A DNA stretch of 64,000 nucleotides, from contig JANJGN010000052.1 in the NCBI GenBank assembly GCA_026770705.1, positions 1,984,001 through 2,048,000 on the forward strand, in the 5' to 3' direction. The position numbers and the translations under genes were made by a program. The notes below the pieces were generated by a model. The model did no database searches and had not been told where the DNA came from. It was given only the letters and a program-made list of their open reading frames with translations. Positions 1 to 64,000 of this stretch are shown piece by piece. This DNA comes from Isurus oxyrinchus. Taxonomy: Eukaryota. Numbering within the stretch: the first letter of the stretch is position 1; each line of letters starts with the position of its first letter.

Positions 1-237
1 GAGAAGGATGTTTCCAACAGGGAGGGACAATTCTGAAGGAGGATGTTCAAATTGAAACCCACAGACAATCATCCTGGATAGATCATTCCAAAGAAATTCC
101 ATCAGATTGTAACAAGAGGTTTAAATCTATTTCCTGGGAGTGAGTTCCTGTGGATATTAGGAAGGTAAATTGGAGTTTTGAATGATTCTCCCGTTCTGTA
201 TTCTCCCCACACTGTGTGTGTCTCATTCTTGCTCAGT

Positions 238-354
238 TTATAAATTCCCATAAACAGAATCCTTGGCAAAAGTACAGTTTGCGTAAAGATCATCATCTGT
301 ATCAGGATTGACTCCGCGGTTAGATTTCATTTCCAGAACCTTTTCATCTTTCTT
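238..354 (-). CDS. Orphan terminal cytoplasmic exon of an immune receptor (KKDEKVLEMKSNRGVNPDTDDDLYANCTFAKDSVYGNL*)
   Basis: Minus-strand acceptor tttctgtttctattacag, 117 nt open in phase 0 to TAA; acidic run before YANC and C-terminal SVYGNL (SxYxxL ITIM-like, both also YxN). No adjacent upstream exons found. Confidence 0.65.
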   Translation of the reverse strand, partial: KKDEKVLEMKSNRGVNPDTDDDLYANCTFAKDSVYGNL

Positions 355-463
355 CTGTAATAGAAACAGAAATGATCAGAGTGACATTCAGAGTGATCAG
401 TGTTTAGTATTATTGATCCAAATCGAAAATTCCACCCACAATACATACATTAATTATTGATAC

Positions 464-3400
464 TGTTGGATGCTGGTCACGAGTTTGTTGGGACTTATGG
501 ATCCAGGCTTGTTTTGGAGAGGCTGAGTAGGTACAATAGACAGAGTAGATCAGCAGACAGTTCTTAGATGAAACACATTCTGCTTATTTACAAAGGAACT
601 CAGCAGCTACACTTGTGTGCTTTCAACTCAAACCCTGTCTCCGCATTACAGGCACTAACCAAAGGTGACCGACTACTGAGGTACCTGCTCCACTCGGCTG
701 TTGGACACTGATATAAGAGTTAAACAGGGACTTCTATTAGTGAAAACCAAAGGTCAGCAGAATTCTCCAGGTGAATCTTGTGCACCATGGGGCTGACATC
801 AGCAGAACTCTCCAGAAAGGCCTTGAAGATCACGAGGGATTAACTCGAGAACAGACATAAAGAGATTCTGAGGGTAAACAGATAAGGTAAAGGCAAACAG
901 CACCAGGCTAGAACGAGATAAACAGTTCTTGCTTGGGTAAGGAGCAGATATGTACCTGGGACTGGGAACATCTGCTTATTATGTGATTATGTACTGACAA
1001 GATTTGAATTTAAATAACCCAATGTGTACGTGACTAACTCTGTGAACAAAAAAGATGGTTTCCCTGTAATGGGTAGAGTTCTGTTTTTAGCCAGGCCTGA
1101 GGTTGATTCTGAGAACACACCACAACACTGAGCTCATGTTATCTTCCATTGTAACCTTCTTCTTAAAGGTACATCACACATCAGATTACCACCACCCTCC
1201 CCCTTTACTCAGAAACACATTTTACACTTACTTTTACCATTTTCTCAAAGTATCAGATGATTTACACAGATCAGTAATTTACAAATTCAGTCTTTCTGGG
1301 GGGTTTCCTTATGCGTCTGGAACGTCTCAGATCCACAGCTTCAGATGCTTTGTCAGGAGTCTCCTTTTCTGATGTTGTCCCAACACCAGCTTCTTCGGTG
1401 GACACCTGCAAACCTGTTTCCTCAACTCTTGCAGGTACAACGGACCCTTCAGACACATCTGTTCTCAGCTGAGTTCTTTCAACAGGAGACATAGACGCAG
1501 CCGTGAAGACTGGTGGGATTGTTTCTTGGTACTTTGTTTCTCTCCTCCTTATATGACCCACATGTCTCCATATGACTCGGTCTTCCACTTTCACATGGTG
1601 AGAAAGAGTTCCAATCGCTGCATTTATTTCACCCGGTGACCACTTTGGCCGTTCTCTAAAATCCTTCACATATACCGTCTCTCCTACGGTCAGCTTCCTG
1701 TCATGACTATGCCAGTCATGTCCAGTTTCCTGTCTTCCTGGACTCCTTTCCACCTTCCCGCTGACATTTAGCATGACTGATGTTGCAAATGTGACGTGAG
1801 AAAAAACTTTATCACACAACTAAGTTTTGGGCCTGGAATGCACGGCCTGGAAGTGTTGTGGAGGCAGGTTCAATCGAGGCATTCAGGAGGGCATTAGATG
1901 GTTATTTGGATAGAGAAAAGGTGCAGGGGCATGGGGAAAGGCAGGGCAATGACACTAGGTCATGATGCTCATTTGGAGAGCTGGGATAGACACGATGGGC
2001 TGAATGGCCTCCTGCTGTGCCATTAAGACTCTGTGATCCTGCAGAGGAGACTCTGAAAGGCAAACCGGTTTATTGATACAACCCTTTGTGTGTATTAATT
2101 GTGACAAACTTCTGGGAGGCCTTCTCGAACTCCAATTGTTGATAAGCATGGCTCATATCAGCTCCGTGTAGGCCGTTCCAGTCAATTCTTGTCATCTCCA
2201 CAAATTCAAACACTTTGGCCAGGCTCAGGTCCAGGGACTATTGGTGCTGCCCATTCTGAGGACTGCACAGATTGTATCACTCCCAGTTTCTAGAACCTGC
2301 CCAATTCAGCATCTGCCTTTTCCCACATTGCATAAGGTACTGGTCGTGCCTTCATAAATCAGAGGGGTAGAGTCTGGATCCACATGAATTTTTGCTTGCA
2401 GCCCCTGGATCTCCCCGAGTTCATCTTGGAAAACTGAGATGTATTTTTGTAGTAGCTCAGGTAGCCCACTGGCTCTCAGTTGGAAGATCTCAGACCAATC
2501 CAGCTTAATATCTTTCAGCCAGTTTCGTCCAAGGAGGCTTGGTCCCTCACCAGCTCCCATCATCAAGGGTCATTTTACTGATTGACTTCCATACTGTATA
2601 ACAACCCTGCTTATGTCTTTGGCTTGAATGTCTTCTCCCGTGTGAGTTTTCAATTAGTCATCTGTTTCTTCCAAATTTAATTGACTTTCCCCATGATTCC
2701 AGTATTTGAAAGTATGCTCCCCAATTAGCGTAATGTTAGCTCCTGTGTCCACCCCCATTCTGAGAGCTCTATCATTCACCCTCACTGTTACATAGATTGG
2801 CTCTGTTCTTCCTACCTTTAAATTATACAATGAATAACTATCTGAATCTGTTACTTCAGGCTCTTCTATGTTATGGATCTCACAGGGTTTTCTCTCTTGG
2901 TTGAAACTCTGCCTGATTCTATCCTTGCAATCTCTCATGGGCTCTCTGTTTCGATGACAGTAAAAACAATTGATTTTTTTAAAGTTCCATTCACTACGAG
3001 GTTGTCTGCTTCACCTCTGTTCACATTATTCCATGTTTTCTCTGCTAAGTCATTCCTTTTTATTTGCTGCTAGTGGTGGAGGTTTCCCGTTTCTCATCAG
3101 AGCTGTACATTTTCCCGCACTTCTTGGCTGAGGCTCCTCACCCAACATGAGGACGGTGACATTTTGCACTATCCATATGTTTTTCGAGTCCCTCACTGCT
3201 CTTTCCATAGCCAGCACTATTCCCAGCACCTTCTGAATATCCAAATCTGTTTCAGACAGTAATCTCTTCTGAATCGCATCTTCATTTATACTGCACACCA
3301 GTTGATCTCTCAGCATATTATTTATAGATTTACCAAACTCACAATGTCCTATTAACTCTTTCAGACTTTCCACATAACATGCAGCTGCCTCCCCTGGGAC

Positions 3401-3825
3401 TCTATTTCTTGAGTTAAATTTGGACCGTTGCATCGTTACCGAGGGCTGGGGCTGGGAAGGAATCTTCACAAGGTTCACTATATCATCTAAACTTTTTGAA
3501 TCCATGGCACCGGGTGACATTAAAGTTCGCATCAATCCCTAAATCTTACTCCCACACGTGGATAAGAGGGTCGCTCGCCTCTTCTCCTCCCCATCAATGT
3601 CATTCACTTGGAAAAAGAACGCGAGGAGTTCACCATAATGAGACCAATCGCCCACCGTTGGGTCGAAAGGATCAACTCTTCCAAACTGCAGCATTCTTCG
3701 AGGGGACTGCTTCGGTTATTAGGATGGAAATTATATTTATAATCGTTGCGTGAGGCACAGCCGGATTTCGGTTCCCTTGCTCTCATTCCTTGCTTTTTCT
3801 TCCTTGTTATTCACCTCATCGCCAG
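464..3825 (-). mobile_element. Degenerate Ty3/Gypsy LTR retrotransposon (gag, protease, RT and integrase-end fragments, probable 3' LTR about 464-1190)
   Basis: ORF 3050-3535 gag (MLRDQLVCSINEDAIQKRLL), 2654-2938 protease (VDTGA), 2306-2566 (GPSLLGRNW), 1271-1819 integrase C-terminus (LRRSRRIRKPP); PBS-like TGGCGATGAGG near 3814-3824 and purine tract near 1195-1206. Confidence 0.85.
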
Positions 3826-3859
3826 TTTATTCAACCCTTGTCACTACTTTAGTTTGCAT

Positions 3860-4160
3860 TCCCTCGGTACTGAGCCTGCGACAGTGCAGCATTCCCTGGG
3901 TACGGACCCTCCGACTGTGCAGTGGTCCCTTAGTCATGAGCCCCTGATAGTGCAGCAGCCCCTAAGTACTGATGCTCGAAAAGTGTAGCGCTCCCTCAGC
4001 ATTGACCATCTGACAGTGCAGCACTCCTTCAGCACTGGCACACCCAGAGTGCAACACTCGCAGTACAGACCCTCCGACAGTGCAGCACTAAGTCAGTGCT
4101 GACCGTCCAACAGTGCAGCACTCCCTCAGCACTGACCCTCCGACTGTGCAGGACTCTCAG
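3860..4160. repeat. 33-bp minisatellite (cagtactgaccctctgacagtgcagcactccct), degenerate
   Basis: Same unit recurs at 22405-22750, 29510-29805, 31815-32090, 43215-43640, 45050-45410, 51030-51370, 58550-58845, 60880-60990. Confidence 0.85.
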
Positions 4161-4377
4161 TCCTGACACCGAGTGCCGGTCTGAATTTTGCCAAATGAAT
4201 TTCGAACTGACGACCTTCTCACTCAGAGAGAGAGAGGGTTCGAAATCCAGTGACACACAGGAGAAATTCCTGGTCAATGACTTTCCACTTTTGAGCAGAA
4301 ATATCATTACAAGTCCAGAACGCCAAGGGTTAACAGCTTCAAAAAACTCAAAACACGAGCTGTTCTGTCACTTTGAT

Positions 4378-4520
4378 CCAACTTCCTCATTTTGTCTCAC
4401 AGAGACACATCAACCCTTTCTAATTAAATACACAGAGGGAGCAGCACAGGAAGAGGTCATTCAGCCCAGGCAGAGCGTGTGGGCAGTTCCTCCCCAGGCG
4501 AGCAGTCGGACAGGTCCTGG
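4378..4520 (+). promoter_or_regulatory. Putative promoter and non-coding first exon of Siglec-like gene A
   Basis: PU.1/ETS-type site acttcctcattt at 4381-4392 (reverse AAATGAGGAAGT), further GGAA core near 4449, strong donor ctgg|gtaagt at 4520/4521 upstream of the leader-exon acceptor at 4930. Confidence 0.5.
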
Positions 4521-4970
4521 GTAAGTAATGGAACGATTGGAATTCACTTCCACGACCAACACAGTCCTTTGTTGATGTTGTGACTTTATAAAGACAAATT
4601 CCAATGATTGATGCCTTTGAAAGATTTCTACTGATTATTGAGATCTGGGTGTGAGGCTCAAGTCTGTTGTACAGAACATCTTTCTAGCTCAAGGGATGAG
4701 GGAAGTGCAGGGACATGAGCTTTGGGACATCCTGAGGTGCTGAAATACGATATAGAAATGCAAGTCCTTCATTGATTTATTTTTTTAAAGCTTTTTAACT
4801 CTCTGCAGAGCACCTATCATCCAACAGAGAACCAAATTAGTCTGTGTAGACAATGTGTAAAAGCAGTTCTGATCTCTCGAGAGCTGTCGGACAAGAGGTG
4901 AGGTCTCATTAACTCCTTTCTCTTTCACAGTTTGAGAGTCAGAAGCTAAAGGAATATCTGGGAGTGGACA

Positions 4971-5010
4971 ATGATCGGGAAATCCTACTTCCTCCTGTCA
5001 CTTCTCCAAG
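4971..5010 (+). CDS. Gene A leader exon (MIGKSYFLLSLLQ, phase 1); exon 4931-5010
   Basis: Acceptor ctttcacag (4930), ATG 4971, donor caag|gtaata; joined to V1 gives signal peptide MIGKSYFLLSLLQVGLSQ. Confidence 0.85.
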
Positions 5011-6049
5011 GTAATATCATCGTCAACTTGGACAGACTTATGGCTAATAGTCTTTGTAAAAGATCATTCTTATTGAGCTGTGATAGGGAACTGATTCAGC
5101 AGTGAGCCAGTGTACAAACTCACACCAAGTCCCATTCACCCATCACCCCTGTGCTCACTGATATACACTGACTCCCTGTCTGACAGCAGAACTGCAGGAC
5201 AGCAGAGACCTCAAAGGGTTTCAGGGCTGGAGGAGGTGACAGTGATAGGGAGTGGAGAGGGAGGATGGAGGGATAAGGAATCAATGAAGAGATTTTGAAA
5301 ATTGAGTCATTGCTGGACTGGGAGCCAGTGTAGGTCAGCGAGTGACAGGGGAGCGATCGGCTGAATAGAGAAGCAGGGATAAAAACTGGGGGATGAAGTC
5401 TATCCTGATGCAAGCACTCCGATATCAATGCCCTGAAATGTTTCTCTCTTGCTGATTTTCATCAGAATTTCCCATGAAGACAACACAGAAGCTCTTAGAT
5501 TAGACAGGCAGTTCAGCGTCACACTTCCTGTCCATTCTCACCATGCTAGAAAATTCGATAAGATAGCAAGATAACTGATAGAGAGAAGGGAGGCAAAGCT
5601 GTCTGTATGTAAAACTGTCAAATATTCTGAGTTATCATGATTGTTTCTGATCTGCTGCAGAGTTTATATTTCATTGAAACTTATCACTTTGCAGCTCAGA
5701 GAGAGACCATTGACTCACTGCCTGAAAGGGCGGTGGAAGCAGATTCAACAGGAACTTTCAGAAGGGGAACTGGATAAATACTTGAAGGGGAAATTTTGCA
5801 GGGTTGTGGAGGAAAGAGCAGAGGTGAGAGTGGGAATAATTGGACAGATCTTTCAACGGCCCAGCACAGGCTCGATGGGCCAAATGTCTTCCTTCTGTTC
5901 CGGATCATTCTACAATCCGATAAATTAAGTCCCTTTTCAATAACTCTCCAGGCTCCTGCTGCAGGAATGGATCTTTCAGAAGGGCAGGGAGCAAGCGGTT
6001 TCTCATATCATGTTCATATTTATTGACAATTACATAAGTGCATGGAACT

Positions 6050-9000
6050 GTTGAATATTTGAGTCTCTAAAGTGTGGATTTAACCTTCTGGTACACCCAG
6101 ATCTTGTGCTGGTTACCTTGTCTGGAGGTGTCTTTAACTGCTCACAGTGATCTGTGGGATTGTCACCCTTGGATGTTGTTCCTGATTTCATGTGGGATCT
6201 TCTCCTCGATGGAATAGGAGCGGGAATGGATCTGATTTATCCTCAGTTCCGCCTCACCGCTGTGCCCTTGTGTGTTTGACTCCATAGGCCCTTGGTTCTG
6301 AACAAATCCTTGTCACCTCGGCTGGTGATCATGAACCTTCTGTGGGATCCTGGATGTGAACTTGTCCCAACTGTAAACTTGGCAACTGTGCACCTCCATT
6401 TTTATCATGAACATTCCTTATCTTCTCTTGTAGTTTTAAAAGTTGCCCTCTGGTTTCTGAGAGAGTAGAATGGGTAAGAATAGCGAAATTGGTCACTACT
6501 GGCCCACCAAACATGATCTCTGTCAGTGATGCAATAAGGTGAGGTGATGGTGTAGTGGTATTGTTGCTGGACGAGTAATTCAGAGACCCAGGGTAATGTC
6601 CTGAAAATATGAGTTCAAATCCTGTCATAATAGATGATGGAATTTGAATTTAATAAAAAGATGAAATTCAAAGTCTAGTGATGACCACAAAACCATTGTT
6701 GGAAATCCCACCTGGTTCACCAGTGCCCTTTAGGGAACAAAATTGCCTGGCCGACATGTGACTCCAGACTCCACGTCAATGTGGTTGACTCTTACATTAG
6801 GGATGGGTAATAAATCCTGGCCTGACCAGTGACTCCCACATCCCATGAATGAATTTAACAAAGTTGCAGTTGTAGGTGTTGATCTCAGATGTAACATTGC
6901 AATGTGTGGATCTTGCTTGGTCTGTCTACATTTGAGAATTAGGGATTTCACTGGTGTGAATCATTCATTCAGCTAGGCCGTTAGATCTGGGGTAATGAGG
7001 AGAAGAAGTTGTGTGATTGATATTCCAGATTATATGTACTCATGTCCCTAGGCTCACCAAATAAACTGAAAATAGTGCTTAGAATGTGTGCACCAGTAGT
7101 GCTCGGTGTGTTGTGTTATTTTTGAATAACGGGATATCTGGTAAAGCTGTCGACGATGACGATGAAGTCAGTGACATGGACATGAAAGGATTCAGATGTG
7201 AATTTGGACTAAGAATAGGCAGGAATTTCCTGTGGAATCAGTGGTTCTTTGTGTTGACTTGGCTCATCCTCTTGACAAGCCTCGAACTTCCCTACAACGA
7301 CTTCAAGGTCATTGTTCATACCCGGCCAGTGACTGTATCTCTTGTGAGTCTCCCTGTCTGATCTGTGCCCATGTGTGAGGGATGAAGTTGTTGAAGAATA
7401 TATCATCACAAAGGTTCTGGTATGATGCGATGCCTGCCATTAAAAATGACTCCCTGGGAGATGCCTCACTTATCCTGATGACATCAAGTTGAATCAGCCA
7501 CCCTTTCAATGATATTTCCACAGTTCCTGTAGAATTTTTCACTGTTCCCTCTTGTAGCTGCTGGCATTTCTGTTGTGCTAAATGTACTGGATCAATTGAC
7601 AGACTTGCATTCTCCTGCAGGTGTAATGTTGCAGCTCCCTTGAAACTACAAATACTGTTGAAACTTTCTGCATATTTCAATGTTATGTCCATGAACTGAG
7701 TTGATGGGGTAGTTTCTGAGGTTGACCCATGTCAGGTCTGACAGATTCCATGGATAGTCACTAGTGTGAGGTCACCGCATGCCGGTAGACTTGCAATTGC
7801 TCAGCCTTTAGTCTCCACAATGTAGAACATCTGTGACACCCAGGAGGATTGATTGTACTTGCACCCCAGGACTATGTATTCCGCACATGGAGTTGGTGAA
7901 GTGTTGTACACAGCAGTAGGTTTCCCCATGGACTTCCATGTCCTTGGATATATGTCTTTGAAAATTTGCTGGGGTGGGCTGGGGGAGGGGAATGTTGGCA
8001 CTTGCCCTTGTGTCACTCTTGGCCAATAAAGGGGAGGTAGCCACTTTCTCAGGGCAGATAATTGGAATCTTGGCCAATAGTGCGGGTGATGTGACAGCAT
8101 CTGTTCTCCGTGAGATCGATGGTGTAAAAGGTGTGAAATTGTTCAACAATTGCACAAAACGTTGAGCACAAATGTTGCACAAACTCTAAGCCGGGGTTTT
8201 CCGGCCCGGTCATGGTGGGACCTGCCTTGGGAGATTGGGACAAATATAAATCCATTGGCTTTCGGCCGGACCGGACAATCCTGGCAGTGGGTGGGGCCAG
8301 AAAATCCTACCACTATGGGACATTTTCAGTTTATTTGATGTGCCCAGAGAGATCACTAAGGACAACAATCCACAATTTATTGACAAGCCACGACAGGATA
8401 TGTGTGAGAGGTGGAATATCGATCACCGCACCTCGTCTCGCCGTGCACATCATCGCCATTTCCTGGTTTGTCAGTCACCACATGTATATGTTCCTGATGG
8501 GATAGCGGATGGTCATTCTTATTGATTGAAGGTTCCCCGTTGTGTAGGGTCTGTTTGGATCAGCGCACGGCTCTTTGCAGCTGCATCAGCCTTTGCTCTA
8601 GTGCTCTGCCGCTGTCACTGGCCCTTTCTGCCACAAGCCTTGCAGGATTGGTGGAAAGCTGGGCATTTCCTTGGTGCCTGCAGAAGGCCACACCTTCCAC
8701 ACGTCTCACTAGGTTTGGATGTTCTAGTGAGTGTGTCAACAATTGATGTTGTACTGAGGACCTGTAAGCTTCGTTGACCTGCGAGGATCACTTCGTATTT
8801 ATGTCCATCCTTGAGTAGCTCTTCAATGCTATAGGTTTTGGTCTTATCTAGCAGATCTTTCTGGAAGGCTTCCATGGGAGTGGATGCGATCACCAACTCA
8901 ACAACTGTGTCTGCAGGCTCTGTGTTTGAAATCACAGTGCGTACCCTTTTCTCTACATCGGCTGATGAAGTGGTCTATGGATTGTGTAGGCTGATGAAAT

Positions 9001-9900
9001 GACATAAACTCTAGTTGATGAATATGGAGTTTCACCTGATTCTGAACCTGTCTTCCAATATCGTCCATATCTATTGGGGATCCTTTCGCTCTTCTGCTGT
9101 TAATCCTGACGTGTTCAGCCTGTGTAGACCTTCATTCCCAATCACGAGGTGAATTTTTATGGCTTGTTCGTCTGGTTCAGTCACACCTGAATCAGGAAAC
9201 CAGAGCTCTGTACGCTGTTTAAACATTCTGAATTCAGATAGTCGGTCAGCTACATCCCAGTTCAAACTGGGGAATTTCATGGACATTCTGACAATATTCC
9301 TTTGACCTTCCTTCTCCTACAGGACCTGGGATGAGTGTCGCTTTAGCCCCTTTCGTGCGCTTTTCCGAAGCTCCGCCCACGAAGATGGGTTGTGGCAGGA
9401 ACACACCACGGAGTAATGGAGTCTTTGTTTTTTATTCAATTTGCTGTTCAGCAATCTCGAAGCCGCCCGTTATAATCACTAACTTCTCTGGGCTGATTTT
9501 TATAATGGTTTTTGTGTGTTTGACTCTCCCTCGCTCACTATCGATCCAGCCCACACCCGGGTCCCTCGCCTTCCCTGACTGAGCTAACCCGCTGCTGGTC
9601 CTGGCGATACACACTGTCCCACTCACTGACCTACAGGCCGTGTGCTGTAATCTCACCACGAGGGATCCGTCTGCTCCCCAGCTCATTACTTGAGCTCTTT
9701 CCCGTCACTGTGTCTTCAAAGGTTTCCTGAGCAGTCAGTACACTGCGATTTCAACCCTCTCTGATGCTGTGTCTCTGTTGTGGTCTGACCAAAGCGTCGA
9801 GGGTCGTCTCATGTCATGTAGCTCGATCTCAGGCTGTTCACCATGTCATACCTGTACTGAATCTTGCGGCCAGAATGTTTGGCCACCGCTGATCACCATG
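6050..9900 (-). mobile_element. Second degenerate Gypsy element in gene A intron
   Basis: gag 9071-9286 (FRMFKQRTELWF), zinc knuckle CGRCG...CPAFHQSCKACG (8615-8935), integrase TTSSPHYPRSNGLAE near 6970-7020; PBS-like TGGTGATCAGCGG at about 9886-9899; an integrase-like piece lies on the + strand at 8340-8460. Confidence 0.8.
6540..6857 (+). mobile_element. tRNA-derived SINE nested in Gypsy
   Basis: A-box tggtgtagtgg, B-box gttcaaatcc, tail catcccatgaatgaat; related copies at about 23860-23990, 26215-26540, 35130-35460 (-), 63300-63640 (+). Confidence 0.7.
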
Positions 9901-11410
9901 TTGTGTTTTTATAATGATATAAAGGCACCAGCCACTGATACGGAATTGGGTAAATACATTGTGGGTTCAGTTATTTAGAATGGGGACATGAGAACAGATA
10001 TACAAGGATAGAAAGCTGGGAGACACCTGCAGCCAAACTGTGTGAGCTGTGTTCTGCTCACAGGCCAAAGTGAAACTTGGACTGGATGGTGTTATCATCC
10101 CAGCTGATGTTACTACTGGGCAAGTCAGATCCCAGGGTGGAGCTCAGCTTGACAGGTCCTAACTTTTATTTTTTATTTAGGAATGTGGAGTGCTGCTACT
10201 GAACAGAGTCACAGGAATCATCTGATGACCTTCTAACAAAAGAATAAAACATTTATTAAACTAGGAAAGACAAACTATATTACATTACTCCTTCACCCAG
10301 ACCTATACCTTTACAGATTCATAAGTAGAATACAAGTTACAATAACTATCTTATACTCTCATGTTCACACTAAGTACACAGTTCATGCAAACCAATAGAC
10401 GACCTGGTGTCAGGGACACCACATTCTGTAGCCAAGTGATAGACCCCAATTGGAACAAATGCTATGGGTTTCAGCTCAACTGACTCCAGACACTTGTTTC
10501 ACCATGAGGCAACTGGTCTTACAAAACTGTATCTTTCACATGAGAGTTTCCAATCTCTACTCGTCAAGTGCTCTCTTTGGAATCTTCTCTAACATGACAC
10601 TTTCACTCAGAGACCTTCCACAAGGGTCCACTTCCACGATTTCAAACTCTCCTTCCCATGTTCCTGCCCCCTGGATCGCCACATGCATTCAGCCTTCCTT
10701 CTACGCGTTGTCTCTCCAATGCTCAGTCATGCCAATGGAACACCATGGCTTCACATGGTCATAGTAAGAAGACATCAACATTTAGCTGTCTCCTATGATC
10801 TTCTGGCTTCTAATCAGCCTTTTTTGCTTTAGGTCTGTGTCCTTTTGCTTTTTCTCTTTTAGCTTGGATCCCTCCTCTGCTCCTCAATCTTATCTCGACT
10901 TAACAGGACCTTTTTCAGATTCCTGATCTTCTTTGGAGTAGAAGGTCTTCTTGGGCTCTTTCTCCTGTTCCACTCGATGGTTTTGGCTTCTTCTTTACTT
11001 TGGGACTGACTATCTGTCCCGCTCCTATGCTGCTTCTCCTGGCAACTCCTTTCAACCAAACTGAAAGCACATTTCTGTTTTTCTCTGTCTCTATGGGTCC
11101 GTCCCTCTGGATCACTGTTGCTTAGCAATAGCACAGTTTCTTACACCTTGTGTTTGTTTTGACTTTCCTTCAAGAGACATCAAACCCCATTAGATTGCTA
11201 AATGAAAATGAAACCAAAACTGAAGTTTCCCCCTTTCTTAACACACAAATACAGAAATCAAACTAAACTTGAACTTAAACATATACCTTATCCCTAACAC
11301 ACACAAATACACATAGAACTTACTTAAGCTATACCCAATTCCTAAAATCACATGACACACTTCCCCTCGAGTGATGTCATGCTGCTGTCCCTGAAAGGCA
11401 TATTACAACA
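9900..11410. mobile_element. LTR split by an approximately 1.26-kb LTR-like insertion (about 10090-11346)
   Basis: The flanks ...ttggactggat / cacatgacacacttcc... are contiguous in a related copy at about 50370-50625 (gattggatcacatgacacacttcc). Confidence 0.55.
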
Positions 11411-11411
11411 G

Positions 11412-12337
11412 TGTTATCACTTGGCAGGTGATGTGTGCCAGGCAGACCAAGTCCATGAGAGAAAGATGGTCACATGATCATAATGATTTTGCAATTTGTA
11501 TTTATTATGAGATGTGTGCACTGAATTCAGAAGCAATAATTACATAAAGACCTTTAGCGATTTGAAAATTAAATTAAAATACTTGCTCTCAAAATAAATG
11601 ATTTGAAGCACATACATAACTCTACAATTACCACTATAATAATTCTTAAAATTCTGAATTAAACTGACTCCCAGTTACACTCCCTTTAAGGCAACGGTCC
11701 AAAAATAGACTTTATATTTAAAACAAACCCAGCAAGTTAACACAATATAAAAGCAATACCCTGCACAGAGGAATTCCAAGTGGCTTTTCCCCAACTTCAG
11801 TTCTGTTGGATAGCAGGCTTGTGCACAAATGCTAGAGGTTTCATTAAGACTATATCACACACTCGTGTTAGATCTTACATGGCATTCTGACACATAGCCT
11901 TTCATTCTCCCTGATAGATATATATTTCTCTCTTTGTAACATGAAAATTCTATTGTTCCATATGTTTTTGAAACTGTATATTCCACATAACAAACTCTTT
12001 CGTGGTGCCCATATTGCCAGGAGCCTTTGAGAAAAATAAACACATTCCTTAGTCTTGCTTATCTGGCTAGTTGTAAACAAGCTAAGATTCCTTTGAAATC
12101 CAACAACCCCTTCATTGATAGAAAAATGCAAATTCTCTTCATACCTTCCATGCTAAGCAGCATCCATGTTTCCTCAATAGCATGTCAAGCACCTAGCTCC
12201 TTTTGATCATTTTAAACTTCCAATCTAATTAACTCCAAATGTACTTAAATCACATGCAGACCCATCATGCGTACCCCCATAAACCTACTTCACAATATAC
12301 TATAAAATATTATGAAAATTATTATACTTACATCACA
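11412..12337 (-). mobile_element. Solo LTR, same family as 52373-53267
   Basis: TG...CA termini, flanks acag/atag (4-bp TSD with one mismatch); reverse complement aligns with 52373-53267 (ctgaattcagtgcac, aataaatacaaattgcaaaa). Confidence 0.7.
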
Positions 12338-12740
12338 ATAGGAACCACTGCCTTAGACACTGAGGATCTAGGACAGCTAGGCCAATTCATGATTCATGAT
12401 GGTGATAATGGGGGAATTCTGAAGGCTCCTAATCCATTGTCCTACGTTGTAAATCAGCAGTGAACTCACTTCAATTAGTGTGTCTTGTAGACACTGTGTT
12501 GGGTGGCAGACTGACTTCACTAAATAGGTACCTGAGGGTCATGAGCCAATTTAGAATGAACTTGTCCACTCCTGTGTCCGGAATTCTCTTCAATCTGTTG
12601 TGAAACCTTGGGGCATTCATTGTGTGACCTGTGGATTATCCAGACTGCAGCCTGTGTGCCCCAGTGATGGAGGGGGTGGATATTGAGTCTAGTGGATTGA
12701 GAAAACATTCAGAGTTAAATATTGATATTTCTCTCCCTAG

Positions 12741-13115
12741 TTGGACTATCACAAGTGTGGAAAGGTGACACTCCAGGAGAGGTGACAGCGCAGGAAGGTT
12801 CGTGTGTACAGATTCCATGTAATTACAGTTATCCATCATATTTAGTAGCGAGATCACCAGTCGGAATCTGGTATATGAGAAGGAATTGGGAAAAATGGAA
12901 TGAACGGTCTATAGCCTTTCACTCCAAGGATCATAATCGCGAGTTACCACAGTTCCACCATCGGACCCAGCTGTCTGGAGACCTGAAAGATGGCGACTGT
13001 TCCCTGATTATAAACAACATCAGACGGGAAGATGCAGGATATTATTTATTCAGCCTAGAATTTGACAACAGGAATAGATACAACGACCGTCCTGAAACCC
13101 AGCTTCACGTTTCTG
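12741..13115 (+). CDS. Gene A Siglec V-set exon V1 (essential Arg replaced by Ser)
   Basis: Acceptor ctctccctag, donor tctg|gtaag, 375 nt phase 1-1; Siglec cysteine pattern EGSCVQIPC...DGDCSL; F strand DAGYYLFSLE. Confidence 0.9.
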
Positions 13116-13329
13116 GTAAGTGCTGTGTTATAATTACTCAACAATTCACATCCAACACTCAATTGGAAATAATAGTGTTTGATTTGCTTGTTTTTTGGCC
13201 GTGTTAACCAGCGCCACTATTTTTAATGATTTGTCTATTTCTGCTCCCAGATCCATGAGCTTATTGTGTGTGATTGAATCCACATCATAGCTGTAACATA
13301 AACCGAGCTGAGGGGTGATGACACCTCCC

Positions 13330-14340
13330 CCCTGAGTGAAGTATCTCCTCCCCACTACACCTTCCACCCCTCACACTGTCCGTGTAAACCCCCGTCCCAT
13401 CTCCAGCCTCTCTTTCCCCTCCAAAGTCCTGCAACCTGTTTCCATCTCCCGAATCTGTTCCCATCTTTCCCGGAACTCCATGTTTGAATCCCTCCAATCA
13501 GGTTCCCACCCCAGCCACTGTGCTGAAACAGCTCTTATCAAGGTCACAAATGGCATCCTGTGTGACTGTGACAAAGGTCAACTTTCCCTCCTCGTCCTTC
13601 TCGATCTGTCTGCAGCCTTTGACACGCTCGACCACACCATCCTCCTCCAACACCTCTCCACTGTGGTCCAGCTGGGTGGGACTGCTCTCCCCTGGCTCCA
13701 TTCTTATCCATCTCATCGTAGCCAGAGAATCACTTGCAATGGCTTTGCAGCATCATCTGAACAGTGTTAGTTTTCACCTGTCCACTGAGGATCCCCAGCT
13801 CTACCTCACCACCACCTCTCTCGACTCCTCCACTGCTGCTAAATTATCAGGCTGCTTATCCGACATCCAGTACTGGATGGGCAGAAATTCCCTCCAATTA
13901 AATATTGGAAAGACTGAAGCCATTGTCTTCATTCCCCGCTCCAAACTCTGTTCCCTCGCTACCAACTCCATTCCTCTCCCTGGCAGCTCTCTGAGATTGA
14001 AGCCAATCTGTTCACAGCTTTGTTGTCCCATTTGATCCTGAGATGAGCTTCCGGCCTCCTATCTGCGCCCTCACTAACACCGTCTATTTCCACCTCCGTA
14101 ACATCGCACGACGTCACCCTGTCTCAGCTCATCTGCTGCTGAAACCCTCATCCACGCCTTCATTACCTCCAGTCTCGACTGTTCCAACACACGCTCTACA
14201 CTCCATAAACTTGAGGCCATCCAAAACTGCTGACCACGTCCTTACTCACACCAAGTCCCGTTCCCTTATCACCCGCTCTGCTCGATGACCGAGACTGGCT
14301 CCTGGTCAAGCAAAATGTCAACGTCCAAATTTTCATCTTT
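13330..14340 (+). mobile_element. L2-type LINE reverse-transcriptase fragment
   Basis: LLVLLDLSAAFDT, DPQLY, LQLNIGKTEAI motifs across frameshifted ORFs 13336-14288. Confidence 0.85.
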
Positions 14341-14349
14341 GTTTCCTCA

Positions 14350-14790
14350 CTATCCCTGTAATCTTCTCGTCCTCCTCCAGTACCTACAACCATCCCATTC
14401 TCTGTAACCTCTTCAAGCCTCTACCGCTTCCCTATATCTGTAAATTCATCCTGCCCAACAAACCTACCAATCTCTGCAACCTCCTCCAGCCACTACAAAC
14501 CTCCCTATTTCTGTAACTTCCTCCTGCCCCTAAAAGCTTCCCTATCTCTGTAGCCTGCTCCAGTCCCGACAACTTTCCCTGCCCCTGTAACCTGCCCCAG
14601 TCACTACAACCCTCCCTACCTCTGCAAACTCCTCCAGACCCTACACTCTCCCAATCTCTCTTAACTTTTCCAGCCCCTACAAACCTCCCTATCGCTATAA
14701 CTCCTCCAATCACTACAAACCTCGCTATCTCTGTAACCTCCTCCAGCCCCTACAACCCTCCCTATCTCTGTAACCTCCTCCAGACCCACC
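14350..14790. repeat. 37-bp minisatellite (tatctctgtaacctcctccagcccctacaaccctccc)
   Basis: Same unit at 32150-33005 (hepcidin intron 1), 35620-36235 and 62790-63150. Confidence 0.85.
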
Positions 14791-15214
14791 AACCTTCAGA
14801 GGTCTCTGCGCTCCTCCAATTCCAGCCTCTTGACCATCCCCCGATCTCAACACTCTAACATCGGTGGCCATGCCTTCAGCTGCCTGGGGACCGAGCTCCG
14901 TAATACCCTCCCTTAAGCCCTCTCCATCCCTCACACTCACTCTCTCTCTCTCACTAACCATTTCATCCCTCTTTTAAGTTTCTCCATAACACCGATCCCT
15001 TCTGGTCAGCTGTCGCTAATATCTCCACATGTGTCTGCGTGACATACTTTGTTTTATGACGCTCCTGTGTAGCACCTTGGGGTGATTTGTCATGTTAAAG
15101 TTGTTGTGAAAATATAAGTTGTTGCCCTTTGACCCTCGACCCCAGATTGAGTCTTATTTTTGAGGGAATGTACAACCTGCTTAGATTTCTGACCAAAGTG
15201 TCATTTGATTATTT

Positions 15215-15600
15215 TTATTGAGCGAATGACAAGCCCCGATACCGAGCGAGAGCCTCCTCATTTGCTGAGTTTAAGGTGATGAGTCAGCCCCTTAGTCCGT
15301 AGAGGGGATTCTCCTCGGTAATGTACAGCCTTGTTTGTGTCTCTCCACAAGCGCATGAGGGGTTTGTACAGAGGCTGCAGCGCTGGAGGGGGTCTGCACA
15401 GGGGTCCTGGCCTGTCCTGAGCCGGTTTTAGCAAGGACCACTCTGGCCTTGGCAGCTGAAAGCCAGCCATTGGACAGACAGGGCCTGTCACAAGGAGCCT
15501 GTTAGTCACTCCCCCCCGTGTCTCCTGTGCTCGGATCCAGACCATGTTCGCTGGTGGATCTGGCTCAGGAAGGGTCCTCCCCATGGGACCCCCAGATGGA
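15215..15600 (-). mobile_element. Ingi/Vingi (I-clade) LINE 3' fragment, duplicated at about 17515-17900
   Basis: Frameshifted GFQLPRPEWSLL...LQRCSLCTNPSCACGETQT...ITEENP resembles the C-terminal Cys-rich domain of I-group LINEs. Confidence 0.55.
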
Positions 15601-15669
15601 AGGTGGGTCGAGCGGGTCAGTCACTTGCATGTTTATTCTGCAGCTTTAATATTTTAAGAAGGTAAGAAT

Positions 15670-16460
15670 GTAGGAACATAAGAAATAGGGACAGGAGCAG
15701 GCCATTCGGCCCCTCGAGCCTGCCCTCGCTGATCTGGTTGTGGCCTTAACTCCATTTTCCTGCCTGTCCCCCAAACCCTTGACTCCCTTGTCGATCAAAA
15801 ACCTGCCTCACTCAGCCTTGAGTCTATTCAATGGCCCAGCCTCCACTGCTCTCTGGGGAAGGGAATTCCACAGGCTAGCGCCCCTCTGAGAGAGGAAATT
15901 CCTCCTCATCTCAGTCTTAAATGGGAGAGTCCTCATTCCGAAACTGTGCTCCCTGGTTCTAGATTCCCCCACGAGGGGGAAACATCCTCCCAGCATCCAC
16001 CCTGTCAAGCCCCCTCGGAATTGGATATGTTTCAATAAGGTCACCCCTCATTCTTCTAAACTCCAATGGATACAGGCCCAACCTGCTCAACATTTCCTCA
16101 CAGGACAAACCCTTTAATCCCAGGAATCAGCCCAGTGAAGCTTCTCTGAACTGCCTGTACACAATGATCCTGTTACAATCTCACTAACGCCCTGTGCAGC
16201 TGTTGCAAGACTTCCCTCCTTTTATACTCCATCCCTTTGCAATAAAGGCCAACATTCCACTTGCCTTCCTCATTCTGTGGTGTTCCTGAATGCTGACTTT
16301 CTGTGATTCATGTACAAGGACACCCAGATCCCTCTGTACTGCATTCTGCAGCCTGTCTCCAGTTAAATAATATTCTGATTTTCTATTCTTCCTGCCAAAA
16401 TAATTTGTTGCCATTCTCCTCAGTATTGACCATCCCCCCAATTCAGCCTCATCTGTAAAT
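15670..16460 (-). mobile_element. CR1 LINE 3' fragment (copy at about 17970-18760)
   Basis: RDLGVLVHES and FKTEMRRNFLSQR...LWNSLPQRAVEA motifs; taagaatgtaggaacataagaa tail. Confidence 0.85.
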
Positions 16461-16519
16461 TTTGAGTCTAGTGGATCCACAAGCCATCCAGAGATAAATA
16501 TTGAGATTTCTCTCCCCAG

Positions 16520-16888
16520 TTGGACTGTCACAAGAGTGGAAAGGTGACACTCCACGAGAGGTGACAGCTCAGGAAGGTTCCTGTGTACAGATTCCATGTC
16601 ATTACAGTTATCCATCGTGTCTGGAAAACCAACCGCGAGGTGGACTCTGGTTTAATAATGAGAAACAGATTCCCTGGGCTCCCATTGCCTTTCACTCCAA
16701 GGATCACAGTCACGAGTTACCACGGTTCCGCCATCGGACCCGGCTGTCTGGAGACCTGAAAGATGGCGACTGTTCCCTGATTATAAACAACATCAGACGG
16801 GAAGATGCAGGACCTTATTTTTTCAGGATAGAATTTGACAATGGTCCGAGCCATAACTATTACCCTGTAACCCAGCTTCACGTTTCTG
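16520..16888 (+). CDS. Gene A Siglec V-set exon V2 (essential Arg present)
   Basis: Acceptor ctccccag, donor tctg|gtaag, 369 nt phase 1-1; DAGPYFFRIE with Arg codon AGG at 16825-16827. Confidence 0.92.
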
Positions 16889-18818
16889 GTAAGTGCTGTG
16901 TTATAATTACTCAACAATTCACATTCAACACTCAATGGGAAATAACACAATCTGTGACGTTTACATATTAACACAAAACACAGGTTATTATAACACACTG
17001 TCTGATTCTCAATAACCTGGTGATAGCTTCCAGTTCAGTCCTAAAACAACCTCTAATACTCACTTTAATATCAATGATTAAATGTGTTGACTGTGTCTAT
17101 CAATGTTATCAGTTTATCCACTCCCATCAATCTCTCAAATCCTGTCTTGAAGTCTGACATATCGACAGAAGAAAGATTTACATTTCTACAGCGCCTTTCA
17201 CCACCCTAGAGTTCCTACCCTAAATCTCTCCCTCTCCCTCTTCCTCTCCCTCTCTCTCTCTCTCTGTCTCTTTATCTCTGTCTCTCCATAACACCGACCT
17301 CTTCTGGTCAGCTGTCGCTAATATCTACACGTGTCTGGGTGACATACTTTGTTTTATGACGCTCCTGTGTAGCACCTTGGGGTGATTTGTCATGTTAAAG
17401 TTGTTGTGTAAATATAAGTTGTTGCCCTTTGACTCTCGACCCCAGATCGAGTCTTATTTTTGAGGGAATGTACAACCTCCTTAGATTTCTGACCAAAATG
17501 TCATTTGATTATTTTTATTGAGCGAATGCCAAGCCCCGATACCGAGCGAGAGCCTCCTCATTTGCCGAGTTTAGGGTGATGAGTCAGCACCTTAGTCTGT
17601 AGAGGGGATTCTCCTCGGTAATGTACAGCCTTGTTTGTGTCTCTCCACAAGCGCATGAGGGGTTTGTACAGAGGCTGCAGCGCTGGAGGGGGTCTGCACA
17701 GGGGTCCTGGCCTGTCCTGAGCCGGTTTTAACAAGGACCACTCTGGCCTTGGCAGCTGAAAGCCAGCCATTGGACAGACGGGGCCTGTCACAAGGAGCCT
17801 GTTAGTCACTCCCCCCAGTGTCTCCTGTGCTCAGATCTAGACCATGTTGGCTGGTGGATCTGGCTCAGGAAGGGTCCTCCCCATGGGACCCCCAGATGGA
17901 AGGTGGGTCGAGCGGGTCAGTCACTTGCATGTTTATTCTGCAGCTTTAATATTTTAAGATGGTAAGAATGTAGGAACATAAGAAACAGGGACAGGAGCAG
18001 GCCATTCGGCCCCTCGAGCATGCTCTCACTGATCTGGTTGTTGCCTTAACTCCATTTTCCTGCCTGTCCCCCAAACCCTTGACTCCCTTGTCGATCAAAA
18101 ACCTGCCTCACTCAGCCTTGAGTCTATTCAATGGCCCAGCCTCCACTGCTCTCTGGGGAAGAGAATTCCACAGGCTAGCGCCCCTCTGAGAGAGGAAATT
18201 CCTCCTCATCTCAGTCTTAAATGGGAGAGCACTCATTCCAAAACTGTGCTCCCTGGTTCTAGATTCCCCCACGAGGGGGAAACATCCTCCCAGCATCCAC
18301 CCTGTCAAGCCCCCTCGGAATCGGATATGTTTCAGTAAGGTCAGCCCTCATTCTTCTAAACTCCAATGGATACAGGCCCAACCTGCTCAACATTTCCTCA
18401 CAGGACAAACCCTTTAATCCCAGGAATCAGCCCAGTGTAGCTTCTCTGAACTGCCTGCACACAATGATCCTGTTAAAATCTCACTAACGCCCTGTGCAGC
18501 TGTTGCAAGACTTCCCTCCTTTTATACTCCATCCCTTTGCAATAAAGGCCAACATTCCACTTGCCTTCCTCATTCCATGGTTTTCCTGAATGCTGACTTT
18601 CTGTGATTCATGTACAAGGACACCCAGATCCCTCTGTACTGCATTCTGCAGCCTGTCTCCAGTTAAATAATATTCTGATTTTCTATTCTTCCTGCCAAAA
18701 TAATTTGTTGCCATTCTCCTCAGTATTGACCATCCCCCAATTCAGCCTCATCTGTAAATTTTGAGTCTAGTGGATCCACAAGCCATCCAGAGATAAATAT
18801 TGAGATTTCTCTCCCCAG

Positions 18819-19187
18819 TTGGACTGTCACAAGAGTGGAAAGGTGACACTCCACGAGAGGTGACAGCTCAGGAAGGTTCCTGTGTACAGATTCCATGTCA
18901 TTACAGTTATCCATCGTGTCTGGAAAACCAACCGCGAGGTGGAGTCTGGTTTAATAATGAGAAACAGATTCCCTGGGCTCCCATTGCCTTTCACTCCAAG
19001 GATCACAGTCACGAGTTACCACGGTTCCACCATCGGATCCGGCTGTCTGGAGACCTGAAAGATGGCGACTGTTCCCTGATTATAAACAACATCAGACGGG
19101 AAGATGCAGGACCTTATTTTTTCAGAATAGAATTTGACAATGGTCCGAGCCATAACTATTACCCTGTAACCCAGCTTCACGTTTCTG
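18819..19187 (+). CDS. Gene A Siglec V-set exon V3 (essential Arg present)
   Basis: Copy of V2, 369 nt, 3 amino-acid changes (L>V, R>H, T>I); Arg codon AGA at 19124-19126. Confidence 0.92.
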
Positions 19188-19654
19188 GTAAGTGCTGTGT
19201 TATAATTACTCAACAATTCACATTCAACACTCAATGGGAAATAACACAAACTGTGACGTTTACACATTAACACAAAACACAGGTTATTATAACACACTGT
19301 CTGATTCTCAATAACCTGATGATAGCTTCCAGTTCAGTCCTAAAGCAACCTCTAATACTTACTTTAATATCAATGATTAAATGTGTTGACTGTGTCTATC
19401 AATGTTATCAGTTTATCCACTCCCATCAATCTCTCAAATCCTGTCTTGAAGTCTGACATATCGACAGAAGAAAGATTTACATTTCTACAGCGCCTTTCAC
19501 CACCCTAGAGTTCCCACCCTAAACCTCTCCCTCTCCCTCTTCCTCTCCCTATCTCTCTCTCTCTCGCTGTGTCTCTCTGTCTCTTTCTCTCTGTCTTTCC
19601 ATAACACCGACCTCTTCTGGCCAGCTGTCACTAATATCTCCACATGTGTCACAG

Positions 19655-19942
19655 ATAAACCCACGATATTCCCTGCTGAAATTATTGCAGGAAAGCGTGT
19701 GGATGTAAGCTGCACCTTCAACACAACGTGCAATGGAACAGCAGCACCTGTCTTAACCTGGGACACTCCCACTGACGTACCTGGATCAGTCTCAAACACT
19801 GTAACTCAGCATGGTGTCACTCTGACCTATACTTCTGTTCTGACCCTGATCCCATCACTCAAACACCACGGACACAATCTCAGCTGCAGAGTGAGATATC
19901 CATCTGTTTCATCGGAGCGGACCCTCATTCTAACTGTGCAAG
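19655..19942 (+). CDS. Gene A first C2-set exon (Siglec domain-2 type)
   Basis: 288 nt phase 1-1: DKPTIFPAEIIAGKRVDVSCTFNTTCNGTAAPVLTW...SVLTLIPSLKHHGHNLSCRVRYP...LTVQ; extra Cys six residues after the B-strand Cys; donor caag|gtaag. Confidence 0.88.
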
Positions 19943-20265
19943 GTAAGAACGGACACCCTTCATTCTACATCAGCACTCCCTCAGCGCTGACCCTCTGACA
20001 GTGCAGCCCGTTCTCAGTGTCCACATTCTCATGCCTCTCAAAGTGCTTCACAGTCGATAGAAGTTAACTGATCTTTATTTGATTGTTGCTGAATGAAGAG
20101 ACAAGCTGTCTAAACTTTACATCTCACACACATTATTTTCCATGGCAACACCTCCTCCAATCAGAGACCACTTGCTGATTAACCAGCACTCTCTTCCCTT
20201 TAAATATAAATTGTTGTTCACTTTCTGTTGGTAAACCTGCAATCTGCCTTGTTGAGTCCGGTCCT

Positions 20266-20417
20266 GACATCTGAATATCACAATGAACAGAACAAGTTCC
20301 AACAATGAGCTGTGGTTGGTGATTCCTCACATTACATCCAGGGACACTGGAGACTATCAGTGTGCTCAGAGAATGAACATGGAGCAGTGGAGGGGTTCAT
20401 AACCATCACTGTGGAAC
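20266..20417 (+). pseudogene. Broken C2 pseudo-exon (3' half only) homologous to the module B C2 exons
   Basis: Matches 46497-46649 closely, but the 5' half and acceptor are replaced by unrelated sequence and there is a 1-nt deletion (tgtgctcagag vs tgtgtggcagag). Confidence 0.85.
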
Positions 20418-21531
20418 GTTAGTTAAGGCAAACTTCAACATCTCTCTCAGATTGAAACACTACAAAAACACACATAAATATCCAGCCTTAAATAGACACC
20501 TGCAGACACACAATCCCACATCTATGAGCACACACAAAGACACACTCACAAACAAACACACTAGCACATACTCCCCTGTGGATTACCTGACCTCCCTCAG
20601 TGCTGCACCGGAGAGTTGACCTGGATTCTGGGATTTGTGTTCCCTTTCATATTTATGGAAGAATATGGAAATTGCAAAGTCTATTACAGACACTCAGATG
20701 CACAGAGATACTCACAGATACTCTCTGCCTCTCCAACTCTCTATCCTACTTTAAGAACCTTCCTGAAATCTAACTCTTTGACCAGTCACCTGTCCCAATT
20801 CCTCCTTACGTGATTTTGTGTGAAATTTTGTTTGAGTATCTGAGAGTAAGAGGGAAGTGGAGAGGTTTAGGAAGGGAATTCCTGTTGCTGAAAAGCTTAC
20901 ATCAAGTTCTCAGCTTTCCAGTGCCCATTTTTCACATGATGTCCATGTTCATAATGGGGATTGCCTATGTAAACATCACGCTGTAGTTACACTCTCCCAC
21001 CAGTGGTAGCACGGTAACACTTAACCCTTGCATCTCCAAGCTTTTCAAGCAATTTCACTTCCTAATTTGCTACTATTCACCTCAACCATTCCCTGTGGGA
21101 GCGAGTTCCACATTCTCCCCTCTCTCTGGGTAAAGATTGGAACTGTTTATTAAACGGGGTGTGTAAGTCCGTGGGGGAGTCCATCTCGATCCTGCCCGAT
21201 TCGCACACGCGTCCGAGATGGATTTCCACCCTGCACTAAACGTTTCCAGAATTTTCTACAGCACAATCCTGTACACAGCGATGGAGAGAAACATTGGACA
21301 GAGAGTCCAACAGCACAATGATCCATTCTCACCAATGTTCCACGCTAAGGGGAAAGTTCCGATTGTCCACTCTTAGAGTGTTTACAGTGAAAACATTCAT
21401 TCCACATTGAATCCCAGTGGATGGGTCAATATTACAGCAAATGTTGCAGTGATATGAAGCTTGATTGTTCAGCCAGAGTGAGAGATTGAAAGCGGAGAGT
21501 CAGTGATGATTTCTTTCTGTGTGTTCTCTAG

Positions 21532-21671
21532 ACAGTGGAGGAGAGATTCTGCACGTGATCCTGATCCTGGGAATACGAGCTGTGATATTCCTTGTGGCTG
21601 TGGTTATCACTATCGCTGGAGTCTGTGTCTGGGAGAGACAAACAGTGAAAGGAAGTCGACAGACTGTTTGA
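21532..21671 (+). CDS. Gene A TM and short tail, activating type: (D)SGGEILHVILILGIRAVIFLVAVVITIAGVCVWERQTVKGSRQTV*
   Basis: Acceptor ttctttctgtgtgttctctag, phase 1; hydrophobic helix containing Arg (CGA 21576-21578); 12-residue tail with no Tyr; AATAAA at 22055-22060. Confidence 0.82.
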
Positions 21672-24249
21672 AGCTTTGTACAGCAACAATCTGGTCAGTC
21701 AGTGCGGACAAATAACGTGTGATGTTGTGTTAAGTTGTAATGAAACTGGTCAGTGTCCTGGTTAGAATCATCTCCGTATCATCGAGTCATTCCAGCAATG
21801 GAGGAGGACATTTGGCCCATTGAGTCTATGCTGTCTCTCTGTAAAGCAATCCACTCAGTCCCATCCCCCGCTCTATCCCCGTATCCCTGCAAATTTATTT
21901 CCAATTTCCGTCCAATTTCCTTTTGAAATTGTTCATCGAATAGGAATGAACAGAAATGTGACGTCGCTAAACTCTGTTCTCTGATTGGAATGAGCTTTCT
22001 GAATGCTGCACCTTTTTCATGCTGCGATAGATTGTAAGAAGCATTTGGCTTATGAATAAAATTACATTGATTAACTCAAGTGATTAAAATGCTCAGCCTG
22101 TTCTGTAGATATTTAAAGATTAAAATTCTTGTTTTGCTGCAAAATACTTGGCTCAAAGACATAGCTTCCTGTTGTCACGTTTTCCAATCAGATGAATTCC
22201 TCTGTCCATCTTTATAATAGAAATTTCCAATGTAAACATGTCACATTGTAACTGCACACACTTGCCAGTGGCTGGTGTGATACCAAAGCTGTCTTGCTGC
22301 AGAGAAACAGCGAGAAATATTCCTGTTGTGTGCATGAACTTCATGTTAGCATGAGACACAGGCATCAGATGAAATTTTGTGCAATTTGTACAATGTTCTT
22401 TAGACAGCACAGCACTCCCTCAGTTCAAACCCTCCAACAGCGCAGCACTCCCTCAGATCAGACCCTCCGACAGTGCAGCACTTCCTCAGTTCAAACCCTC
22501 CGACAGTGCAGCTCTCCCTCAGTTCATACCCTCCGACAGTGCAGCACTCCCTCAGTTCAAACCCTCCGACAGTGCAGCACTCCCTCATTTCAGAGCCTCC
22601 GACAGTGCAGCACTCCCTCAGTTCAGAGCCTCCGACAGTGCAGCACTCTCTCAGTTCAGACCCTCTGACAGTGCAACACTCCCTCAGCTCAGACCCTCCG
22701 ACAGTGCAGCACTCCCTCAGTACTGAACCTCCGACAGTACCGCACTACCTCAGTTCTTCTCTGCCGATGCTGCCAGACCTGCTGAGTTTTTCCAGGTATT
22801 TCTGTTTCTGTTTTGAATTTCCAGCATCCGCAGTTTTTTTGCTTTTAGTGCTGGGCAGTTCCTCAGCAAGGATTCGGGCCACAAAACATTGCGAGTGCTG
22901 TGGGTCTGCGCCACGATTTAGAGAGCTGTGCTTGGCACGCCTATTCTAGTCCCAGTCCAGTGTGGTGGGGACAGCCTGGCAGTCCTGGGTTGGTGGTGCC
23001 CAGCATGGTGTGAATGACGTGGTCAGTCGCTCACACACGTCGGTCCTGGGGGTGGGTGGCTTGATACTAGGCCGCAGGTGGCACAATCCCAGTCAGGGGA
23101 GGCATCTGCAGCCTGTCAGTGGGGAGCAGGTAATATAGAGGGTAGGGGTGGGGGTGGAAAAGAGGGGGGCCGGTGGTCTCTGTAAGTCACAGTACAATGG
23201 GCCTCTAGTTGGAGAGAGGTCAGGTCTACATGGGGCATTGGGATGTCAACATCAGACAGTCTAGGGAGGAGGACTGGGATGTCAACCCCCAACACAATAA
23301 GATCAAGGATTAGAGAGGAAGGGAGGAGACTGATTGGAAGGAGGGGAATGTGCACATTATGCTCCTCCAGCACGATGGGAGGGACTGTGATGGTTACGGG
23401 GGTGGGGGGGGGGGGTGACGTGTGAGGGGATAGACGCTTACCTGGTGGTATTGCCTCAGCCCCACCCTTTTTCAAGCTGATCCAATGTCGCAGTTGAAGA
23501 ATAAGCTACAAAACAAATTGGCAGGGGAGGTCTCCCAGGGCCTGTGGGAGACATCACCCACTGCATCTTCGGCCTGTTTGAAGGGGCACCCGAACAATTC
23601 CGGCTTTTCCAAATGATGAGGAAGACACAGCTGCACCCCGAGTCCCCTACTGGGGATCCAGAAGGTTGCAATAGCGCTGCGAGGGACTCATGGGCTCCAC
23701 AGTGACTCCCTAATTAGCGACTGGAAGGTTTATGTTCATTTATCTTTATTATCCGTTCATATTGAGCAATGGAGCTCCTGATTTGTCACCTTCCTGTACC
23801 TCGTCCAATGCTTCTGTTATCAGGACTTCCACATCGATGTGAAAGAGCCATGATGATAGCAGACAGTCGCACAATGGGAATGGCACTAGGCCAGTGATCC
23901 AGAGGCCCAGGTGAATGCTTTGAAGGCACGGGTTCAAATCCCACCACGGCAGCTGGAGGAATTTCAATTCGATTAATCAATAAATTTAATTGATTGATAC
24001 ATTTTTTTCTTATTCATTTCAGGGATGTTGGTGTCGCTGACTAGGCCAGTATTTGTTGCCCATCCCCATTTGCCTTTGAGAACATATGGATATCTGAGTT
24101 AGGATCAGGAGTAGGTCACTCAGCCCCTCGAACCTGCTCCGCCATTCAGTAAGATCATGGCTGATCTGATTGTCACCTCAACCTCACATTCCTGCCTACC
24201 CCCAATGACCTTTCACCCCCTTGTTAATCAAGAATCTATCTAGCTCTGT

Positions 24250-26210
24250 GGAAGGGGAGCCAATCAATCGGGCTGCTTTGTCCTGGATGGTGTCAAGCTT
24301 CTTGAGTGTTGTTGGAGCTGTGCTCATCCAGGCATGTGGAGAGTATTCCATCACACTCCTGACTTGTGCGTTGTAGATGGTGGACAGGATTTGGGGAGTC
24401 AGGAGGTGAGTTACTGTCTGCAGGGTTCCCAGCCTCTGACCTGCTCTTGCAGCCACAGTGTTTATATGGCTGGTCCAGTTCAGTTTCTGCTCAATGGTAA
24501 CTCCCAGGATGTTGATATTGGGGGATTCATTGATGGTAATGCCATTGAATGCCAAGGGGCGATGGTTATGAATGGTCTGTGGGATACTCTGGTACAAAAT
24601 TTCAACACTCGGACTCCAGATGCAATATTCAAGTGGTTCCTTTATTAGGCATGTGGGGAGCAAACGCTGGGCAGTACAGGTGCTTCTCCACCGAGGTTCA
24701 AATGAGCACAGTTTATATATTTTTTACTCTCAGTTACAAGGTAATGGTATTAGTTAGACAAAGGCCACAGCACAATGATCCTCCGGTGGGCTGATAATTG
24801 TGTTCTTGTACAGTAATTACAGGGCAGAGACTGGCTATTGTCCTTTTGAGACAGCAAAGAATCTATGTTTGTTCGATACAAAAGGTTTCCGGAGGCTGAC
24901 TGGATGTGGTTCAAGGCCATCGGAGGGTGTGAAATAACCTTCCCCATTTCTTGATTGAGTCACCCTGTGTCCTTGTGTGTGTGTCTCCCATTTCCTCATT
25001 GCAAATTTACAGCTGAGCCCTTTGTACAGGTTTTTAGCTTTCACGTAAGGATGTGTACGCTTTGGCACCCTAGCTGCTGGTCCTGGCTGGCTCTTTAAAA
25101 TAAATCCAAATTTTCTGCGCCTTCAGTTAGATTCTCTCTTGTTGGAGCTGGTCATTGCCTGGCACTTGTGTGGCATGAATGTTACTTGTCACCTGTCGGC
25201 CCAAGCCTGGATGTTGTCCAGGTCTTGCTGCATTTGGACATAACTTGCTTCAGTATCTGAGGAGCCGTGAATGGTGCTGAACATTGTGCAAACATCAGCA
25301 AACATCCCCACTTCTGACCTTATGATGGAAGGAAGGTCATTGATGAAGCAGCTGAAGATAGTTGAGCCTCGGACACTACCCTGGAACTCCTGCAGTGATG
25401 TCCTGGAACTGAGATGATTGACCCCCAACAATCACAACCATCGTCCTTTGTGCTGGGTATGACTCCAAGCAGCGGAGAGTTTTCCCCCGATTCCCATTGA
25501 CTCCAGTTTTGCTCGGGCTCCTTGTTTTGCCACACTCAGTCAAATGCTGCCTTGATGTCAAGGACAGTCACTCTCACCTCACCTCTGGAGTTCAGCTCAT
25601 TTGTGCATGTTTGAACCAAGGCTGTAATGAGGCCAGGAGCTGAATGATCCTGGTGGAACACAAACTGAGCGTCAGTGAGCAGGTTCTTGGTAAGCAGGTG
25701 CTGCTTGCAAGCGCTGTTGATGACCCCTTCCATCACTTTAGTAATGATCAAGAATAGACTGCTGGGGAATTGGCTGGGTTGGATTTGTCCTGCTTTTTGT
25801 GTACAGGACGTACCCCATAGCCGGGTAGTTGCCAGTGTTGCAGCGGTACTAGAAAATTCCAGAAAAGCTTGGCTAGGGGCGCAGCAAGTTCTGGAGCACA
25901 AGTCTTCAGTACTATTGCCGGAATAATGTCAGGGTCTGGAGCATTTGCAATATCCAGTGCCTTCAGCCCTTTCTTGATATCACGTGGAATTAATCGAATT
26001 GGCTAAAGATTGGCATCTGTGATGCTGGGGACCTCCGGAGGAGGCCGAGATGGATCAGCCACTCAGCACTTCTGGCTGAAGGTTGTTGCGCATGCTTCAG
26101 TCTTGTCTTTTGCACCGATGTGCTGGGCTCCTCCATCATTGAGGATGGGGATATTTGTGGAGCCTCCTCCTCCAGTGAGTTGTTTAATTGTCCATGACTG
26201 GATGTGACAT
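24250..26210 (-). mobile_element. CR1 LINE RT fragment interrupted by a solo LTR
   Basis: LDIKAAFD, FSCFINDLP...MFAD, YNAQVRSVMEY motifs. Confidence 0.85.
24569..25125 (-). mobile_element. Retroviral-type solo LTR (557 bp)
   Basis: Termini TGAA...TTCA, perfect 4-bp TSD GTTA (24565-24568 and 25126-25129) splitting CR1 sequence; minus-strand AATAAA at 24641-24646. Confidence 0.8.
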
Positions 26211-28069
26211 CTGGAATGCGAAGCTAGTCTCAGTAATGGTGACCATGAAACTAAGGCCAATTGTTGCAAAAACCCATCTGGGTCACTAATGCCCTTTGGG
26301 GAAGGAAACCTGCCGTCCTTACCCATTCTGGCCTACGTGTGACTCCTGACCCACAGCAATGTGGTTGACTCTTAACTGGCCCCTGAAATGGCCGAGCAAG
26401 CCACTGAGTTATATCAAAACCCGCCACAGACCAGTCAAACCAGGTGAACTGCAGCACTTCGAAAAGGCAGCTCAGCACCCCCTTCTCAAGGGGTCAGTCA
26501 GGAACAGGTAACAAACGCTGTCCACATCCCGTGAAAGAATTTTGGTAAAAAGGTAGCCGTGTATCACCACCCACGGCCAGCGCCAACCCCCCCACCCCTA
26601 CCTGATTGCACCAGTTTCAGATTATACCAGGTCAATGAACGGATAGAAACCCAAACCAATGAGATGAGCACAGAGAAGGATCAAGCCAGAGAGAGTTGGT
26701 GGGAAGAATTGGGAAAGCAACAAAAAAGGCAGAGCGGACACTAACACTATAACAAAGTAAAGACCAGAGGAGGAAGGAAGCAAGTGTGAAGAGGAATTGA
26801 GAGTAGAGCTGGTAGGCTGCTTGTCGAAGCCAAGGACCCTCCATAGGTCTCACCCACAGTGCTGTTGGGGAGGGAGATACATGATTTTGACCCAGGATCA
26901 TCAAGTTTTGCACTGGCAGAGCCTTTAAAGAAAAGGGACCTTTACTACCCGTGTCCCCTGCCCAACAAAGCTGTTGACATGCCGAGTCCACCTGTACAGG
27001 CAACCTCCAGACAGTTGACTACAAAGGCCATTGCAGCTGCTGAATATGACTTCCAGTTTCAAAACCTTCATGAATACAAGGATGGGGGATTCAGCAGGAA
27101 TATTCCTGCACATCCTGTGGCAGATCCTGTAAATAAAAGGGACCTTCACTCACTCCTCAAAGCTGCTGACCTGCTGATTCACATCTACAGGCAACCTCCA
27201 AACAGTCGACTAGAGAAGACAATGCAGCTGCTGAATGTGACTCCTAGTTTCAAACCCTTCACACTGGAAAGAAGGAATCCAGAGCAATGGGCCTCACTAT
27301 GATACTTGACAGAAACTGATTTTAACTCTCATCTCTAAGTATTATTTTTCCTTTGCTTACATTTTAATCCCTGCACCTGATGGCTTTATCGCTTCAACTT
27401 AAATAACTTTCAGCAGGAGCCAGGTTCAAATTGAATGGACAAGCAGGCTTGGGGGGCCAAAAGGCCTACTCCTGCTTCTGTTTATTTATGTTTGTGTTGT
27501 TATGTAGTGGAACTAGAGAGGTTATAGCAGTTATGAGAGCATTAAGCAAACAGCAGCAAGAATTGAACACCTACGTTGTGGTTTATGAAAAGGTTTTCAA
27601 CCTGGTCAACTGGTAAAATCTGTTGAAAGTGGGCTATCATGGCGTGTGCCCTTTGTGTGATATTTGTAACAACGTTCTCGATGTCGGAACAGCTTGCATT
27701 GAACAAAGCTGATCTTTACCCAGAACTTCAGAGGAAGGGGGGACAATTGTTCCCTGGTGTGGGGGGCATGGTTGGGGGGGAGGGTGAGGGAGAGACAAGT
27801 AGCCTGAAATACCAAGCCAGACACTTTGTGAAGACAGAAGTTGTTTATTCATTTCTTTTTTACAAATCATAATCTTTACAATTAAAGTCCCGACAAGATA
27901 ATGGTGAATAATGAACACATTGTCGGGGTGAATCTGTGCCCGGGAGCATAAAGCAGCAAAATCAGGAGCCCGCTTTACATCTCTCTGAATTTTAACTATC
28001 ATTAACCCCAGTAACATCCATTCAAATGACTTAGTCATAAGATTCCTCACACATTCACTTGCACACTCA

Positions 28070-28580
28070 CACACCCACACCCACACAGACACACTGACAC
28101 ACTCACTCATTCACATTGACACACACTGACACAGTCACACACACCCACACAGACACACTGACACACTCACTCATTCACATTGACACACACTGACACAGTC
28201 ACACACACCCACACAGACACACTGACACACTCACTCATTCACATTGACACACACTGACACAGTCACACACACCCACACAGACACACTGACACACTCACTC
28301 ATTCACATTGACACACACTGACACAGTCACACACACCCACACAGACACACTGACACACTCACTCATTCACATTGACACACACTGACACAGTCACACACAC
28401 CCACACAGACACACTGACACACTCACTCATTCACATTGACACACACTGACACAGTCACACACACCCACACAGACACACTGACACACTCACTCATTCACAT
28501 TGACACACACTGACAGTCACACACACCCACACAGACACACTGACACACTCACTCATTTACATTGACACACACATATTGAC
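28070..28580. repeat. 64-bp CA-rich minisatellite, about 8 copies, in the probable hepcidin 3' UTR
   Basis: ccacacagac anchor at 28081, 28145, 28209 and onward; first minus-strand AATAAA I found downstream of the stop is at 27844-27849. Confidence 0.9.
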
Positions 28581-28932
28581 AGTCACACACACACACACAC
28601 ACGCTCATAAAGACAGACACAAACACAGTCACGTGAGGTGAATAGTGTCGATGTATTTAAGGGGAAGCTGGATAAACACACGAGGGAGAAATGAATAGAA
28701 GGATATGGTGATGGGGTGAGATGGAGAAGGGGTGGGCGGAGACTCGTGTGGAGCAGAAACACCAGCATGGAGCAGATGGGCCGAATGGCTTCTTTCCCTG
28801 CTGTAAAACGCAGGTAAAGTTTCAGTTGGAATTAATGAACAGGGCCTGTGTGAAATAGATTGCTAAGCAATGATAAGGAGGGGAGAGGCTGTGGCATGGT
28901 GCAGGATGACCTTGCGTGAATGAGGCCAGGGT

Positions 28933-29043
28933 CTAATATCTACAGCAGAGACCACAAGTCTCATTTGATTCTCTCGAATTACAGCAGTTACAGCAGAATC
29001 TGCAGAATCTGCCCATTCTCTTCTGGCGCTGCAGCAAGGAGCC
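28933..29043 (-). CDS. HAMP: Hepcidin exon 3: GSLLQRQKR | MGRFCRFCCNCCNSRESNETCGLCCRY*
   Basis: Acceptor tcctgcttttccag, phase 0, 111 nt; furin site RQKR followed by the 8-Cys C-x2-CC-x-CC-xn-C-G-x-CC hepcidin signature. Confidence 0.93.
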   Translation of the reverse strand, partial: GSLLQRQKRMGRFCRFCCNCCNSRESNETCGLCCRY

Positions 29044-31344
29044 CTGGAAAAGCAGGAGCACAATAGGTGAGAACATTCCGGAAAGAAAGAAGGCATCATT
29101 TCAATCAGGCGCGTCATTGGAAGGAGGATGGCGCATTTCTATAGCGCCTTTCCCCTCCTCAGGATGGCCCAAAGTGTTCCACAGCTGAAGGAAGGACTTT
29201 TTCTGAAGTGGGCTCACCGCTGTAATGTAGGAAACGCAGCAGGCAATTCACGCACAGCAAGATCCCACAAACAGAAATGTGATAATGGCCCCGATTTTCA
29301 GTTTTTTACCAATGTCAGTTGAGGGATAAATGTTTGCCCCAGGAAAGTGGACATAACTCCACCCATCCAGCCCCCACCACCCCCTCCACACATACCCCCC
29401 AACTCCTGACGCACTTCATTTAAATTGTGGCCATGGAATCCTCTATATCCACCTGAGAGGGCAGATTGGTTGCCCCAGTTTAATGTCTCATCTGAAAGAC
29501 AGCGCCTTCAACAGTGCAGCACCCCCTCAGTACTGACCCTCCGACTGTGCAGCACTCCCTCAGTACTGACTCTGACAATGCAGCACATCCTCAGTACTGA
29601 CCCTCCAACAGTGCAGCACTCCCTCAAGACTGACCCTCTGACAATGCAACACTCCCTCAGTACTGACCCTCCGACTGTGCATCCCCCCGCCGGTACTGAC
29701 CCTTCGACAGTGCAACACTCCCTCAAGACTGACCCTCTGACAATGCAGCACTCCCTCAGTACTGACCCTCTGACAATGCAGCACACCCTCAATACTGACC
29801 CTCCGATAGCTCGGTCATTCCTCAATTACGCCTGGTGGTCCTTTTAACTCAGAGCTGAGAGTCGCAGAGAATCGAGCAGACACCCTGAACTGACACTTGC
29901 AGTGCAAGTACTGGGAGTGCGCTGGTCATTATCATGCTGCTGTCTGTGGGATCTTACTGTGCGCCAATGGATGATTCTTTTCCCACATTACATCAGTGAC
30001 CTCACATGAAAGAAAAAAGCACTTGATTGTCTGCGAAACACTTTGGGACGTCCTGATGTGTTGGAAGGCGCTAGAGAAATGCAAGTCCTCTTTGTCTTTC
30101 ACTCGATCCTCTAAGGTGTCTGTTGATTAACCAGCCTCTCGGTGTTTGATGTAGGCCTGGTTATAAACAGTTAGAAGGATCAAATATCAAAAATGCTTTG
30201 GCTGACAGTCAAACCGATTGTGCATTCGGAGAGATGAGATACGGTCTGCGCACAATGACTCCAGTCTCTGGCACTGACTGCCGCCTGGGGTCTCCCTTCC
30301 ACATAACACTCACAACTTGCATTTACACAGCGCCTCTGACATTGCAAAATGTCCCAGCCCACATTACCGGAGCGTAAATCAGAGAGAAGTCTAACACTGA
30401 GTCACATATGGAGATATTAGGGATAGGTGACCAAAAGCTTGGTCAAAGATGTCAGTTTTTAAGGAGCGTCTTAAAGGAGAGAGAGAGAGAGAGGCAGAGA
30501 GGTTAAGGGAGGGTATTCCGGAGCTCAGGGCCCCAGGCAGCTGAAGGCACGGCCACCAATGGTGGAGCGATGGGAATCAGGGGGACCCGGGAGATGCAGT
30601 AATGTCAGAGATTTTGGAGGAACATCGGGACCGGAGGAGGTGTTCTCCTGCTCCATATCTCTCTCTCTCTTCCTCTCATCCACTCCTCCTCTCCCTGTCT
30701 CTCTCTCTCCTACTCTTCCGCTCAATTGCCCTCTCTCCCAATCTTTCTCTCCTCTCTCCCTTTTCCTGTCTCTCTCCCTCTCTCTCCCCTGTCTCCTTCT
30801 CCCACTCTGTATCTCTCCCTCTCTCTCACACTATTTTTGTACCTTTCGCTCACTCTGTAACTCTCCCTTTCCTGTTAATTTCTCTCTCTTGGACAATCTC
30901 TCTTCCCTTTTCACTTTCCCTCACTCTGCATCTCTTTAATTTCTCCCTCTGTCACTCTCTCCCACCTATGTTCTTTCCCTTTCACCCCTCCCCGTCCCAC
31001 TCTCTGTCTCTCTCTTCCAATCCCTCCCTCCCCCATTCCATCCCTCTCTCCGACTCTCGACTCCCAGCCTCTCGTTAACCCACTCCCAGGCTGGATCAGT
31101 CTCCCTCTCACTATTCCCGGCGTGGGTTACATTTAAAATTCCTGTGGGGATATGTTCACTTCCTTGGAATTGCCTCTTCCCAGCTTTGCAAAAAAGTTGG
31201 GCGGTGGGGGGGGCTCGATTTCAAACATGCCTCCTGAGTATAACCGAGACAGACTGCCACTGAAATCAGCTTGAAATCAGAAAACTTTCTGTGGAAGAAA
31301 CGAGCGGGGAGAAACCTTAAAATAAGGAATGAATTTCCACCTAC

Positions 31345-31401
31345 CGTGTCCGGGGAATCCACAGATTTCTCAATCGTCGAAGAACCTAAAGCAGTGTCAA
31401 C
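31345..31401 (-). CDS. HAMP: Hepcidin exon 2 (pro-region VDTALGSSTIEKSVDSPDT)
   Basis: Acceptor ttctttctttttgcag, donor ACG|gtaggt, 57 nt phase 0-0, the size expected for HAMP exon 2. Confidence 0.85.
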
Positions 31402-33207
31402 CTGCAAAAAGAAAGAATTTATCAGGGAGAAAGTGAGAGGAGGATTGAGGGAGAGGGAGAGAGAGAGAGAGAGGTACAGGAGAGAGAGGGGGAGGAGGAC
31501 AGACTTGCATTTCTCTAACGCCTTTCACCACATCCCAAAGCATTTCACAGCCACTGAAGGATGTTTTTGAAGTGCACTCACACTGTAGGAAATGTGGCAG
31601 CTGATTTGTGCACAGCAAGATCCCACAAATAGCAATGTGATCATGGCCTAGATCATCTGTTTTTGGTGATGTTGGGTGAGGGATAAATATTGGTCCCAGG
31701 ACACCGGGGAGAACACCCCCTGCTCTTCCTCCAAATAGTGGCTGTGGGATCTTTCACACCCGCCCGAGAGGGCAGACGGGGGACTCGGTTTAATGTCTCA
31801 TTCAACATTGTTGTGCTCCCTCAGTACTAACCCTTTGACACTGCAGCACTCCCTCAGTACTAACCCTTCGATAGTGCTGCACTCCCACAGTATTGTCCCT
31901 CCGTCAGTGCAGCGCTACCTCAGTACTGACCCTCCGACAGTGCAACACTTCCACAGTACTGACCCTGTAACAATGCAGCACTTCCTCAGTACTGACCTCC
32001 GACAGTATAGCACTCACTCAGTACTGTCCCTCCAATAGTGCAACACTTCCACACTACTGACCCTCTGACAGTCCAGCACTCCCTCAGCACGGAGTGTTGA
32101 CCGACGTTATGGGACTGAATTCCCTGGAGTGAGACTCAGACCAGAGATTTAGGTAGGGTTGTTCCGGCTGGAGGAGGTTACAGAGATAGGGAGGGTTGTA
32201 GAGGCTGTAGGAGGTAACAGAGATAGGGAGGGTTCTAGAGGCTGTAGGAGGTGACAGAGATAGGGAAGGTTGTAGGGGCTGTAGGAGGTTACAGAGATAG
32301 GGAGGTGAGTAGGGGCTGTAGGAGGTTAAAGAGATGGGGGGGTTGTGGGGGCTGGAGGAGGTTACAGAGGTAGGGAGGGTTGTAGAGGCTGGAGGAGGTT
32401 ACCAAAATAGATACTGTTGTAGGGGCCATAGTAGGTTACAGAGATAGGGAGAGTTATAGTGTGGAGAGGACGTTATAGAGTTCATGAGCATTGTAGGGGC
32501 TGGAGGAGGTTACAGTGATTCTGAGGGTCGTGGGGCCTGGAGGAGGTTACAGAGATAGGGAGGGTTGTAGGGCCTGGAGGAGGTTACAGAGATAGGGAGG
32601 GTTGTAGGGTCTGGAGCAGGTTACAGAGATAGGGAGGGTTGTAGGGTCTAGAGGAGGTTACAGTGATCATGAGGGTTGTGGGGCCTGGGGGAGGTTACAG
32701 AGATAGGTAGGGTTGTAGGGGCTGGAGGAGGTTACAGAGATAGGGAGGTTTATAGGGGCTGGAGGAGGTTACAGAGATAGGGAGGGTTGTAGGGGCTGGA
32801 GGAGGTTACGGAGATAGGGACAGTTGTAGGGGCTGGAGGAAGTTACAGAGATAGGGATTGCTGTAGGGGCTGGAGGAGGTTACAGATATAGGGAGGGTTG
32901 TAGCGGCTGGAGAAGGTTACAGAGATAGGGAGGGGTGTAGGGGCTGGAGGAGGTTACAGAGATAGGGAGGGTTGTAAGGCCTGGTGGAGGTTACAGAGAT
33001 AGGGAGTGGCTGAGGAGGGATTGAAAACAAGAATGAGAATTTCAGGGGAAATGACAGAAGGAAATGATGTTAAATTCATAGAGGGCGACAATATTAAAGG
33101 CACGAACATAATAATATCAAACTGCGGAAGAGACCAGTCTATCTGGGTGGTAGACGTAGCGTCATGTGCAAGAAACACCTCACCCAGAGGGACATCTCTT
33201 AGCTTAC

Positions 33208-33300
33208 CCTCGACAAGGAGAAGAAGTGACTCAGCTGCAGGGAGAGCAGCAAAGTCAGAGTGAACAAGACAAGTCGCCATTTCATCTGGGAGCTTCCCAT
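33208..33300 (-). CDS. HAMP: Hepcidin exon 1 (signal peptide MGSSQMKWRLVLFTLTLLLSLQLSHFFSLSR)
   Basis: ATG at 33300, hydrophobic core, donor AGG|gtaagc phase 0; total prepropeptide 86 aa. Confidence 0.87.
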
Positions 33301-33370
33301 CTCTGCCTGTCTCTTCTGATCTTCTGGCTCTGCTTTGATGCTTTGGTTTGTAACTAGAGGAGCTTCCTGC

Positions 33371-33583
33371 TCTTATACCTGAAACACTTGAAGGGGACAG
33401 CCGGGGGCGGGTTGCTGTGTGGTATCACACCCATTTCTGGATATTGCAGTGTCGATGTTCCCTGTCCCACTGGCCTGGGACCAGCAGTAAGGTCACTGGG
33501 ACATTGACTGTCTGGCACCGAGAACTATCAGTCCCTCCGCAACGCCCTTCACCTTGTGCAAATATGTGTTCATATTGATGCAA
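33371..33583 (-). promoter_or_regulatory. Hepcidin proximal promoter
   Basis: TATAAGA at 33377-33371, GC box near 33404, imperfect STAT-like site 33434-33443, GGCACC near 33514, C/EBP-type ttgtgcaa 33554-33561 and tgatgcaa 33576-33583. Confidence 0.55.
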
Positions 33584-33929
33584 CACAACGTAGCAAAAAC
33601 AGAGGGGCTGGTTCTTATGTCGGCAAATCAGGTGAACCGCATGCCCTCTAACCCCTTACTCCTCTCATTGCTACACTTACTATTTTACAAATTGTGTGCG
33701 TTGCTTTTATTTTGGACAAGGGGCCTCGAGGGGGAACTGATTTACGCTGAGGTTTAGGGGTTAACTGTTTACCATGTGGAGACTGTTACCAGCTTTGTTC
33801 ATGGTTTATCCAGGAACATTGAAGGGCATGAACGTTCTTGCTTTGTATGGAACAAGTTACCAACTGGGTTCAGTCATCGACTCAGACTCACATCAACATA
33901 AACTGGCTTCTGACAGGTAAGTTTCTATT

Positions 33930-34520
33930 ACATGAGGGTAGGAGGAGGCCATTTGGCCCCTCGAGCCTGCTCCACCATTCAATGAGATCATGGCTGATCT
34001 GCAAACTAGCCCCATATGGCTTTGTCCCATCTCCTTTAATACCTTTGGATAACAAAAATCTATCAGTCTCACAGGTTTAAAATGAACAACTTGATCGTGC
34101 ATCAGTTCCTGTTTGGGGAAGAGAGTTCCAAATTTCTCCCACCCTTTGTACTTCCTAATTTAATTCCTTTTTAGGCTCTGACCCCGAGTCCCAGACTCCC
34201 CCCAACCAGGGGAAATGGTTTCTCTTTATCGCCCCCGATCTGTTCCCCTTATTATCATGCGAACTTTCATCAAATCTCCTGCTTAACATTCTAACTTCCA
34301 GGGAATACAAGCCGAGTTTGTGTTTAATCTCTCCTTGTGATTTAACCCTTGGAGTCCCGGTCTCATTCTGGTAAACTGACACTGCTCTCCCTCCGAGGTC
34401 AATATATCCTTCCTAAGGTGTGGGGCCCAGAATGTCTCACAGTGACTCCAGGTGTGGTCTAGCCAGGGCTTTATGTAGACTGAAGCATGACCTCTGCCCC
34501 CTTATATTCTAATCCGTGAG
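33930..34520 (-). mobile_element. Degenerate CR1 3' fragment
   Basis: LGLYSLE and LEYKGAEVMLQ motifs, CR1-like tail. Confidence 0.7.
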
Positions 34521-36619
34521 ATAGAAAGGGCAGAGTTCCAGAATTGTTGTGTTTATTCGACAACAGAATAACAGAGGAAGGTTTCCTCTCTGCCCTCTTC
34601 AGCCCCACTGGGAAGGTCAGGATGAGAAGGTTGGGCTGGGTCCCCTGTACTGGACACTCGCTGAATCTTCCAATGATAGTTCTGGGCTGGATTTCAAAAC
34701 GCATAGACAAGGATTCAGTGTTCCATCACATTCTGCCTTTGTCTCTTTTCCTCTCATTCTCTTTCTCTACCATCCTCTCTCTCTATCTATCTATCTTTCT
34801 CCTCATTCTCTCCTGCTTCATCTCTATCACTTTCTTTCTACTTCTTTGTGTGTCTCTGTCTGTCTCTCTCTCTCACTCTTTCTTTCCTTGTCCTTATCTC
34901 TTTCAGTGTCTCCCTCTTTCTCTCTCTCTCTCTCTCTCTCTAAATGTGACCCTCTCTAACAGTTTGGCCCAGTACTCTTATTTCCCTGTTTTACTGGTGT
35001 TCCATTTGAAGGTATACAAGACCAGATCAGACCAGAATGTTTATTTTCCAGTATTTACTGTGTTTTTTTCATTCTGGGTGTCTCTCGACTCTGTCTGTCC
35101 CTCTCTGTCCTTTTATTTCATTCTTTCATGTGATGTGGACATCACTGCCTAGGCCAGCATTTATTGCCCAACCCTAATTGCCCTTGTTCAGAGGCCACTT
35201 TTTAAAAGTGAACCACATTGCTGTGGGTCTGGAGTCACATGTAGGCCAGACCAGGTAAGGACAGCAGATTTCCCTCCCTAAAGGGCATTTGTGACCCTAA
35301 TACAAGAATCAGCAATGGTTTCCTGGTCATCATCGGACTTTTAATTCCAGGTTTTTATTGAATTGAAATTCCACCAACTGCTGTGGTGAGATTCTAACCA
35401 GGGTCCCAGGAGCATTACACTGGGTCTCTGGATTACTGGTCCAGCGAAAATACCATCAGGCCCCCTCCTCCCCACTCTTCCCTTCCACCATCTTTCACAA
35501 TCGCTCTCTCTCTCTCTCACTCTCCTTCTCTCTTCCCCCTCTCTCAGTCTCTGTCTGTCTCTCAATCTCTCTATCGTTCTCTATCTCCTGGAGGCTCTCT
35601 CTCTGACTGTCTCCCTCCCTATATCTGTAACCTCCTCTCTCTGTCCCTTTCCTCCAGCCCCTACAACCCTCCCTATCTCTGTAACCTCCACCTGCCCCTA
35701 CAATCCTCCCCATCTCTGTAACCTCCTCCACCTCCCACAACCCTCCCTATATCTGTAACCTCCTCCACAAGCCCATACAATCCTCCCTATCCCTGTAACA
35801 ACCTCCAGCCCGACAACACCCCTATACATGTCACCTCCTCTAGCCACTGTAACCCTAATAATCTCCCAAGCCTCCACCAGCCTTGACAATCCTGCCCATC
35901 TCTGTAACATCCTCCAACCACCACAACCCTCCCTATTTCTGTAATCTCTTCCAGTCCCTACAACCCTCCCTATCTCTACAACCTGCTCCACCCCCTGCAA
36001 CTCGCCCTATCTCTGTGTCATCCTCCAGCCCCTACAACCCTCCCTATACCTGTAACCTCCTCCAGCCCCTACAACCCTCCCTATCTCTGGAACAGCTTCC
36101 AGCACCTACAACCCTCCCTATCTCTGTAACCTCCTCCAGCCCCTACAACACTCCTTATCTCTGTAACCTCCTCCAGCCCCTACAACCCTCCCTATCTCTG
36201 TAACCTCCTCCAGCCCCTGTAACCCTCCCCATCTCTTGAAGGGTTCTCAAAATTTCCAACTGTCAAGGAACCCTGGGTTGGTGAGCGTGACCCCTGACCT
36301 CTCCTAGTGCAATTTAGTTAGGGTTTGGGGGTGGGACAAGGGTAAGGGCATTAGTAGCGTGATTCTCCCTCGGTATGCCGTGTGTTCCCCATTCTTAACT
36401 CAGTGTACTTTGTAAGTCTGTATAATCTCAGTGTCATCCTAATGTTAGAAGTTCATTTGTGACTTCAGTAAACTCAGTTTTTGTCTTGCACCAAAACCAG
36501 TTGTCTGCTGCACTTTGTGACAAGCCCCGAATAAGTCCAAGGTCTAGAACCCAGGGAGTGGGAGCGATTCAGACGGCTCAGAAGTCGCAGGTGAAGCTGA
36601 CACACACCACCACACCCTA

Positions 36620-36945
36620 CAAGGGGCTGAATGGCCTCCTCCTGTTCCTGTGTAATGGGCTTCAGTGGCTGAATGGCCTCCTCCTGTTCCTGTATAACGG
36701 ACATAAGTGGCAGAATGGCCTCCTCCTGTTTCTGTGTAACAGTCTTGAGGGGGCTGAATGGCCTCCTCCTGTTCCTGTGTAACAGTCTCGAGGGGGCTGA
36801 ATGGGCCTCTTCTGGTTCCTGTGTAACAGGCTCGAGGGGACTGAATGGCCTCCTCCTGTTCCTGTGTAACAGGCTTGAGGGGGCTGAATGGCCTCCTCCT
36901 GTTCCTGTGTAACAGGCTCAAGGGGCTGAATGGCCTCCTTCTGCT
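36620..36945. repeat. 42-43-bp minisatellite derived from a CR1 3' tail (ggggctgaatggcctcctcctgttcctgtgtaacaggctcga)
   Basis: About 7 tandem copies. Confidence 0.85.
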
Positions 36946-37245
36946 CTGTAAACTTGTTGTGATACTGTAACTGCCTCTTTGGTTTCATTCAGCTGAATCT
37001 TCAGCTCTTCAGTCTCTTCCTTGTATCTCTTGCCTTCCTCCTGGAACATTGGACATGGTTGGGTCTTCCCTGCCAACTGTTTCTTCAGTTTGCTCAGAGC
37101 GGCACAGAATTCGCTTTCTTTCTCTTCAGGATTTTCCAGTGGAACCAACTCTGACCTGAGGGACACTTGCAGCCGGTGAGGATGCTTCAATTCTTCAAAC
37201 TCATTCCGAGATACACTCTCATATTCCCCCAGCAACTCAGCAACT
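36945..37245 (-). pseudogene. Coiled-coil host-gene fragment, UACA/RAI14/ANKRD24-like
   Basis: AELLGEY...VPLENPEEKESEFCAALSKLKKQLAGKTQ...EEGKRYKEETEELK resembles the UACA-family coiled coil (recognised from memory, not searched). Confidence 0.5.
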
Positions 37246-37249
37246 CCTC

Positions 37250-38310
37250 CAGTGAAACATTTCAGAGCAGCTGAGCTTGGTTTTCTGGAACCAGTCTCGG
37301 CCCAGAAGACTAGGGCCCTCACCTGTCGCTATGATCACTGGAAGCTGGGCTGTCTGCTGCCTGTAGGACACAGGTACTGGGATGAGGTCCTTTCCCTGTA
37401 TGGATTCTCCAGTGTGTGTCTTCAGCTGATCCATTGTTGGCTCTAAATTCAGCGTCTGGGTTCCTTCATTTAGCTGTTTAAATGTGGGCTCTTCCACCAC
37501 TGTGTCTGAGGCTCCCGTATCTGCCCCATTACTAGTGGCTGCCCATTCACTTGGGTTGTGATGGTTATAGGTTCAGTTTTTACCACTGTGACATTGGACA
37601 GGGAATAGACATCGGTATCAGCAGCTTCAGGCTCTGTGATATTATTCACTTCCATCATGTTGGTGCACTGCCTGATGGGCTGTCTCGATTTCACCCTGCA
37701 TTGCTTTATTACCCGCCCCTTTCTTGTGGCAGTGATGGCATTCTGCCCCCTTGAACCTGCAGGTGTCCAGTACGTGCTCAATGCCCCCCACATCGAGAAC
37801 AGGCCAACTTCGGAGTTGCTGCTGAAATACTCCCACGAAGCCTTTTAGTTTCTGGAGCGGCAGAGACTGTCTCTCGCTTGGCGGCTGTCTCTCTCTCTCT
37901 CTCTCTCTCCAGTTTGAGCCTCACGCCCGGTGGTTGGTTCCTGTCCCAGCTGAGGACTGGTGCCATGTTGTACATCCTGTAAATCCCGCCAGTCTCTCCC
38001 AGCACTTTCCATGCCTGGCGCTATTTCCATGGTGCGCTTCAAATCGATGTCGGCTTCTGCGAGTAAACGGCTCTGAATGGCGTTGGGGTGAACGACACAA
38101 ACCAATCGGCCCCGCAACATGTCATTGAGTGTGTCTCCGAGGTCCCAGTGCTCAGTCACCTGCTTCCACTTCACTGTATAGGTTGCGATGGACTCTCCCG
38201 GGGCCCTTACTCTGGAGTTAAACTTAAACCTTTTCATTATTACCCACGGCTTCAGCTGAAAATACATCTTCATGAGGTCGACTAATTGGTGAAAAGATTT
38301 AGAATTGGGT
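37250..38310 (-). mobile_element. Gypsy gag-protease fragment
   Basis: RFKFNSRVRAPGESIATY...NDMLRGRLV, CSRCGG/CHHCHKKG knuckles, EGPSLLGRDW. Confidence 0.85.
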
Positions 38311-38600
38311 GTAATACACGTCACTGTCTTCAGCTCTGAGACTGTCAATCCTCACCAAACAATTCTTCCCTTCCAAGTCGGCGATTATTTTAGCACGTCC
38401 CACGAATGTGGCCACCCCATAATTGGGATCTTTGGTGTATGTGATGGTATATTTCCATCTATACCAATATTTATACCAAGCTCCGTGCAGTGCTGTGTAA
38501 GAGTGGGAAGGCAAGTCAAAGCTACACGGAATAACCACACAAGAGCTGCTGATAGCCCTCCGAGGTAGCGCCTTCATAGACCATCCCTCTGACGTCACTC
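38311..38600 (-). pseudogene. Gene C MAG/sialoadhesin-like V-set exon, truncated in the F strand by fusion to Gypsy gag
   Basis: Acceptor tgcctttcag, SSCVVIPCSF...W...KNCL...EDSDVYY, then gag sequence (TPNSKSF) and a stop; essential Arg and donor are lost. Confidence 0.85.
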
Positions 38601-38634
38601 CTGAAAGGCAACAAGGGAGGGGACTGAACATCAA

Positions 38635-39105
38635 AAAGCAGAATATTACTTCAATGGAGAGAGTCTACAGAATGCGGTACAGAGGGATCTGGGTGTCCTT
38701 GTACATGAATCACAGAAAGTCAGCATTCAGGAACACCACGGAATGAGGAAGGCAAGTGGAATGTTGGCCTTTATTGCAAAGGGATGGAGTATAAAAGGAG
38801 GGAAGTCTTGCTACAACTGTACAGGGCGTTGGTGAGATTGTATCAGGAGCAGTGTGTACAGTTCTGGTCTCCTTACTTAGGGAGGGATAGACTCTGCATT
38901 GGAGGCAGCTCAGAGGAGGATCACTGGGCTGATTCCTGGGATGAAGGGGGTTTGTCTTATGAGGAAATGTTGAGCAGGTTGGGCCCTGTATCCATTGGAG
39001 TTTAGAAGAATGAGAGGTGATCTTATTGAAACACATAAGATTCTGAGGTGGTGGGGGGTTTGACAGGGTGGATGCTGAGGGGATGTTACCCCTTGTGGGG
39101 GAATC
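38635..39105 (+). mobile_element. CR1 fragment in gene C intron
   Basis: EYKRREVLLQLYRALVR...VQFWSPYL. Confidence 0.85.
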
Positions 39106-39420
39106 CTGTGAAGCAATAAGGATGTTTTACTGCATTAAAGGTGCTATATAAATGCACTGTCATTCCTATTGAAACAAGCTCTCTGATGCACAAACAGAAA
39201 ATGCTGGAAAAACTCAGCAGGTCTGACAGCATCTGTGGAGAGAGAAACAGAGTTGGTGTTTCGAGTCCGTATGAGGCTTTTTCTTTTGCTATATTCTCTG
39301 ACTCGCTATTCACTCACTCTCTGTGTGATCACTAACCCTGTTCTCTAAAATTAAATGTTCACTTCCTCACTCCAGGAAAGAATCCAATTCCCTGAGTTCC
39401 GATCAGTAATGAATTTGTAC

Positions 39421-39466
39421 CTTGCAGCAAGCTGATGAAGATCAATATCAGACCGACCTCTCCCAT
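39421..39466 (-). CDS. Gene C leader exon (MGEVGLILIFISLLQ, phase 1)
   Basis: Acceptor catttccatttag (exon starts 39480), donor CAAG|gtacaa; same ...SLLQ ending as the gene A leader; in frame with the V exon at 38600. Confidence 0.8.
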
Positions 39467-39732
39467 CTTCAGTTCCTCATCTAAATGGAAATGATAAAGA
39501 CAGAGACTTTTTCAGAAATTGTCCCCAGTGTTTCTTCCTCAAACAACAACTTGAGTTTAAATGGCACCTTTCAGGGAATTAAACAGCCCCAGGGAATTAT
39601 CTAATGTCAAGACAAGGAAGGAGAGATTGAGAAGGGACATCGCAAACCGATTCACCAAACACAGCAAAAATTCATTGTTCCCTCACTCCCTCTGCTCGGT
39701 GTCCAGCTTTTTCTCTTAGTGAGTTAAGCCCT

Positions 39733-42330
39733 CACAATCTCTATCACACTCTTCTGCTCTATCTCTCTCTCTCACACACACACATTCTCTCTCTAACACT
39801 CACAATCTCTCTCTATCACACTCTTCTGCTCTATCTCTCTCTCTCACACACAGACACGTTCTCTCTCTAACACTCACAATCTCTCTCTATCACACTCTTC
39901 TGCTCTATCTCTCTCTCTCTCTCTCACACACACATTCTCGCTCTTATACTCACAAAATTTTTCTCTATCACACTCTTCTGCTCTATCTCTCTCTCTCTCT
40001 CACACACACATTCTCTCTCTAACACTCACAATCTCTCTCTATCACACTCTTCTGCTCTATCTCTCTCACACACACACACAATCTCTCTCTAACACTCACA
40101 ATCTCTCTCTCTATCACACTCTTCTGCTCTATCTCTCTCACACACACACACATTCTCTCTCTAACACTCACAATCTCTCTCTCTATCACACTCTTCTGCT
40201 CTATCTCTCTCTCACACACACACATTCTCTCTCTAACACTCACAATCTCTCTCTATCGCACTCTTCTGCTCTATCTCTCTCTCTATCACACACACACCTT
40301 CTCTCTCTAACACTCACAATCTCTCTCTATCACACTCTTCTGCTCTATCTCTCTCTCTCACACACACACACATTCTCTCTCTAACACTCACAATCTCTCT
40401 CTATCACACTCTTCTGCTCTATCTCTCTCTCTCACACACAGACACGTTCTCTCTCTAACACTCACAATCTCTCTCTATCACACTCTTCTGCTCTATCTCT
40501 CTCTCTCTCTCACACACACATTCTCGCTCTTATACTCACAAAATTTTTCTCTATCACACTCTTCTGCTCTATCTCTCTCTCTCTCTCACACACACATTCT
40601 CTCTCTAACACTCACAATCTCTCTCTATCACACTCTTCTGCTCTATCTCTCTCTCTCTCTCTCACACACACATTCTCTCTCTAACAATCACAATCTCTCT
40701 CTATCACACTCTTCTGCTCTATCTCTCTCACACACACACACATTCTCTCTCTAACACTCACAATCTCTCTCTCTATCACACTCTTCTGCTCTATCTCTCT
40801 CACACACACACACATTCTCTCTCTAACACTCACAATCTCTCTCTCTATCACACTCTTCTGCTCTATCTCTCTCTCACACACACACATTCTCTCTCTAACA
40901 CTCACAATCTCTCTCTATCGCACTCTTCTGCTCTATCTCTCTCACACACACACACACATTCTCTCTCTCACACTCACAATCTCTCTCTCTATCACACTCT
41001 TCTGCTCTATCTCTCTCTCACACACACACACATTCTCTCTCTAACACTCACAATCTCTCTCTATCGCACTCTTCTGCTCTATCTCTCTCTCTCACACACA
41101 CACACATTCTCTCTCTAACACTCACAATCTCTCTCTATCACACTCTTCTGCTCTATCTCTCTCTCTCACACACACACACATTCTCTCTCTAACACTCACA
41201 ATCTCTCTCTATCACACTCTTCTGCTCTATCTCTCTCTCTCTCTCACACACACATTCTCTCTCTAACACTCACAATCTCTCTCTATCACACTCTTCTGCT
41301 CTATCTCTCTCTCTATCACACACACACCTTCTCTCTCTAACACTCACAATCTCTCTCTATCACACTCTTCTGCTCTATCTCTCTCTCTCACACACACACA
41401 CATTCTCTCTCTAACACTCACAATCTCTCTCTATCACACTCTTCTGCTCTATCTCTCTCTCTCACACACACACACATTCTCTCTCTAACACTCACAATCT
41501 CTCTCTATCACACTCTTCTGCTCTATCTCTCTCTCTCACACACACACATTCTCTCTCTAACACTCACAATCTCTATCTCACTCTTCTGCTCTATCTCTCT
41601 CTCTCTCACACACACACATTCTCTCTCTAACACTCACAATCTCTCTCTATCACACTCTTCTGCTCTATCTCTCTCTCACACACACACATTCTCTCTCTAA
41701 CACTCACAATCTCTCTCTATCACACTCTTCTGCTCTATCTCTCTCTCTCACACACACATTCTCTCTCTAACACTCACAATCTCTATCGCACTCTTCTGCT
41801 CTATTTCTCTCTCTCACACACACATTCTCTCTCACACACTCACAATCTCTCTCTATCGCACTCTTCTGCTCTCTCTCTCTCTCTCTCACACACACACATT
41901 CTCTCTCTAACACTCACAATCTCTCTCTATCACACTCTTCTGCTCTATCTCTCTCTCTCACACACACACATTCTCTCTCTAACACTCACAATCTCTCTCT
42001 ATCGCACTCTTCTGCTCTATCTCTCTCTCTCTCACACACATTCTCTCTCTAACACTCACAATCTCTCTCTATCACACTCTTCTGCTCTATCTCTCTCTCA
42101 CACACACACATTCTCTCTCTAACACTCACAATCTCTCTCTATCACACTCTTCTGCTCTATCTCTCTCTCTCACACACACACACATTCTCTCTCTAACACT
42201 CACAATCTCTCTCTATCACACTCTTCTGCTCTATCTCTCTCTCTCACACACACACACATTCTCTCTCTAACACTCACAATCTCTCTCTATCACACTCTTC
42301 TGCTCTATCTCTCTCTCACACACATACATT
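39733..42330. repeat. About 80-bp CT/CA compound satellite (more than 30 copies); inverted copy at about 61460-62297
   Basis: Unit aacactcacaatctctctctatcacactcttctgctctat(ct)n(ca)nttctctctct; internal higher-order repeat of about 590 bp. Confidence 0.92.
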
Positions 42331-45300
42331 CTCTCTCTCTCTCAGACACTCTCATTCTCTCTCTCTCAAACATTTACCATCTCTCTCTATCTTTCTCTTC
42401 TGCTGTCTCCCTCTTTCTCACTCTCATGCACTCTCTCCCTCACACACACAGAATCTCCCTCACACACACACCCTCCCTCACACACACACGCACTCTCTCT
42501 GATACGCACAATCTCTCCCTCACACACACACACACTCTCTCTGATACGCACAATCTCTCTCACACACACACACTCTGTCCCTCACACACACATCCTCCCT
42601 CACACACACACACACTCTCTCTGATACGCACAATCTCTCCCTCACACACACATACTCTCCCTCACACACACACACTCTCTCCCTCACACACACACACACT
42701 CTCTCTGATACGCACAATCTCTCCCTCACACACACACAATCTCTCCCNNNNNNNNNNNNNNNNNNNNNNNNNNNNNNNNNNNNNNNNNNNNNNNNNNNNN
42801 NNNNNNNNNNNNNNNNNNNNNNNNNNNNNNNNNNNNNNNNNNNNNNNNNNNNNNNNNNNNNNNNNNNNNNNNNNNNNNNNNNNNNNNNNNNNNNNNNNNN
42901 NNNNNNNNNNNNNNNNNACACTCTCTCCCTCACACACACAGAATCTCTCTCACACACACACACTCTCCCTCACACACACATCCTCCCTCACACACACGCA
43001 CACTCTCTCTGATATGCACAATCTCTCCCTCACACACACACACACTCTCCCTCACACATGTACACACTCTTTCTAATTCTTTTTCTCTCTCACAGACTCT
43101 CTCTGTCTCTCTCGCTCTCTCTCTCTCTCAGACACACTCTCTCTAATACGGAAGGTTGTGGTTTTAAGACGTGCTCATGATTTCTGCTCAAAACCCAGGC
43201 AGATTCTCCCCAGTGAGGGAGTACTGAGGGTGTGCTGCACTGTCAGAGGGTCAGTACTGAGGGAGTGCTGCACTGTCAGAGGGTCAGTACTGAGGTAGTG
43301 CTGCGCTGTCAGAGGGTCAGTAGTGAGGGAGTGCTGCACTGTCAGAGGGTCAGTACTGAGGGAGTGCTGCACTGTCAGAGGGTCAGTACTGAGGGAGTGC
43401 TGCACTGTCAGAGGGTCAGTACTGAGGGAGTGCTGCACTGTCAGAGGGTCAGTACTGAGGGAGTGCTGCACTGTCAGAGGGTCACTAGTGAGGGAGTGCT
43501 GCACTGTCAGAGGGTCAGTACTGAGGGAGTGCTGCACTGTCAGAGGGTCAGTACTGAGGGAGTGCTGCACTGTCAGAGGGTCAGTACTGAGGGAGTGCTG
43601 CACTATCAGAGGGTCAGTACTGAGGGAGTGCTGCACTGTCAGAACTGTCGTAATTCAGATGATGTTTGAAATTAGCAACATGCCTCGTGTAACATTCTAT
43701 ATCATCAGCTCAATATAAATAGATTAGTCTTGTACGTTTCACTTCACTGCAAATTGTTCATGGTTTCATTTCCTTGTTAACCAGGCTCATGTGATGACTA
43801 TTTTTAAATAATGTTTGTTATTTGGAACAAGGGGCCATGCCTGAACAGATAACTGTCGGATCAAGCAGCTGGGTTTTTTCTTGAACCTGGCTTCATTCAG
43901 ATGTTTGCTGCTGGACATGAGATCATTAATGTGTGAATGTAGAATCGGAGTCACCTCAGTGAACAGCAGCATTGGTTGAACAGCCTGATCTGCAATAAGA
44001 ACTGCTGAACACAATGTCCGTTCAGAACAGCTCGGTCCCCGATCAGAGAAACAGCCTCAGACAGAACCAACTGACGCTGGAATCCATACAATTCATCAAC
44101 GTGTTGGGAGTTAGTTTGATGTCGGAGATGGAGTGTTACTGGGAAGGAGGGAACCCGTCAGGATGAACAGCTCGATGTACGACAAGGAAAGGATGAGCTA
44201 AGAGGGGTTGGTCACGGACAGACGGAGCATGTGAAGACTCAACAAGCTAATGGCAGGTGAAGAGCTGGAAAGGTGTCTTTTCAACACAAGGTTTAGACAC
44301 AGAACTCGATGTTTGATCAGGTATTTCAAACCAGAGAAACTCTTTACAGGGTGAATGGACCTTGTCAATAATCCATCTAGCCAACCTCGCCTAGAGATTA
44401 GTCCAATATTAGACACTAAACCGAGTCCCCCGTCTGCCCTCTCGGGCGGATGTGAAAGATCCCACAACCACTATTTGGAGGAAGAGCAGGGGGGAGATCT
44501 CACACGCAGACACACACACACACACACACACACATTTTCTCTTGTTCATTCTTTTAAACACACACACTCCCTCTCAAATACACACACCCTCTCTCGCACA
44601 CTCCTTCTCTCAAACACATACACCCTCTCTCTCAAACACACACACACACACGCTCTCACGCACACGCTCTCTTACATACACGCTCTCTCTTTCACACACA
44701 CACTATCTAACACCCACAGATTCTCTCTCTTTCTTTCTCTCTCACACATAAGCTCTCTCCCTAACACAGACATTCCCTTTCTCTCACACACACTCTCTCT
44801 CTCACACAATTCAGCTACCTCACTCTCTCATGCGTACACACTCTACCTCTCTTTTGCTCTCTCACACATTTTCTCTTTCTCTCTATCCTTCTCTCTCGCA
44901 CACATACGCACTGTCACTCTCTCACACACACATTGTCTCTCTTTCTCACACACACACTCACTCTCTCTCTCTCTCTCTCCAAGACAGCAGGTTGGGGTTT
45001 TCAAACCGTCTCAAGGTTTCAGCTCAAAACCCAGATGGACTCTCCCCAGTGAGGGAGTGCTGAGGGAGTGCTGCACTGTTGGAGGGTCAATATTGAGGGA
45101 GTGCTGCACTGTCAGAGGGTCAGTACTGAGGGAGTGCTGCACTGTCAGGAGGTCAGTACTGAGGGAAACCCTGCTCTATCAAAGGGTCAGTACTGAGGCA
45201 GTGCTGAACTGTCAGAGGGTCAGTACTTAGGGAGTGCTGCACTGTCAGAGGGTCAGTACTGAGGGAGTGCTGCACTGTTGGAGGGTTAGCACTGAGGGAG

Positions 45301-45620
45301 TGCTGCACTTCCAGAGGGTCAATACTGAAGGAGTGCTGCACTCTCAAAGCGTCAATGCTGAGGGAGTGCTGCACTGTCAGAGGGTGGACACTGAGGGAAT
45401 GCTGCTCTGTCAGACCTGCCATATTTCAGATGATGTTTGAAATTAGCAACATGCCTCATGTACAATTATATATCATCAACTCAAATTAAATAGATTATTC
45501 CTGTACATTTCACTTTACTGTAAATTGTTTGCAGTTTCATCTCCTTAGAAGCCAGGTTTGTGTGATCACTATTTTTAAATAACGTTAATAATAAAGATGC
45601 GACAATCCACATGCACACAT

Positions 45621-45664
<44 letters not shown>

Positions 45665-46367
45665 ATGTGTAGGCACATACATGCACATTTACACACAGTC
45701 ATACACATGCAAAAACCTACACAGAAACATACACACACTCAACTCACACACACACACTCACACGTGCACACACATACACATACACATGTACACACATTCA
45801 CTTATGCACAGAAATATACACAAAGACACACGCACATTTGCGCAAACACATACACACATGCACACACAGACACATGCATGCATACTCACACAAACATACT
45901 CACATATGTAGAAACACAAACACATACACATAAACACGCGTGAGGTCCCTCTTCTCTCTCAGGGCTGCACTGGAGTCTCGGTGTCAGCTCCCATTCTGTG
46001 TTGAAGGAAGGTAAACTCCAGATCAGCAAGACCCTGAATTGGATGAGCAACCTCCTGAACAGAGAATTGTAGATTTACCCCTCAGTGCTCCATCAATCAA
46101 ATACAATTCATTCCCGTAAATCCCTTGGCAAAATCCTGAGGATGTGAAAGTTTCTTTCATTCTAGGTGAACAGCACCTCTACTGGTGGGAGAATGTAACT
46201 CCAGTTTGACTGTTTACATAGGCAGTGCCCATTATAAATTTGACAGTGGAAGTTATATGGAGGGAAGGTATCTGGAAATGTATACAGACATCAGATACAG
46301 AGAGATGATGCATGGAGTCTTGCTGTGCACGCTGCTTGCTCACATTAAACACTTGATTTGTTTTTAG

Positions 46368-46649
46368 ATGCTCCACAGAATCTCACATTTACTTCTCTTG
46401 AAATGATTAATGCTTCATCGATCAATATAATTGAGGGGAATTCTGCAGTGATAATCTGCTCTGTCGAGAGCTTCCCAGCTTCTAACCTGACGTGGCGACA
46501 TCTTAATGTCCCAATGAACAGAACAAGTTGCAACAATGAGCTGTGGTTGGTGATTCCTCACGTTACATCCAGGGACACTGGAGACTATCAGTGTGTGGCA
46601 GAGAATGAACATGGAGCAGTGGAGGGATTCATAACCATTACTGTGGAAT
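46368..46649 (+). CDS. Module B C2-set exon a
   Basis: 282 nt phase 1-1: APQNLTF...IICSVESFPASNLTW...DTGDYQCVAENEHG...ITVE. Confidence 0.88.
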
Positions 46650-47411
46650 GTGAGTGTACACAGACTTCAACATCTCTCACACACACACTCACATATGCAA
46701 AAACACTCATGTGTAGACACAAACATGCACGCTTACACACAAACATACGTTCAAACACATACACAGAAACACACACAAACTCAACTCACACATANNNNNN
46801 NNNNNNNNNNNNNNNNNNNNNNNNNNNNNNNNNNNNNNNNNNNNNNNNNNNNNNNNNNNNNNNNNNNNNNNNNNNNNNNNNNNNNNNNNNNNNNNNNNNN
46901 NNNNNNNNNNNNNNNNNNNNNNNNNACAGACACGCGCATACACACAAATACAAACTCACGTGCAGAAGTACACACACAAGTGTGAGCTCCCTCTCCTCTC
47001 TCAGTTCTGCACTGGAGTCATGGTATCAGCTCCCATTCTGTGCTGAAGGAAGGTAAACTCCAGATCAGCAAGACCCTGAATTGGATGAGCAACCTCCTGA
47101 ACAGAGAAATGTAGATTTAGCCCTCAGTGCTCCATCGATCAAATACAATTCATTGCCTATCAAGCCCTTGGGGACATCTTGAGAGTGTTAAAGGATGTTT
47201 CTTTCATTCTAGAGGGTTAGCAACTCTACTGGTGGGAGGAAGCAACTGCAGTGTGACAGTTTACATAGGAAGTGTCCATTATAAATATGACAGTAATTTT
47301 TCATGAGGGAAGGTACCTGGAAAAGCATTCCAACATCAGATACAGAGACATGATGCATGGAGTCTTGCTGTGCACTATGCTTGCTCACATTAAAATCTTT
47401 ATTTCTTTTAG

Positions 47412-47692
47412 ACGCACCCAGAATCTCTCAATTAATTCTCTTGATATGATTAACGCTTCATCGATCAATATAATTGAGGGGAATTCTGCAGTGATAATCT
47501 GCTCTGTCGAGAGCTTCCCAGCTTCTAACCTGACGTGGCGACATCTTAATGTCCCAATGAACAGAACAAGTTCCAACAATGAGCTGTGTTTGGTGATTCC
47601 TCACGTTACATCCAGGGACACTGGAGACTATCAGTGTGTGGCAGAGAATGAACATGGAGCAGTGGAGGGGTTCATAACCATCACTGTGGAAC
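47412..47692 (+). pseudogene. Module B C2-set exon b, frameshifted
   Basis: 281 nt; 1-nt deletion near the start (acgcacc-cagaat vs atgctccacagaat). Confidence 0.8.
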
Positions 47693-47718
47693 GTGAGTTA
47701 CTGCAAACTCCAACATCA

Positions 47719-47768
<50 letters not shown>

Positions 47769-48485
47769 CACACAGACACACACACACACAGACAGAAACC
47801 TGTAGGCACACACATGCATAATTATCCACACACAGTCATACACATACAAGCACATACACAGGAAAATACACACCCATCTCAAACACACACACACATTCAT
47901 GCCCACACATAGACACACACATACACATACTCTCACTCATGGACAGACCTAGACACACAGACACATGCGCATGCGCACACACAGACACATGTGTGCATAC
48001 ACACACAAACACACTCACATGTGCAGAAACACAAACACACAGATACACACACGTGAGTTCCCTCTCCTCTCTCAGTGCCGCACTGGAGTCTTGGTATCAG
48101 CTCCGATTCTGTGTTGAAGGAAGGTAAACTCCAGATCAACAAGACCCTGAATTGGATGAGCAACCTCCTGAACAGAGAATTGTAGATTTACCCCTCAGTG
48201 CTCCATCAATCAAATACAATTCATTGCCTGTCCAGCCCTTTGCGAAATCCTGAGGATGTGAAAGCAAGCATCTTTCATTCTAGATGGACAACACCTCTAC
48301 TGGTGGGAGAATGCAACTGCAGTGTGACAGTTTACATAGGCAGTGTCCATTAAAAATGTGGCATAAGACGTTATCCTGAGGGAAGTTACCTGGAAATGCA
48401 TTCAGACATCAGATACAGAGAGATGATGCATGGAGTCTTGCTGTGCAATAGGTTTGCTCACATTAAACACTTGATTTGTTTTTAG

Positions 48486-48767
48486 ATGCACCACAGGATC
48501 TCTCATTTACTTCGCTTAATATGATTTACGCTTCATCAATCAATATAATTGAGGGGAATTCTGCAGTGATAATCTGCTCTGTCGAGAGCTTCCCAGCTTC
48601 TAACCTGATGTGGCGACATCTTAATGTCCCAATGAACAGAACAAGTTCCAACAATGAGCTGTGGTTGGTGATTCCTCACGTTACATCCAGGGACACTGGA
48701 GACTATCAGTGTGTGGCAGAGAATGAACATGGAGCAGTGGAGGCGTTCATAACCATCACTGTGGAAC
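48486..48767 (+). CDS. Module B C2-set exon c
   Basis: 282 nt phase 1-1, near-identical to exon a. Confidence 0.88.
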
Positions 48768-49577
48768 GTGAGTGTGGAGATACATTTGTTTGTTTGTTGT
48801 CTCCGTGGTCTCCGTGGAGCCATTGGGATCGTGTTGTTTTTAATCCAGTTTTCTTCAATCCTCGCTCAGTCCACGTTATCCACACACCCAATTTTTCCTC
48901 TCCCTTTCTGTTTTTGCTCTCAGTTTCTCCTTCAATGGTTGTGAGGACAAGGCTGTCAGGTCTTCGTTTCCAATCTCCGTACTTGAAGACCTTTCTCTCT
49001 CTAACTGTCCTGAACAACCCTTTTAATTGCTGAACATCTCATTCTTTAATTGATAAATATTATATATAAATGTTACATGTTGAAATGCAACTATTGTATT
49101 CATAAATTGCTTAGAAATTACTAAACATTCAACAGCCAATGCAGCATTATCGAAGTGAGCTCACTGTTGTAATGTAGGAAACACAGGTACTGATTTGTGC
49201 ACAGCAAGATCCCGCAAACCACCGTGTGATAATGACCTGATAGTCGATTATTTCAGTGAGGTTGGTTGTTACATGTGTAGAGACTACATACCCTTGAGGG
49301 AGGGAAGCATGTCTCGATGTGGATGTGACTCCAGTCTCAGACACCAACATGGTTAACTCACACCTGCCCTCTGAACTGGTCTCCCAGTTTGGGACAAACC
49401 AGTGGTTCAGGAGGAAGACCGCCCACCACCTTCTCAAGGGGAAACTAGGGATGGACAATAAATGTCAGCATTGCCCGAGAATGAGTATTTAAACACTGAG
49501 TGAGTGTATCGCTTCTCGAGATACATCGGAGCATCATTGTAAATCTGTAGTGCAGTAATTAATGGCTGTTTTTACAG

Positions 49578-49674
49578 GTAGAGACTCCAGTAAATGGACA
49601 GTAGGATTGTTCACGGCTGGGATCATGTTGAGTGTTTTCCTGGCTGGAATTTTCATCTTCATCTGTGTGAGAAA
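49578..49674 (+). CDS. Module B TM exon (RRDSSKWTVGLFTAGIMLSVFLAGIFIFICVRK), uncharged TM
   Basis: Acceptor gtttttacag, donor AA|gtaagt, phase 1-2. Confidence 0.88.
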
Positions 49675-49710
49675 GTAAGTCTGAAGATTTAACTTGATTT
49701 TAATATAAAC

Positions 49711-50220
49711 ATTTGCTTCAATGTTCTTTCCTTAAGTCGGTGATTGTTTCCCTTGGGATCAGCACCAGGTCCCTCTCTGTAAGTGATCCCTGTGTCCACT
49801 ATGATCCGGAGAGAACCTTTCATTGTCCTGTATCCAGGTAAACAATCACGAGACCCAGAGATTCCTCACTCTGCACGATTACTCCGGGATAAATATTTGC
49901 TTCAATGTTCTTTCCTTAAGTCGGTGATTGTTTCCCTTGGGATCAGCACCAGGTCCCTCTCCGTAACTGGTCCCTGTGTCCACTGTGATCCAGAGAGAAC
50001 CTTTCATTGTCCTGTATCCAGTAAACAATCACGAGACCCAGAGATTCCTCACTCTGCACGATTACTCCTGGATAAATATTTGCTTCAATGTTCTTTCCTG
50101 AAGTCGGTGATTGTTTCCCTTGTGTTAAGCGCCAGATGCCTCTCCGTAACTGGTCTCTTTTGTCCCTTACGATCCAGACAGTGTTTTTCATTGCCCGTTA
50201 TCCAGATGAATAATAATCAG
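49711..50220 (+). repeat. 183-184-bp tandem repeat, about 2.7 copies, intronic
   Basis: atttgcttcaatg starts at 49711, 49895 and 50078. Confidence 0.9.
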
Positions 50221-50735
50221 TTGCTGTGATCTGGAAAGTGCTGCCTGAAAGGGCGCTGGAAGCAGATTTAATAGGATCTTTCAAAAGGGGAATTAGATAA
50301 ATACTTGAAGGGGGAACATTTGAAGGGCTATGGGGGGAAGAGCAGGGGTGGACGGGGGGTCAAAGATATGGCGTGTCATTATAATGATATTATACCTTAG
50401 GCTTATTTATTGTACAAGAAACAAAGCACCAATCGCTCACAGGGATTGGGTGAGAATGTTAATGATTTGTTTATCAAGACTCGGCACGAGAACAGTTATA
50501 CATATGGAGAAAGATTGAAGGCATCAGAGCTGTGAGTGTGTGTTCTGCTCAAAGCAAAAGTCAAACTAAGATTGGATCACATGACACACTTCCATTATAG
50601 TGATGTCACGCTGATATCCCTTATTGGAACTAGAGACAGTCCAGTCGTTGGTGTAAGGTTACACTGGGCTCTGTGTCTGTGCTGCACTGACTCTCTGCTA
50701 TATGATAACCACAGTGTGATATTGTGTTATTGCAG

Positions 50736-50817
50736 GAGAAAGACAGCGATGGAGGAGAGAGTTTCAGGGACCAGTGACATTGTATTGACCCCCAGTCCAC
50801 TCTCTGTGAAGCACCAG
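50736..50817 (+). CDS. Module B cytoplasmic exon 1 (RKTAMEERVSGTSDIVLTPSPLSVKHQ)
   Basis: Acceptor tattgcag, donor CAG|gtacag, phase 2-0, linking TM and terminal exons in frame. Confidence 0.8.
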
Positions 50818-51832
50818 GTACAGGAGCTGTTTACACTCACTCCAAAGCTTCAATCTCAGTGTGTAGACAACACATGTCCCAGATTCCCAGCCCAGTTACC
50901 CACAGATATCTACCTGTGGAGTCAGATATGGCTCAGTAGGTAGCATTGTCTCTCGCTCCCTCCCCCTCTTCCCTCCATCACTCGCTCTTTGACCAGAAAC
51001 CTGAACGCAATAATGACAAGGCACCTGATGTCAGTAGTGAGGGAGTGCTGCACTGTCCTAGGGTCTGTGCTGAGGGAGTGCTGGAGTGTCAGAAGGTCAG
51101 TACTGAGGGAGTGTTGCACTGTCAGAGGGTCTGTACTGAGGGAGAGCTAGACTGTCAGAGGGTCAGTACTGAGGGAGTGCTGCGCTGTCATAGGGTCAGT
51201 ACTGAGGGAGTGCTGGACTGTCAGAGGGTCAGTACTGAGGGAGTGCTGCACTGTCGGATGGTCAGTACTGAGGACAGTACTGAGTGAGTGCTGCATTGTC
51301 AAAGAGTCCATTTTCAAGGGGTGCTGCCCTCTTGAAGGGGCAGTTCCGAGGGAGTGCTGCACTGTCAGCAGAGAGCACTGAGAGAACATTGCAGTGTTCG
51401 AGGTGCCTCTTTCAGAATAGTTGTATAATGCTGACCATGTTTACCATCTTATCTGGTCCCATGGCCACATTTCCAACACTGTAGCAGTGTTGCCCTTCAA
51501 TAAAATTCCTTCATTGGCGTGAGGTTCTTTGTGTGTCTGTGTTTGTGAATAATGGGGCACAAATCTCATGATTGGGATGGTAACATCGGACTTCAAGACT
51601 CAGGTCTGCGATAGCGAGAGAGATTACATGATAAATAGAGAGAGAAAGCAAGAGAGAGAGAGAGAAAGAGAGACAGAGAAAGAGATTGAAAAAAAGGAGA
51701 CAGAGAAAGAGAGTGAAAAAGAGGATTAAACCCATTGAGACATGACTGACAGTAACGAGGCTGCAGAATAATTTAACCCTATCAGTGCCAGTAAGTGATG
51801 TGAGGATGTCTTCTGTTTCCATTTCTCTGTAG

Positions 51833-52081
51833 GGTAAACAGAACGTGCTGATTACTGAGCCCCGGAACACAACCAGAGACACAACTAGTGAGGGGGAGAC
51901 CCCAGCTCCCCGGGGTCTCTCTGAAGGTCCAGTAGGAGGCGATGTTGGACATGGGAACCCCGACAAACCAGACGAGCTTTTCTATGCCAACATCAACTTT
52001 TCAAAGCTGCCCAGCGGTGACAGGACTGTGCACAGGAGCGAGGACACGGAATACGCACAGATCAGGTTCCAGAAAAACTGA
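51833..52081 (+). CDS. Module B terminal exon with ITIM (LFYANI, 51977-51994) and ITSM (TEYAQI, 52046-52063)
   Basis: Acceptor atttctctgtag, phase 0; motif pair and order as in CD33-related Siglec tails. Confidence 0.92.
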   Translation, partial: GKQNVLITEPRNTTRDTTSEGETPAPRGLSEGPVGGDVGHGNPDKPDELFYANINFSKLPSGDRTVHRSEDTEYAQIRFQKN

Positions 52082-52275
52082 GTGTGAAACAGGGAGCGGG
52101 GCTGTGGGGTGTGTGCAGCCAACATGGCCAAATAGTAATGAACAGAACTATGATGTTGCTCAACTTTTTTTTATTGGTTTTAACTGAGCTTTCTGAATGC
52201 TGCACCTTTTTCCATGCTGTAAAAGATTGTGAGAAGCTTATGAATTATGTATAATTTTACATCTGTTAATACAAG

Positions 52276-54342
52276 GTGAGGTGAGAGTGACTGCCTTTGA
52301 CATCAAGGCTGCATTTGACCGAGTGTGGCATCTAGGATCCCGAGTAAAACTGGAGTCAATGGGAATCAGGGGTGGTGCGAAAGTATAATAATTTGCTTAA
52401 TATTTTCCTGGTTTGTTGTAAACTAGGTTTATGGGTGTGAGTGTAGATGGATCTGTCTGTGTAGTTTAATTACATCTGGAGACAGGTAGACTGCAAGCTT
52501 GAGATTATCAAAAGAAGCTAGATGTAGAAATGTACTTGAAATGCTAATGAGAACACATGGAGGCTGCCTTAGCATGTAAGGTGTGAAGGGGTTGTTTAGA
52601 TTTCAAAGGGATATTGGTCTGTTTAGGACAAGCCCAATAAGCAAAGCTAAGGAGTTTTTTTTTAATTTTACCCAAACTTCATTGACAATATTGGCAACAT
52701 GAAAGTTTATATTATGGGAAAGGTACAGTTCCAAAGAATTTACACATCAAAGAGAGAGAAACATGTATAAAGGAGAATGAAAGGCTATGTTGGGGGCCAT
52801 GTAAGATCTAACAGGAGTGTGTGAAACAGGCTTGAAGAAGCCTCCAGGCATTTGTGCATAAGTCTGTTATGTTCAGTAAATAAAGTTGGAGAAACCCATT
52901 TAGAATTCCAGTGTCAAGTGTGTGCTGTGTTAACTCGCTGGATTTGTTTTTAATCTAAAATCTTATTTTGGACTGTTGCCTTAAAAGGGGTATGTAACTG
53001 GGAGTCAGGTTAATTAGGAATTTGAGAATATATTTTAGCTGTAACTAACCGTGGTATTATGTCTGTGCTTGAAATCTTTTATTTTGTTAATAAATATCTT
53101 AATCCAATTTTTAAAATCTCTAAAGGTTGTGGTCAACTCATTACTCCTGAATTCAGTGCACGCTTCTTGTAATAAATACAAATTGCAAAACTATTGTGAT
53201 AGCGTGACCAATTTTCCCTTGTGGATTTGGAGCACCAAGCACACATCATCTGCCATGTCATGTCACAGGGAAAACTCTCCACTCGTTGGATTCATACCAA
53301 GTACAAAGGAAGGTGGTTGTGGTTGTTGGAGGTCAGTCATCTCAGTTCCAGGACATCACTGCAGGAGTTGCTCAGTGTAGTGTCCTAGGCCCAACCATCT
53401 TCAGCTGCTTCATCAATGACATTCATTCTATCAGATGGTCAGAATTATGGATGGTCGCTGATGATTGCACAACGTTCAACATCATTCATGACTCATCAGA
53501 TGCTGAAGCAGTCCATGTCCAAATGGAGCAAGACCTGGACAATATCCAGGCTTGGCCTGACAAGTGGCAAGTAACATTCATGCCACACAAGTGCCAGGCA
53601 ATGACCATCTCCAACCAGAGAGAATATATCCATCTCTCCTTAATGTCCAATGGCATCACCATTGCTGAATCCCCCACTATCAACACGCTGGGAGTTAACA
53701 TTGACTAGAAACTGAACTGGACTAGACATATAAATACTGTGACTACAAGAGCAGGCCAGAGGCTGGGAATCCTGTGGTGAGTAACTCACCTCCTGACTCC
53801 CCAAAGCCTGTCCACCAACCTCAAGGCACAGGTCAGAAGTGATGGAATACTCTCCACTTGCCTAGATGAGTGCAGCTCCAACAACACTCAAGAAGCTCGA
53901 CACCGTCCAGGACAAAGCAGCCCCGCTTGATTTGCGCCCCATCCACAAACATTCTCTCCCTCTACAACTGACGCACAGTGGCAGCAGTGTGTGTACCATC
54001 TACAAGATGCAACGCAGGGAGTCACCAAGCCTCCTTAGACAGCACCTTCCAAACACATGATCACTACCATCTCGAAGGACAAGGGCAGCAGACACATGGG
54101 AACACCACCACCTGGAAGTTCCCCTCCAAGTCACTCACCATCCTGACTTGGAAATATATCACCGTTCCTTCACTGTCGCTGGGTCAGAATCCTGCAACTC
54201 CCTCCCAAACAGTTCTGTGGGTGTACATACACCACAGGGACTGCAGCAGCTCAAGAAGGCAGCTCACCCCCATATTCTCAAGGACAATTAGGGATGGGCA
54301 ATAAATTCTGGCCTAGCCAGTGTCAGTGAATGAATAAAAAAA
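52276..54342 (+). mobile_element. CR1 LINE in the module B 3' UTR, interrupted by a solo LTR
   Basis: DIKAAFDRVWH, GPTIFSCFIND, MVADD motifs; gaatgaataaaaaa tail; the flanks are contiguous in the gene A 3' UTR. Confidence 0.88.
52373..53267 (+). mobile_element. Solo LTR nested in CR1
   Basis: TG...CA ends, G-run TSD; splits the CR1 motif gggaatcagggg|aaaactctcc; homologous to 11412-12337. Confidence 0.75.
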
Positions 54343-55464
54343 TGAAGCAATTAAAATGCCCTGACATTTCTGTACATTTTTATCAAATTAAATACATACT
54401 CTAGTGAATAATTCCATTCTCCAAGGCACCACTTCCTGTTGTCACATGCCCTTCTGATTATTTAAATTCCTGTGTCATTGGTAATGGAATATTCCCATGT
54501 AAACATGTCACACTGTAATTACAGCCTCCTGCCAGTGGTGGTGCTCTAGTGTCATAATTTTGCTTCTCAGAGACTGGAGGAGCTGTATACTTTGTGTTTG
54601 CAATATGAGTAACACCCAGGGGTGACCAGGGGGATTCTTTTGGCCAAGTTTACGATATTGCTAAGATACAATGGCCCCGTGAGATTTTTCCTACTGTCTT
54701 TACAAGGTTGAATTGAAGAGATTTTTGAAGTGTCTGGCACAGTTTTATTAAGGTCCCCTCACATCCAGTCTGGTGTCACTGGGTTCAGTTCTGAGTCCGG
54801 CACCTCAGGGAGGATATATTGTCCTCGGAGGGGGTGCTGTGCAGAGTCACCAGGATGATCCCGGGGCTGAAAGGGTTAAATCCCGAGGACAGGTTGCACA
54901 GACCAGGCTTGTGTTCCCTCGAGTCTCGAAGATTAAGGGGTAATCTAATCGAGGTGTTTAAGATGAGTCGTCTCTGTGACCTGCTTCAACCCTGTGAGTC
55001 AGCAATGACAACATGAGTTGATGTTAGCCTGATATGTAGTGCATGGAGGGATATTACTCTCCAGGGTGTGTGTGCATCACAGTGCTCATTCACATGTGTT
55101 CCATGTGCACCTACATCAGCTGTGTAGACATACAAGCCTCAATGCTGCATCCGGGGAATGTGCCATGTCTCACACCTTAGCTGCAGCACGACCCTTCCCT
55201 TGGAGCTCTGTGTGCTCGAGACATATTTTGTTATTTTTTCCTGCCGTCTCTGTGTCCCCCGACCTGGGAGTGAAAATCCGGCCTTAACTTCCACTTTCTA
55301 GTGTCTGAGACAAGAGGCAATGAGTGAGTGGGCTGACGGTCAGGATTAATGCTGTTAATCTGTGTTTGAGGGGCTGTGAATTCTCGGGGGACTAGTTACT
55401 CTCTGAGCAGCAGCTTCCAAATCCTTATTTGATGCCGTGCATATGGGGTTGGAAGATTTTTTTT

Positions 55465-55570
55465 AAAACCACAGGCAGTTCACAGAAACCCACAGGAAAC
55501 CCACAGAGAGACAGTCACTGAGAAAGTCACTCACTCCTTGTGGTTTCACCTTTTAACCACATCCTGTCTG
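55465..55570. promoter_or_regulatory. RUNX/ETS motif cluster (candidate leukocyte enhancer)
   Basis: AACCACA 55467, TGTGGTT 55539, and AACCACATCCTGT 55555-55567 (ETS:RUNX composite), plus caggaaac near 55493. Confidence 0.45.
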
Positions 55571-55974
55571 TGTGGCTTAAATGTTAAACACAGTGGCCAG
55601 ACTCAAGGAGGTTTCACTCTGTNNNNNNNNNNNNNNNNNNNNNNNNNNNNNNNNNNNNNNNNNNNNNNNNNNNNNNNNNNNNNNNNNNNNNNNNNNNNNN
55701 NNNNNNNNNNNNNNNNNNNNNNNNNNNNNNNNNNNNNNNNNNNNNNNNNNNNNNNNNNNNNNNNNNNNNNNNNNNNNNNNNNNNNNNNNNNNNNNNNNNN
55801 NNNNNNNNNNNNNNNNNNNNNNNNNNNNNNNNNNNNNNNNNNNNNNNNNNNNNNNNNNNNNNNNCAGACAGACACAAACACACACATTCACACACACACA
55901 CATTCACTCACACACACACATTCACTCACACACTCACTCACACACACAAACACACACACAAAGACAATATCCCA

Positions 55975-58205
55975 ATGACAACAAACTGCGATTAAGAACT
56001 TCCTACAACTTAACTAAGAGACCAAAGACATATTGAACTGTCTAAAAGCGACCTGTTTTTCAAAGAAATACAAGATTGTACACAGATCAAAAATGGCTGA
56101 CACAAGTCACCTGATTGCTGATACTGTGAAGTTGATCACTTCTCTGGGAAGGTTCAAATGAATTGCACTGCAGACCTGTTGCATGGAAGTTCACGCCTGG
56201 GGTGTGTCAGGGTCCACTTCAAATAGAGACACTCTTAAAAGGAAGGCATTAAAATGTAAAGTGCTGGACTTTGATCAGCTGTAGTTCAATCAAAACATTG
56301 GGAACTGCTCACCAAGTGGATAATCATCAACCATTCAAAACCCCCTGTGGAGGATACAATACCCCCATCTCCTGTTGATTTATATCTTGAAATGCATCAA
56401 AGGTTTCAGAGATGCAAAGATAAAAAAATGGGAATACTTGGTCTATAACAATGAATGCAAAACATGCTGATCGAATTGACTTCAGGGATATACAGACAGG
56501 AGTTTAACAAATGGTTCTGCCAAGCAGATATAAGAGAAAGGAGGGGAAAAAGAAATATGGCAGTCTTCCACAAACACTGCTGGAAAAGAGCAGAAATGAT
56601 TTCTCCCTCTCTCTCTCTCTGTCTGAAGCTAACAGAATGTCTTCAACAATGTGCAAGTCTGAGCCAGATAAAATACAGGAATCTACAGAAAACCAACTAA
56701 TTTAAAACAGCTTCAAACTTCACAGCCTACGCTGTAGTACAAGCAAACGACTCTTTTAATTTTTTATTGGACTCTATAATTATNNNNNNNNNNNNNNNNN
56801 NNNNNNNNNNNNNNNNNNNNNNNNNNNNNNNNNNNNNNNNNNNNNNNNNNNNNNNNNNNNNNNNNNNNNNNNNNNNNNNNNNNNNNNNNNNNNNNNNNNN
56901 NNNNNNNNNNNNNNNNNNNNNNNNNNNNNNNNNNNNNNNNNNNNNNNNNNNNNNNNNNNNNNNNNNNNNNNNNNNNNNNNNNNNNNNNNNNNNNNNNNNN
57001 NNNNNNNNNNNNNNNNNNNNNNNNNNNNNNNNNNNNNNNNNNNNNNNNNNNNNNNNNNNNNNNNNNNNNNNNNNNNNNNNNNNNNNNNNNNNNNNNNNNN
57101 NNNNNNATTATTTTTCCTCCAGTTAGATAACTAATAAACTTACTCTTTCTTTGACTCCACCAAACGTGGTTTAATTGGTTCATTCTTAACAAACAAAGAG
57201 ACTTGCTTTGGAAATTGCATTTGGGGGAAAATATATTTTAAACCCTTTTTTTTCAACCAACCATAATTACCTCTTAAACATCTTAATCTCATTACTACTG
57301 AATTCAAAGCCCACATCTCAAAACATACAAGTTGGAAATTAGTTGTGACAGTTGTTTCAAGTTTCCCTCCAGGATTTGAACAGCTCAGCATTTACCATCT
57401 GTTATGTCATAACAGAGCTTCCTTCAACTTAACCAACGAGCCAAAAATGTATTGAACTGTTTAAAGGAGACCTGTTTTTCAAAAGTACAAGATTAGGCAT
57501 TGATCAAAAATGGCTGTCACGAGTCACCTGATTGCTGATACTGCAAACTTGATCACTTCTCCGGAAAGCTTCAAATGAATTGCACTACAGACATGTTGCA
57601 TGAAAGTTCTCACTGAGGTGTGTCAGGGTCCACCTGAAACAGGGGCTCCATTAAAAATGCAAAGCGCTGGACTCTGATCACTGTAGGTCTATCAAGCTAA
57701 TGGGAACTGCTCACCATGCAGATATTCATCAGTCATTCAAAACCCCTTGTGGAGGATGAAATGCCTCCATCTCCTGTTGATTTATATCTTGAAATGCATC
57801 AAATGTTTCAGAGATGCAAAGATCAAAAAAGGGATTACTTGGTCTGCGACAATGAATGCAAGACATGCTGATCGAATTCCCTTTGGGAATATACAGACAG
57901 GAGTTTAACAACAGGTTCTGTCAAGCAGATATAAGAGAAAGTAGGAGGAAAAAGAAAGATGGCAGTCACTCAAAAACACTGCTGGAAAAGAGCAGAAATT
58001 CTCTCTCTCTCTCTCTCTCTCTTTCTGAAGCTAACAGCGCATCTTCAACAAAGTGCAAATCTGAATCAAATCACCACCAGGATGCCACAGGAAACCAATT
58101 AACCTTGAACAGCTGCAAATGTCAACAATCTACACCTCAAAGACAAGCAATTGTATTAATCATATATTCTTTTAAATTTTTATTGGACTCTAACTTTTTA
58201 ATTAT
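55975..58205 (+). repeat. Two diverged direct copies of an LTR-like element (about 55990-56783 and 57410-58205)
   Basis: Shared blocks such as gatcaaaaatggctg, agtcacctgattgctgatactg and catctcctgttgatttatatcttgaaatgcatcaaa. Confidence 0.7.
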
Positions 58206-58329
58206 GACTTGTGTGTCTGTGTGTGTGTGTGTGTCTGTCTGCTTCTGTGAGTCAGTGTGTGTCTGTGTGTGTGTGTCTGGGTGAACATGTGTGAGTGAGT
58301 GTGTGTCTGTCTATGTACCCTTGTGAGTG

Positions 58330-61300
58330 AATGTGTGTGTGTGTGTACATGTGTGCGTGTGGATTGTTGCATCTTTATTATTAACGTTATTTAAAAATAG
58401 TGATCACACAAGCCTGGTTTCTAAGGAAATGAAACTGCAAACAATTTACAGTAAAGTGAAACGTACAGGAATAATCTATTTATTTTGAGCTGATGATATA
58501 TAATTATACATGAGGCATGTTGCTAATTTCAAATGTCATCTGAAATATGGCAGGTCTGACAGAGCAGCATTCCCTCAGTGCCCACCCTCTGACAGTGCAG
58601 CACTCCCTCAGCATTGACCCTTTGAGAGTGCAGCACTCCTTCAGTATTGACCCTCTGGGAGTGCAGCACTCCCTCAGCACTGACCCTCTGGGAGTGCAGC
58701 TCTCCCTCAGTACCGACCCTCTGGAAGTGCAGCACTCCCTCAGTGCTAACCCTCCAACAGTGCAGCACTCTCTCAGTACTGACCCTCTGACAGTGCAGCA
58801 CTCCCTCAGTACTGACCCTCCAACAGTGCAGCACTCCCTCACTGGGAAGAGTCCGTCCGCATTTTAAGCTGAAACCTTGAGACGGTCTCAAAATCCCAAC
58901 CTTCCATCTCAGAGAGAGAGAGTGCGTTTATGTGAGAGAGAGAGACAATGTATGTGTGAGAGACTGAGAGTGTGTATGTGTGAGAGAGCAAAAGAGAGGT
59001 AGAGTGTGTGTGCATGAGAGAGGGAGGTAGCTTGTGTGTGTGAGAGAGAGAGTGTGTGTGAGAGAAAGAGAACGTCTGTGAGAGTGAGAGAGAATTTATG
59101 TGTGAGAGAGAAAGATAGAGAGAATGTGCGTGTGAGATAGTGTGTGTGCAAAAGAGAGTGTGTGTCTGTGAGAGAGTGTTTGTGTATGTGAGAGTGTGTG
59201 TGTGAGATCATGTGTGTGTGTGTGTTTGAGAAAGAGGGTGTGTGTGTTTGAGAGAGGGAGTGTGCGAGAAAGAGATGGTGTGAGTGTTTGAGGGAGGGGG
59301 AGATTGTGTGTTTGAGACAGGGAGTGAGAGAGAACATGTGTGTGAGAGAGAGAGTGTGTGTGTATGTGTGTGTGTGAAAGAGAAAGTGTTTGTGCAAAAC
59401 AGTGTGTGTTTGAGAGTATGTGTGCATGTGTGAGTGTGTGTGTGTGTGTGCTAATGTTTGTGTCTGTGTGTGTGTGAGGGTTTGTGTGTGAGTGAGTTTG
59501 TGCGTTTGTGTGCGTGTGTGTGTGCATGTGTGTGCGTGAAAGAGTGTTTGTGCAAAAGAGTGNNNNNNNNNNNNNNNNNNNNNNNNNNNNNNNNNNNNNN
59601 NNNNNNNNNNNNNNNNNNNNNNNNNNNNNNNNNNNNNNNNNNNNNNNNNNNNNNNNNNNNNNNNNNNNNNNNNNNNNNNNNNNNNNNNNNNNNNNNNNNN
59701 NNNNNNNNNNNNNNNNNNNNNNNNNNNNNNNNNNNNNNNNNNNNNACAGTTACACACGTTGCTAGGGACCACTTTTCCGCCTCTCTGTCAGACTGTGTAT
59801 CTGACAGCAGGTCAGGCAGAAATAGTCCAGAATGCGCTGTGGTTTTGTAGCATTGAAACAACGACAGGAACTAAATGAGTGCTGCACCAAATAAAGACAT
59901 GGAGTTACCACACCAAAAAACCACGTGACATCCCCAGTTTCACATCTCCCTCAAACACAGAAAAAGTGGGTTAACACTGACCCTCCTCCCAGAGCCAGTT
60001 CACCTCGTGTCCGATGCAGTCAGGAGAGGAAGATCATCTCTCCTCCGATCCTGGTAAACTGAACATTTCCAGAATTAGATCAGCTCCCTGAAGTGTCTCC
60101 AGTTAGACATTCATCTGACAGGATTGACTCTACAACCCTGGGGACTCATTCTCCTGTAAGTAAAACACTTGCTGCTCCTGTCAAATCTCTTCTGTACAGC
60201 ATGGTCTCTGGATGTCCCAGAACACTTTACAATAGAGTTCACCCTTTTTTCGAAGTGTGGTTACTGTTGTAATGTAGGAAACGCAGCAGCCAATTAGCGC
60301 ACAGCAAGCTCCCACAAACAGCAATGTGATCATCTGTTTTTAGTGATGTTGGTTGAGGGATAAATATTGGTCCCAGGACACCGGGGAGATCTCCCCCCTG
60401 CTCTTCCTCCAAATAGTGGCTGTGGGATCTTTCACACCCGCCCGAGAGGGCAGACGGGGGACTCGGTTTAGTGTCTAATATTGGACTAATCTCCAGGCGA
60501 GGTTGGCTGGATGGATTATTGACAAGGTCCATTCACCCTGTAAAGAGTTTCTCTGGTTTGAAATACCCGATCAAACATCGAGTTCTGTGTCTAAACCTTG
60601 TGTTGAAAAGACACCTTTCCAGCTCTTCACCTGCCATTAGCTTGTTGAGTCTTCACATGCTCCGTCTGTCCGTGACCAACCCCTCTTAGCTCATCCTTTC
60701 CTTGTCGTACATCGAGCTGTTCATCCTGACGGGTTCCCTCCTTCCCAGTAACACTCCATCTCCGACATCAAACTAACTCCCAACACGTTGATGAATTGTA
60801 TGGATTCCAGCGTCAGTTGGTTCTGTCTGAGGCTGTTTCTCTGATCGGGGACCGAGCTGTTCTGAATGGACATTGTGTTCAGTACTGATCCTCCGACAGT
60901 GCAGCACTCCCTCAGTACTTACCCTCTGACAGTGCAGCACGCCCTCAGTACTGATCCTCTGACAGTGCAGCACTCCCTCACCACTCCCTCACTGGGGAGA
61001 ATCTACCTGGGTTTTGAGCTGAAATCATGAGCAGGTCTTAAAACATTCTGTATCAGAGAGAGAGAGAGTGTCTGAGAGAGAGAGAGAGACAGAGAGACTG
61101 TGTGAGAGAGAAAAAGAGATAGAGAGTGTGCATGTGTGAGGGCGAGTGTTTGTATATGAGGGAGAGAGGGTGCATGTGAGAGTGTGTGAGAGAGAGTGTG
61201 TGGGAGAGAGCGTGTGTTTGTGACAGAGAGTGTGTGTGTGTGTGCGAGGGAGAGAAAGAGAGAGACAGCAGAAGATCGAGATGAAGAGAAATGTTAAATG

Positions 61301-64000
61301 TTTGAGAGAGAGAGAATGTGTGTGTCTGAGAGAGAGAGTGTGTGTGTGTGAGAGACAGTGTGTGCTTGACAGAAAGAGAGATTGTGTTAGTTTTAGGGAA
61401 AGTGTGTGTGTGTGAGAGAGTGTTTGTGTCTGAGAGAGAGAGACAATGTATTTGAGGGAGGGAGACAGAGAGAATGTGTATGTGAGAGAGAGAGAGAGAG
61501 CAGAAGAGTGCGATAGAGAGAGATTGTGAGTGTTAGATAGAGAATGTGTGTGTGTGAGAGAGAGAGAGAGAGAGCAGAAGAGTGTGATAGAGAGAGATTG
61601 TGAGTGTTAGAGAGAGAATGTGTGTGTGTGTGAGAGAGAGATAGAGCAGAAGAGTGTGATAGAGAGAGATTGTGAGTGTTAGAGAGAGAATGTGTGTGTG
61701 TGAGAGAGAGAGAGATAGAGCAGAAGAGTGTGATAGAGAGAGATTGTGAGTGTTAGAGAGAGAATGTGTGTGTGAGAGAGAGAGAGATAGAGCAGAAGAG
61801 TGTGATAGAGAGAGATTGTGAGTGTTAGAGAGAGAATGTGTGTGTGTGTGAGAGAGAGATAGAGCAGAAGAGTGTGATAGAGAGAGATTGTGAGTGTTAG
61901 AGAGACAATGTGTGTGTGAGAGAGAGAGATAGAGCAGAAGAGTGTGATAGAGAGAGATTGTGAGTGTTAGAGAGAGAATGTGTGTGTGAGAGAGAGAGAG
62001 ATCGAGCAGAAGAGTGTGATAGAGAGAGATTGTGAGTGTTAGAGAGAGAATGTGTGTGTGTGTGAGAGAGAGATAGAGCAGAAGAGTGTGATAGAGAGAG
62101 ATTGTGAGTGTTAGAGAGACAATGTGTGTGTGAGAGAGAGAGAGAGATAGAGCAGAAGAGTGTGATAGAGAGAGATTGTGAGTGTTAGAGAGAGAATGTG
62201 TGTGTGAGAGAGAGAGAGATAGAGAGAGATTGTGAGTGTTTTAGAGAGAATGTGTGTGTGTGAGAGAGAGAGAGAGCAGAAGAGTGTGATAGAGAGAGTT
62301 CTAATCAAATCAAGGTTCGTTCTTTGTTTGTCTTTGGTGGGCTTCCCCAGGTGATTGATGTCTCGTTGTTGTTAATGGGCTCGCATGATGTTTATCATTG
62401 TCTTCCTGCCCAGTAACTAGTTTTGAACTGAAAGCCATTGTATGTGTGGAGTATTGATGGGTTCGCATAATTAAATTGCCGGCCTCAGAAGTTAGGAGCG
62501 ATTATTGATGCAAGATTTAGATGGGCTTCAGTTGCGTGTGAAGTGAAGTCTTTCTCTGGGTTGATTGTATTAAAGGGAAGAATGCGTATTCTGTCTCCTC
62601 TCATTGTCTGGTTTCAGGCCAAACATTCCACACTGCTCTCAATAAGCCCGGACATGTGCAGCCCCAGGCCTTCATGGGCCCAGCCTCCTGTCTGCAGGGT
62701 TTTCCACTTAACTCAGCAGTTTAAAGGTGCAAAAGTGATATCCTTGTTGATGATATGGAAAATGTGGGAATTTTGAGAACCCTTCAAGAGATAGGGAGGG
62801 TTACAGGGGCTGGAGGAGGTTACAGGTATAGGGAGGGGTGTAGGGGTTGAAGGTGGTTACAGAGATGGGGAGGGTTGTGGGGGTTGAAGGTGGTTACAGA
62901 TATAGGGAGGGGTGTAGGGGTTGAAGGTGGTTACAGAGTTGGGGAGGGTTGTGGGGGTTGAAGGTGGTTACAGAGATGGGGAGGGTTGTGGGGGTTGGAG
63001 GTGGTTACAGATATAGGGAGGGGTGTAGGGGTTGAAGGTGGTTACAGAGATGGGGAGGGTTGTAGAGGCAGGTGGAGGCTGCCTTAGGGAGGGTTGTAGG
63101 GGCTGGAGGAAAGGGACAGAGAGAGGAGGTTACAGATATAGGGAGGGAGACAGTCAGAGAGAGAGCGACAGGGAGAGAGAGAGCGATAGAGAGATTGAGA
63201 GACAGACAGAGACTGAGAGAGGGAGAAGAGAGAAGGAGAGTGAGAGAGAGACGGAACAAGTGTGAAAGATGGTGGAAGGGAAGAGTGGGGAGGTGTTGGC
63301 CTGATGGTATTTTCACTGGACCAGTAATCCAGAGACCCAGTGTAATGCTCCTGGGACCCTGGTTAGAATCCCACCACAGCAGTTGGTGGAATTTGAATTC
63401 AATAAAAACCTGGAATTAAAAGTCCGATGATGACCAGGAAACCATTGCTGATTCTTGTATTTGGGTCACAAATGCCCTTTAGGGAGGGAAATCTGCTGTC
63501 CTTACCTGGTCTGGCCTACATGTGACTCCAGGCCCACAGCAATGTGGTTCACTTTTAAAAAGTGGCCTCTGAACAAGGGCAATTAGGGTTGGGCAATAAA
63601 TGCTGGCCTAGGCAGTGATGTCCACATCACATGAAAGAATGAAATAAAAGGACAGAGAGGGACAGACAGAGTCGAGAGACACCCAGAATGAAAAAAACAC
63701 AGTAAACACTGGAAAATAAACATTCTGGTCTGATCTGGTCTTGTATACCTTCAAATGGAACACCAGTAAAACAGGGAAATAAGAGTACTGGGCCAAACTG
63801 TTAGAGAGGGTCACATTTAGAGAGAGAGAGAGAGAGAGAAAGAGGGAGACACTGAAAGAGATAAGGACAAGGAAAGAAAGAGTGAGAGAGAGAGACAGAC
63901 AGAGACACACAAAGAAGTAGAAAGAAAGTGATAGAGATGAAGCAGGAGAGAATGAGGAGAAAGATAGATAGATAGAGAGAGAGGATGGTAGAGAAAGAGA
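58330..64000. repeat. Right arm of the inverted segmental duplication, running off the window end
   Basis: Position 64000 corresponds to 34758 in reverse complement. Confidence 0.9.

What the first reader, a model, noticed from the sequence alone, without database searches (positions are those of the whole stretch)
12741..19942. Triple V-set Siglec in which V2 and V3 carry a B-C-loop Cys that could daisy-chain interdomain disulfides
Seen: one leader precedes three V exons. V2 and V3 have PCHYSYPSC (TGT at 16618 and 18917), where V1 has PCNYSYPSY (TAT); C2-1 has SCTFNTTC. Known: in Siglecs the Cys before the V B-strand (EGSC) bonds to a Cys in the B-C loop of the next domain. Inference: the extra Cys is present only in V domains that have a V above them, at about the equivalent position (+7 vs +6), suggesting V1-V2-V3-C2 disulfide chaining and a real multi-V receptor. 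Mammalian Siglecs normally have one V-set, and Siglec-12 has two.
Basis: inference. Interest (0 to 1): 0.72.

Follow-up and report, generated by a model that had tools for sequence, protein, structure and literature searches.

The report
Disulfide-chained multi-V shark Siglec receptor
A shark immune-receptor gene stacks three sugar-binding-type domains, and across sharks and rays an extra cysteine appears almost only in domains that have another one above them, so it likely staples each domain to the next, a link not seen in stacked relatives from other vertebrates.

Summary
The gene reads leader-V1-V2-V3-C2-TM(Arg) in one open frame of 526 aa. V2 and V3 carry Cys at +7 from the B-strand Cys; V1 has Tyr. 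V2/V3 are one recent 2.3-kb duplication, so the window alone is a 1-versus-1 contrast, but the family supports the rule. In 1.66 Mb of the cluster (57 genes, 1-10 V each), the Cys is in 47 of 47 V exons that follow a V and 3 of 56 others, all three in stop-broken genes. In public shark and ray proteins it is in 38 of 49 versus 1 of 100. Cys-bearing V domains are not one clade. Distant tandem-V Siglec-like proteins lack it (0 of 28 at +7). V-to-V splice joints occur in RNA-type contigs of one sample. A predicted V-V pair superposes on Siglec V-C2 structures (3.6 A). The disulfide is inferred; no Cys-Cys distance was measured. This copy lost its natural C2 splice acceptor by a deletion, so 'triple' is a trimmed longer array of uncertain expression. 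The scan found the same Cys on other DNA of this genome (e1-9575185). New variant of CD33-type Siglecs.

The parts
4971..5010 (+). leader exon (ATG start; signal peptide finishes in the V1 exon)
   Evidence: matches N-termini of shark proteins; GT donor; leader-to-V joints in contigs of 4 of 4 runs
12741..13115 (+). V1 exon: A'-B Cys kept, Tyr at +7 (TAT 12839), Ser in place of the F-strand sialic-acid Arg
16520..16888 (+). V2 exon: A'-B Cys, B-C-loop Cys at +7 (TGT 16618), F-strand Arg present
18819..19187 (+). V3 exon: near-copy of V2 (4 nt differences), B-C-loop Cys (TGT 18917), Arg present
14918..19647 (+). 2.3-kb tandem unit (spacer plus V exon), two copies
   Evidence: 96% blastn over 2431 columns; 54 mismatches in global alignment
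19600..19654 (+). deletion junction: inter-V spacer joined into the C2 exon; natural acceptor lost, cryptic in-frame AG at 19653-19654
   Evidence: only 1 such acceptor among the C2 exons of the 57 genes; exact junction at 6 places on 4 contigs; 19188-19650 is 95.5% identical to a V3-V4 spacer of the 7-V paralogue
19655..19942 (+). C2 exon with the canonical B-C-loop acceptor Cys at +6
   Evidence: aligns to the CD33 C2 Cys pair
20268..20416 (+). degenerate 3' half of a second C2 exon (remnant)
   Evidence: split tblastn hit, consistent with a frameshift
21532..21671 (+). transmembrane exon with an intramembrane Arg, short tail and stop (activating type)
   Evidence: C2-to-TM loose end in X2; 96% to the TM of P0022/P0026

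Best explanation
This is a member of a very large shark cluster of CD33-type Siglec-like receptor genes with 1-10 tandem V domains, in which the B-C-loop Cys of each inner V likely forms a disulfide with the A'-B Cys of the V above it, so that V1-V2-V3-C2 would be chained by three interdomain bonds. Shown: exon order and frame; the Cys pattern in this gene, in the cluster and in 11 other elasmobranch species; family-level V-to-V splicing in one sample. Established for Siglecs: the A'-B Cys bonds to the next domain (CD33 C36-C169, MAG C37-C165, Siglec-6 C46-C172), and when left free it makes disulfide-linked oligomers. Inferred: stacking V on V orphans that Cys, and elasmobranchs give it a partner at +7, which pairs all 14 ectodomain Cys (4 intra-, 3 interdomain bonds). 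The result would be a stiff stalk whose length changes by unequal crossing-over of a 2.0-2.3 kb unit, carrying a more variable top V (here without the key Arg) over conserved Arg-bearing inner V domains. Signalling would likely go through an adaptor via the TM Arg. This copy is likely a deletion derivative of a longer array and would need a cryptic C2 acceptor.
For: Cluster census: 103 of 106 V exons scorable; Cys in 47 of 47 V-after-V versus 3 of 56 others (genes 9 and 32 have a stop in V; gene 15 has a stop in C2). The A'-B Cys is kept in 103 of 103. Public proteins (155 V scored, 15 partial dropped): 38 of 49 V-after-V, versus 1 of 100 first V (P0033, a model without leader) and 0 of 6 others. 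The +7 column separates inner from other V best (0.86 vs 0.02; 12 of 12 species groups; next best column 0.50). It is the only column at 1.00 vs 0.00 within this genome (gene 15 left out). Inner V domains are about 95% identical to their nearest Cys-less paralogue here. One clade of Cys-bearing V is rejected (AU p 1.8e-9, 17 of 44 hand-picked rows, Cys column removed). Two distant tandem-V proteins instead lack the A'-B Cys in upper V domains and keep it above C2 (P0185, P0231). V-to-V joints in X2 and X3. The AF2 model of a relative's V1-V2 (pLDDT 88) superposes whole on Siglec-10 V-C2 (3.6 A, 208 residues), CD33 (4.7 A) and Siglec-5 (4.7 A), versus JAML 7.7 A and PD-L1 10.9 A. Known bonds: PMC6669322, PMC5150538, PMC10122656 (passages).
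Against: No Cys-Cys distance was obtainable and there is no biochemical evidence. 11 of 49 inner V domains in public models lack the +7 Cys. Four ray domains among them have a Cys at +17, +18 or +22 instead. Distant tandem-V proteins mostly keep an apparently unpartnered A'-B Cys, so a partner is not required for such receptors. The AF2 geometry may be borrowed from Siglec structures it was trained on (pTM 0.67). The AU test rows were picked after a first tree was seen. The V-V joints come from one sample whose RNA status is a guess, and no contig spans V-V-V. No listed contig shows this copy's cryptic V-C2 joint; those listed use the natural acceptor (tables were cut).
Confidence: 0.77

Rival explanations
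1. The +7 Cys forms interchain disulfides (covalent dimers or lattices of multi-V receptors) rather than an intrachain V-V bond.
For: The B-C loop is exposed, and free Siglec Cys readily form interchain bonds (PMC6669322). Intrachain pairing was not measured.
Against: It does not explain why the Cys tracks 'a V above me' and is absent from intact single-V and top V domains. It would leave the upper A'-B Cys, kept in 103 of 103 exons, unpaired. The predicted geometry matches V-C2.
Confidence: 0.1
2. The Cys is a neutral marker inherited by one 'inner V' exon lineage and spread by tandem duplication.
For: All 47 codons here are TGT and 48 of 122 columns are also invariant among inner V. In most species inner V domains are closest to inner V of other species. 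Some inner V lack it.
Against: It is kept from rays to sharks on backbones that do not form one clade. No other column separates the classes as cleanly. In this genome the flanks are shared with Cys-less V domains.
Confidence: 0.07
3. The V exons are alternative cassettes, one V per mRNA.
For: V2/V3 of this copy start like a first V exon, so leader-to-V2 splicing is in frame. No full-length transcript was seen.
Against: V-to-V joints in contigs. About two thirds of inner V exons here start with E-P instead of G-L, never seen next to a leader. A leader-adjacent Cys-type V occurs only in broken genes.
Confidence: 0.04
4. V3 is an assembly duplication of V2.
For: The exons differ at only 4 nt, and the cluster is highly repetitive.
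Against: 54 mismatches are spread along the 2.3-kb unit. Five other copies share the junction at 99-100% upstream identity for the four fetched, and their listed V hits show three V exons. Arrays of 6, 7 and 10 V exist nearby.
Confidence: 0.02

Closest known systems
CD33-related Siglecs (CD33, Siglec-5, -10) and MAG
   Same: Best PDB sequence matches (CD33 E 5e-26, MAG, Siglec-5). Same V-set Cys layout (A'-B Cys; B-E intrasheet pair), C2 B-C-loop Cys at +6 and F-strand Arg in V2/V3. V-V model fits their V-C2 geometry.
   Different: One V only in those; here 3 (family 1-10), with an acceptor-type Cys in a V domain. Several hundred leader copies in this assembly (561 matches). Sialic-acid binding is untested.
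Primate Siglec-12/XII
   Same: Tandem V-set domains; loss of the Arg in the outer V (PMC6288428, passages).
   Different: Two V only. The unnamed protein that resembles it (P0195; identification recalled) has no B-C-loop Cys in V2. This gene has an activating-type TM.
Paired activating Siglecs (Siglec-14, -16)
   Same: Charged TM residue and short tail; ectodomains shared with inhibitory-type paralogues (multi-V genes: 9 with TM-Arg, 16 with the other TM class). Pairing and gene conversion as described in PMC13358205 (passages).
   Different: Adaptor not identified; V stacking absent there.
Distant tandem-V Siglec-like proteins (19 unnamed representatives, 2-7 V)
   Same: Tandem V domains above a Siglec-type C2.
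   Different: 0 of 28 scored inner V have Cys at +7 (one at +4); some lack the upper A'-B Cys instead.

Membership tests
Siglec (CD33-related type) | Type I membrane protein: leader, N-terminal V-set, C2-set, TM | tested here: met
   exon map and open frame; PDB matches
Siglec (CD33-related type) | V-set Cys layout: intrasheet B-E pair plus A'-B Cys | tested here: met
   Cys at -5, 0 and +58/+60 in all three V; align with CD33
Siglec (CD33-related type) | C2 B-C-loop Cys that accepts the interdomain bond | tested here: met
   C-x5-C in C2 aligns with CD33; the bond itself is not measured
Siglec (CD33-related type) | Essential F-strand Arg in the N-terminal V domain | tested here: not met
   V1 has Ser; V2 and V3 have Arg. 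By the primate convention such an outer-Arg-less protein is 'Siglec-like'. 18 of 19 open single-V paralogues have Arg.
Siglec (CD33-related type) | Sialic-acid-dependent binding | not testable with these tools
   needs glycan array or cell binding
Siglec (CD33-related type) | Orthology or synteny with the mammalian CD33r cluster | not tested
   no synteny analysis done; similarity only
Activating paired Siglec | Basic TM residue, no ITIM tail | tested here: met
   Arg in TM and a stop 14 residues after the TM Cys
Activating paired Siglec | Association with an ITAM adaptor | not testable with these tools
   needs co-expression
Siglec-12 type (two V) | Exactly two V, inner V without B-C-loop Cys | tested here: not met
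   three V, inner ones with Cys

The most novel reading that the evidence does not exclude
Sharks and rays have a several-hundred-gene Siglec-type receptor system built from a self-chaining V module. Each added inner V brings both its own donor Cys and an acceptor Cys, so unequal crossing-over can lengthen or shorten a covalently stiffened, multivalent sialic-acid-binding rod (1-10 V) under a fast-diversifying top V, on either activating or inhibitory tails. No V-V interdomain disulfide of this kind turned up in my literature searches.
Probability: 0.55. Interest if true: 0.7.

Novelty: new variant of a known kind. Interest (0 to 1): 0.55.

Why it matters
It would extend the Siglec interdomain disulfide from V-C2 to V-V. 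It gives a residue-level explanation of how a lineage keeps stacking V domains without free thiols. It also exposes a very large, apparently undescribed paired-receptor cluster in cartilaginous fish whose V number varies 1-10. It is directly testable with one recombinant two-domain protein and offers a natural design for rigid multivalent Siglec fusions. It does not change how Siglecs are thought to bind or signal.

Tried and rejected
Complex prediction of V1 with V2 as separate chains gave no answer; it is not used either way. The first AF2 model (V-V-C2, pLDDT 71, pTM 0.48) was too weak at the linker. Neither model returned coordinates (none in the data folder), so SG-SG distances could not be measured. 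The first read-laying over 14 kb was swamped by repeats. A leader candidate at 6779 was rejected once the real leader at 4971 was found. My first deletion alignment against the 7-V paralogue's last intron was the wrong comparison; the inter-V spacer is the match. One search had the leader off by one base, corrected. Literature: 8 searches (Siglec with shark/cartilaginous fish; interdomain disulfide with V-set/Siglec-12; two V-set with cysteine; elasmobranch/chondrichthyan with CD33; SIGLEC12 with unpaired cysteine; shark gene cluster; teleost/Xenopus; MAG structure) found no description of this cluster or of a V-V disulfide. The library lacks most subscription papers, including the original Siglec-12 reports and fish Siglec surveys, and no supplements were read.
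Full report
Observation. The window is G000:C52:1984001-2048000 of a 4.98-Gb genome. Its closest named proteins are from lamniform sharks at 93-98%. The gene lies on the + strand: leader 4971-5010, V1 12741-13115, V2 16520-16888, V3 18819-19187, C2 19655-19942, TM/stop 21532-21671. The junctions are phase 1 with AG/GT ends, and the spliced frame is 526 aa without internal stops. TGT at 16618 and 18917 and TAT at 12839 are as reported. No other V, C2 or TM exon lies between the leader and V1. V2 and V3 sit in a 2.3-kb tandem unit with 54 mismatches, 4 of them in the exon. Within the window the contrast is therefore one event and proves little by itself.

Family census in this genome. A leader/donor pattern matches 561 places and a Cys-type V pattern 291 places (duplicated leaders, pseudogenes and possible haplotype duplicates included). 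I tiled 1.664 Mb of the 4.17-Mb contig C52 around the window. It holds 57 V-bearing genes with 106 V exons: 30 genes with one V, 19 with two, 5 with three, and one each with 6, 7 and 10 (the two- and three-V counts include two irregular genes with a C exon between V exons). 103 exons were scorable; 3 fragments were dropped. The +7 Cys is in 47 of 47 V exons that follow a V, and in 3 of 56 others. Two of those three have a stop in V, and the third has a stop at the C2 acceptor-Cys codon. All 103 keep the A'-B Cys. Top V domains of multi-V genes are the most variable (mean identity 0.76 versus 0.90 for inner V) and lack the F-strand Arg in 10 of 24, against 1 of 43 inner and 1 of 19 single V. 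V1 here has Ser.

Other elasmobranchs. Of 112 public protein models, 34 have more than one V. 155 V domains were scored and 15 partial ones dropped. The Cys is in 38 of 49 V-after-V, 1 of 100 first V, and 0 of 6 after a C domain or a gap. The one exception has no leader and starts like an inner exon. It occurs in 11 named species, sharks and rays. Eleven inner V domains lack it: four ray domains with a Cys at +17, +18 or +22, three in a 7-V model that looks like fused genes, and four others. Across 210 distinct V domains the +7 column is the best discriminator (0.86 versus 0.02; 12 of 12 species groups). A FastTree of 166 rows needs 7 changes (shuffled mean 41). With the Cys column removed, a single clade of Cys-bearing V is rejected on 44 hand-picked rows (p-AU 1.8e-9; rows chosen after seeing the first tree, few branches strongly supported). 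This fits a residue kept by position while flanks are exchanged, or repeated gain. It does not fit simple inheritance of one exon, although in most species inner V domains are still closest to inner V of other species.

Outside elasmobranchs. Of the best 150 representatives, 131 were new and 123 had a scorable V domain. 19 had tandem V. Of 28 scored inner V, none has Cys at +7 and one has Cys at +4. These proteins are unnamed; I take them as non-elasmobranch from their low identity (24-30% for the 11 aligned), and the likeness of P0195 to Siglec-12 is recalled. Tandem V is therefore not unique to sharks, but the acceptor Cys appears to be. P0185 and P0231 lack the A'-B Cys in upper V domains and keep it in the V above C2, the alternative fix. 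Most others keep it apparently unpaired, which shows a partner is not indispensable.

Transcripts. Contigs of four RNA-type runs (three samples) were laid on V3. They show leader-to-V joints in 4 of 4 and V-to-C2 joints at the natural acceptor in 3 of 4 (the fourth). They show V-to-V joints in X2 (129-nt contig, end of a divergent V joined to the start of another) and X3, which are one sample. A C2-to-TM joint is in X2. These belong to the family, cannot be assigned to this copy, and none spans three V.

Structure. Known bonds: CD33 C36-C169, with free C36 forming disulfide oligomers in the isolated V (PMC6669322, passages); MAG C37-C165 (PMC5150538, passages); Siglec-6 C46-C172 (PMC10122656, passages). 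The shark Cys align with those of CD33. An AF2 model of the V1-V2 part of P0017, the closest two-V relative, reached pLDDT 88 and pTM 0.67. It superposes over both domains on Siglec-10 V-C2 (3.6 A, 208 residues; released 2026), CD33 and Siglec-5 (4.7 A) and MAG (about 6 A), but less well on JAML (7.7 A), PD-L1 (10.9 A) and Fabs (13-17 A) (one search agrees, TM 0.67 to Siglec-10). That arrangement brings the upper A'-B turn to the lower B-C loop. The distance itself was not available, and the pose may echo Siglec structures in training. Donor-to-partner separations are 137, 135 and 127 residues. With three interdomain bonds all 14 ectodomain Cys are paired.

This copy. It is the only gene of the 57 whose C2 lacks the natural acceptor. 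Its V3-C2 intron is the start of an inter-V spacer (95.5% to the V3-V4 spacer of the 7-V paralogue, which is 97.8% identical over 13.9 kb from leader to V2) joined into the C2 exon. A deletion likely removed further V exons and the acceptor. The junction stands at 6 places on 4 contigs, so it is not a one-off error. The four other copies fetched have open last V and C2 exons. An in-frame AG remains with the same pyrimidine content as the natural site (0.6). Its use would shorten the V3-C2 linker by three residues. Skipping C2 would also stay in frame but leave the V3 A'-B Cys free. No listed contig shows the cryptic joint (tables cut), so expression of this copy is open; I put about one in three on it being impaired.

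Comparison and novelty. It works like a CD33-type, activating paired Siglec. As to membership, fold, Cys layout and architecture are met, the outer-domain Arg is not met, and binding is untested, so 'Siglec-like' is the safe name for this copy. Databases already label these models Siglec-12-like. Eight literature searches found no account of the cluster or of a V-V bond (listed under Tried and rejected). The whale shark genome paper mentions Siglecs once (PMC8455134, passage); PMC13358205 and PMC6288428 were seen as passages; other papers only as search listings. I had reached my reading before seeing it, and it is not independent evidence.

Verdict. New variant of a known kind; interest 0.55.

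Noticed in passing
window 38200-38560, minus strand (G000:C52:2022311-2022556): A divergent MAG/CD22-like V exon (about 30% to the cluster V), open over the domain but apparently without the F-strand Arg. It points away from a leaderless C-C-C-TM-tail run on the plus strand about 8 kb further on. The same opposed pair recurs several times in the tiled region.
   Followed up: partly
G000:C52:2271668-2301078 (minus): Gene with 10 tandem V exons on an inhibitory-type tail; the second V is broken and the first lacks its B-strand Cys.
   Followed up: partly
window 20155-20417 to 21532: An X17 contig joins the degenerate C2 remnant's donor to the TM exon, so the remnant is spliced in some paralogue.
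   Followed up: no
G000:C52:1584001-3248000: Constant-domain number also varies from 0 to about 12 per gene, leaders are often duplicated, and many activating-type single-V genes are broken: birth-and-death turnover.
   Followed up: partly
P0012, P0019 (rays): Four-V proteins whose V2 and V4 carry a Cys at +17, +18 or +22 rather than +7; every inner V still has exactly one extra Cys. Partner unknown.
   Followed up: no
window 12839-13060 and paralogues: Top V domains of multi-V genes lose the sialic-acid Arg in 10 of 24 while inner V keep it in 42 of 43; ligand recognition may have shifted in the top domain.
   Followed up: partly

What the first reader, a model, noticed from the sequence alone, without database searches (positions are those of the whole stretch)
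20266..52081. Paired activating and inhibitory Siglec-like receptors sharing a near-identical C2 domain
Seen: the gene A C2 remnant (20266-20417) is almost identical to the module B C2 exons, yet one unit ends in an Arg-TM with a short tail and the other in a neutral TM with LFYANI and TEYAQI. Known: this is the paired-receptor layout of human Siglec-5/14 and -11/16, and ITIM+ITSM is the CD33-related tail signature. Inference: the paired design exists in this lineage, by ancestry or convergence.
Basis: partly seen in the sequence, partly recalled or inferred. Interest (0 to 1): 0.78.

Follow-up and report, generated by a model that had tools for sequence, protein, structure and literature searches.

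The report
Shark Siglec gene plus head-less inhibitory cassette
A shark DNA stretch holds one complete 'accelerator'-type Siglec immune-receptor gene and, 25 kb further on, the 'brake' half of a second one that has no sugar-binding head of its own, so the two are relatives but not a proven matched pair.

Summary
The sequence features are real, but the Siglec-5/14-style pairing is not shown at this locus.

**Gene A (+ strand), complete.** It runs leader (4971), three V-set exons, one C2-set exon, then a transmembrane exon with an arginine and a 12-residue tail. Great white shark annotation has the same build (V3 98% and Arg-TM 96% identical).

**The "C2 remnant" (20266-20417).** It is 93-95% identical to the module B C2 exons. 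It is only the 3' half of such an exon, with no acceptor, no first cysteine and a 1-nt frameshift. It is a dead relic, not a shared domain.

**Module B, head-less.**
- Three tandem C2 exons, the middle one frameshifted.
- A neutral TM exon, a short cytoplasmic exon and an intact ITIM (LFYANI) plus ITSM (TEYAQI) tail.
- No leader, V or first C2 exon of its own anywhere in the window.
- A hepcidin exon and a transposon-broken V exon lie between A and B on the other strand.

**Gaps.** Both sit in non-coding simple repeats.

**Family level.** Activating and inhibitory forms with similar heads do exist in shark annotations.

This scan has noted the same design before on other pieces of this genome.

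The parts
4971..5010 (+). Leader exon (MIGKSYFLLSLLQ, ends in phase 1). It is the only such leader in the window.
   Evidence: A fuzzy six-frame search with the first 13 residues of P0170 gave 1 hit. Donor gtaata.
12741..13115 (+). V-set exon V1. The sialic-acid arginine is replaced by Ser (YYLFSLEF).
   Evidence: Pfam V-set 2.8e-13 and Ig_CD22 3.4e-10. ag/gtaagt splice sites, phase 1 to 1. 84% nt identity to V2/V3.
16520..16888 (+). V-set exon V2 (YFFRIEF, Arg kept). It lies in a 2.37-kb tandem duplication together with V3.
   Evidence: 14978-17334 matches 17280-19647 at 96.9%. Exon table.
18819..19187 (+). V-set exon V3 (YFFRIEF, Arg kept).
   Evidence: Best PDB matches are Siglec-5 (1.1e-15), Siglec-8, Siglec-7 and CD33, with the Arg aligned to YFFRVE. 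98.4% identical to great white P0165.
19655..19942 (+). C2-set exon C2a (second Ig domain).
   Evidence: Pfam C2-set_2 3.3e-09. 97.9% identical to P0170. Phase 1 to 1, donor gtaaga.
20266..20417 (+). Dead relic of a C2b exon. Only the 3' half is present, with a 1-nt deletion and no acceptor. Intron homology runs on to 20474.
21532..21671 (+). Arg-TM exon with a 12-residue tail and stop codon.
   Evidence: Acceptor ag, phase 1, predicted junction ...LTVQ/D-SGGEILHV as in P0165 and P0169. 95.7% identical to P0165/P0169.
21939..22083 (+). 3'UTR piece of gene A, homologous to the 3'UTR of module B. AATAAA at 22055.
   Evidence: 78.7% over 150 nt, and the only such pair in the window. Poly(A) signal.
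38311..38649 (-). Relic of a second kind of V exon (V'), cut off after DSDVYY by a retroelement ORF.
   Evidence: 84-87% identical to the heads of basking shark P0206 and P0203. Truncation and adjoining gag-like ORF.
42748..42917 (.). Assembly gap inside a simple 20/40-nt tandem array.
   Evidence: The same array lies on both flanks, at 42428-42745 and 42918-43074.
46368..46649 (+). C2b exon 1 (I-set type), intact.
   Evidence: Pfam Ig_3 7.2e-12 and I-set 1.4e-10. 282 nt, phase 1 to 1.
46795..46925 (.). Assembly gap in the CA-rich intron after C2b1.
   Evidence: The exon starts are 1044 and 1074 nt apart, so the estimated gap length fits the repeat period.
47412..47692 (+). C2b exon 2, 281 nt. 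A 1-nt deletion 7 nt into the exon gives stops when it is read in phase 1.
48486..48767 (+). C2b exon 3, intact.
49578..49674 (+). Neutral TM exon (RDSSKWTVGLFTAGIMLSVFLAGIFIFICVR-).
   Evidence: Hydropathy scan. 97% identical to P0180, P0162 and P0158. Splice sites.
50736..50817 (+). Cytoplasmic exon (RKTAMEERVSGTSDIVLTPSPLSVKHQ).
   Evidence: 96% identical to P0180 and P0157. Phase 2 to 0, ag/gtacag.
51833..52081 (+). Last exon with ITIM LFYANI and ITSM TEYAQI, then stop.
   Evidence: 90% identical to P0180.
52131..52279 (+). 3'UTR piece homologous to gene A's 3'UTR.

Best explanation
**What is there.** The + strand holds one complete activating-type Siglec-like gene. Its exons are a leader at 4971, three V-set exons (V1 without the sialic-acid arginine, V2 and V3 with it), one C2-set exon, and a transmembrane exon with a buried Arg and a 12-residue tail, followed by its own AATAAA.

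24.7 kb downstream of the Arg-TM exon lies a head-less inhibitory cassette. Between the two, on the other strand, are a hepcidin exon and a transposon-broken V exon. The cassette has three tandem C2 exons (the middle one frameshifted), a neutral TM exon, a cytoplasmic exon and an ITIM+ITSM exon.

**What the remnant is.** The 152-nt 'C2 remnant' is the decayed 3' half of a C2b exon that once stood before the Arg-TM exon, as it still does in a catshark model. Together with the shared 3'UTR piece it shows that both ends descend from one ancestral layout: V, C2a, C2b(n), TM, tail.

**Most likely reading.** A and B are separate leftovers of a rearranged gene cluster. A is working. B has lost its own head, or its head is not assembled.

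**How it works (all inferred).** The Arg of A would pair with an acidic residue of a DAP12-like ITAM adaptor and signal 'go'. B, if it is joined to a head, would recruit SHP-type phosphatases through phospho-ITIM/ITSM.
For: - Exon borders, phases and reading frames for all 13 exons.
- Siglec-type V-set with the arginine aligned to Siglec-5's YFFRVE.
- The same build, V-C2a-TM(R), is annotated in great white shark as P0165, P0169 and P0183, with an identical C2a/TM junction.
- The relic is truncated and frameshifted.
- Catshark P0006 has V-V-C2b-C2b-TM(R).
- 3'UTR homology is unique to this pair.
- There is only one leader in the window.
- There is no further V/C2a exon on the + strand. tblastn with 9 family proteins gave 15 hit clusters, all accounted for.
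- Debris lies between A and B: a V' exon cut by a retroelement and a hepcidin exon (Pfam 27.5 bits, cut-off 27).
- C2b2 is 281 nt long and reads into stops.
- Head-less cassettes of the same build are annotated separately in two other lamniform sharks, P0259 and P0243.
Against: - The RNA-sized runs that hold 37-45% of the words of 47000-52300 are only guessed to be RNA.
- Module B's TM, cytoplasmic and tail exons keep perfect splice sites, frames and both tyrosine motifs. Its C2b exons are more alike than their introns. This would be odd for long-dead debris.
- The intact head-less models in two other species suggest that such cassettes are used, which needs a head from somewhere.
- In basking shark models one inhibitory cassette (141 identical residues) is attached to two different heads, one of them gene-A-like.
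- The true content of the gap at 42748-42917 is unknown.
- The C2b2 frameshift could be an assembly error.
Confidence: 0.55

Rival explanations
1. One transcription unit with two alternative 3' ends. The same head (leader, V1-V3, C2a) is spliced either to the nearby Arg-TM exon, giving an activating form, or across a 26-kb intron that contains the hepcidin gene to C2b1/C2b3, the neutral TM and the ITIM/ITSM exons, giving an inhibitory form.
For: - There is one leader in the window.
- Both ends are on the same strand and in order.
- The C2a donor (phase 1) fits the C2b1 acceptor and gives D-APQNL, as in P0172's ...VQDAPQNL junction.
- Module B is otherwise intact.
- Basking shark 'Siglec-12' isoform X3 (P0002) joins a gene-A-like V1-V2 head to a TM-cyt-tail cassette. 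That head is 261 residues identical to isoform X6, P0166. The cassette's 141 residues are identical to those of 'Siglec-13' X1 (P0206), whose own head is the V' type.
- The V-domain tree shows heads and tails recombining freely in the family.
Against: - No read evidence.
- Gene A has its own AATAAA 385 nt after its stop.
- An opposite-strand hepcidin gene and transposon debris lie in the would-be intron.
- NCBI models are predictions and may be chimeric.
- Complete inhibitory relatives carry their own leader, V and C2a (P0172, P0158, P0015).
- No basking shark isoform with an Arg-TM turned up among 119 hits to P0166.
Confidence: 0.25
2. A true two-gene pair of the Siglec-5/14 kind. Module B would have its own leader, V and C2a exons, but they are missing from the assembly, hidden in the gap at 42748-42917 or collapsed in the tandem C2b array.
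For: - Gap lengths are only estimates.
- Tandem C2b arrays are hard to assemble. Relatives have 4 or 5 units (P0259, P0243) or more (P0264 has five and runs off its end).
- Great white P0172 shows the expected full layout.
Against: - The gap sits inside one simple repeat array that continues on both flanks.
- The 440 nt before C2b1 resemble a C2b-to-C2b intron, not a C2a-to-C2b intron.
- In gene A the C2a-to-C2b distance was only about 200 nt, whereas the gap is 3.4 kb away from C2b1.
Confidence: 0.1
3. Both units are silent relics of a decaying cluster, and no working receptor is made here.
For: - V1 has lost its arginine.
- Gene A contains a dead C2b relic.
- C2b2 is frameshifted.
- A V' exon is cut by a retroelement, and the region is dense in transposons.
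Against: - All six gene A exons and five of six module B exons are open with canonical splice sites.
- V2/V3, C2a and the Arg-TM are 96-98% identical to great white models.
Confidence: 0.1

Closest known systems
Human Siglec-5 / Siglec-14 and Siglec-11 / Siglec-16 paired receptors
   Same: - A Siglec-type V-set head with the conserved arginine.
- One form with a basic residue in the TM and a short tail, another with ITIM plus a second tyrosine motif.
- The activating form looks derived from an inhibitory-type gene plan.
What these human pairs are comes from the abstracts listed for PMC4042635 and PMC5701461, plus recall.
   Different: - Here the inhibitory unit has no head in the assembled sequence.
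- The only shared piece is a broken exon relic at 93-95% identity, and no gene conversion is shown.
- Heads carry two or three V-set domains.
- The family is shark-specific, and the locus lies next to a hepcidin exon.
[quoted passage not shown]
   Same: The same build as gene A, V(-V)-C2a-TM(R) with a 12-residue tail. V3 is 98.4%, C2a 96.9% and the Arg-TM 95.7% identical.
   Different: - The models start inside V1 and so are incomplete at the 5' end.
- They show one full V where the window has the V2/V3 duplicate.
- Their V1 keeps the arginine (LFRTD, FFRIK).
Head-less models P0259 (great white, named 'hemicentin-1-like') and P0243 (basking shark, named 'ICAM5-like')
   Same: The same build as module B, C2b(n)-TM-cyt-tail with no leader and no V. 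Tail 86-89% and C2b 91-96% identical.
   Different: - They have four and five C2b units, all open.
- P0259 has lost the ITIM tyrosine (LLCANI).
- P0243 has lost the ITSM threonine (MEYAQI).
MAG (Siglec-4) and CD22 neighbourhood
   Same: - A hepcidin exon lies inside the locus.
- The C2b exon's best Siglec match in the PDB is MAG (56.9 bits, against 38.4 for Siglec-8).
   Different: - The V-set scores slightly higher with Siglec-5, -8, -7 and CD33 (61-56 bits) than with MAG (52.7) and far higher than with CD22 (28).
- The tail is of the ITIM+ITSM type.

Membership tests
Siglec family (I-type lectins) | N-terminal V-set Ig domain most similar to Siglec V-sets | tested here: met
   Pfam V-set 6.2e-12 and Ig_CD22 2.5e-09. 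The top 17 PDB sequences are all Siglecs: Siglec-5, -8, -7, CD33, MAG, Siglec-10 and sialoadhesin.
Siglec family (I-type lectins) | Conserved arginine on strand F that binds sialic acid | tested here: met
   In V2 and V3, YFFRIEF aligns with Siglec-5 YFFRVE. V1 has Ser instead (YYLFSLEF).
Siglec family (I-type lectins) | Siglec cysteine pattern (C-x4-PC in strand B, Cys in strand E) | tested here: met
   EGSCVQIPC and GDCSLII align with Siglec-5 EGLCVLVPC and KNCSLSI.
Siglec family (I-type lectins) | Binds sialylated glycans | not testable with these tools
   Needs a glycan array or binding assay.
CD33-related Siglec subgroup | Cytoplasmic ITIM plus a membrane-distal ITIM-like/ITSM motif | tested here: met
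   LFYANI and TEYAQI in 51833-52081. Counts for the same tail type among the 37 fetched relatives with a tail hit are.
CD33-related Siglec subgroup | Groups with mammalian CD33-related Siglecs rather than with MAG, CD22, Siglec-1 or Siglec-15 | tested here: inconclusive
   Only PDB bit scores are available. V-set: Siglec-5 61, CD33 56, MAG 52.7, Siglec-15 37.5, CD22 28. C2a: MAG 28.1, CD33 27.2. C2b: MAG 56.9, Siglec-8 38.4. No reference sequences were to hand for a tree.
CD33-related Siglec subgroup | Lies in the CD33-related gene cluster | tested here: inconclusive
   The only non-Siglec neighbour seen is a hepcidin exon. This fits the MAG/CD22 neighbourhood of mammals (recalled), not the CD33 cluster.
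Paired activating/inhibitory receptors (Siglec-5/14 type) | Two genes, each with its own leader and ligand-binding domains | tested here: not met
   There is one leader in 64 kb. No V or C2a exon belongs to module B. The caveat is the two gaps.
Paired activating/inhibitory receptors (Siglec-5/14 type) | Near-identical ligand-binding heads in the two partners | tested here: not met
   It cannot hold here because B has no head. In great white models P0169 vs P0158 share 267/302 residues and P0165 vs P0172 share 200/256.
Paired activating/inhibitory receptors (Siglec-5/14 type) | Activating partner has a basic TM residue and a short tail without tyrosine motifs | tested here: met
   ILGIRAV... 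followed by a 12-residue tail. The Arg is kept in 8 of 8 relatives with this exon, from three shark orders.
Paired activating/inhibitory receptors (Siglec-5/14 type) | Shared part kept alike by gene conversion | tested here: inconclusive
   The relic is 93-95% identical to the C2b exons, which are 97-99% identical to each other. The relic is non-functional, and no tract analysis is possible on 152 nt.
Paired activating/inhibitory receptors (Siglec-5/14 type) | Both partners expressed, in the same cells | not tested
Paired activating/inhibitory receptors (Siglec-5/14 type) | Adaptor (DAP12-type) and phosphatase (SHP-1/2) recruitment | not testable with these tools
   Needs co-precipitation and phosphopeptide pull-down.

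The most novel reading that the evidence does not exclude
A single shark Siglec-like gene makes both an activating and an inhibitory receptor with exactly the same sugar-binding head. It does so by choosing between two 3' exon sets: a near Arg-TM exon, or a far C2b-TM-ITIM/ITSM cassette reached across a 26-kb intron that houses a hepcidin gene. Such inhibitory cassettes would be shared modules that several heads in the cluster can splice onto, as the basking shark models with one identical 141-residue cassette on two different heads suggest.
Probability: 0.25. Interest if true: 0.7.

Novelty: new member of a known kind. Interest (0 to 1): 0.4.

Why it matters
Paired activating and inhibitory receptors are thought to arise when pathogens exploit inhibitory receptors. 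Siglec pairs are known from primates.

A review-type paper on fish Siglecs states that fish genomes lack inhibitory CD33-related Siglecs and does not mention sharks (PMC7226832, passages read). The shark family seen here has ITIM/ITSM tails, an Arg-TM exon conserved in three shark orders, and heads that swap between tail types. That would place this design in sharks, on the cartilaginous-fish side of the oldest split among living jawed vertebrates (the split is recalled, not from a call).

This particular locus adds a snapshot of how such genes are built and broken:
- an exon relic,
- a shared 3'UTR,
- a head-less cassette,
- transposon-cut exons.

It also raises the testable idea that tails are shared modules.

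Tried and rejected
- **Word search.** A word search with the C2b1 exon, hoping for RNA-derived protein fragments that show its upstream partner, gave 3 proteins among 4 candidates. None was informative.
- **Two TM exons.** No nucleotide or protein similarity between the Arg-TM and neutral TM exons or their introns.
- **Tail remains in gene A.** No remains of the ITIM exon between 21672 and 21938.
- **3'UTR match as a dispersed repeat.** Rejected, because only that one pair exists in the window.
- **Selection on the C2b exons.** pN/pS was 0.39, 0.44 and 1.17 on 10-14 differences per pair, which is too few to say anything.
- **Second leader.** Up to 5 mismatches in 13 residues were allowed, and none was found.
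- **Membrane-proximal C2 type.** The type present in P0158 and P0015 is absent from the window.
- **Gene conversion as the cause of the remnant's likeness.** Neither shown nor excluded.
- **V-domain tree.** It was a quick search on 121 columns with many unresolved forks. Before it, I dropped all HSPs shorter than 105 residues or under 55% identical to V3. The label 'I' there means any relative with a hit to the neutral TM, cytoplasmic or tail exon.
- **Literature.** Six full-text searches found no paper on shark or ray Siglec pairs.
  - For PMC8455134 I saw one passage.
  - For PMC6356551 I saw two passages.
  - For PMC7226832 I saw 11 passages.
  - All other papers I saw only as search listings.
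- **Shark DAP12.** Nothing found.

Full report
**What the window is.** It is vertebrate DNA rich in transposon debris and simple repeats, with five N gaps. Every close protein relative found comes from sharks and rays. The closest are NCBI models of great white shark (Carcharodon carcharias) and basking shark (Cetorhinus maximus). Best identities of 95-98%, never 100%, point to a lamniform shark close to the great white, or to paralogous copies. I cannot name the species.

**The exons.** Six-frame reading, tblastn of the window's own exons and of nine family proteins against the window, and alignment to the shark models give one set of + strand exons. All have canonical splice sites and compatible phases.

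| Exon | Coordinates | Note |
|---|---|---|
| leader | 4971-5010 | |
| V1 | 12741-13115 | |
| V2 | 16520-16888 | |
| V3 | 18819-19187 | |
| C2a | 19655-19942 | |
| Arg-TM | 21532-21671 | |
| C2b1 | 46368-46649 | |
| C2b2 | 47412-47692 | 281 nt, frameshifted |
| C2b3 | 48486-48767 | |
| neutral TM | 49578-49674 | |
| cytoplasmic | 50736-50817 | |
| tail | 51833-52081 | |

I searched the exons one by one and did not build or search a joined model.

**Checking the observation.**
- The remnant at 20266-20417 matches the three C2b exons with E from 1e-66 to 2.5e-73.
- Over its 152 exon bases it is 142/152, 145/152 and 145/152 identical to them. The three C2b exons are 148-151/153 identical to each other over the same part.
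- Homology begins abruptly at 20266, 126 nt into the exon. The acceptor and the first Ig cysteine are therefore gone.
- One base is deleted (GTGTGC-TCAGAG against GTGTGTGGCAGAG), which runs the frame into a stop.
- Homology continues 57 nt into the following intron.
'Almost identical C2 domain' overstates a broken half-exon.

**The gaps.**
- The gap at 42748-42917 sits inside one 20/40-nt simple tandem array that runs on both sides, at 42428-42745 and 42918-43074. It is 3.4 kb upstream of C2b1.
- The gap at 46795-46925 sits in the CA-rich intron after C2b1. With the estimated length, the C2b exon starts are 1044 and 1074 nt apart, so the estimate fits the repeat period.
- No exon touches a gap. 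All Ig exons are phase 1 to phase 1, so the frame does not depend on the gaps.
I left that stretch out of all later searches.

**Gene A.**
- V2 and V3 are Siglec-type V-sets. Pfam gives V-set and Ig_CD22.
- The best solved relatives are Siglec-5 (1.1e-15), Siglec-8, Siglec-7, CD33, MAG and Siglec-10. YFFRIEF aligns on Siglec-5's YFFRVE and the Siglec cysteine pattern is in place.
- V1 has Ser for the arginine.
- V2 and V3 belong to a 2.37-kb tandem duplication at 96.9% identity.
- The C2a donor and the Arg-TM acceptor give ...LTVQ-D-SGGEILHV. This is exactly the junction in great white models P0165, P0169 and P0183, which end in the same 12-residue tail.
- An AATAAA lies 385 nt after the stop.
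- The Arg-TM exon is found in 8 of 262 fetched relatives, from Lamniformes, Carcharhiniformes and Orectolobiformes. All 8 keep ILGIRA. None also has an ITIM tail.
- Gene A is thus a complete activating-type gene by sequence.

**What the remnant means.**
- Catshark model P0006 has V-V-C2b-C2b-TM(R), so C2b exons once preceded the Arg-TM exon.
- In gene A that exon has decayed, and the great white models already splice C2a straight to the TM exon.
- A 150-nt piece after gene A's stop (21939-22083) is 78.7% identical to the stretch just after module B's stop (52131-52279). It occurs nowhere else in the window.
- Both 3' ends therefore descend from one gene plan.
- The relic cannot be part of gene A's protein, and nothing shows gene conversion.

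**Module B.**
- C2b1 and C2b3 are open I-set type exons.
- C2b2 is 281 nt long. A base is missing 7 nt into the exon, and it reads into stops when spliced in phase. Skipping it would keep the frame.
- The TM, cytoplasmic and tail exons match shark models at 90-97%.
- The leader motif occurs once in the window, at 4971. No V or C2a exon other than gene A's lies on the + strand. So B has no head in the assembled sequence.
- The 440 nt before C2b1 look like a C2b-to-C2b intron, as if the array were cut off.

**What lies between A and B.** On the minus strand there is a hepcidin exon (Pfam 27.5 bits against a cut-off of 27). There is also a V exon of another type, 84-87% identical to the heads of basking shark P0206 and P0203. 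It is cut off after DSDVYY, where a retroelement ORF begins.

**Relatives that bear on 'one gene or two'.**
- Head-less C2b(n)-TM-tail models exist in great white (P0259) and basking shark (P0243), with all exons open.
- Great white P0264 is the opposite half: leader-V-C2a-C2b x5 running off its end, on the same contig as P0259. Head-less models may therefore be annotation fragments.
- Basking shark 'Siglec-12' isoform X3 (P0002) shares its first 261 residues with isoform X6 (P0166), a gene-A-like V1-V2 head. It shares its last 141 residues, identically, with 'Siglec-13' X1 (P0206), whose head is the V' type. Among 16 tail-bearing proteins compared, the only other pairs that share 20 or more C-terminal residues are P0013/P0152 (two isoforms of one gene) and P0170 with each of them (30 residues).
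- In those models, then, one inhibitory cassette serves two heads.
- No Arg-TM isoform of that basking shark gene was among the 119 hits to P0166.
- These are automatic predictions, and I could not see their RNA support.

**Family-level pairing.**
- Great white P0169 (Arg-TM) and P0158 (neutral TM, inhibitory-type tail), on one contig, share 267/302 head residues.
- P0165 and P0172 share 200/256.
- A quick ML tree used 122 V domains on 121 columns, with many forks unresolved, after dropping HSPs under 105 residues or under 55% identity.
  - The 8 Arg-TM rows need 8 changes of label, no fewer than shuffled labels.
  - Well-supported branches force at least 3 changes.
  - Each Arg-TM head sits next to neutral-TM heads of its own or a related species.
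- Meanwhile the Arg-TM exon itself is 80-96% conserved. Heads and tails have been recombined repeatedly.

**Which Siglec subgroup.**
- V-set bit scores slightly favour the CD33-related Siglecs over MAG (61-56 against 52.7).
- C2b favours MAG (56.9 against 38.4 for Siglec-8), and C2a is a tie.
- NCBI's names vary between Siglec-5/8/10/12/13/14, CD33-like and MAG-like.
- Without reference sequences I could not make the deciding tree.

**Expression.**
- Three RNA-sized contig sets of one sample hold 37-45% of the sampled words of 47000-52300, but their kind is only guessed.
- Genome-sized sets of a second organism hold 32-37%.
- That is all I have. It does not show expression.

**Verdict.**
- The features are real.
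- The best reading is a complete activating-type gene plus a head-less inhibitory cassette, both descended from one plan in a rearranged cluster (confidence 0.55).
- One gene with two alternative tails is a live rival (0.25) and the most novel reading.
- A hidden head (0.1) and silent relics (0.1) remain possible.
- The paired design exists in sharks at family level, already appears in automatic annotation, and was noted by this scan on other pieces of this genome.
- Six full-text searches found no paper on it. One paper on fish Siglecs says fish lack CD33-related inhibitory Siglecs, without mentioning sharks (PMC7226832).

Noticed in passing
window 28936-29076, minus strand: A hepcidin-type last exon (…RFCRFCCNCCNSRESNETCGLCCRY) lies between gene A and module B. 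Pfam Hepcidin scores 27.5 bits against a cut-off of 27. The hairpin loop looks longer than usual.
   Followed up: partly
window 38311-38649, minus strand: A V-set exon of a second type, 84-87% identical to the heads of basking shark 'Siglec-13' models. Those models have Tyr where Siglecs have the arginine (YYFYVD). The exon is cut off after DSDVYY by a retroelement gag-like ORF (37845-38348).
   Followed up: partly
window 14978-19647: A tandem duplication of 2.37 kb at 96.9% identity doubles the V exon (V2, V3). Great white models of the same gene show only one such V after V1. Either it is a young duplication or an assembly doubling.
   Followed up: partly
window 47412-47425: C2b2 lacks one base compared with C2b1 and C2b3 (CCACAG becomes CC-CAG), so the exon is 281 nt long and reads into stops. 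This may be a real defect or an assembly error.
   Followed up: partly
window 241-357 (minus) and 4428-4520 (plus): Pieces matching the cytoplasmic exons of a third tail type (tyrosine motifs of the D-x-Y-x-x-C … VYVNV kind, as in P0014). One of them lies only 450 nt upstream of gene A's leader, on the same strand.
   Followed up: no
proteins P0013, P0152, P0157, P0158, P0170, P0178, P0179, P0203 (lamniform sharks): Many lamniform copies have LLYANPQVF (in P0170 LLYVNPQVF, in P0179 also LLYANPLVF) instead of LLYANINF. This breaks the ITIM consensus at +3 while usually keeping TEYAQI. Several models (P0157, P0178, P0179, P0180) carry the cytoplasmic-plus-tail unit twice.
   Followed up: no
window 43220-43643, 45051-45440, 22403-22757, 29505-29810, 51030-51390, 58555-58841: A 33-nt minisatellite occurs in many arrays on both strands through the cluster. 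Its unit is AGTACTGAGGGAGTGCTGCACTGTCAGAGGGTC, and it reads as …VSTEGVLHCQR… repeats. It may promote the local rearrangements.
   Followed up: no

What the first reader, a model, noticed from the sequence alone, without database searches (positions are those of the whole stretch)
28933..33300. Hidden hepcidin gene with an atypical, antimicrobial-type mature peptide
Seen: three phase-0 exons (93, 57, 111 nt) encode an 86-aa prepropeptide with RQKR, then MGRFCRFCCNCCNSRESNETCGLCCRY (27 aa, 8 Cys, net about +2). The ORF track shows exons 1 and 3 only in wrong frames. Known: iron-regulatory hepcidins have a His-containing N-terminus (DTHFP or QSHLS type) needed for ferroportin binding, and forms lacking it with a CRFCCNCC core are typical of acanthopterygian HAMP2 antimicrobial hepcidins. 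Inference: an independently derived or ancient HAMP2-like defence hepcidin in a probable chondrichthyan.
Basis: partly seen in the sequence, partly recalled or inferred. Interest (0 to 1): 0.88.

Follow-up and report, generated by a model that had tools for sequence, protein, structure and literature searches.

The report
Expressed atypical shark hepcidin gene copy
This is a real, correctly spliced and strongly transcribed gene for a hepcidin-family peptide that lacks the part of hepcidin that binds the iron exporter and has an enlarged loop. It is probably a defence-type sister of the iron hormone, one of several copies in this probable shark genome, and no function was tested.

Summary
Three phase-0 exons on the minus strand (93, 57 and 111 nt with the stop) have GT-AG introns, a strong Kozak ATG and a TATA box. 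They encode 31 + 19 + 36 residues, including RQKR and a 27-aa, 8-Cys peptide.

Exon 3 alone hits Pfam Hepcidin at about the gathering score. Contigs of public runs carry exactly the two predicted exon junctions, with exon depth about 100 to 1000 times intron depth.

The peptide has a 4-residue N-terminus without His (MGRF) and an 8-residue loop (NSRESNET) with an N-glycosylation sequon. Known hepcidins have 4-5 loop residues.

One contig in the same sample shares the pro-region but continues SHLSICMYCC, a canonical iron-hormone-type N-terminus, so both types seem to coexist. Because that transcript is so similar in its flanks, a recent duplication within the lineage (convergence with teleost hamp2) is more likely than an ancient HAMP2.

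The gene lies between Siglec/CD22-like genes, as HAMP does in tetrapods. Earlier notes of this scan report at least ten further hepcidin copies on other DNA of this genome.

Defence function, loss of ferroportin activity and glycosylation are inferred, not shown. The taxon and the public annotation status could not be tested here.

The parts
33372..33377 (-). TATA box (TATAAG), 77 nt upstream of the ATG; implies a 5'UTR of about 45-50 nt
   Evidence: It is the only TATAWR within 700 nt upstream. No GGCGCC (BMP-RE) or TTCNNNGAA (STAT) site lies in the same 700 nt.
33208..33300 (-). Exon 1, coding part (31 codons). Signal peptide: n-region with K7 and R9, then hydrophobic core LVLFTLTLLLSL. Donor AGG|gtaagc.
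   Evidence: The joint 31401|33208 is seen in contigs of X1 and X2.
31402..33207 (-). Intron 1 (1806 nt, GT..AG). Holds a 37-nt minisatellite (32150-33006, 23 copies) and a 33-nt array (31816-32087).
31345..31401 (-). Exon 2 (19 codons, pro-region VDTALGSSTIEKSVDSPDT)
   Evidence: Both flanking joints are seen.
29044..31344 (-). Intron 2 (2301 nt, GT..AG). Holds a 33-nt array (29505-29806) and a TC-rich tract (30658-30871).
28933..29043 (-). Exon 3, coding part: end of the pro-region, furin site, mature peptide and stop (TAG 28933-28935)
   Evidence: Pfam PF06446 scores 26.8-27.5 bits.
29017..29028 (-). RQKR proprotein-convertase (furin-type) site directly before the mature peptide
   Evidence: sequence; the function of R-X-K/R-R is established knowledge
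28936..29016 (-). Mature peptide: 27 aa, 8 Cys, N-terminus MGRF without His
28957..28980 (-). Enlarged hairpin loop NSRESNET (8 residues) with sequon N-E-T. The dominant RNA variant reads NWREPNET (28976 G>C, 28968 A>G on the + strand).
28682..28932 (-). 3'UTR, minimum extent. The true end and the poly(A) signal were not determined, and there is no AATAAA in this stretch.
   Evidence: A spliced X4 contig runs from exon 2 to 28682 (table 8, record 17); sequence.

Best explanation
**What it is.** This is an intact, transcribed member of a lineage-specific, multi-copy hepcidin (HAMP) gene family. It sits inside a Siglec/CD22-like gene cluster of a probable elasmobranch.

**Shown.** The three exons are spliced together exactly as predicted, and the transcript, or a near-identical copy of it, is very abundant in some runs.

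**Inferred from the sequence and from what is known of hepcidins.**
- The 86-aa precursor enters the ER through its signal peptide.
- It folds into the four-disulfide hepcidin hairpin.
- It may be N-glycosylated at the N-E-T sequon in the enlarged loop.
- A furin-type convertase cuts it after RQKR, and it is secreted as a 27-aa, mildly cationic peptide (net +2).

**Likely function.**
- The N-terminus is two residues shorter than in iron-regulatory hepcidins and lacks the x-S/T-H motif, so it has no ATCUN site and no QSHLS/DTHFPI.
- It most likely does not regulate ferroportin. It more likely acts as a type-2-like host-defence or immunomodulatory hepcidin.
- A co-expressed paralogue with the N-terminus MSHLSICMYCC would keep the iron-hormone role.
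- The two types look like products of a recent duplication in this lineage, so this would be convergent with teleost hamp2 rather than orthologous to it.
For: **Gene model.** Exons, splice sites, Kozak context and TATA box.

**Family.** Pfam Hepcidin on exon 3 alone scores 26.8 bits, and 27.5 bits with the ORF (cut-off 27, E 4e-6). The best PDB match is bass hepcidin 1S6W: CRFCCNCC and CG.CCR. are identical, with a 3-residue insertion in the loop.

**Splicing.**
- Joints lie at 29043|31345 and 31401|33208 with CT..AC ends on the + strand, which is GT..AG on the - strand.
- 4+1 and 2+1 contigs of X1 and 9+1 and 11+1 contigs of X2 carry them.
- Exon bins have a depth of 7e4 to 8e5. Intron bins free of repeats have 1e1 to 3e3.
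- Loose ends at 29044 and 33206 read the neighbouring exon.
- Intron contigs are 99-100% identical to the window at about 0.2-0.4% of exon depth, as expected for pre-mRNA.

**Second, canonical type.** A loose end at 29014 in X2 reads, on the minus strand, R-M-SHLSICMYCC. An X1 contig matches both sides of the mature-peptide region but not the 77 nt between them.

**What separates the types.** Hamp1 (QSHLSLCRWCCNCC...) regulates ferroportin in sea bass and Hamp2 (HSSPGGCRFCCNCC...) does not (title and peptide sequences of PMC5665920).

**Synteny.** V-set and Ig_CD22 exons lie on both sides of the gene.

**Family size.** Earlier scan notes list at least ten further copies in this genome (leads, not tested here).
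Against: - No functional data exist. Net charge +2 is low for a potent membrane-active peptide, and human hepcidin-25 is itself about +2.
- Several ferroportin-contact features remain: the first Cys, an aromatic residue two positions after it, and a hydrophobic residue just before it.
- The canonical-type transcript rests on one contig in X2 plus one joint in X1. Only 30 of its letters were seen.
- The dominant RNA variant differs from the window at two loop codons. Transcription of this exact copy, rather than an allele or a twin copy, is therefore shown only weakly. At those two places the window's letters make up about 4-7% of depth in X1, and about 9% (28968) and under 0.1% (28976) in X2.
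- The runs are only guessed to be RNA.
- The AF2 single-sequence model is helical, not a hairpin. It is unreliable.
Confidence: 0.6

Rival explanations
1. It is still an iron-regulatory hepcidin, full or partial. The species' ferroportin tolerates, or has co-evolved with, the short His-less N-terminus, and the copies differ in dosage or regulation rather than in function.
For: - The transcript level is very high, as for liver HAMP.
- The Cys framework is conserved, as are the first Cys and the Phe two residues after it.
- Net charge is no higher than that of iron-type hepcidins.
- The locus is syntenic with tetrapod HAMP.
Against: - The N-terminus is two residues shorter and lacks His3. From background knowledge, N-terminally truncated human hepcidin-22 and hepcidin-20 lose ferroportin activity.
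- In sea bass the His-less Hamp2 does not regulate ferroportin (PMC5665920).
- A canonical SHLSIC-type transcript exists in the same sample.
- No BMP-RE or STAT site was found within 700 nt upstream (weak evidence).
Confidence: 0.2
2. It is a young, redundant duplicate that is drifting. It is transcribed because it inherited a strong promoter, but its peptide has no selected function of its own and is on the way to becoming a pseudogene.
For: - By earlier scan notes, other copies in this genome carry broken donor sites or are fused to Siglec exons (not tested here).
- The two differences between the window and the dominant RNA variant in the mature peptide are both amino-acid changes in the loop.
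Against: - The reading frame, all 8 Cys, the furin site, both introns' splice sites, the Kozak context and the TATA box are intact.
- The N-E-T sequon is kept in both loop variants.
Confidence: 0.15
3. It is a chance arrangement of short ORFs, not a gene.
For: The exons are short, and each is invisible in an ORF track of 60 aa or more.
Against: - Pfam gives E 4e-6.
- It is the only CCxCC motif in 64 kb.
- Contigs show exactly the predicted splice joints at very high depth.
Confidence: 0.01

Closest known systems
Teleost type-2 hepcidin (hamp2), e.g. bass hepcidin PDB 1S6W and sea bass Hamp2 HSSPGGCRFCCNCCPNMSGCGVCCRF (PMC5665920)
   Same: - The 8-Cys framework is shared.
- The CRFCCNCC core and the CG.CCR(F/Y) tail are identical.
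- There is no QSHLS or His3 motif.
- It occurs in a multi-copy family beside a canonical type.
- The three-exon precursor has a furin site.
   Different: - The loop has 8 residues (NSRESNET) against 5 (PNMSG), and it carries an N-glycosylation sequon.
- The N-terminus has 4 residues against 6.
- It is probably not orthologous. The canonical-type transcript of the same sample shares its pro-region and 3' flank, which points to a recent duplication in this lineage.
- The host is a probable cartilaginous fish.
Iron-regulatory hepcidin (human HAMP hepcidin-25, PDB 1M4F/6WBV; teleost Hamp1 QSHLSLCRWCCNCCRGNKGCGFCCKF)
   Same: - It belongs to the same Pfam family.
- The exon structure, signal peptide, pro-region and RX(K/R)R processing site are shared.
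- The Cys framework is the same.
- It lies next to Siglec (MAG/CD22-type) genes.
   Different: - There is no His at position 3, so no ATCUN or QSHLS/DTHFPI motif.
- The N-terminus is two residues shorter.
- The loop is twice as long.
- No BMP-RE or STAT site was found in the proximal 700 nt.
Other hepcidin copies of this same genome, noted earlier by this scan (e.g. s1-863544, s1-864172, s1-868540)
   Same: By those notes they are three-exon, highly transcribed, long-loop, His-less hepcidins nested in Siglec clusters.
   Different: By those notes some encode 29-aa peptides, some have a broken first donor site, and one is fused to Siglec tail exons. I could not read their sequences, so identity to this copy is unknown. 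One of them, on another piece, has the same length (4368) and may be a twin.

Membership tests
Hepcidin family (Pfam PF06446) | Profile match at or above the curated score | tested here: inconclusive
   Exon 3 alone scores 26.8 bits, and the 47-aa ORF holding it scores 27.5 bits, against a cut-off of 27 (E 4e-6 to 6e-6, profile positions 24-52 of 53). The score is borderline only because the exon is short and the loop is longer. The joined precursor was not scored.
Hepcidin family (Pfam PF06446) | Eight-Cys framework C-x2-CC-x-CC-x(4-5)-C-x2-CC | tested here: met
   All 8 Cys are in register, with spacing 2,0,1,0,8,2,0. The only departure is the 8-residue loop. The alignment to 1S6W needs a 3-residue gap there.
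Hepcidin family (Pfam PF06446) | Three-exon gene: signal peptide in exon 1, mature peptide in exon 3, RX(K/R)R site just before the mature peptide | tested here: met
   Splicing is confirmed by contigs.
Hepcidin family (Pfam PF06446) | Disulfide-stapled beta-hairpin fold | tested here: inconclusive
   The AF2 model without an alignment has two helices. Mean pLDDT is 76 for the best model and 50-62 for the other four. This is not reliable for a small disulfide-rich peptide.
Hepcidin family (Pfam PF06446) | Conserved neighbourhood (USF2-HAMP-MAG-CD22 in tetrapods, from background knowledge) | tested here: met
   Siglec-type V-set exons with Pfam Ig_CD22 and PDB hits to Siglec-5, -7 and -8, MAG and sialoadhesin lie on both sides. 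USF2 was not seen in the window.
Iron-regulatory hepcidin (HAMP / Hamp1 type) | Six-residue N-terminus before the first Cys, with His at position 3 (DTHFPI, QSHLSL) | tested here: not met
   The N-terminus after RQKR is MGRF. It has four residues and no His. Compare the Hamp1 sequence in PMC5665920.
Iron-regulatory hepcidin (HAMP / Hamp1 type) | Proximal BMP-responsive element (GGCGCC) and STAT3 site (TTCNNNGAA), as in mammalian HAMP promoters | tested here: not met
   Neither occurs within 700 nt upstream of the ATG. This carries low weight, because shark promoters are uncharacterised.
Iron-regulatory hepcidin (HAMP / Hamp1 type) | Binds ferroportin and causes its internalisation | not testable with these tools
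   This needs a peptide assay.
Teleost hamp2 clade (orthology) | Groups with acanthopterygian hamp2 in a phylogeny | not tested
   No comparator sequences could be fetched (searches were blank). Indirect evidence speaks against orthology: the canonical-type transcript of the same sample shares the pro-region and 3' flank.
Teleost hamp2 clade (orthology) | Direct antimicrobial activity | not testable with these tools
   This needs MIC assays.

The most novel reading that the evidence does not exclude
- Cartilaginous fishes evolved, independently of teleosts, a two-type hepcidin system.
- One canonical iron hormone (MSHLSIC...) coexists with a fast-evolving family of long-loop, possibly N-glycosylated, His-less hepcidins.
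- That family was co-amplified with Siglec receptor genes and is expressed at very high levels.
- A glycosylated hepcidin would be without precedent.
Probability: 0.35. Interest if true: 0.65.

Novelty: new variant of a known kind. Interest (0 to 1): 0.45.

Why it matters
Hepcidin is the master iron hormone of vertebrates. It is also the textbook case, in teleosts, of a hormone gene duplicated into antimicrobial paralogues.

A second, independent split into an iron type and a defence-like type at the base of the jawed vertebrates would have three consequences:
- It would show that this division of labour evolves repeatedly.
- It would give a natural experiment on which residues ferroportin needs.
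- It would add a new scaffold to the peptide repertoire, with a loop of double length and a glycosylation sequon.

The open literature searched here has no description of elasmobranch hepcidins beyond one mention in a nurse-shark plasma proteome (PMC9207270).

Tried and rejected
**Sequence and structure searches**
- The search for homologous proteins used a 53-aa by-reference query covering exon 3 and found no candidate.
- The search of protein representatives with exon 3 gave only a spurious 105-aa repeat protein. Short Cys-rich queries have little power against 1.8 billion proteins, so these blanks do not show novelty.
- The ESM Atlas gave no usable hit.
- The AF2 single-sequence fold gave a helical, inconsistent model, so it was not taken to fold search.
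- Rfam on 28000-34500 found nothing relevant, and in particular no iron-responsive element.

**Within the window**
- A search for a second hepcidin copy or stray hepcidin exons (blastn, tblastn, CCxCC scan) found none outside the N runs.

**Literature**
- Searches for hepcidin with shark, elasmobranch, Callorhinchus, Chiloscyllium or cartilaginous found no dedicated study.
- No paper prints the peptide motifs.

- The joined 86-aa precursor was never searched, scored or folded.
- The N runs were not filled.

**Rejected readings**
- 'The only shark hepcidin' is rejected because variant and canonical transcripts exist.
- 'CRFCCNCC marks hamp2' is rejected because Hamp1 has CRWCCNCC.
Full report
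**Observation**

- Exon 1 (33208-33300) translates to MGSSQMKWRLVLFTLTLLLSLQLSHFFSLSR.
- Exon 2 (31345-31401) translates to VDTALGSSTIEKSVDSPDT.
- Exon 3 (28933-29043) translates to GSLLQRQKRMGRFCRFCCNCCNSRESNETCGLCCRY followed by a stop.

Both introns are phase 0. The donors are AGG|gtaagc and ACG|gtaggt, and the acceptors are pyrimidine-rich (tttttgcag|G, cttttccag|G). The ATG has a strong Kozak context, gcagagATGG. A TATAAG box lies 77 nt upstream, at 33372-33377.

Exon 1 has the layout of a signal peptide, with K7 and R9 followed by the hydrophobic run LVLFTLTLLLSL.

In an ORF list of 60 aa or more, only out-of-frame ORFs cover exons 1 and 3. The true frames appear only at 20 aa. That explains 'hidden'.

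**Family**

Exon 3 alone matches Pfam Hepcidin (PF06446) at 26.8 bits. The 47-aa ORF containing it scores 27.5 bits, against a curated cut-off of 27, with E about 4e-6. It is the only CCxCC motif in all six frames of the 64-kb window.

The closest solved structure by sequence is bass hepcidin 1S6W. It aligns CRFCCNCC and CG.CCR. identically, with a three-residue gap in the loop.

The joined 86-aa precursor was never searched, scored or folded.

**Transcription and splicing**

Runs that hold the exon 3 and 3'UTR stretch were found, and four were laid on 28600-33500.
- **Joints.** Contigs of X1 and X2 (one sample of 'organism A') carry joints at 29043|31345 and 31401|33208. The skipped parts end CT..AC on the + strand, which is GT..AG on the - strand. 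These are exactly the predicted introns. Loose ends at 29044 and 33206 read into the neighbouring exon.
- **Depth.** Exon bins have summed contig depths of 7e4 to 8e5. Repeat-free intron bins have about 1e1 to 3e3.
- **Introns.** Intron contigs match the window at 99-100%, at roughly 0.2-0.4% of exon depth, as expected for pre-mRNA.
- **3'UTR.** A spliced X4 contig reaches 28682, so the 3'UTR is at least 250 nt. I found no AATAAA, and the 3' end is not determined.

Three caveats apply. The runs are only guessed to be RNA. Contig depth is a poor measure of expression. The dominant variant differs from the window at 28976 (G>C, Ser to Trp) and 28968 (A>G, Ser to Pro), so its loop reads NWREPNET instead of NSRESNET.

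At those two places the window's own letters make up about 4-7% of depth in X1. In X2 they make up about 9% at 28968 and under 0.1% at 28976. Splicing and high expression are therefore shown for this gene or a near-identical allele or twin copy. They are not strictly shown for this exact haplotype.

A low-depth contig of 'organism B' (about 4-5% divergent) also carries the Trp/Pro letters. The window's loop may therefore be the derived state.

**The peptide**

After RQKR (29017-29028) the predicted mature peptide has these properties:
- 27 aa and 8 Cys, with spacing 2,0,1,0,8,2,0
- four Arg, two Glu and no His, Lys or Asp, so net charge is +2 and pI 8.2
- one sequon, N18-E-T

I compared it with the sea bass peptides printed in PMC5665920: Hamp1 QSHLSLCRWCCNCCRGNKGCGFCCKF and Hamp2 HSSPGGCRFCCNCCPNMSGCGVCCRF. 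The core CRFCCNCC equals that of Hamp2 but differs from Hamp1 by only one residue. The core is therefore not diagnostic.

Two features do set this peptide apart.
- **N-terminus.** There are four residues (MGRF) before the first Cys, against six, and no His at position 3. That means no QSHLS/DTHFPI motif and no N-terminal x-x-His copper/nickel (ATCUN) site.
- **Loop.** It has eight residues, against five in the two sea bass peptides and four in human hepcidin. It carries a glycosylation sequon that is kept in the NWREPNET variant.

By its title, PMC5665920 reports that Hamp1 but not Hamp2 regulates ferroportin. From background knowledge, N-terminally truncated human hepcidins lose ferroportin activity.

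**Paralogues**

One search also shows transcripts that share flanks with this gene but differ in the mature peptide.
- **Canonical type.** In X2 a contig matches the window through the Met codon after RQKR (down to 29014). It then reads, on the minus strand, AGC CAC CTC TCG ATC TGC ATG TAC TGC TGT, which is SHLSICMYCC. The N-terminus would be MSHLSICMYCC, a canonical six-residue, His3 type. An X1 contig (depth 6460) matches both 29014 upward and 28936 downward but not the 77 nt between.
- **Third variant.** The X4 contig, and loose ends at 29006 and 29008 in X1 and X2, read ...QER MDRQQLCRFCC. This variant has a six-base insertion.

These are thin data. The canonical type rests on one or two contigs. 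They do fit the earlier notes of this scan, which list at least ten further hepcidin copies on other DNA of the same genome. Most of those lie in Siglec clusters, some have a broken donor site, and one is fused to Siglec exons. I could not read those loci, so I use the notes as leads only.

Paralogues that share the pro-region and 3' flank but have a replaced mature peptide point to recent duplication with rapid change of the mature part. That favours an origin within this lineage over an ancient HAMP2.

**Context**
- No second hepcidin exon lies in the window.
- On the + strand, 12722-19998 holds three Siglec-type V-set exons and a C2-set exon. They hit Pfam V-set and Ig_CD22, and in the PDB Siglec-5, -7 and -8, CD33, MAG and sialoadhesin.
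- A further V-set exon lies on the - strand at 38299-38634.
- Three near-identical Ig exons lie at 46358-49033, followed by an exon with ITIM-like motifs at 51845-52081.
- From background knowledge, HAMP lies beside MAG and CD22 in tetrapods, so the neighbourhood is conserved. USF2 was not seen.
- Within 700 nt upstream there is no GGCGCC or TTCNNNGAA site. That is weak evidence against mammalian-type BMP/STAT control.
- Rfam finds no IRE.

**Mechanism**

Shown: the three exons are spliced, and the transcript is abundant.

Inferred:
- signal-peptide cleavage
- oxidative folding into the hepcidin hairpin
- possible N-glycosylation at Asn18
- convertase cleavage after RQKR
- secretion of a 27-aa peptide that, lacking the ferroportin-binding N-terminus, acts in defence or immunomodulation rather than in iron control, while the MSHLSIC-type copy serves as the hormone

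I put this reading at about 0.6. Retained ferroportin activity gets about 0.2, and a drifting redundant copy about 0.15.

**Known and new**

Membership in the hepcidin family is well supported. Membership in the iron-regulatory type fails on its defining N-terminus. Orthology to teleost hamp2 was not tested and is unlikely.

The open literature searched holds no description of elasmobranch hepcidins, apart from hepcidin being listed among nurse-shark plasma proteins (PMC9207270). No paper prints these motifs. One earlier scan note says that shark hepcidins are already in public databases. I could not confirm or refute that (searches were blank).

I rate it a new variant of a known kind. The taxon ('shark') was not testable with the tools at hand.

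Noticed in passing
window 12722-13207, 16501-16971, 18800-19270, 19699-19998 (+): Three Siglec-type V-set exons (Pfam V-set and Ig_CD22) followed by a C2-set exon. The second and third V exons are near-identical tandem duplicates about 2.3 kb apart. Other notes of the scan already cover this stretch (s1-869988, s1-870012).
   Followed up: partly
window 46358-46780, 47430-47805, 48476-48790 (+); 51845-52081 (+): Three near-identical Ig (I-set/Ig_3) exons in tandem (…IIEGNSAVIICSVESFPASNLTWRHLNVPMNRTS…DTGDYQCVAENEHGAVEGFITITVE). Downstream lies an exon with ITIM-like motifs (LFYANINF, TEYAQIRF). This is probably an inhibitory CD22/Siglec-like receptor with exon-level duplication.
   Followed up: partly
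window 38299-38634 (-): A lone Siglec-like V-set exon on the minus strand (PDB hits to sialoadhesin, MAG and Siglec-5). It abuts a retroelement gag-like ORF (37845-38348). It may be an orphan or disrupted exon.
   Followed up: no
window 32150-33006; also about 14432-14961, 35495-36203, 63005-63419: A 37-nt minisatellite (TAGGGAGGGTTGTAGGGGCTGGAGGAGGTTACAGAGA, 23 copies in hepcidin intron 1) recurs at several places in the window. It looks like a dispersed repeat family.
   Followed up: no
window 29505-29806, 31816-32087; also about 22294-22949, 43175-43718, 45153-45422, 50946-51389, 58504-58891: Arrays of a 33-nt unit (ACAGTGCAGCACTCCCTCAGTACTGACCCTCCG) lie in both hepcidin introns and at many other places in the window. 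They give long spurious ORFs in several frames and very high contig depth in all runs.
   Followed up: no
window 28300-28627: A 64-nt CA-rich tandem repeat (4.7 copies, 96% matches) begins just downstream of the hepcidin 3'UTR. The X1 contigs diverge from the window at 28635, so the array may differ between individuals or copies.
   Followed up: no
window 33413 (upstream of the TATA box): A contig of X2 (depth about 3900, roughly 1% of exon depth) covers 33413, upstream of the predicted start site. It could reflect a minor upstream start, read-through, or DNA in the run.
   Followed up: no
window 1271-3535 (-), 24196-25901 (-), 36918-38348 (-), 53286-53708 (+): Retroelement remnants (gag/protease-like and reverse-transcriptase-like ORFs) fill much of the space between the Siglec and hepcidin genes. 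Pfam gave no hit at E 0.01 for the two ORFs tested.
   Followed up: partly
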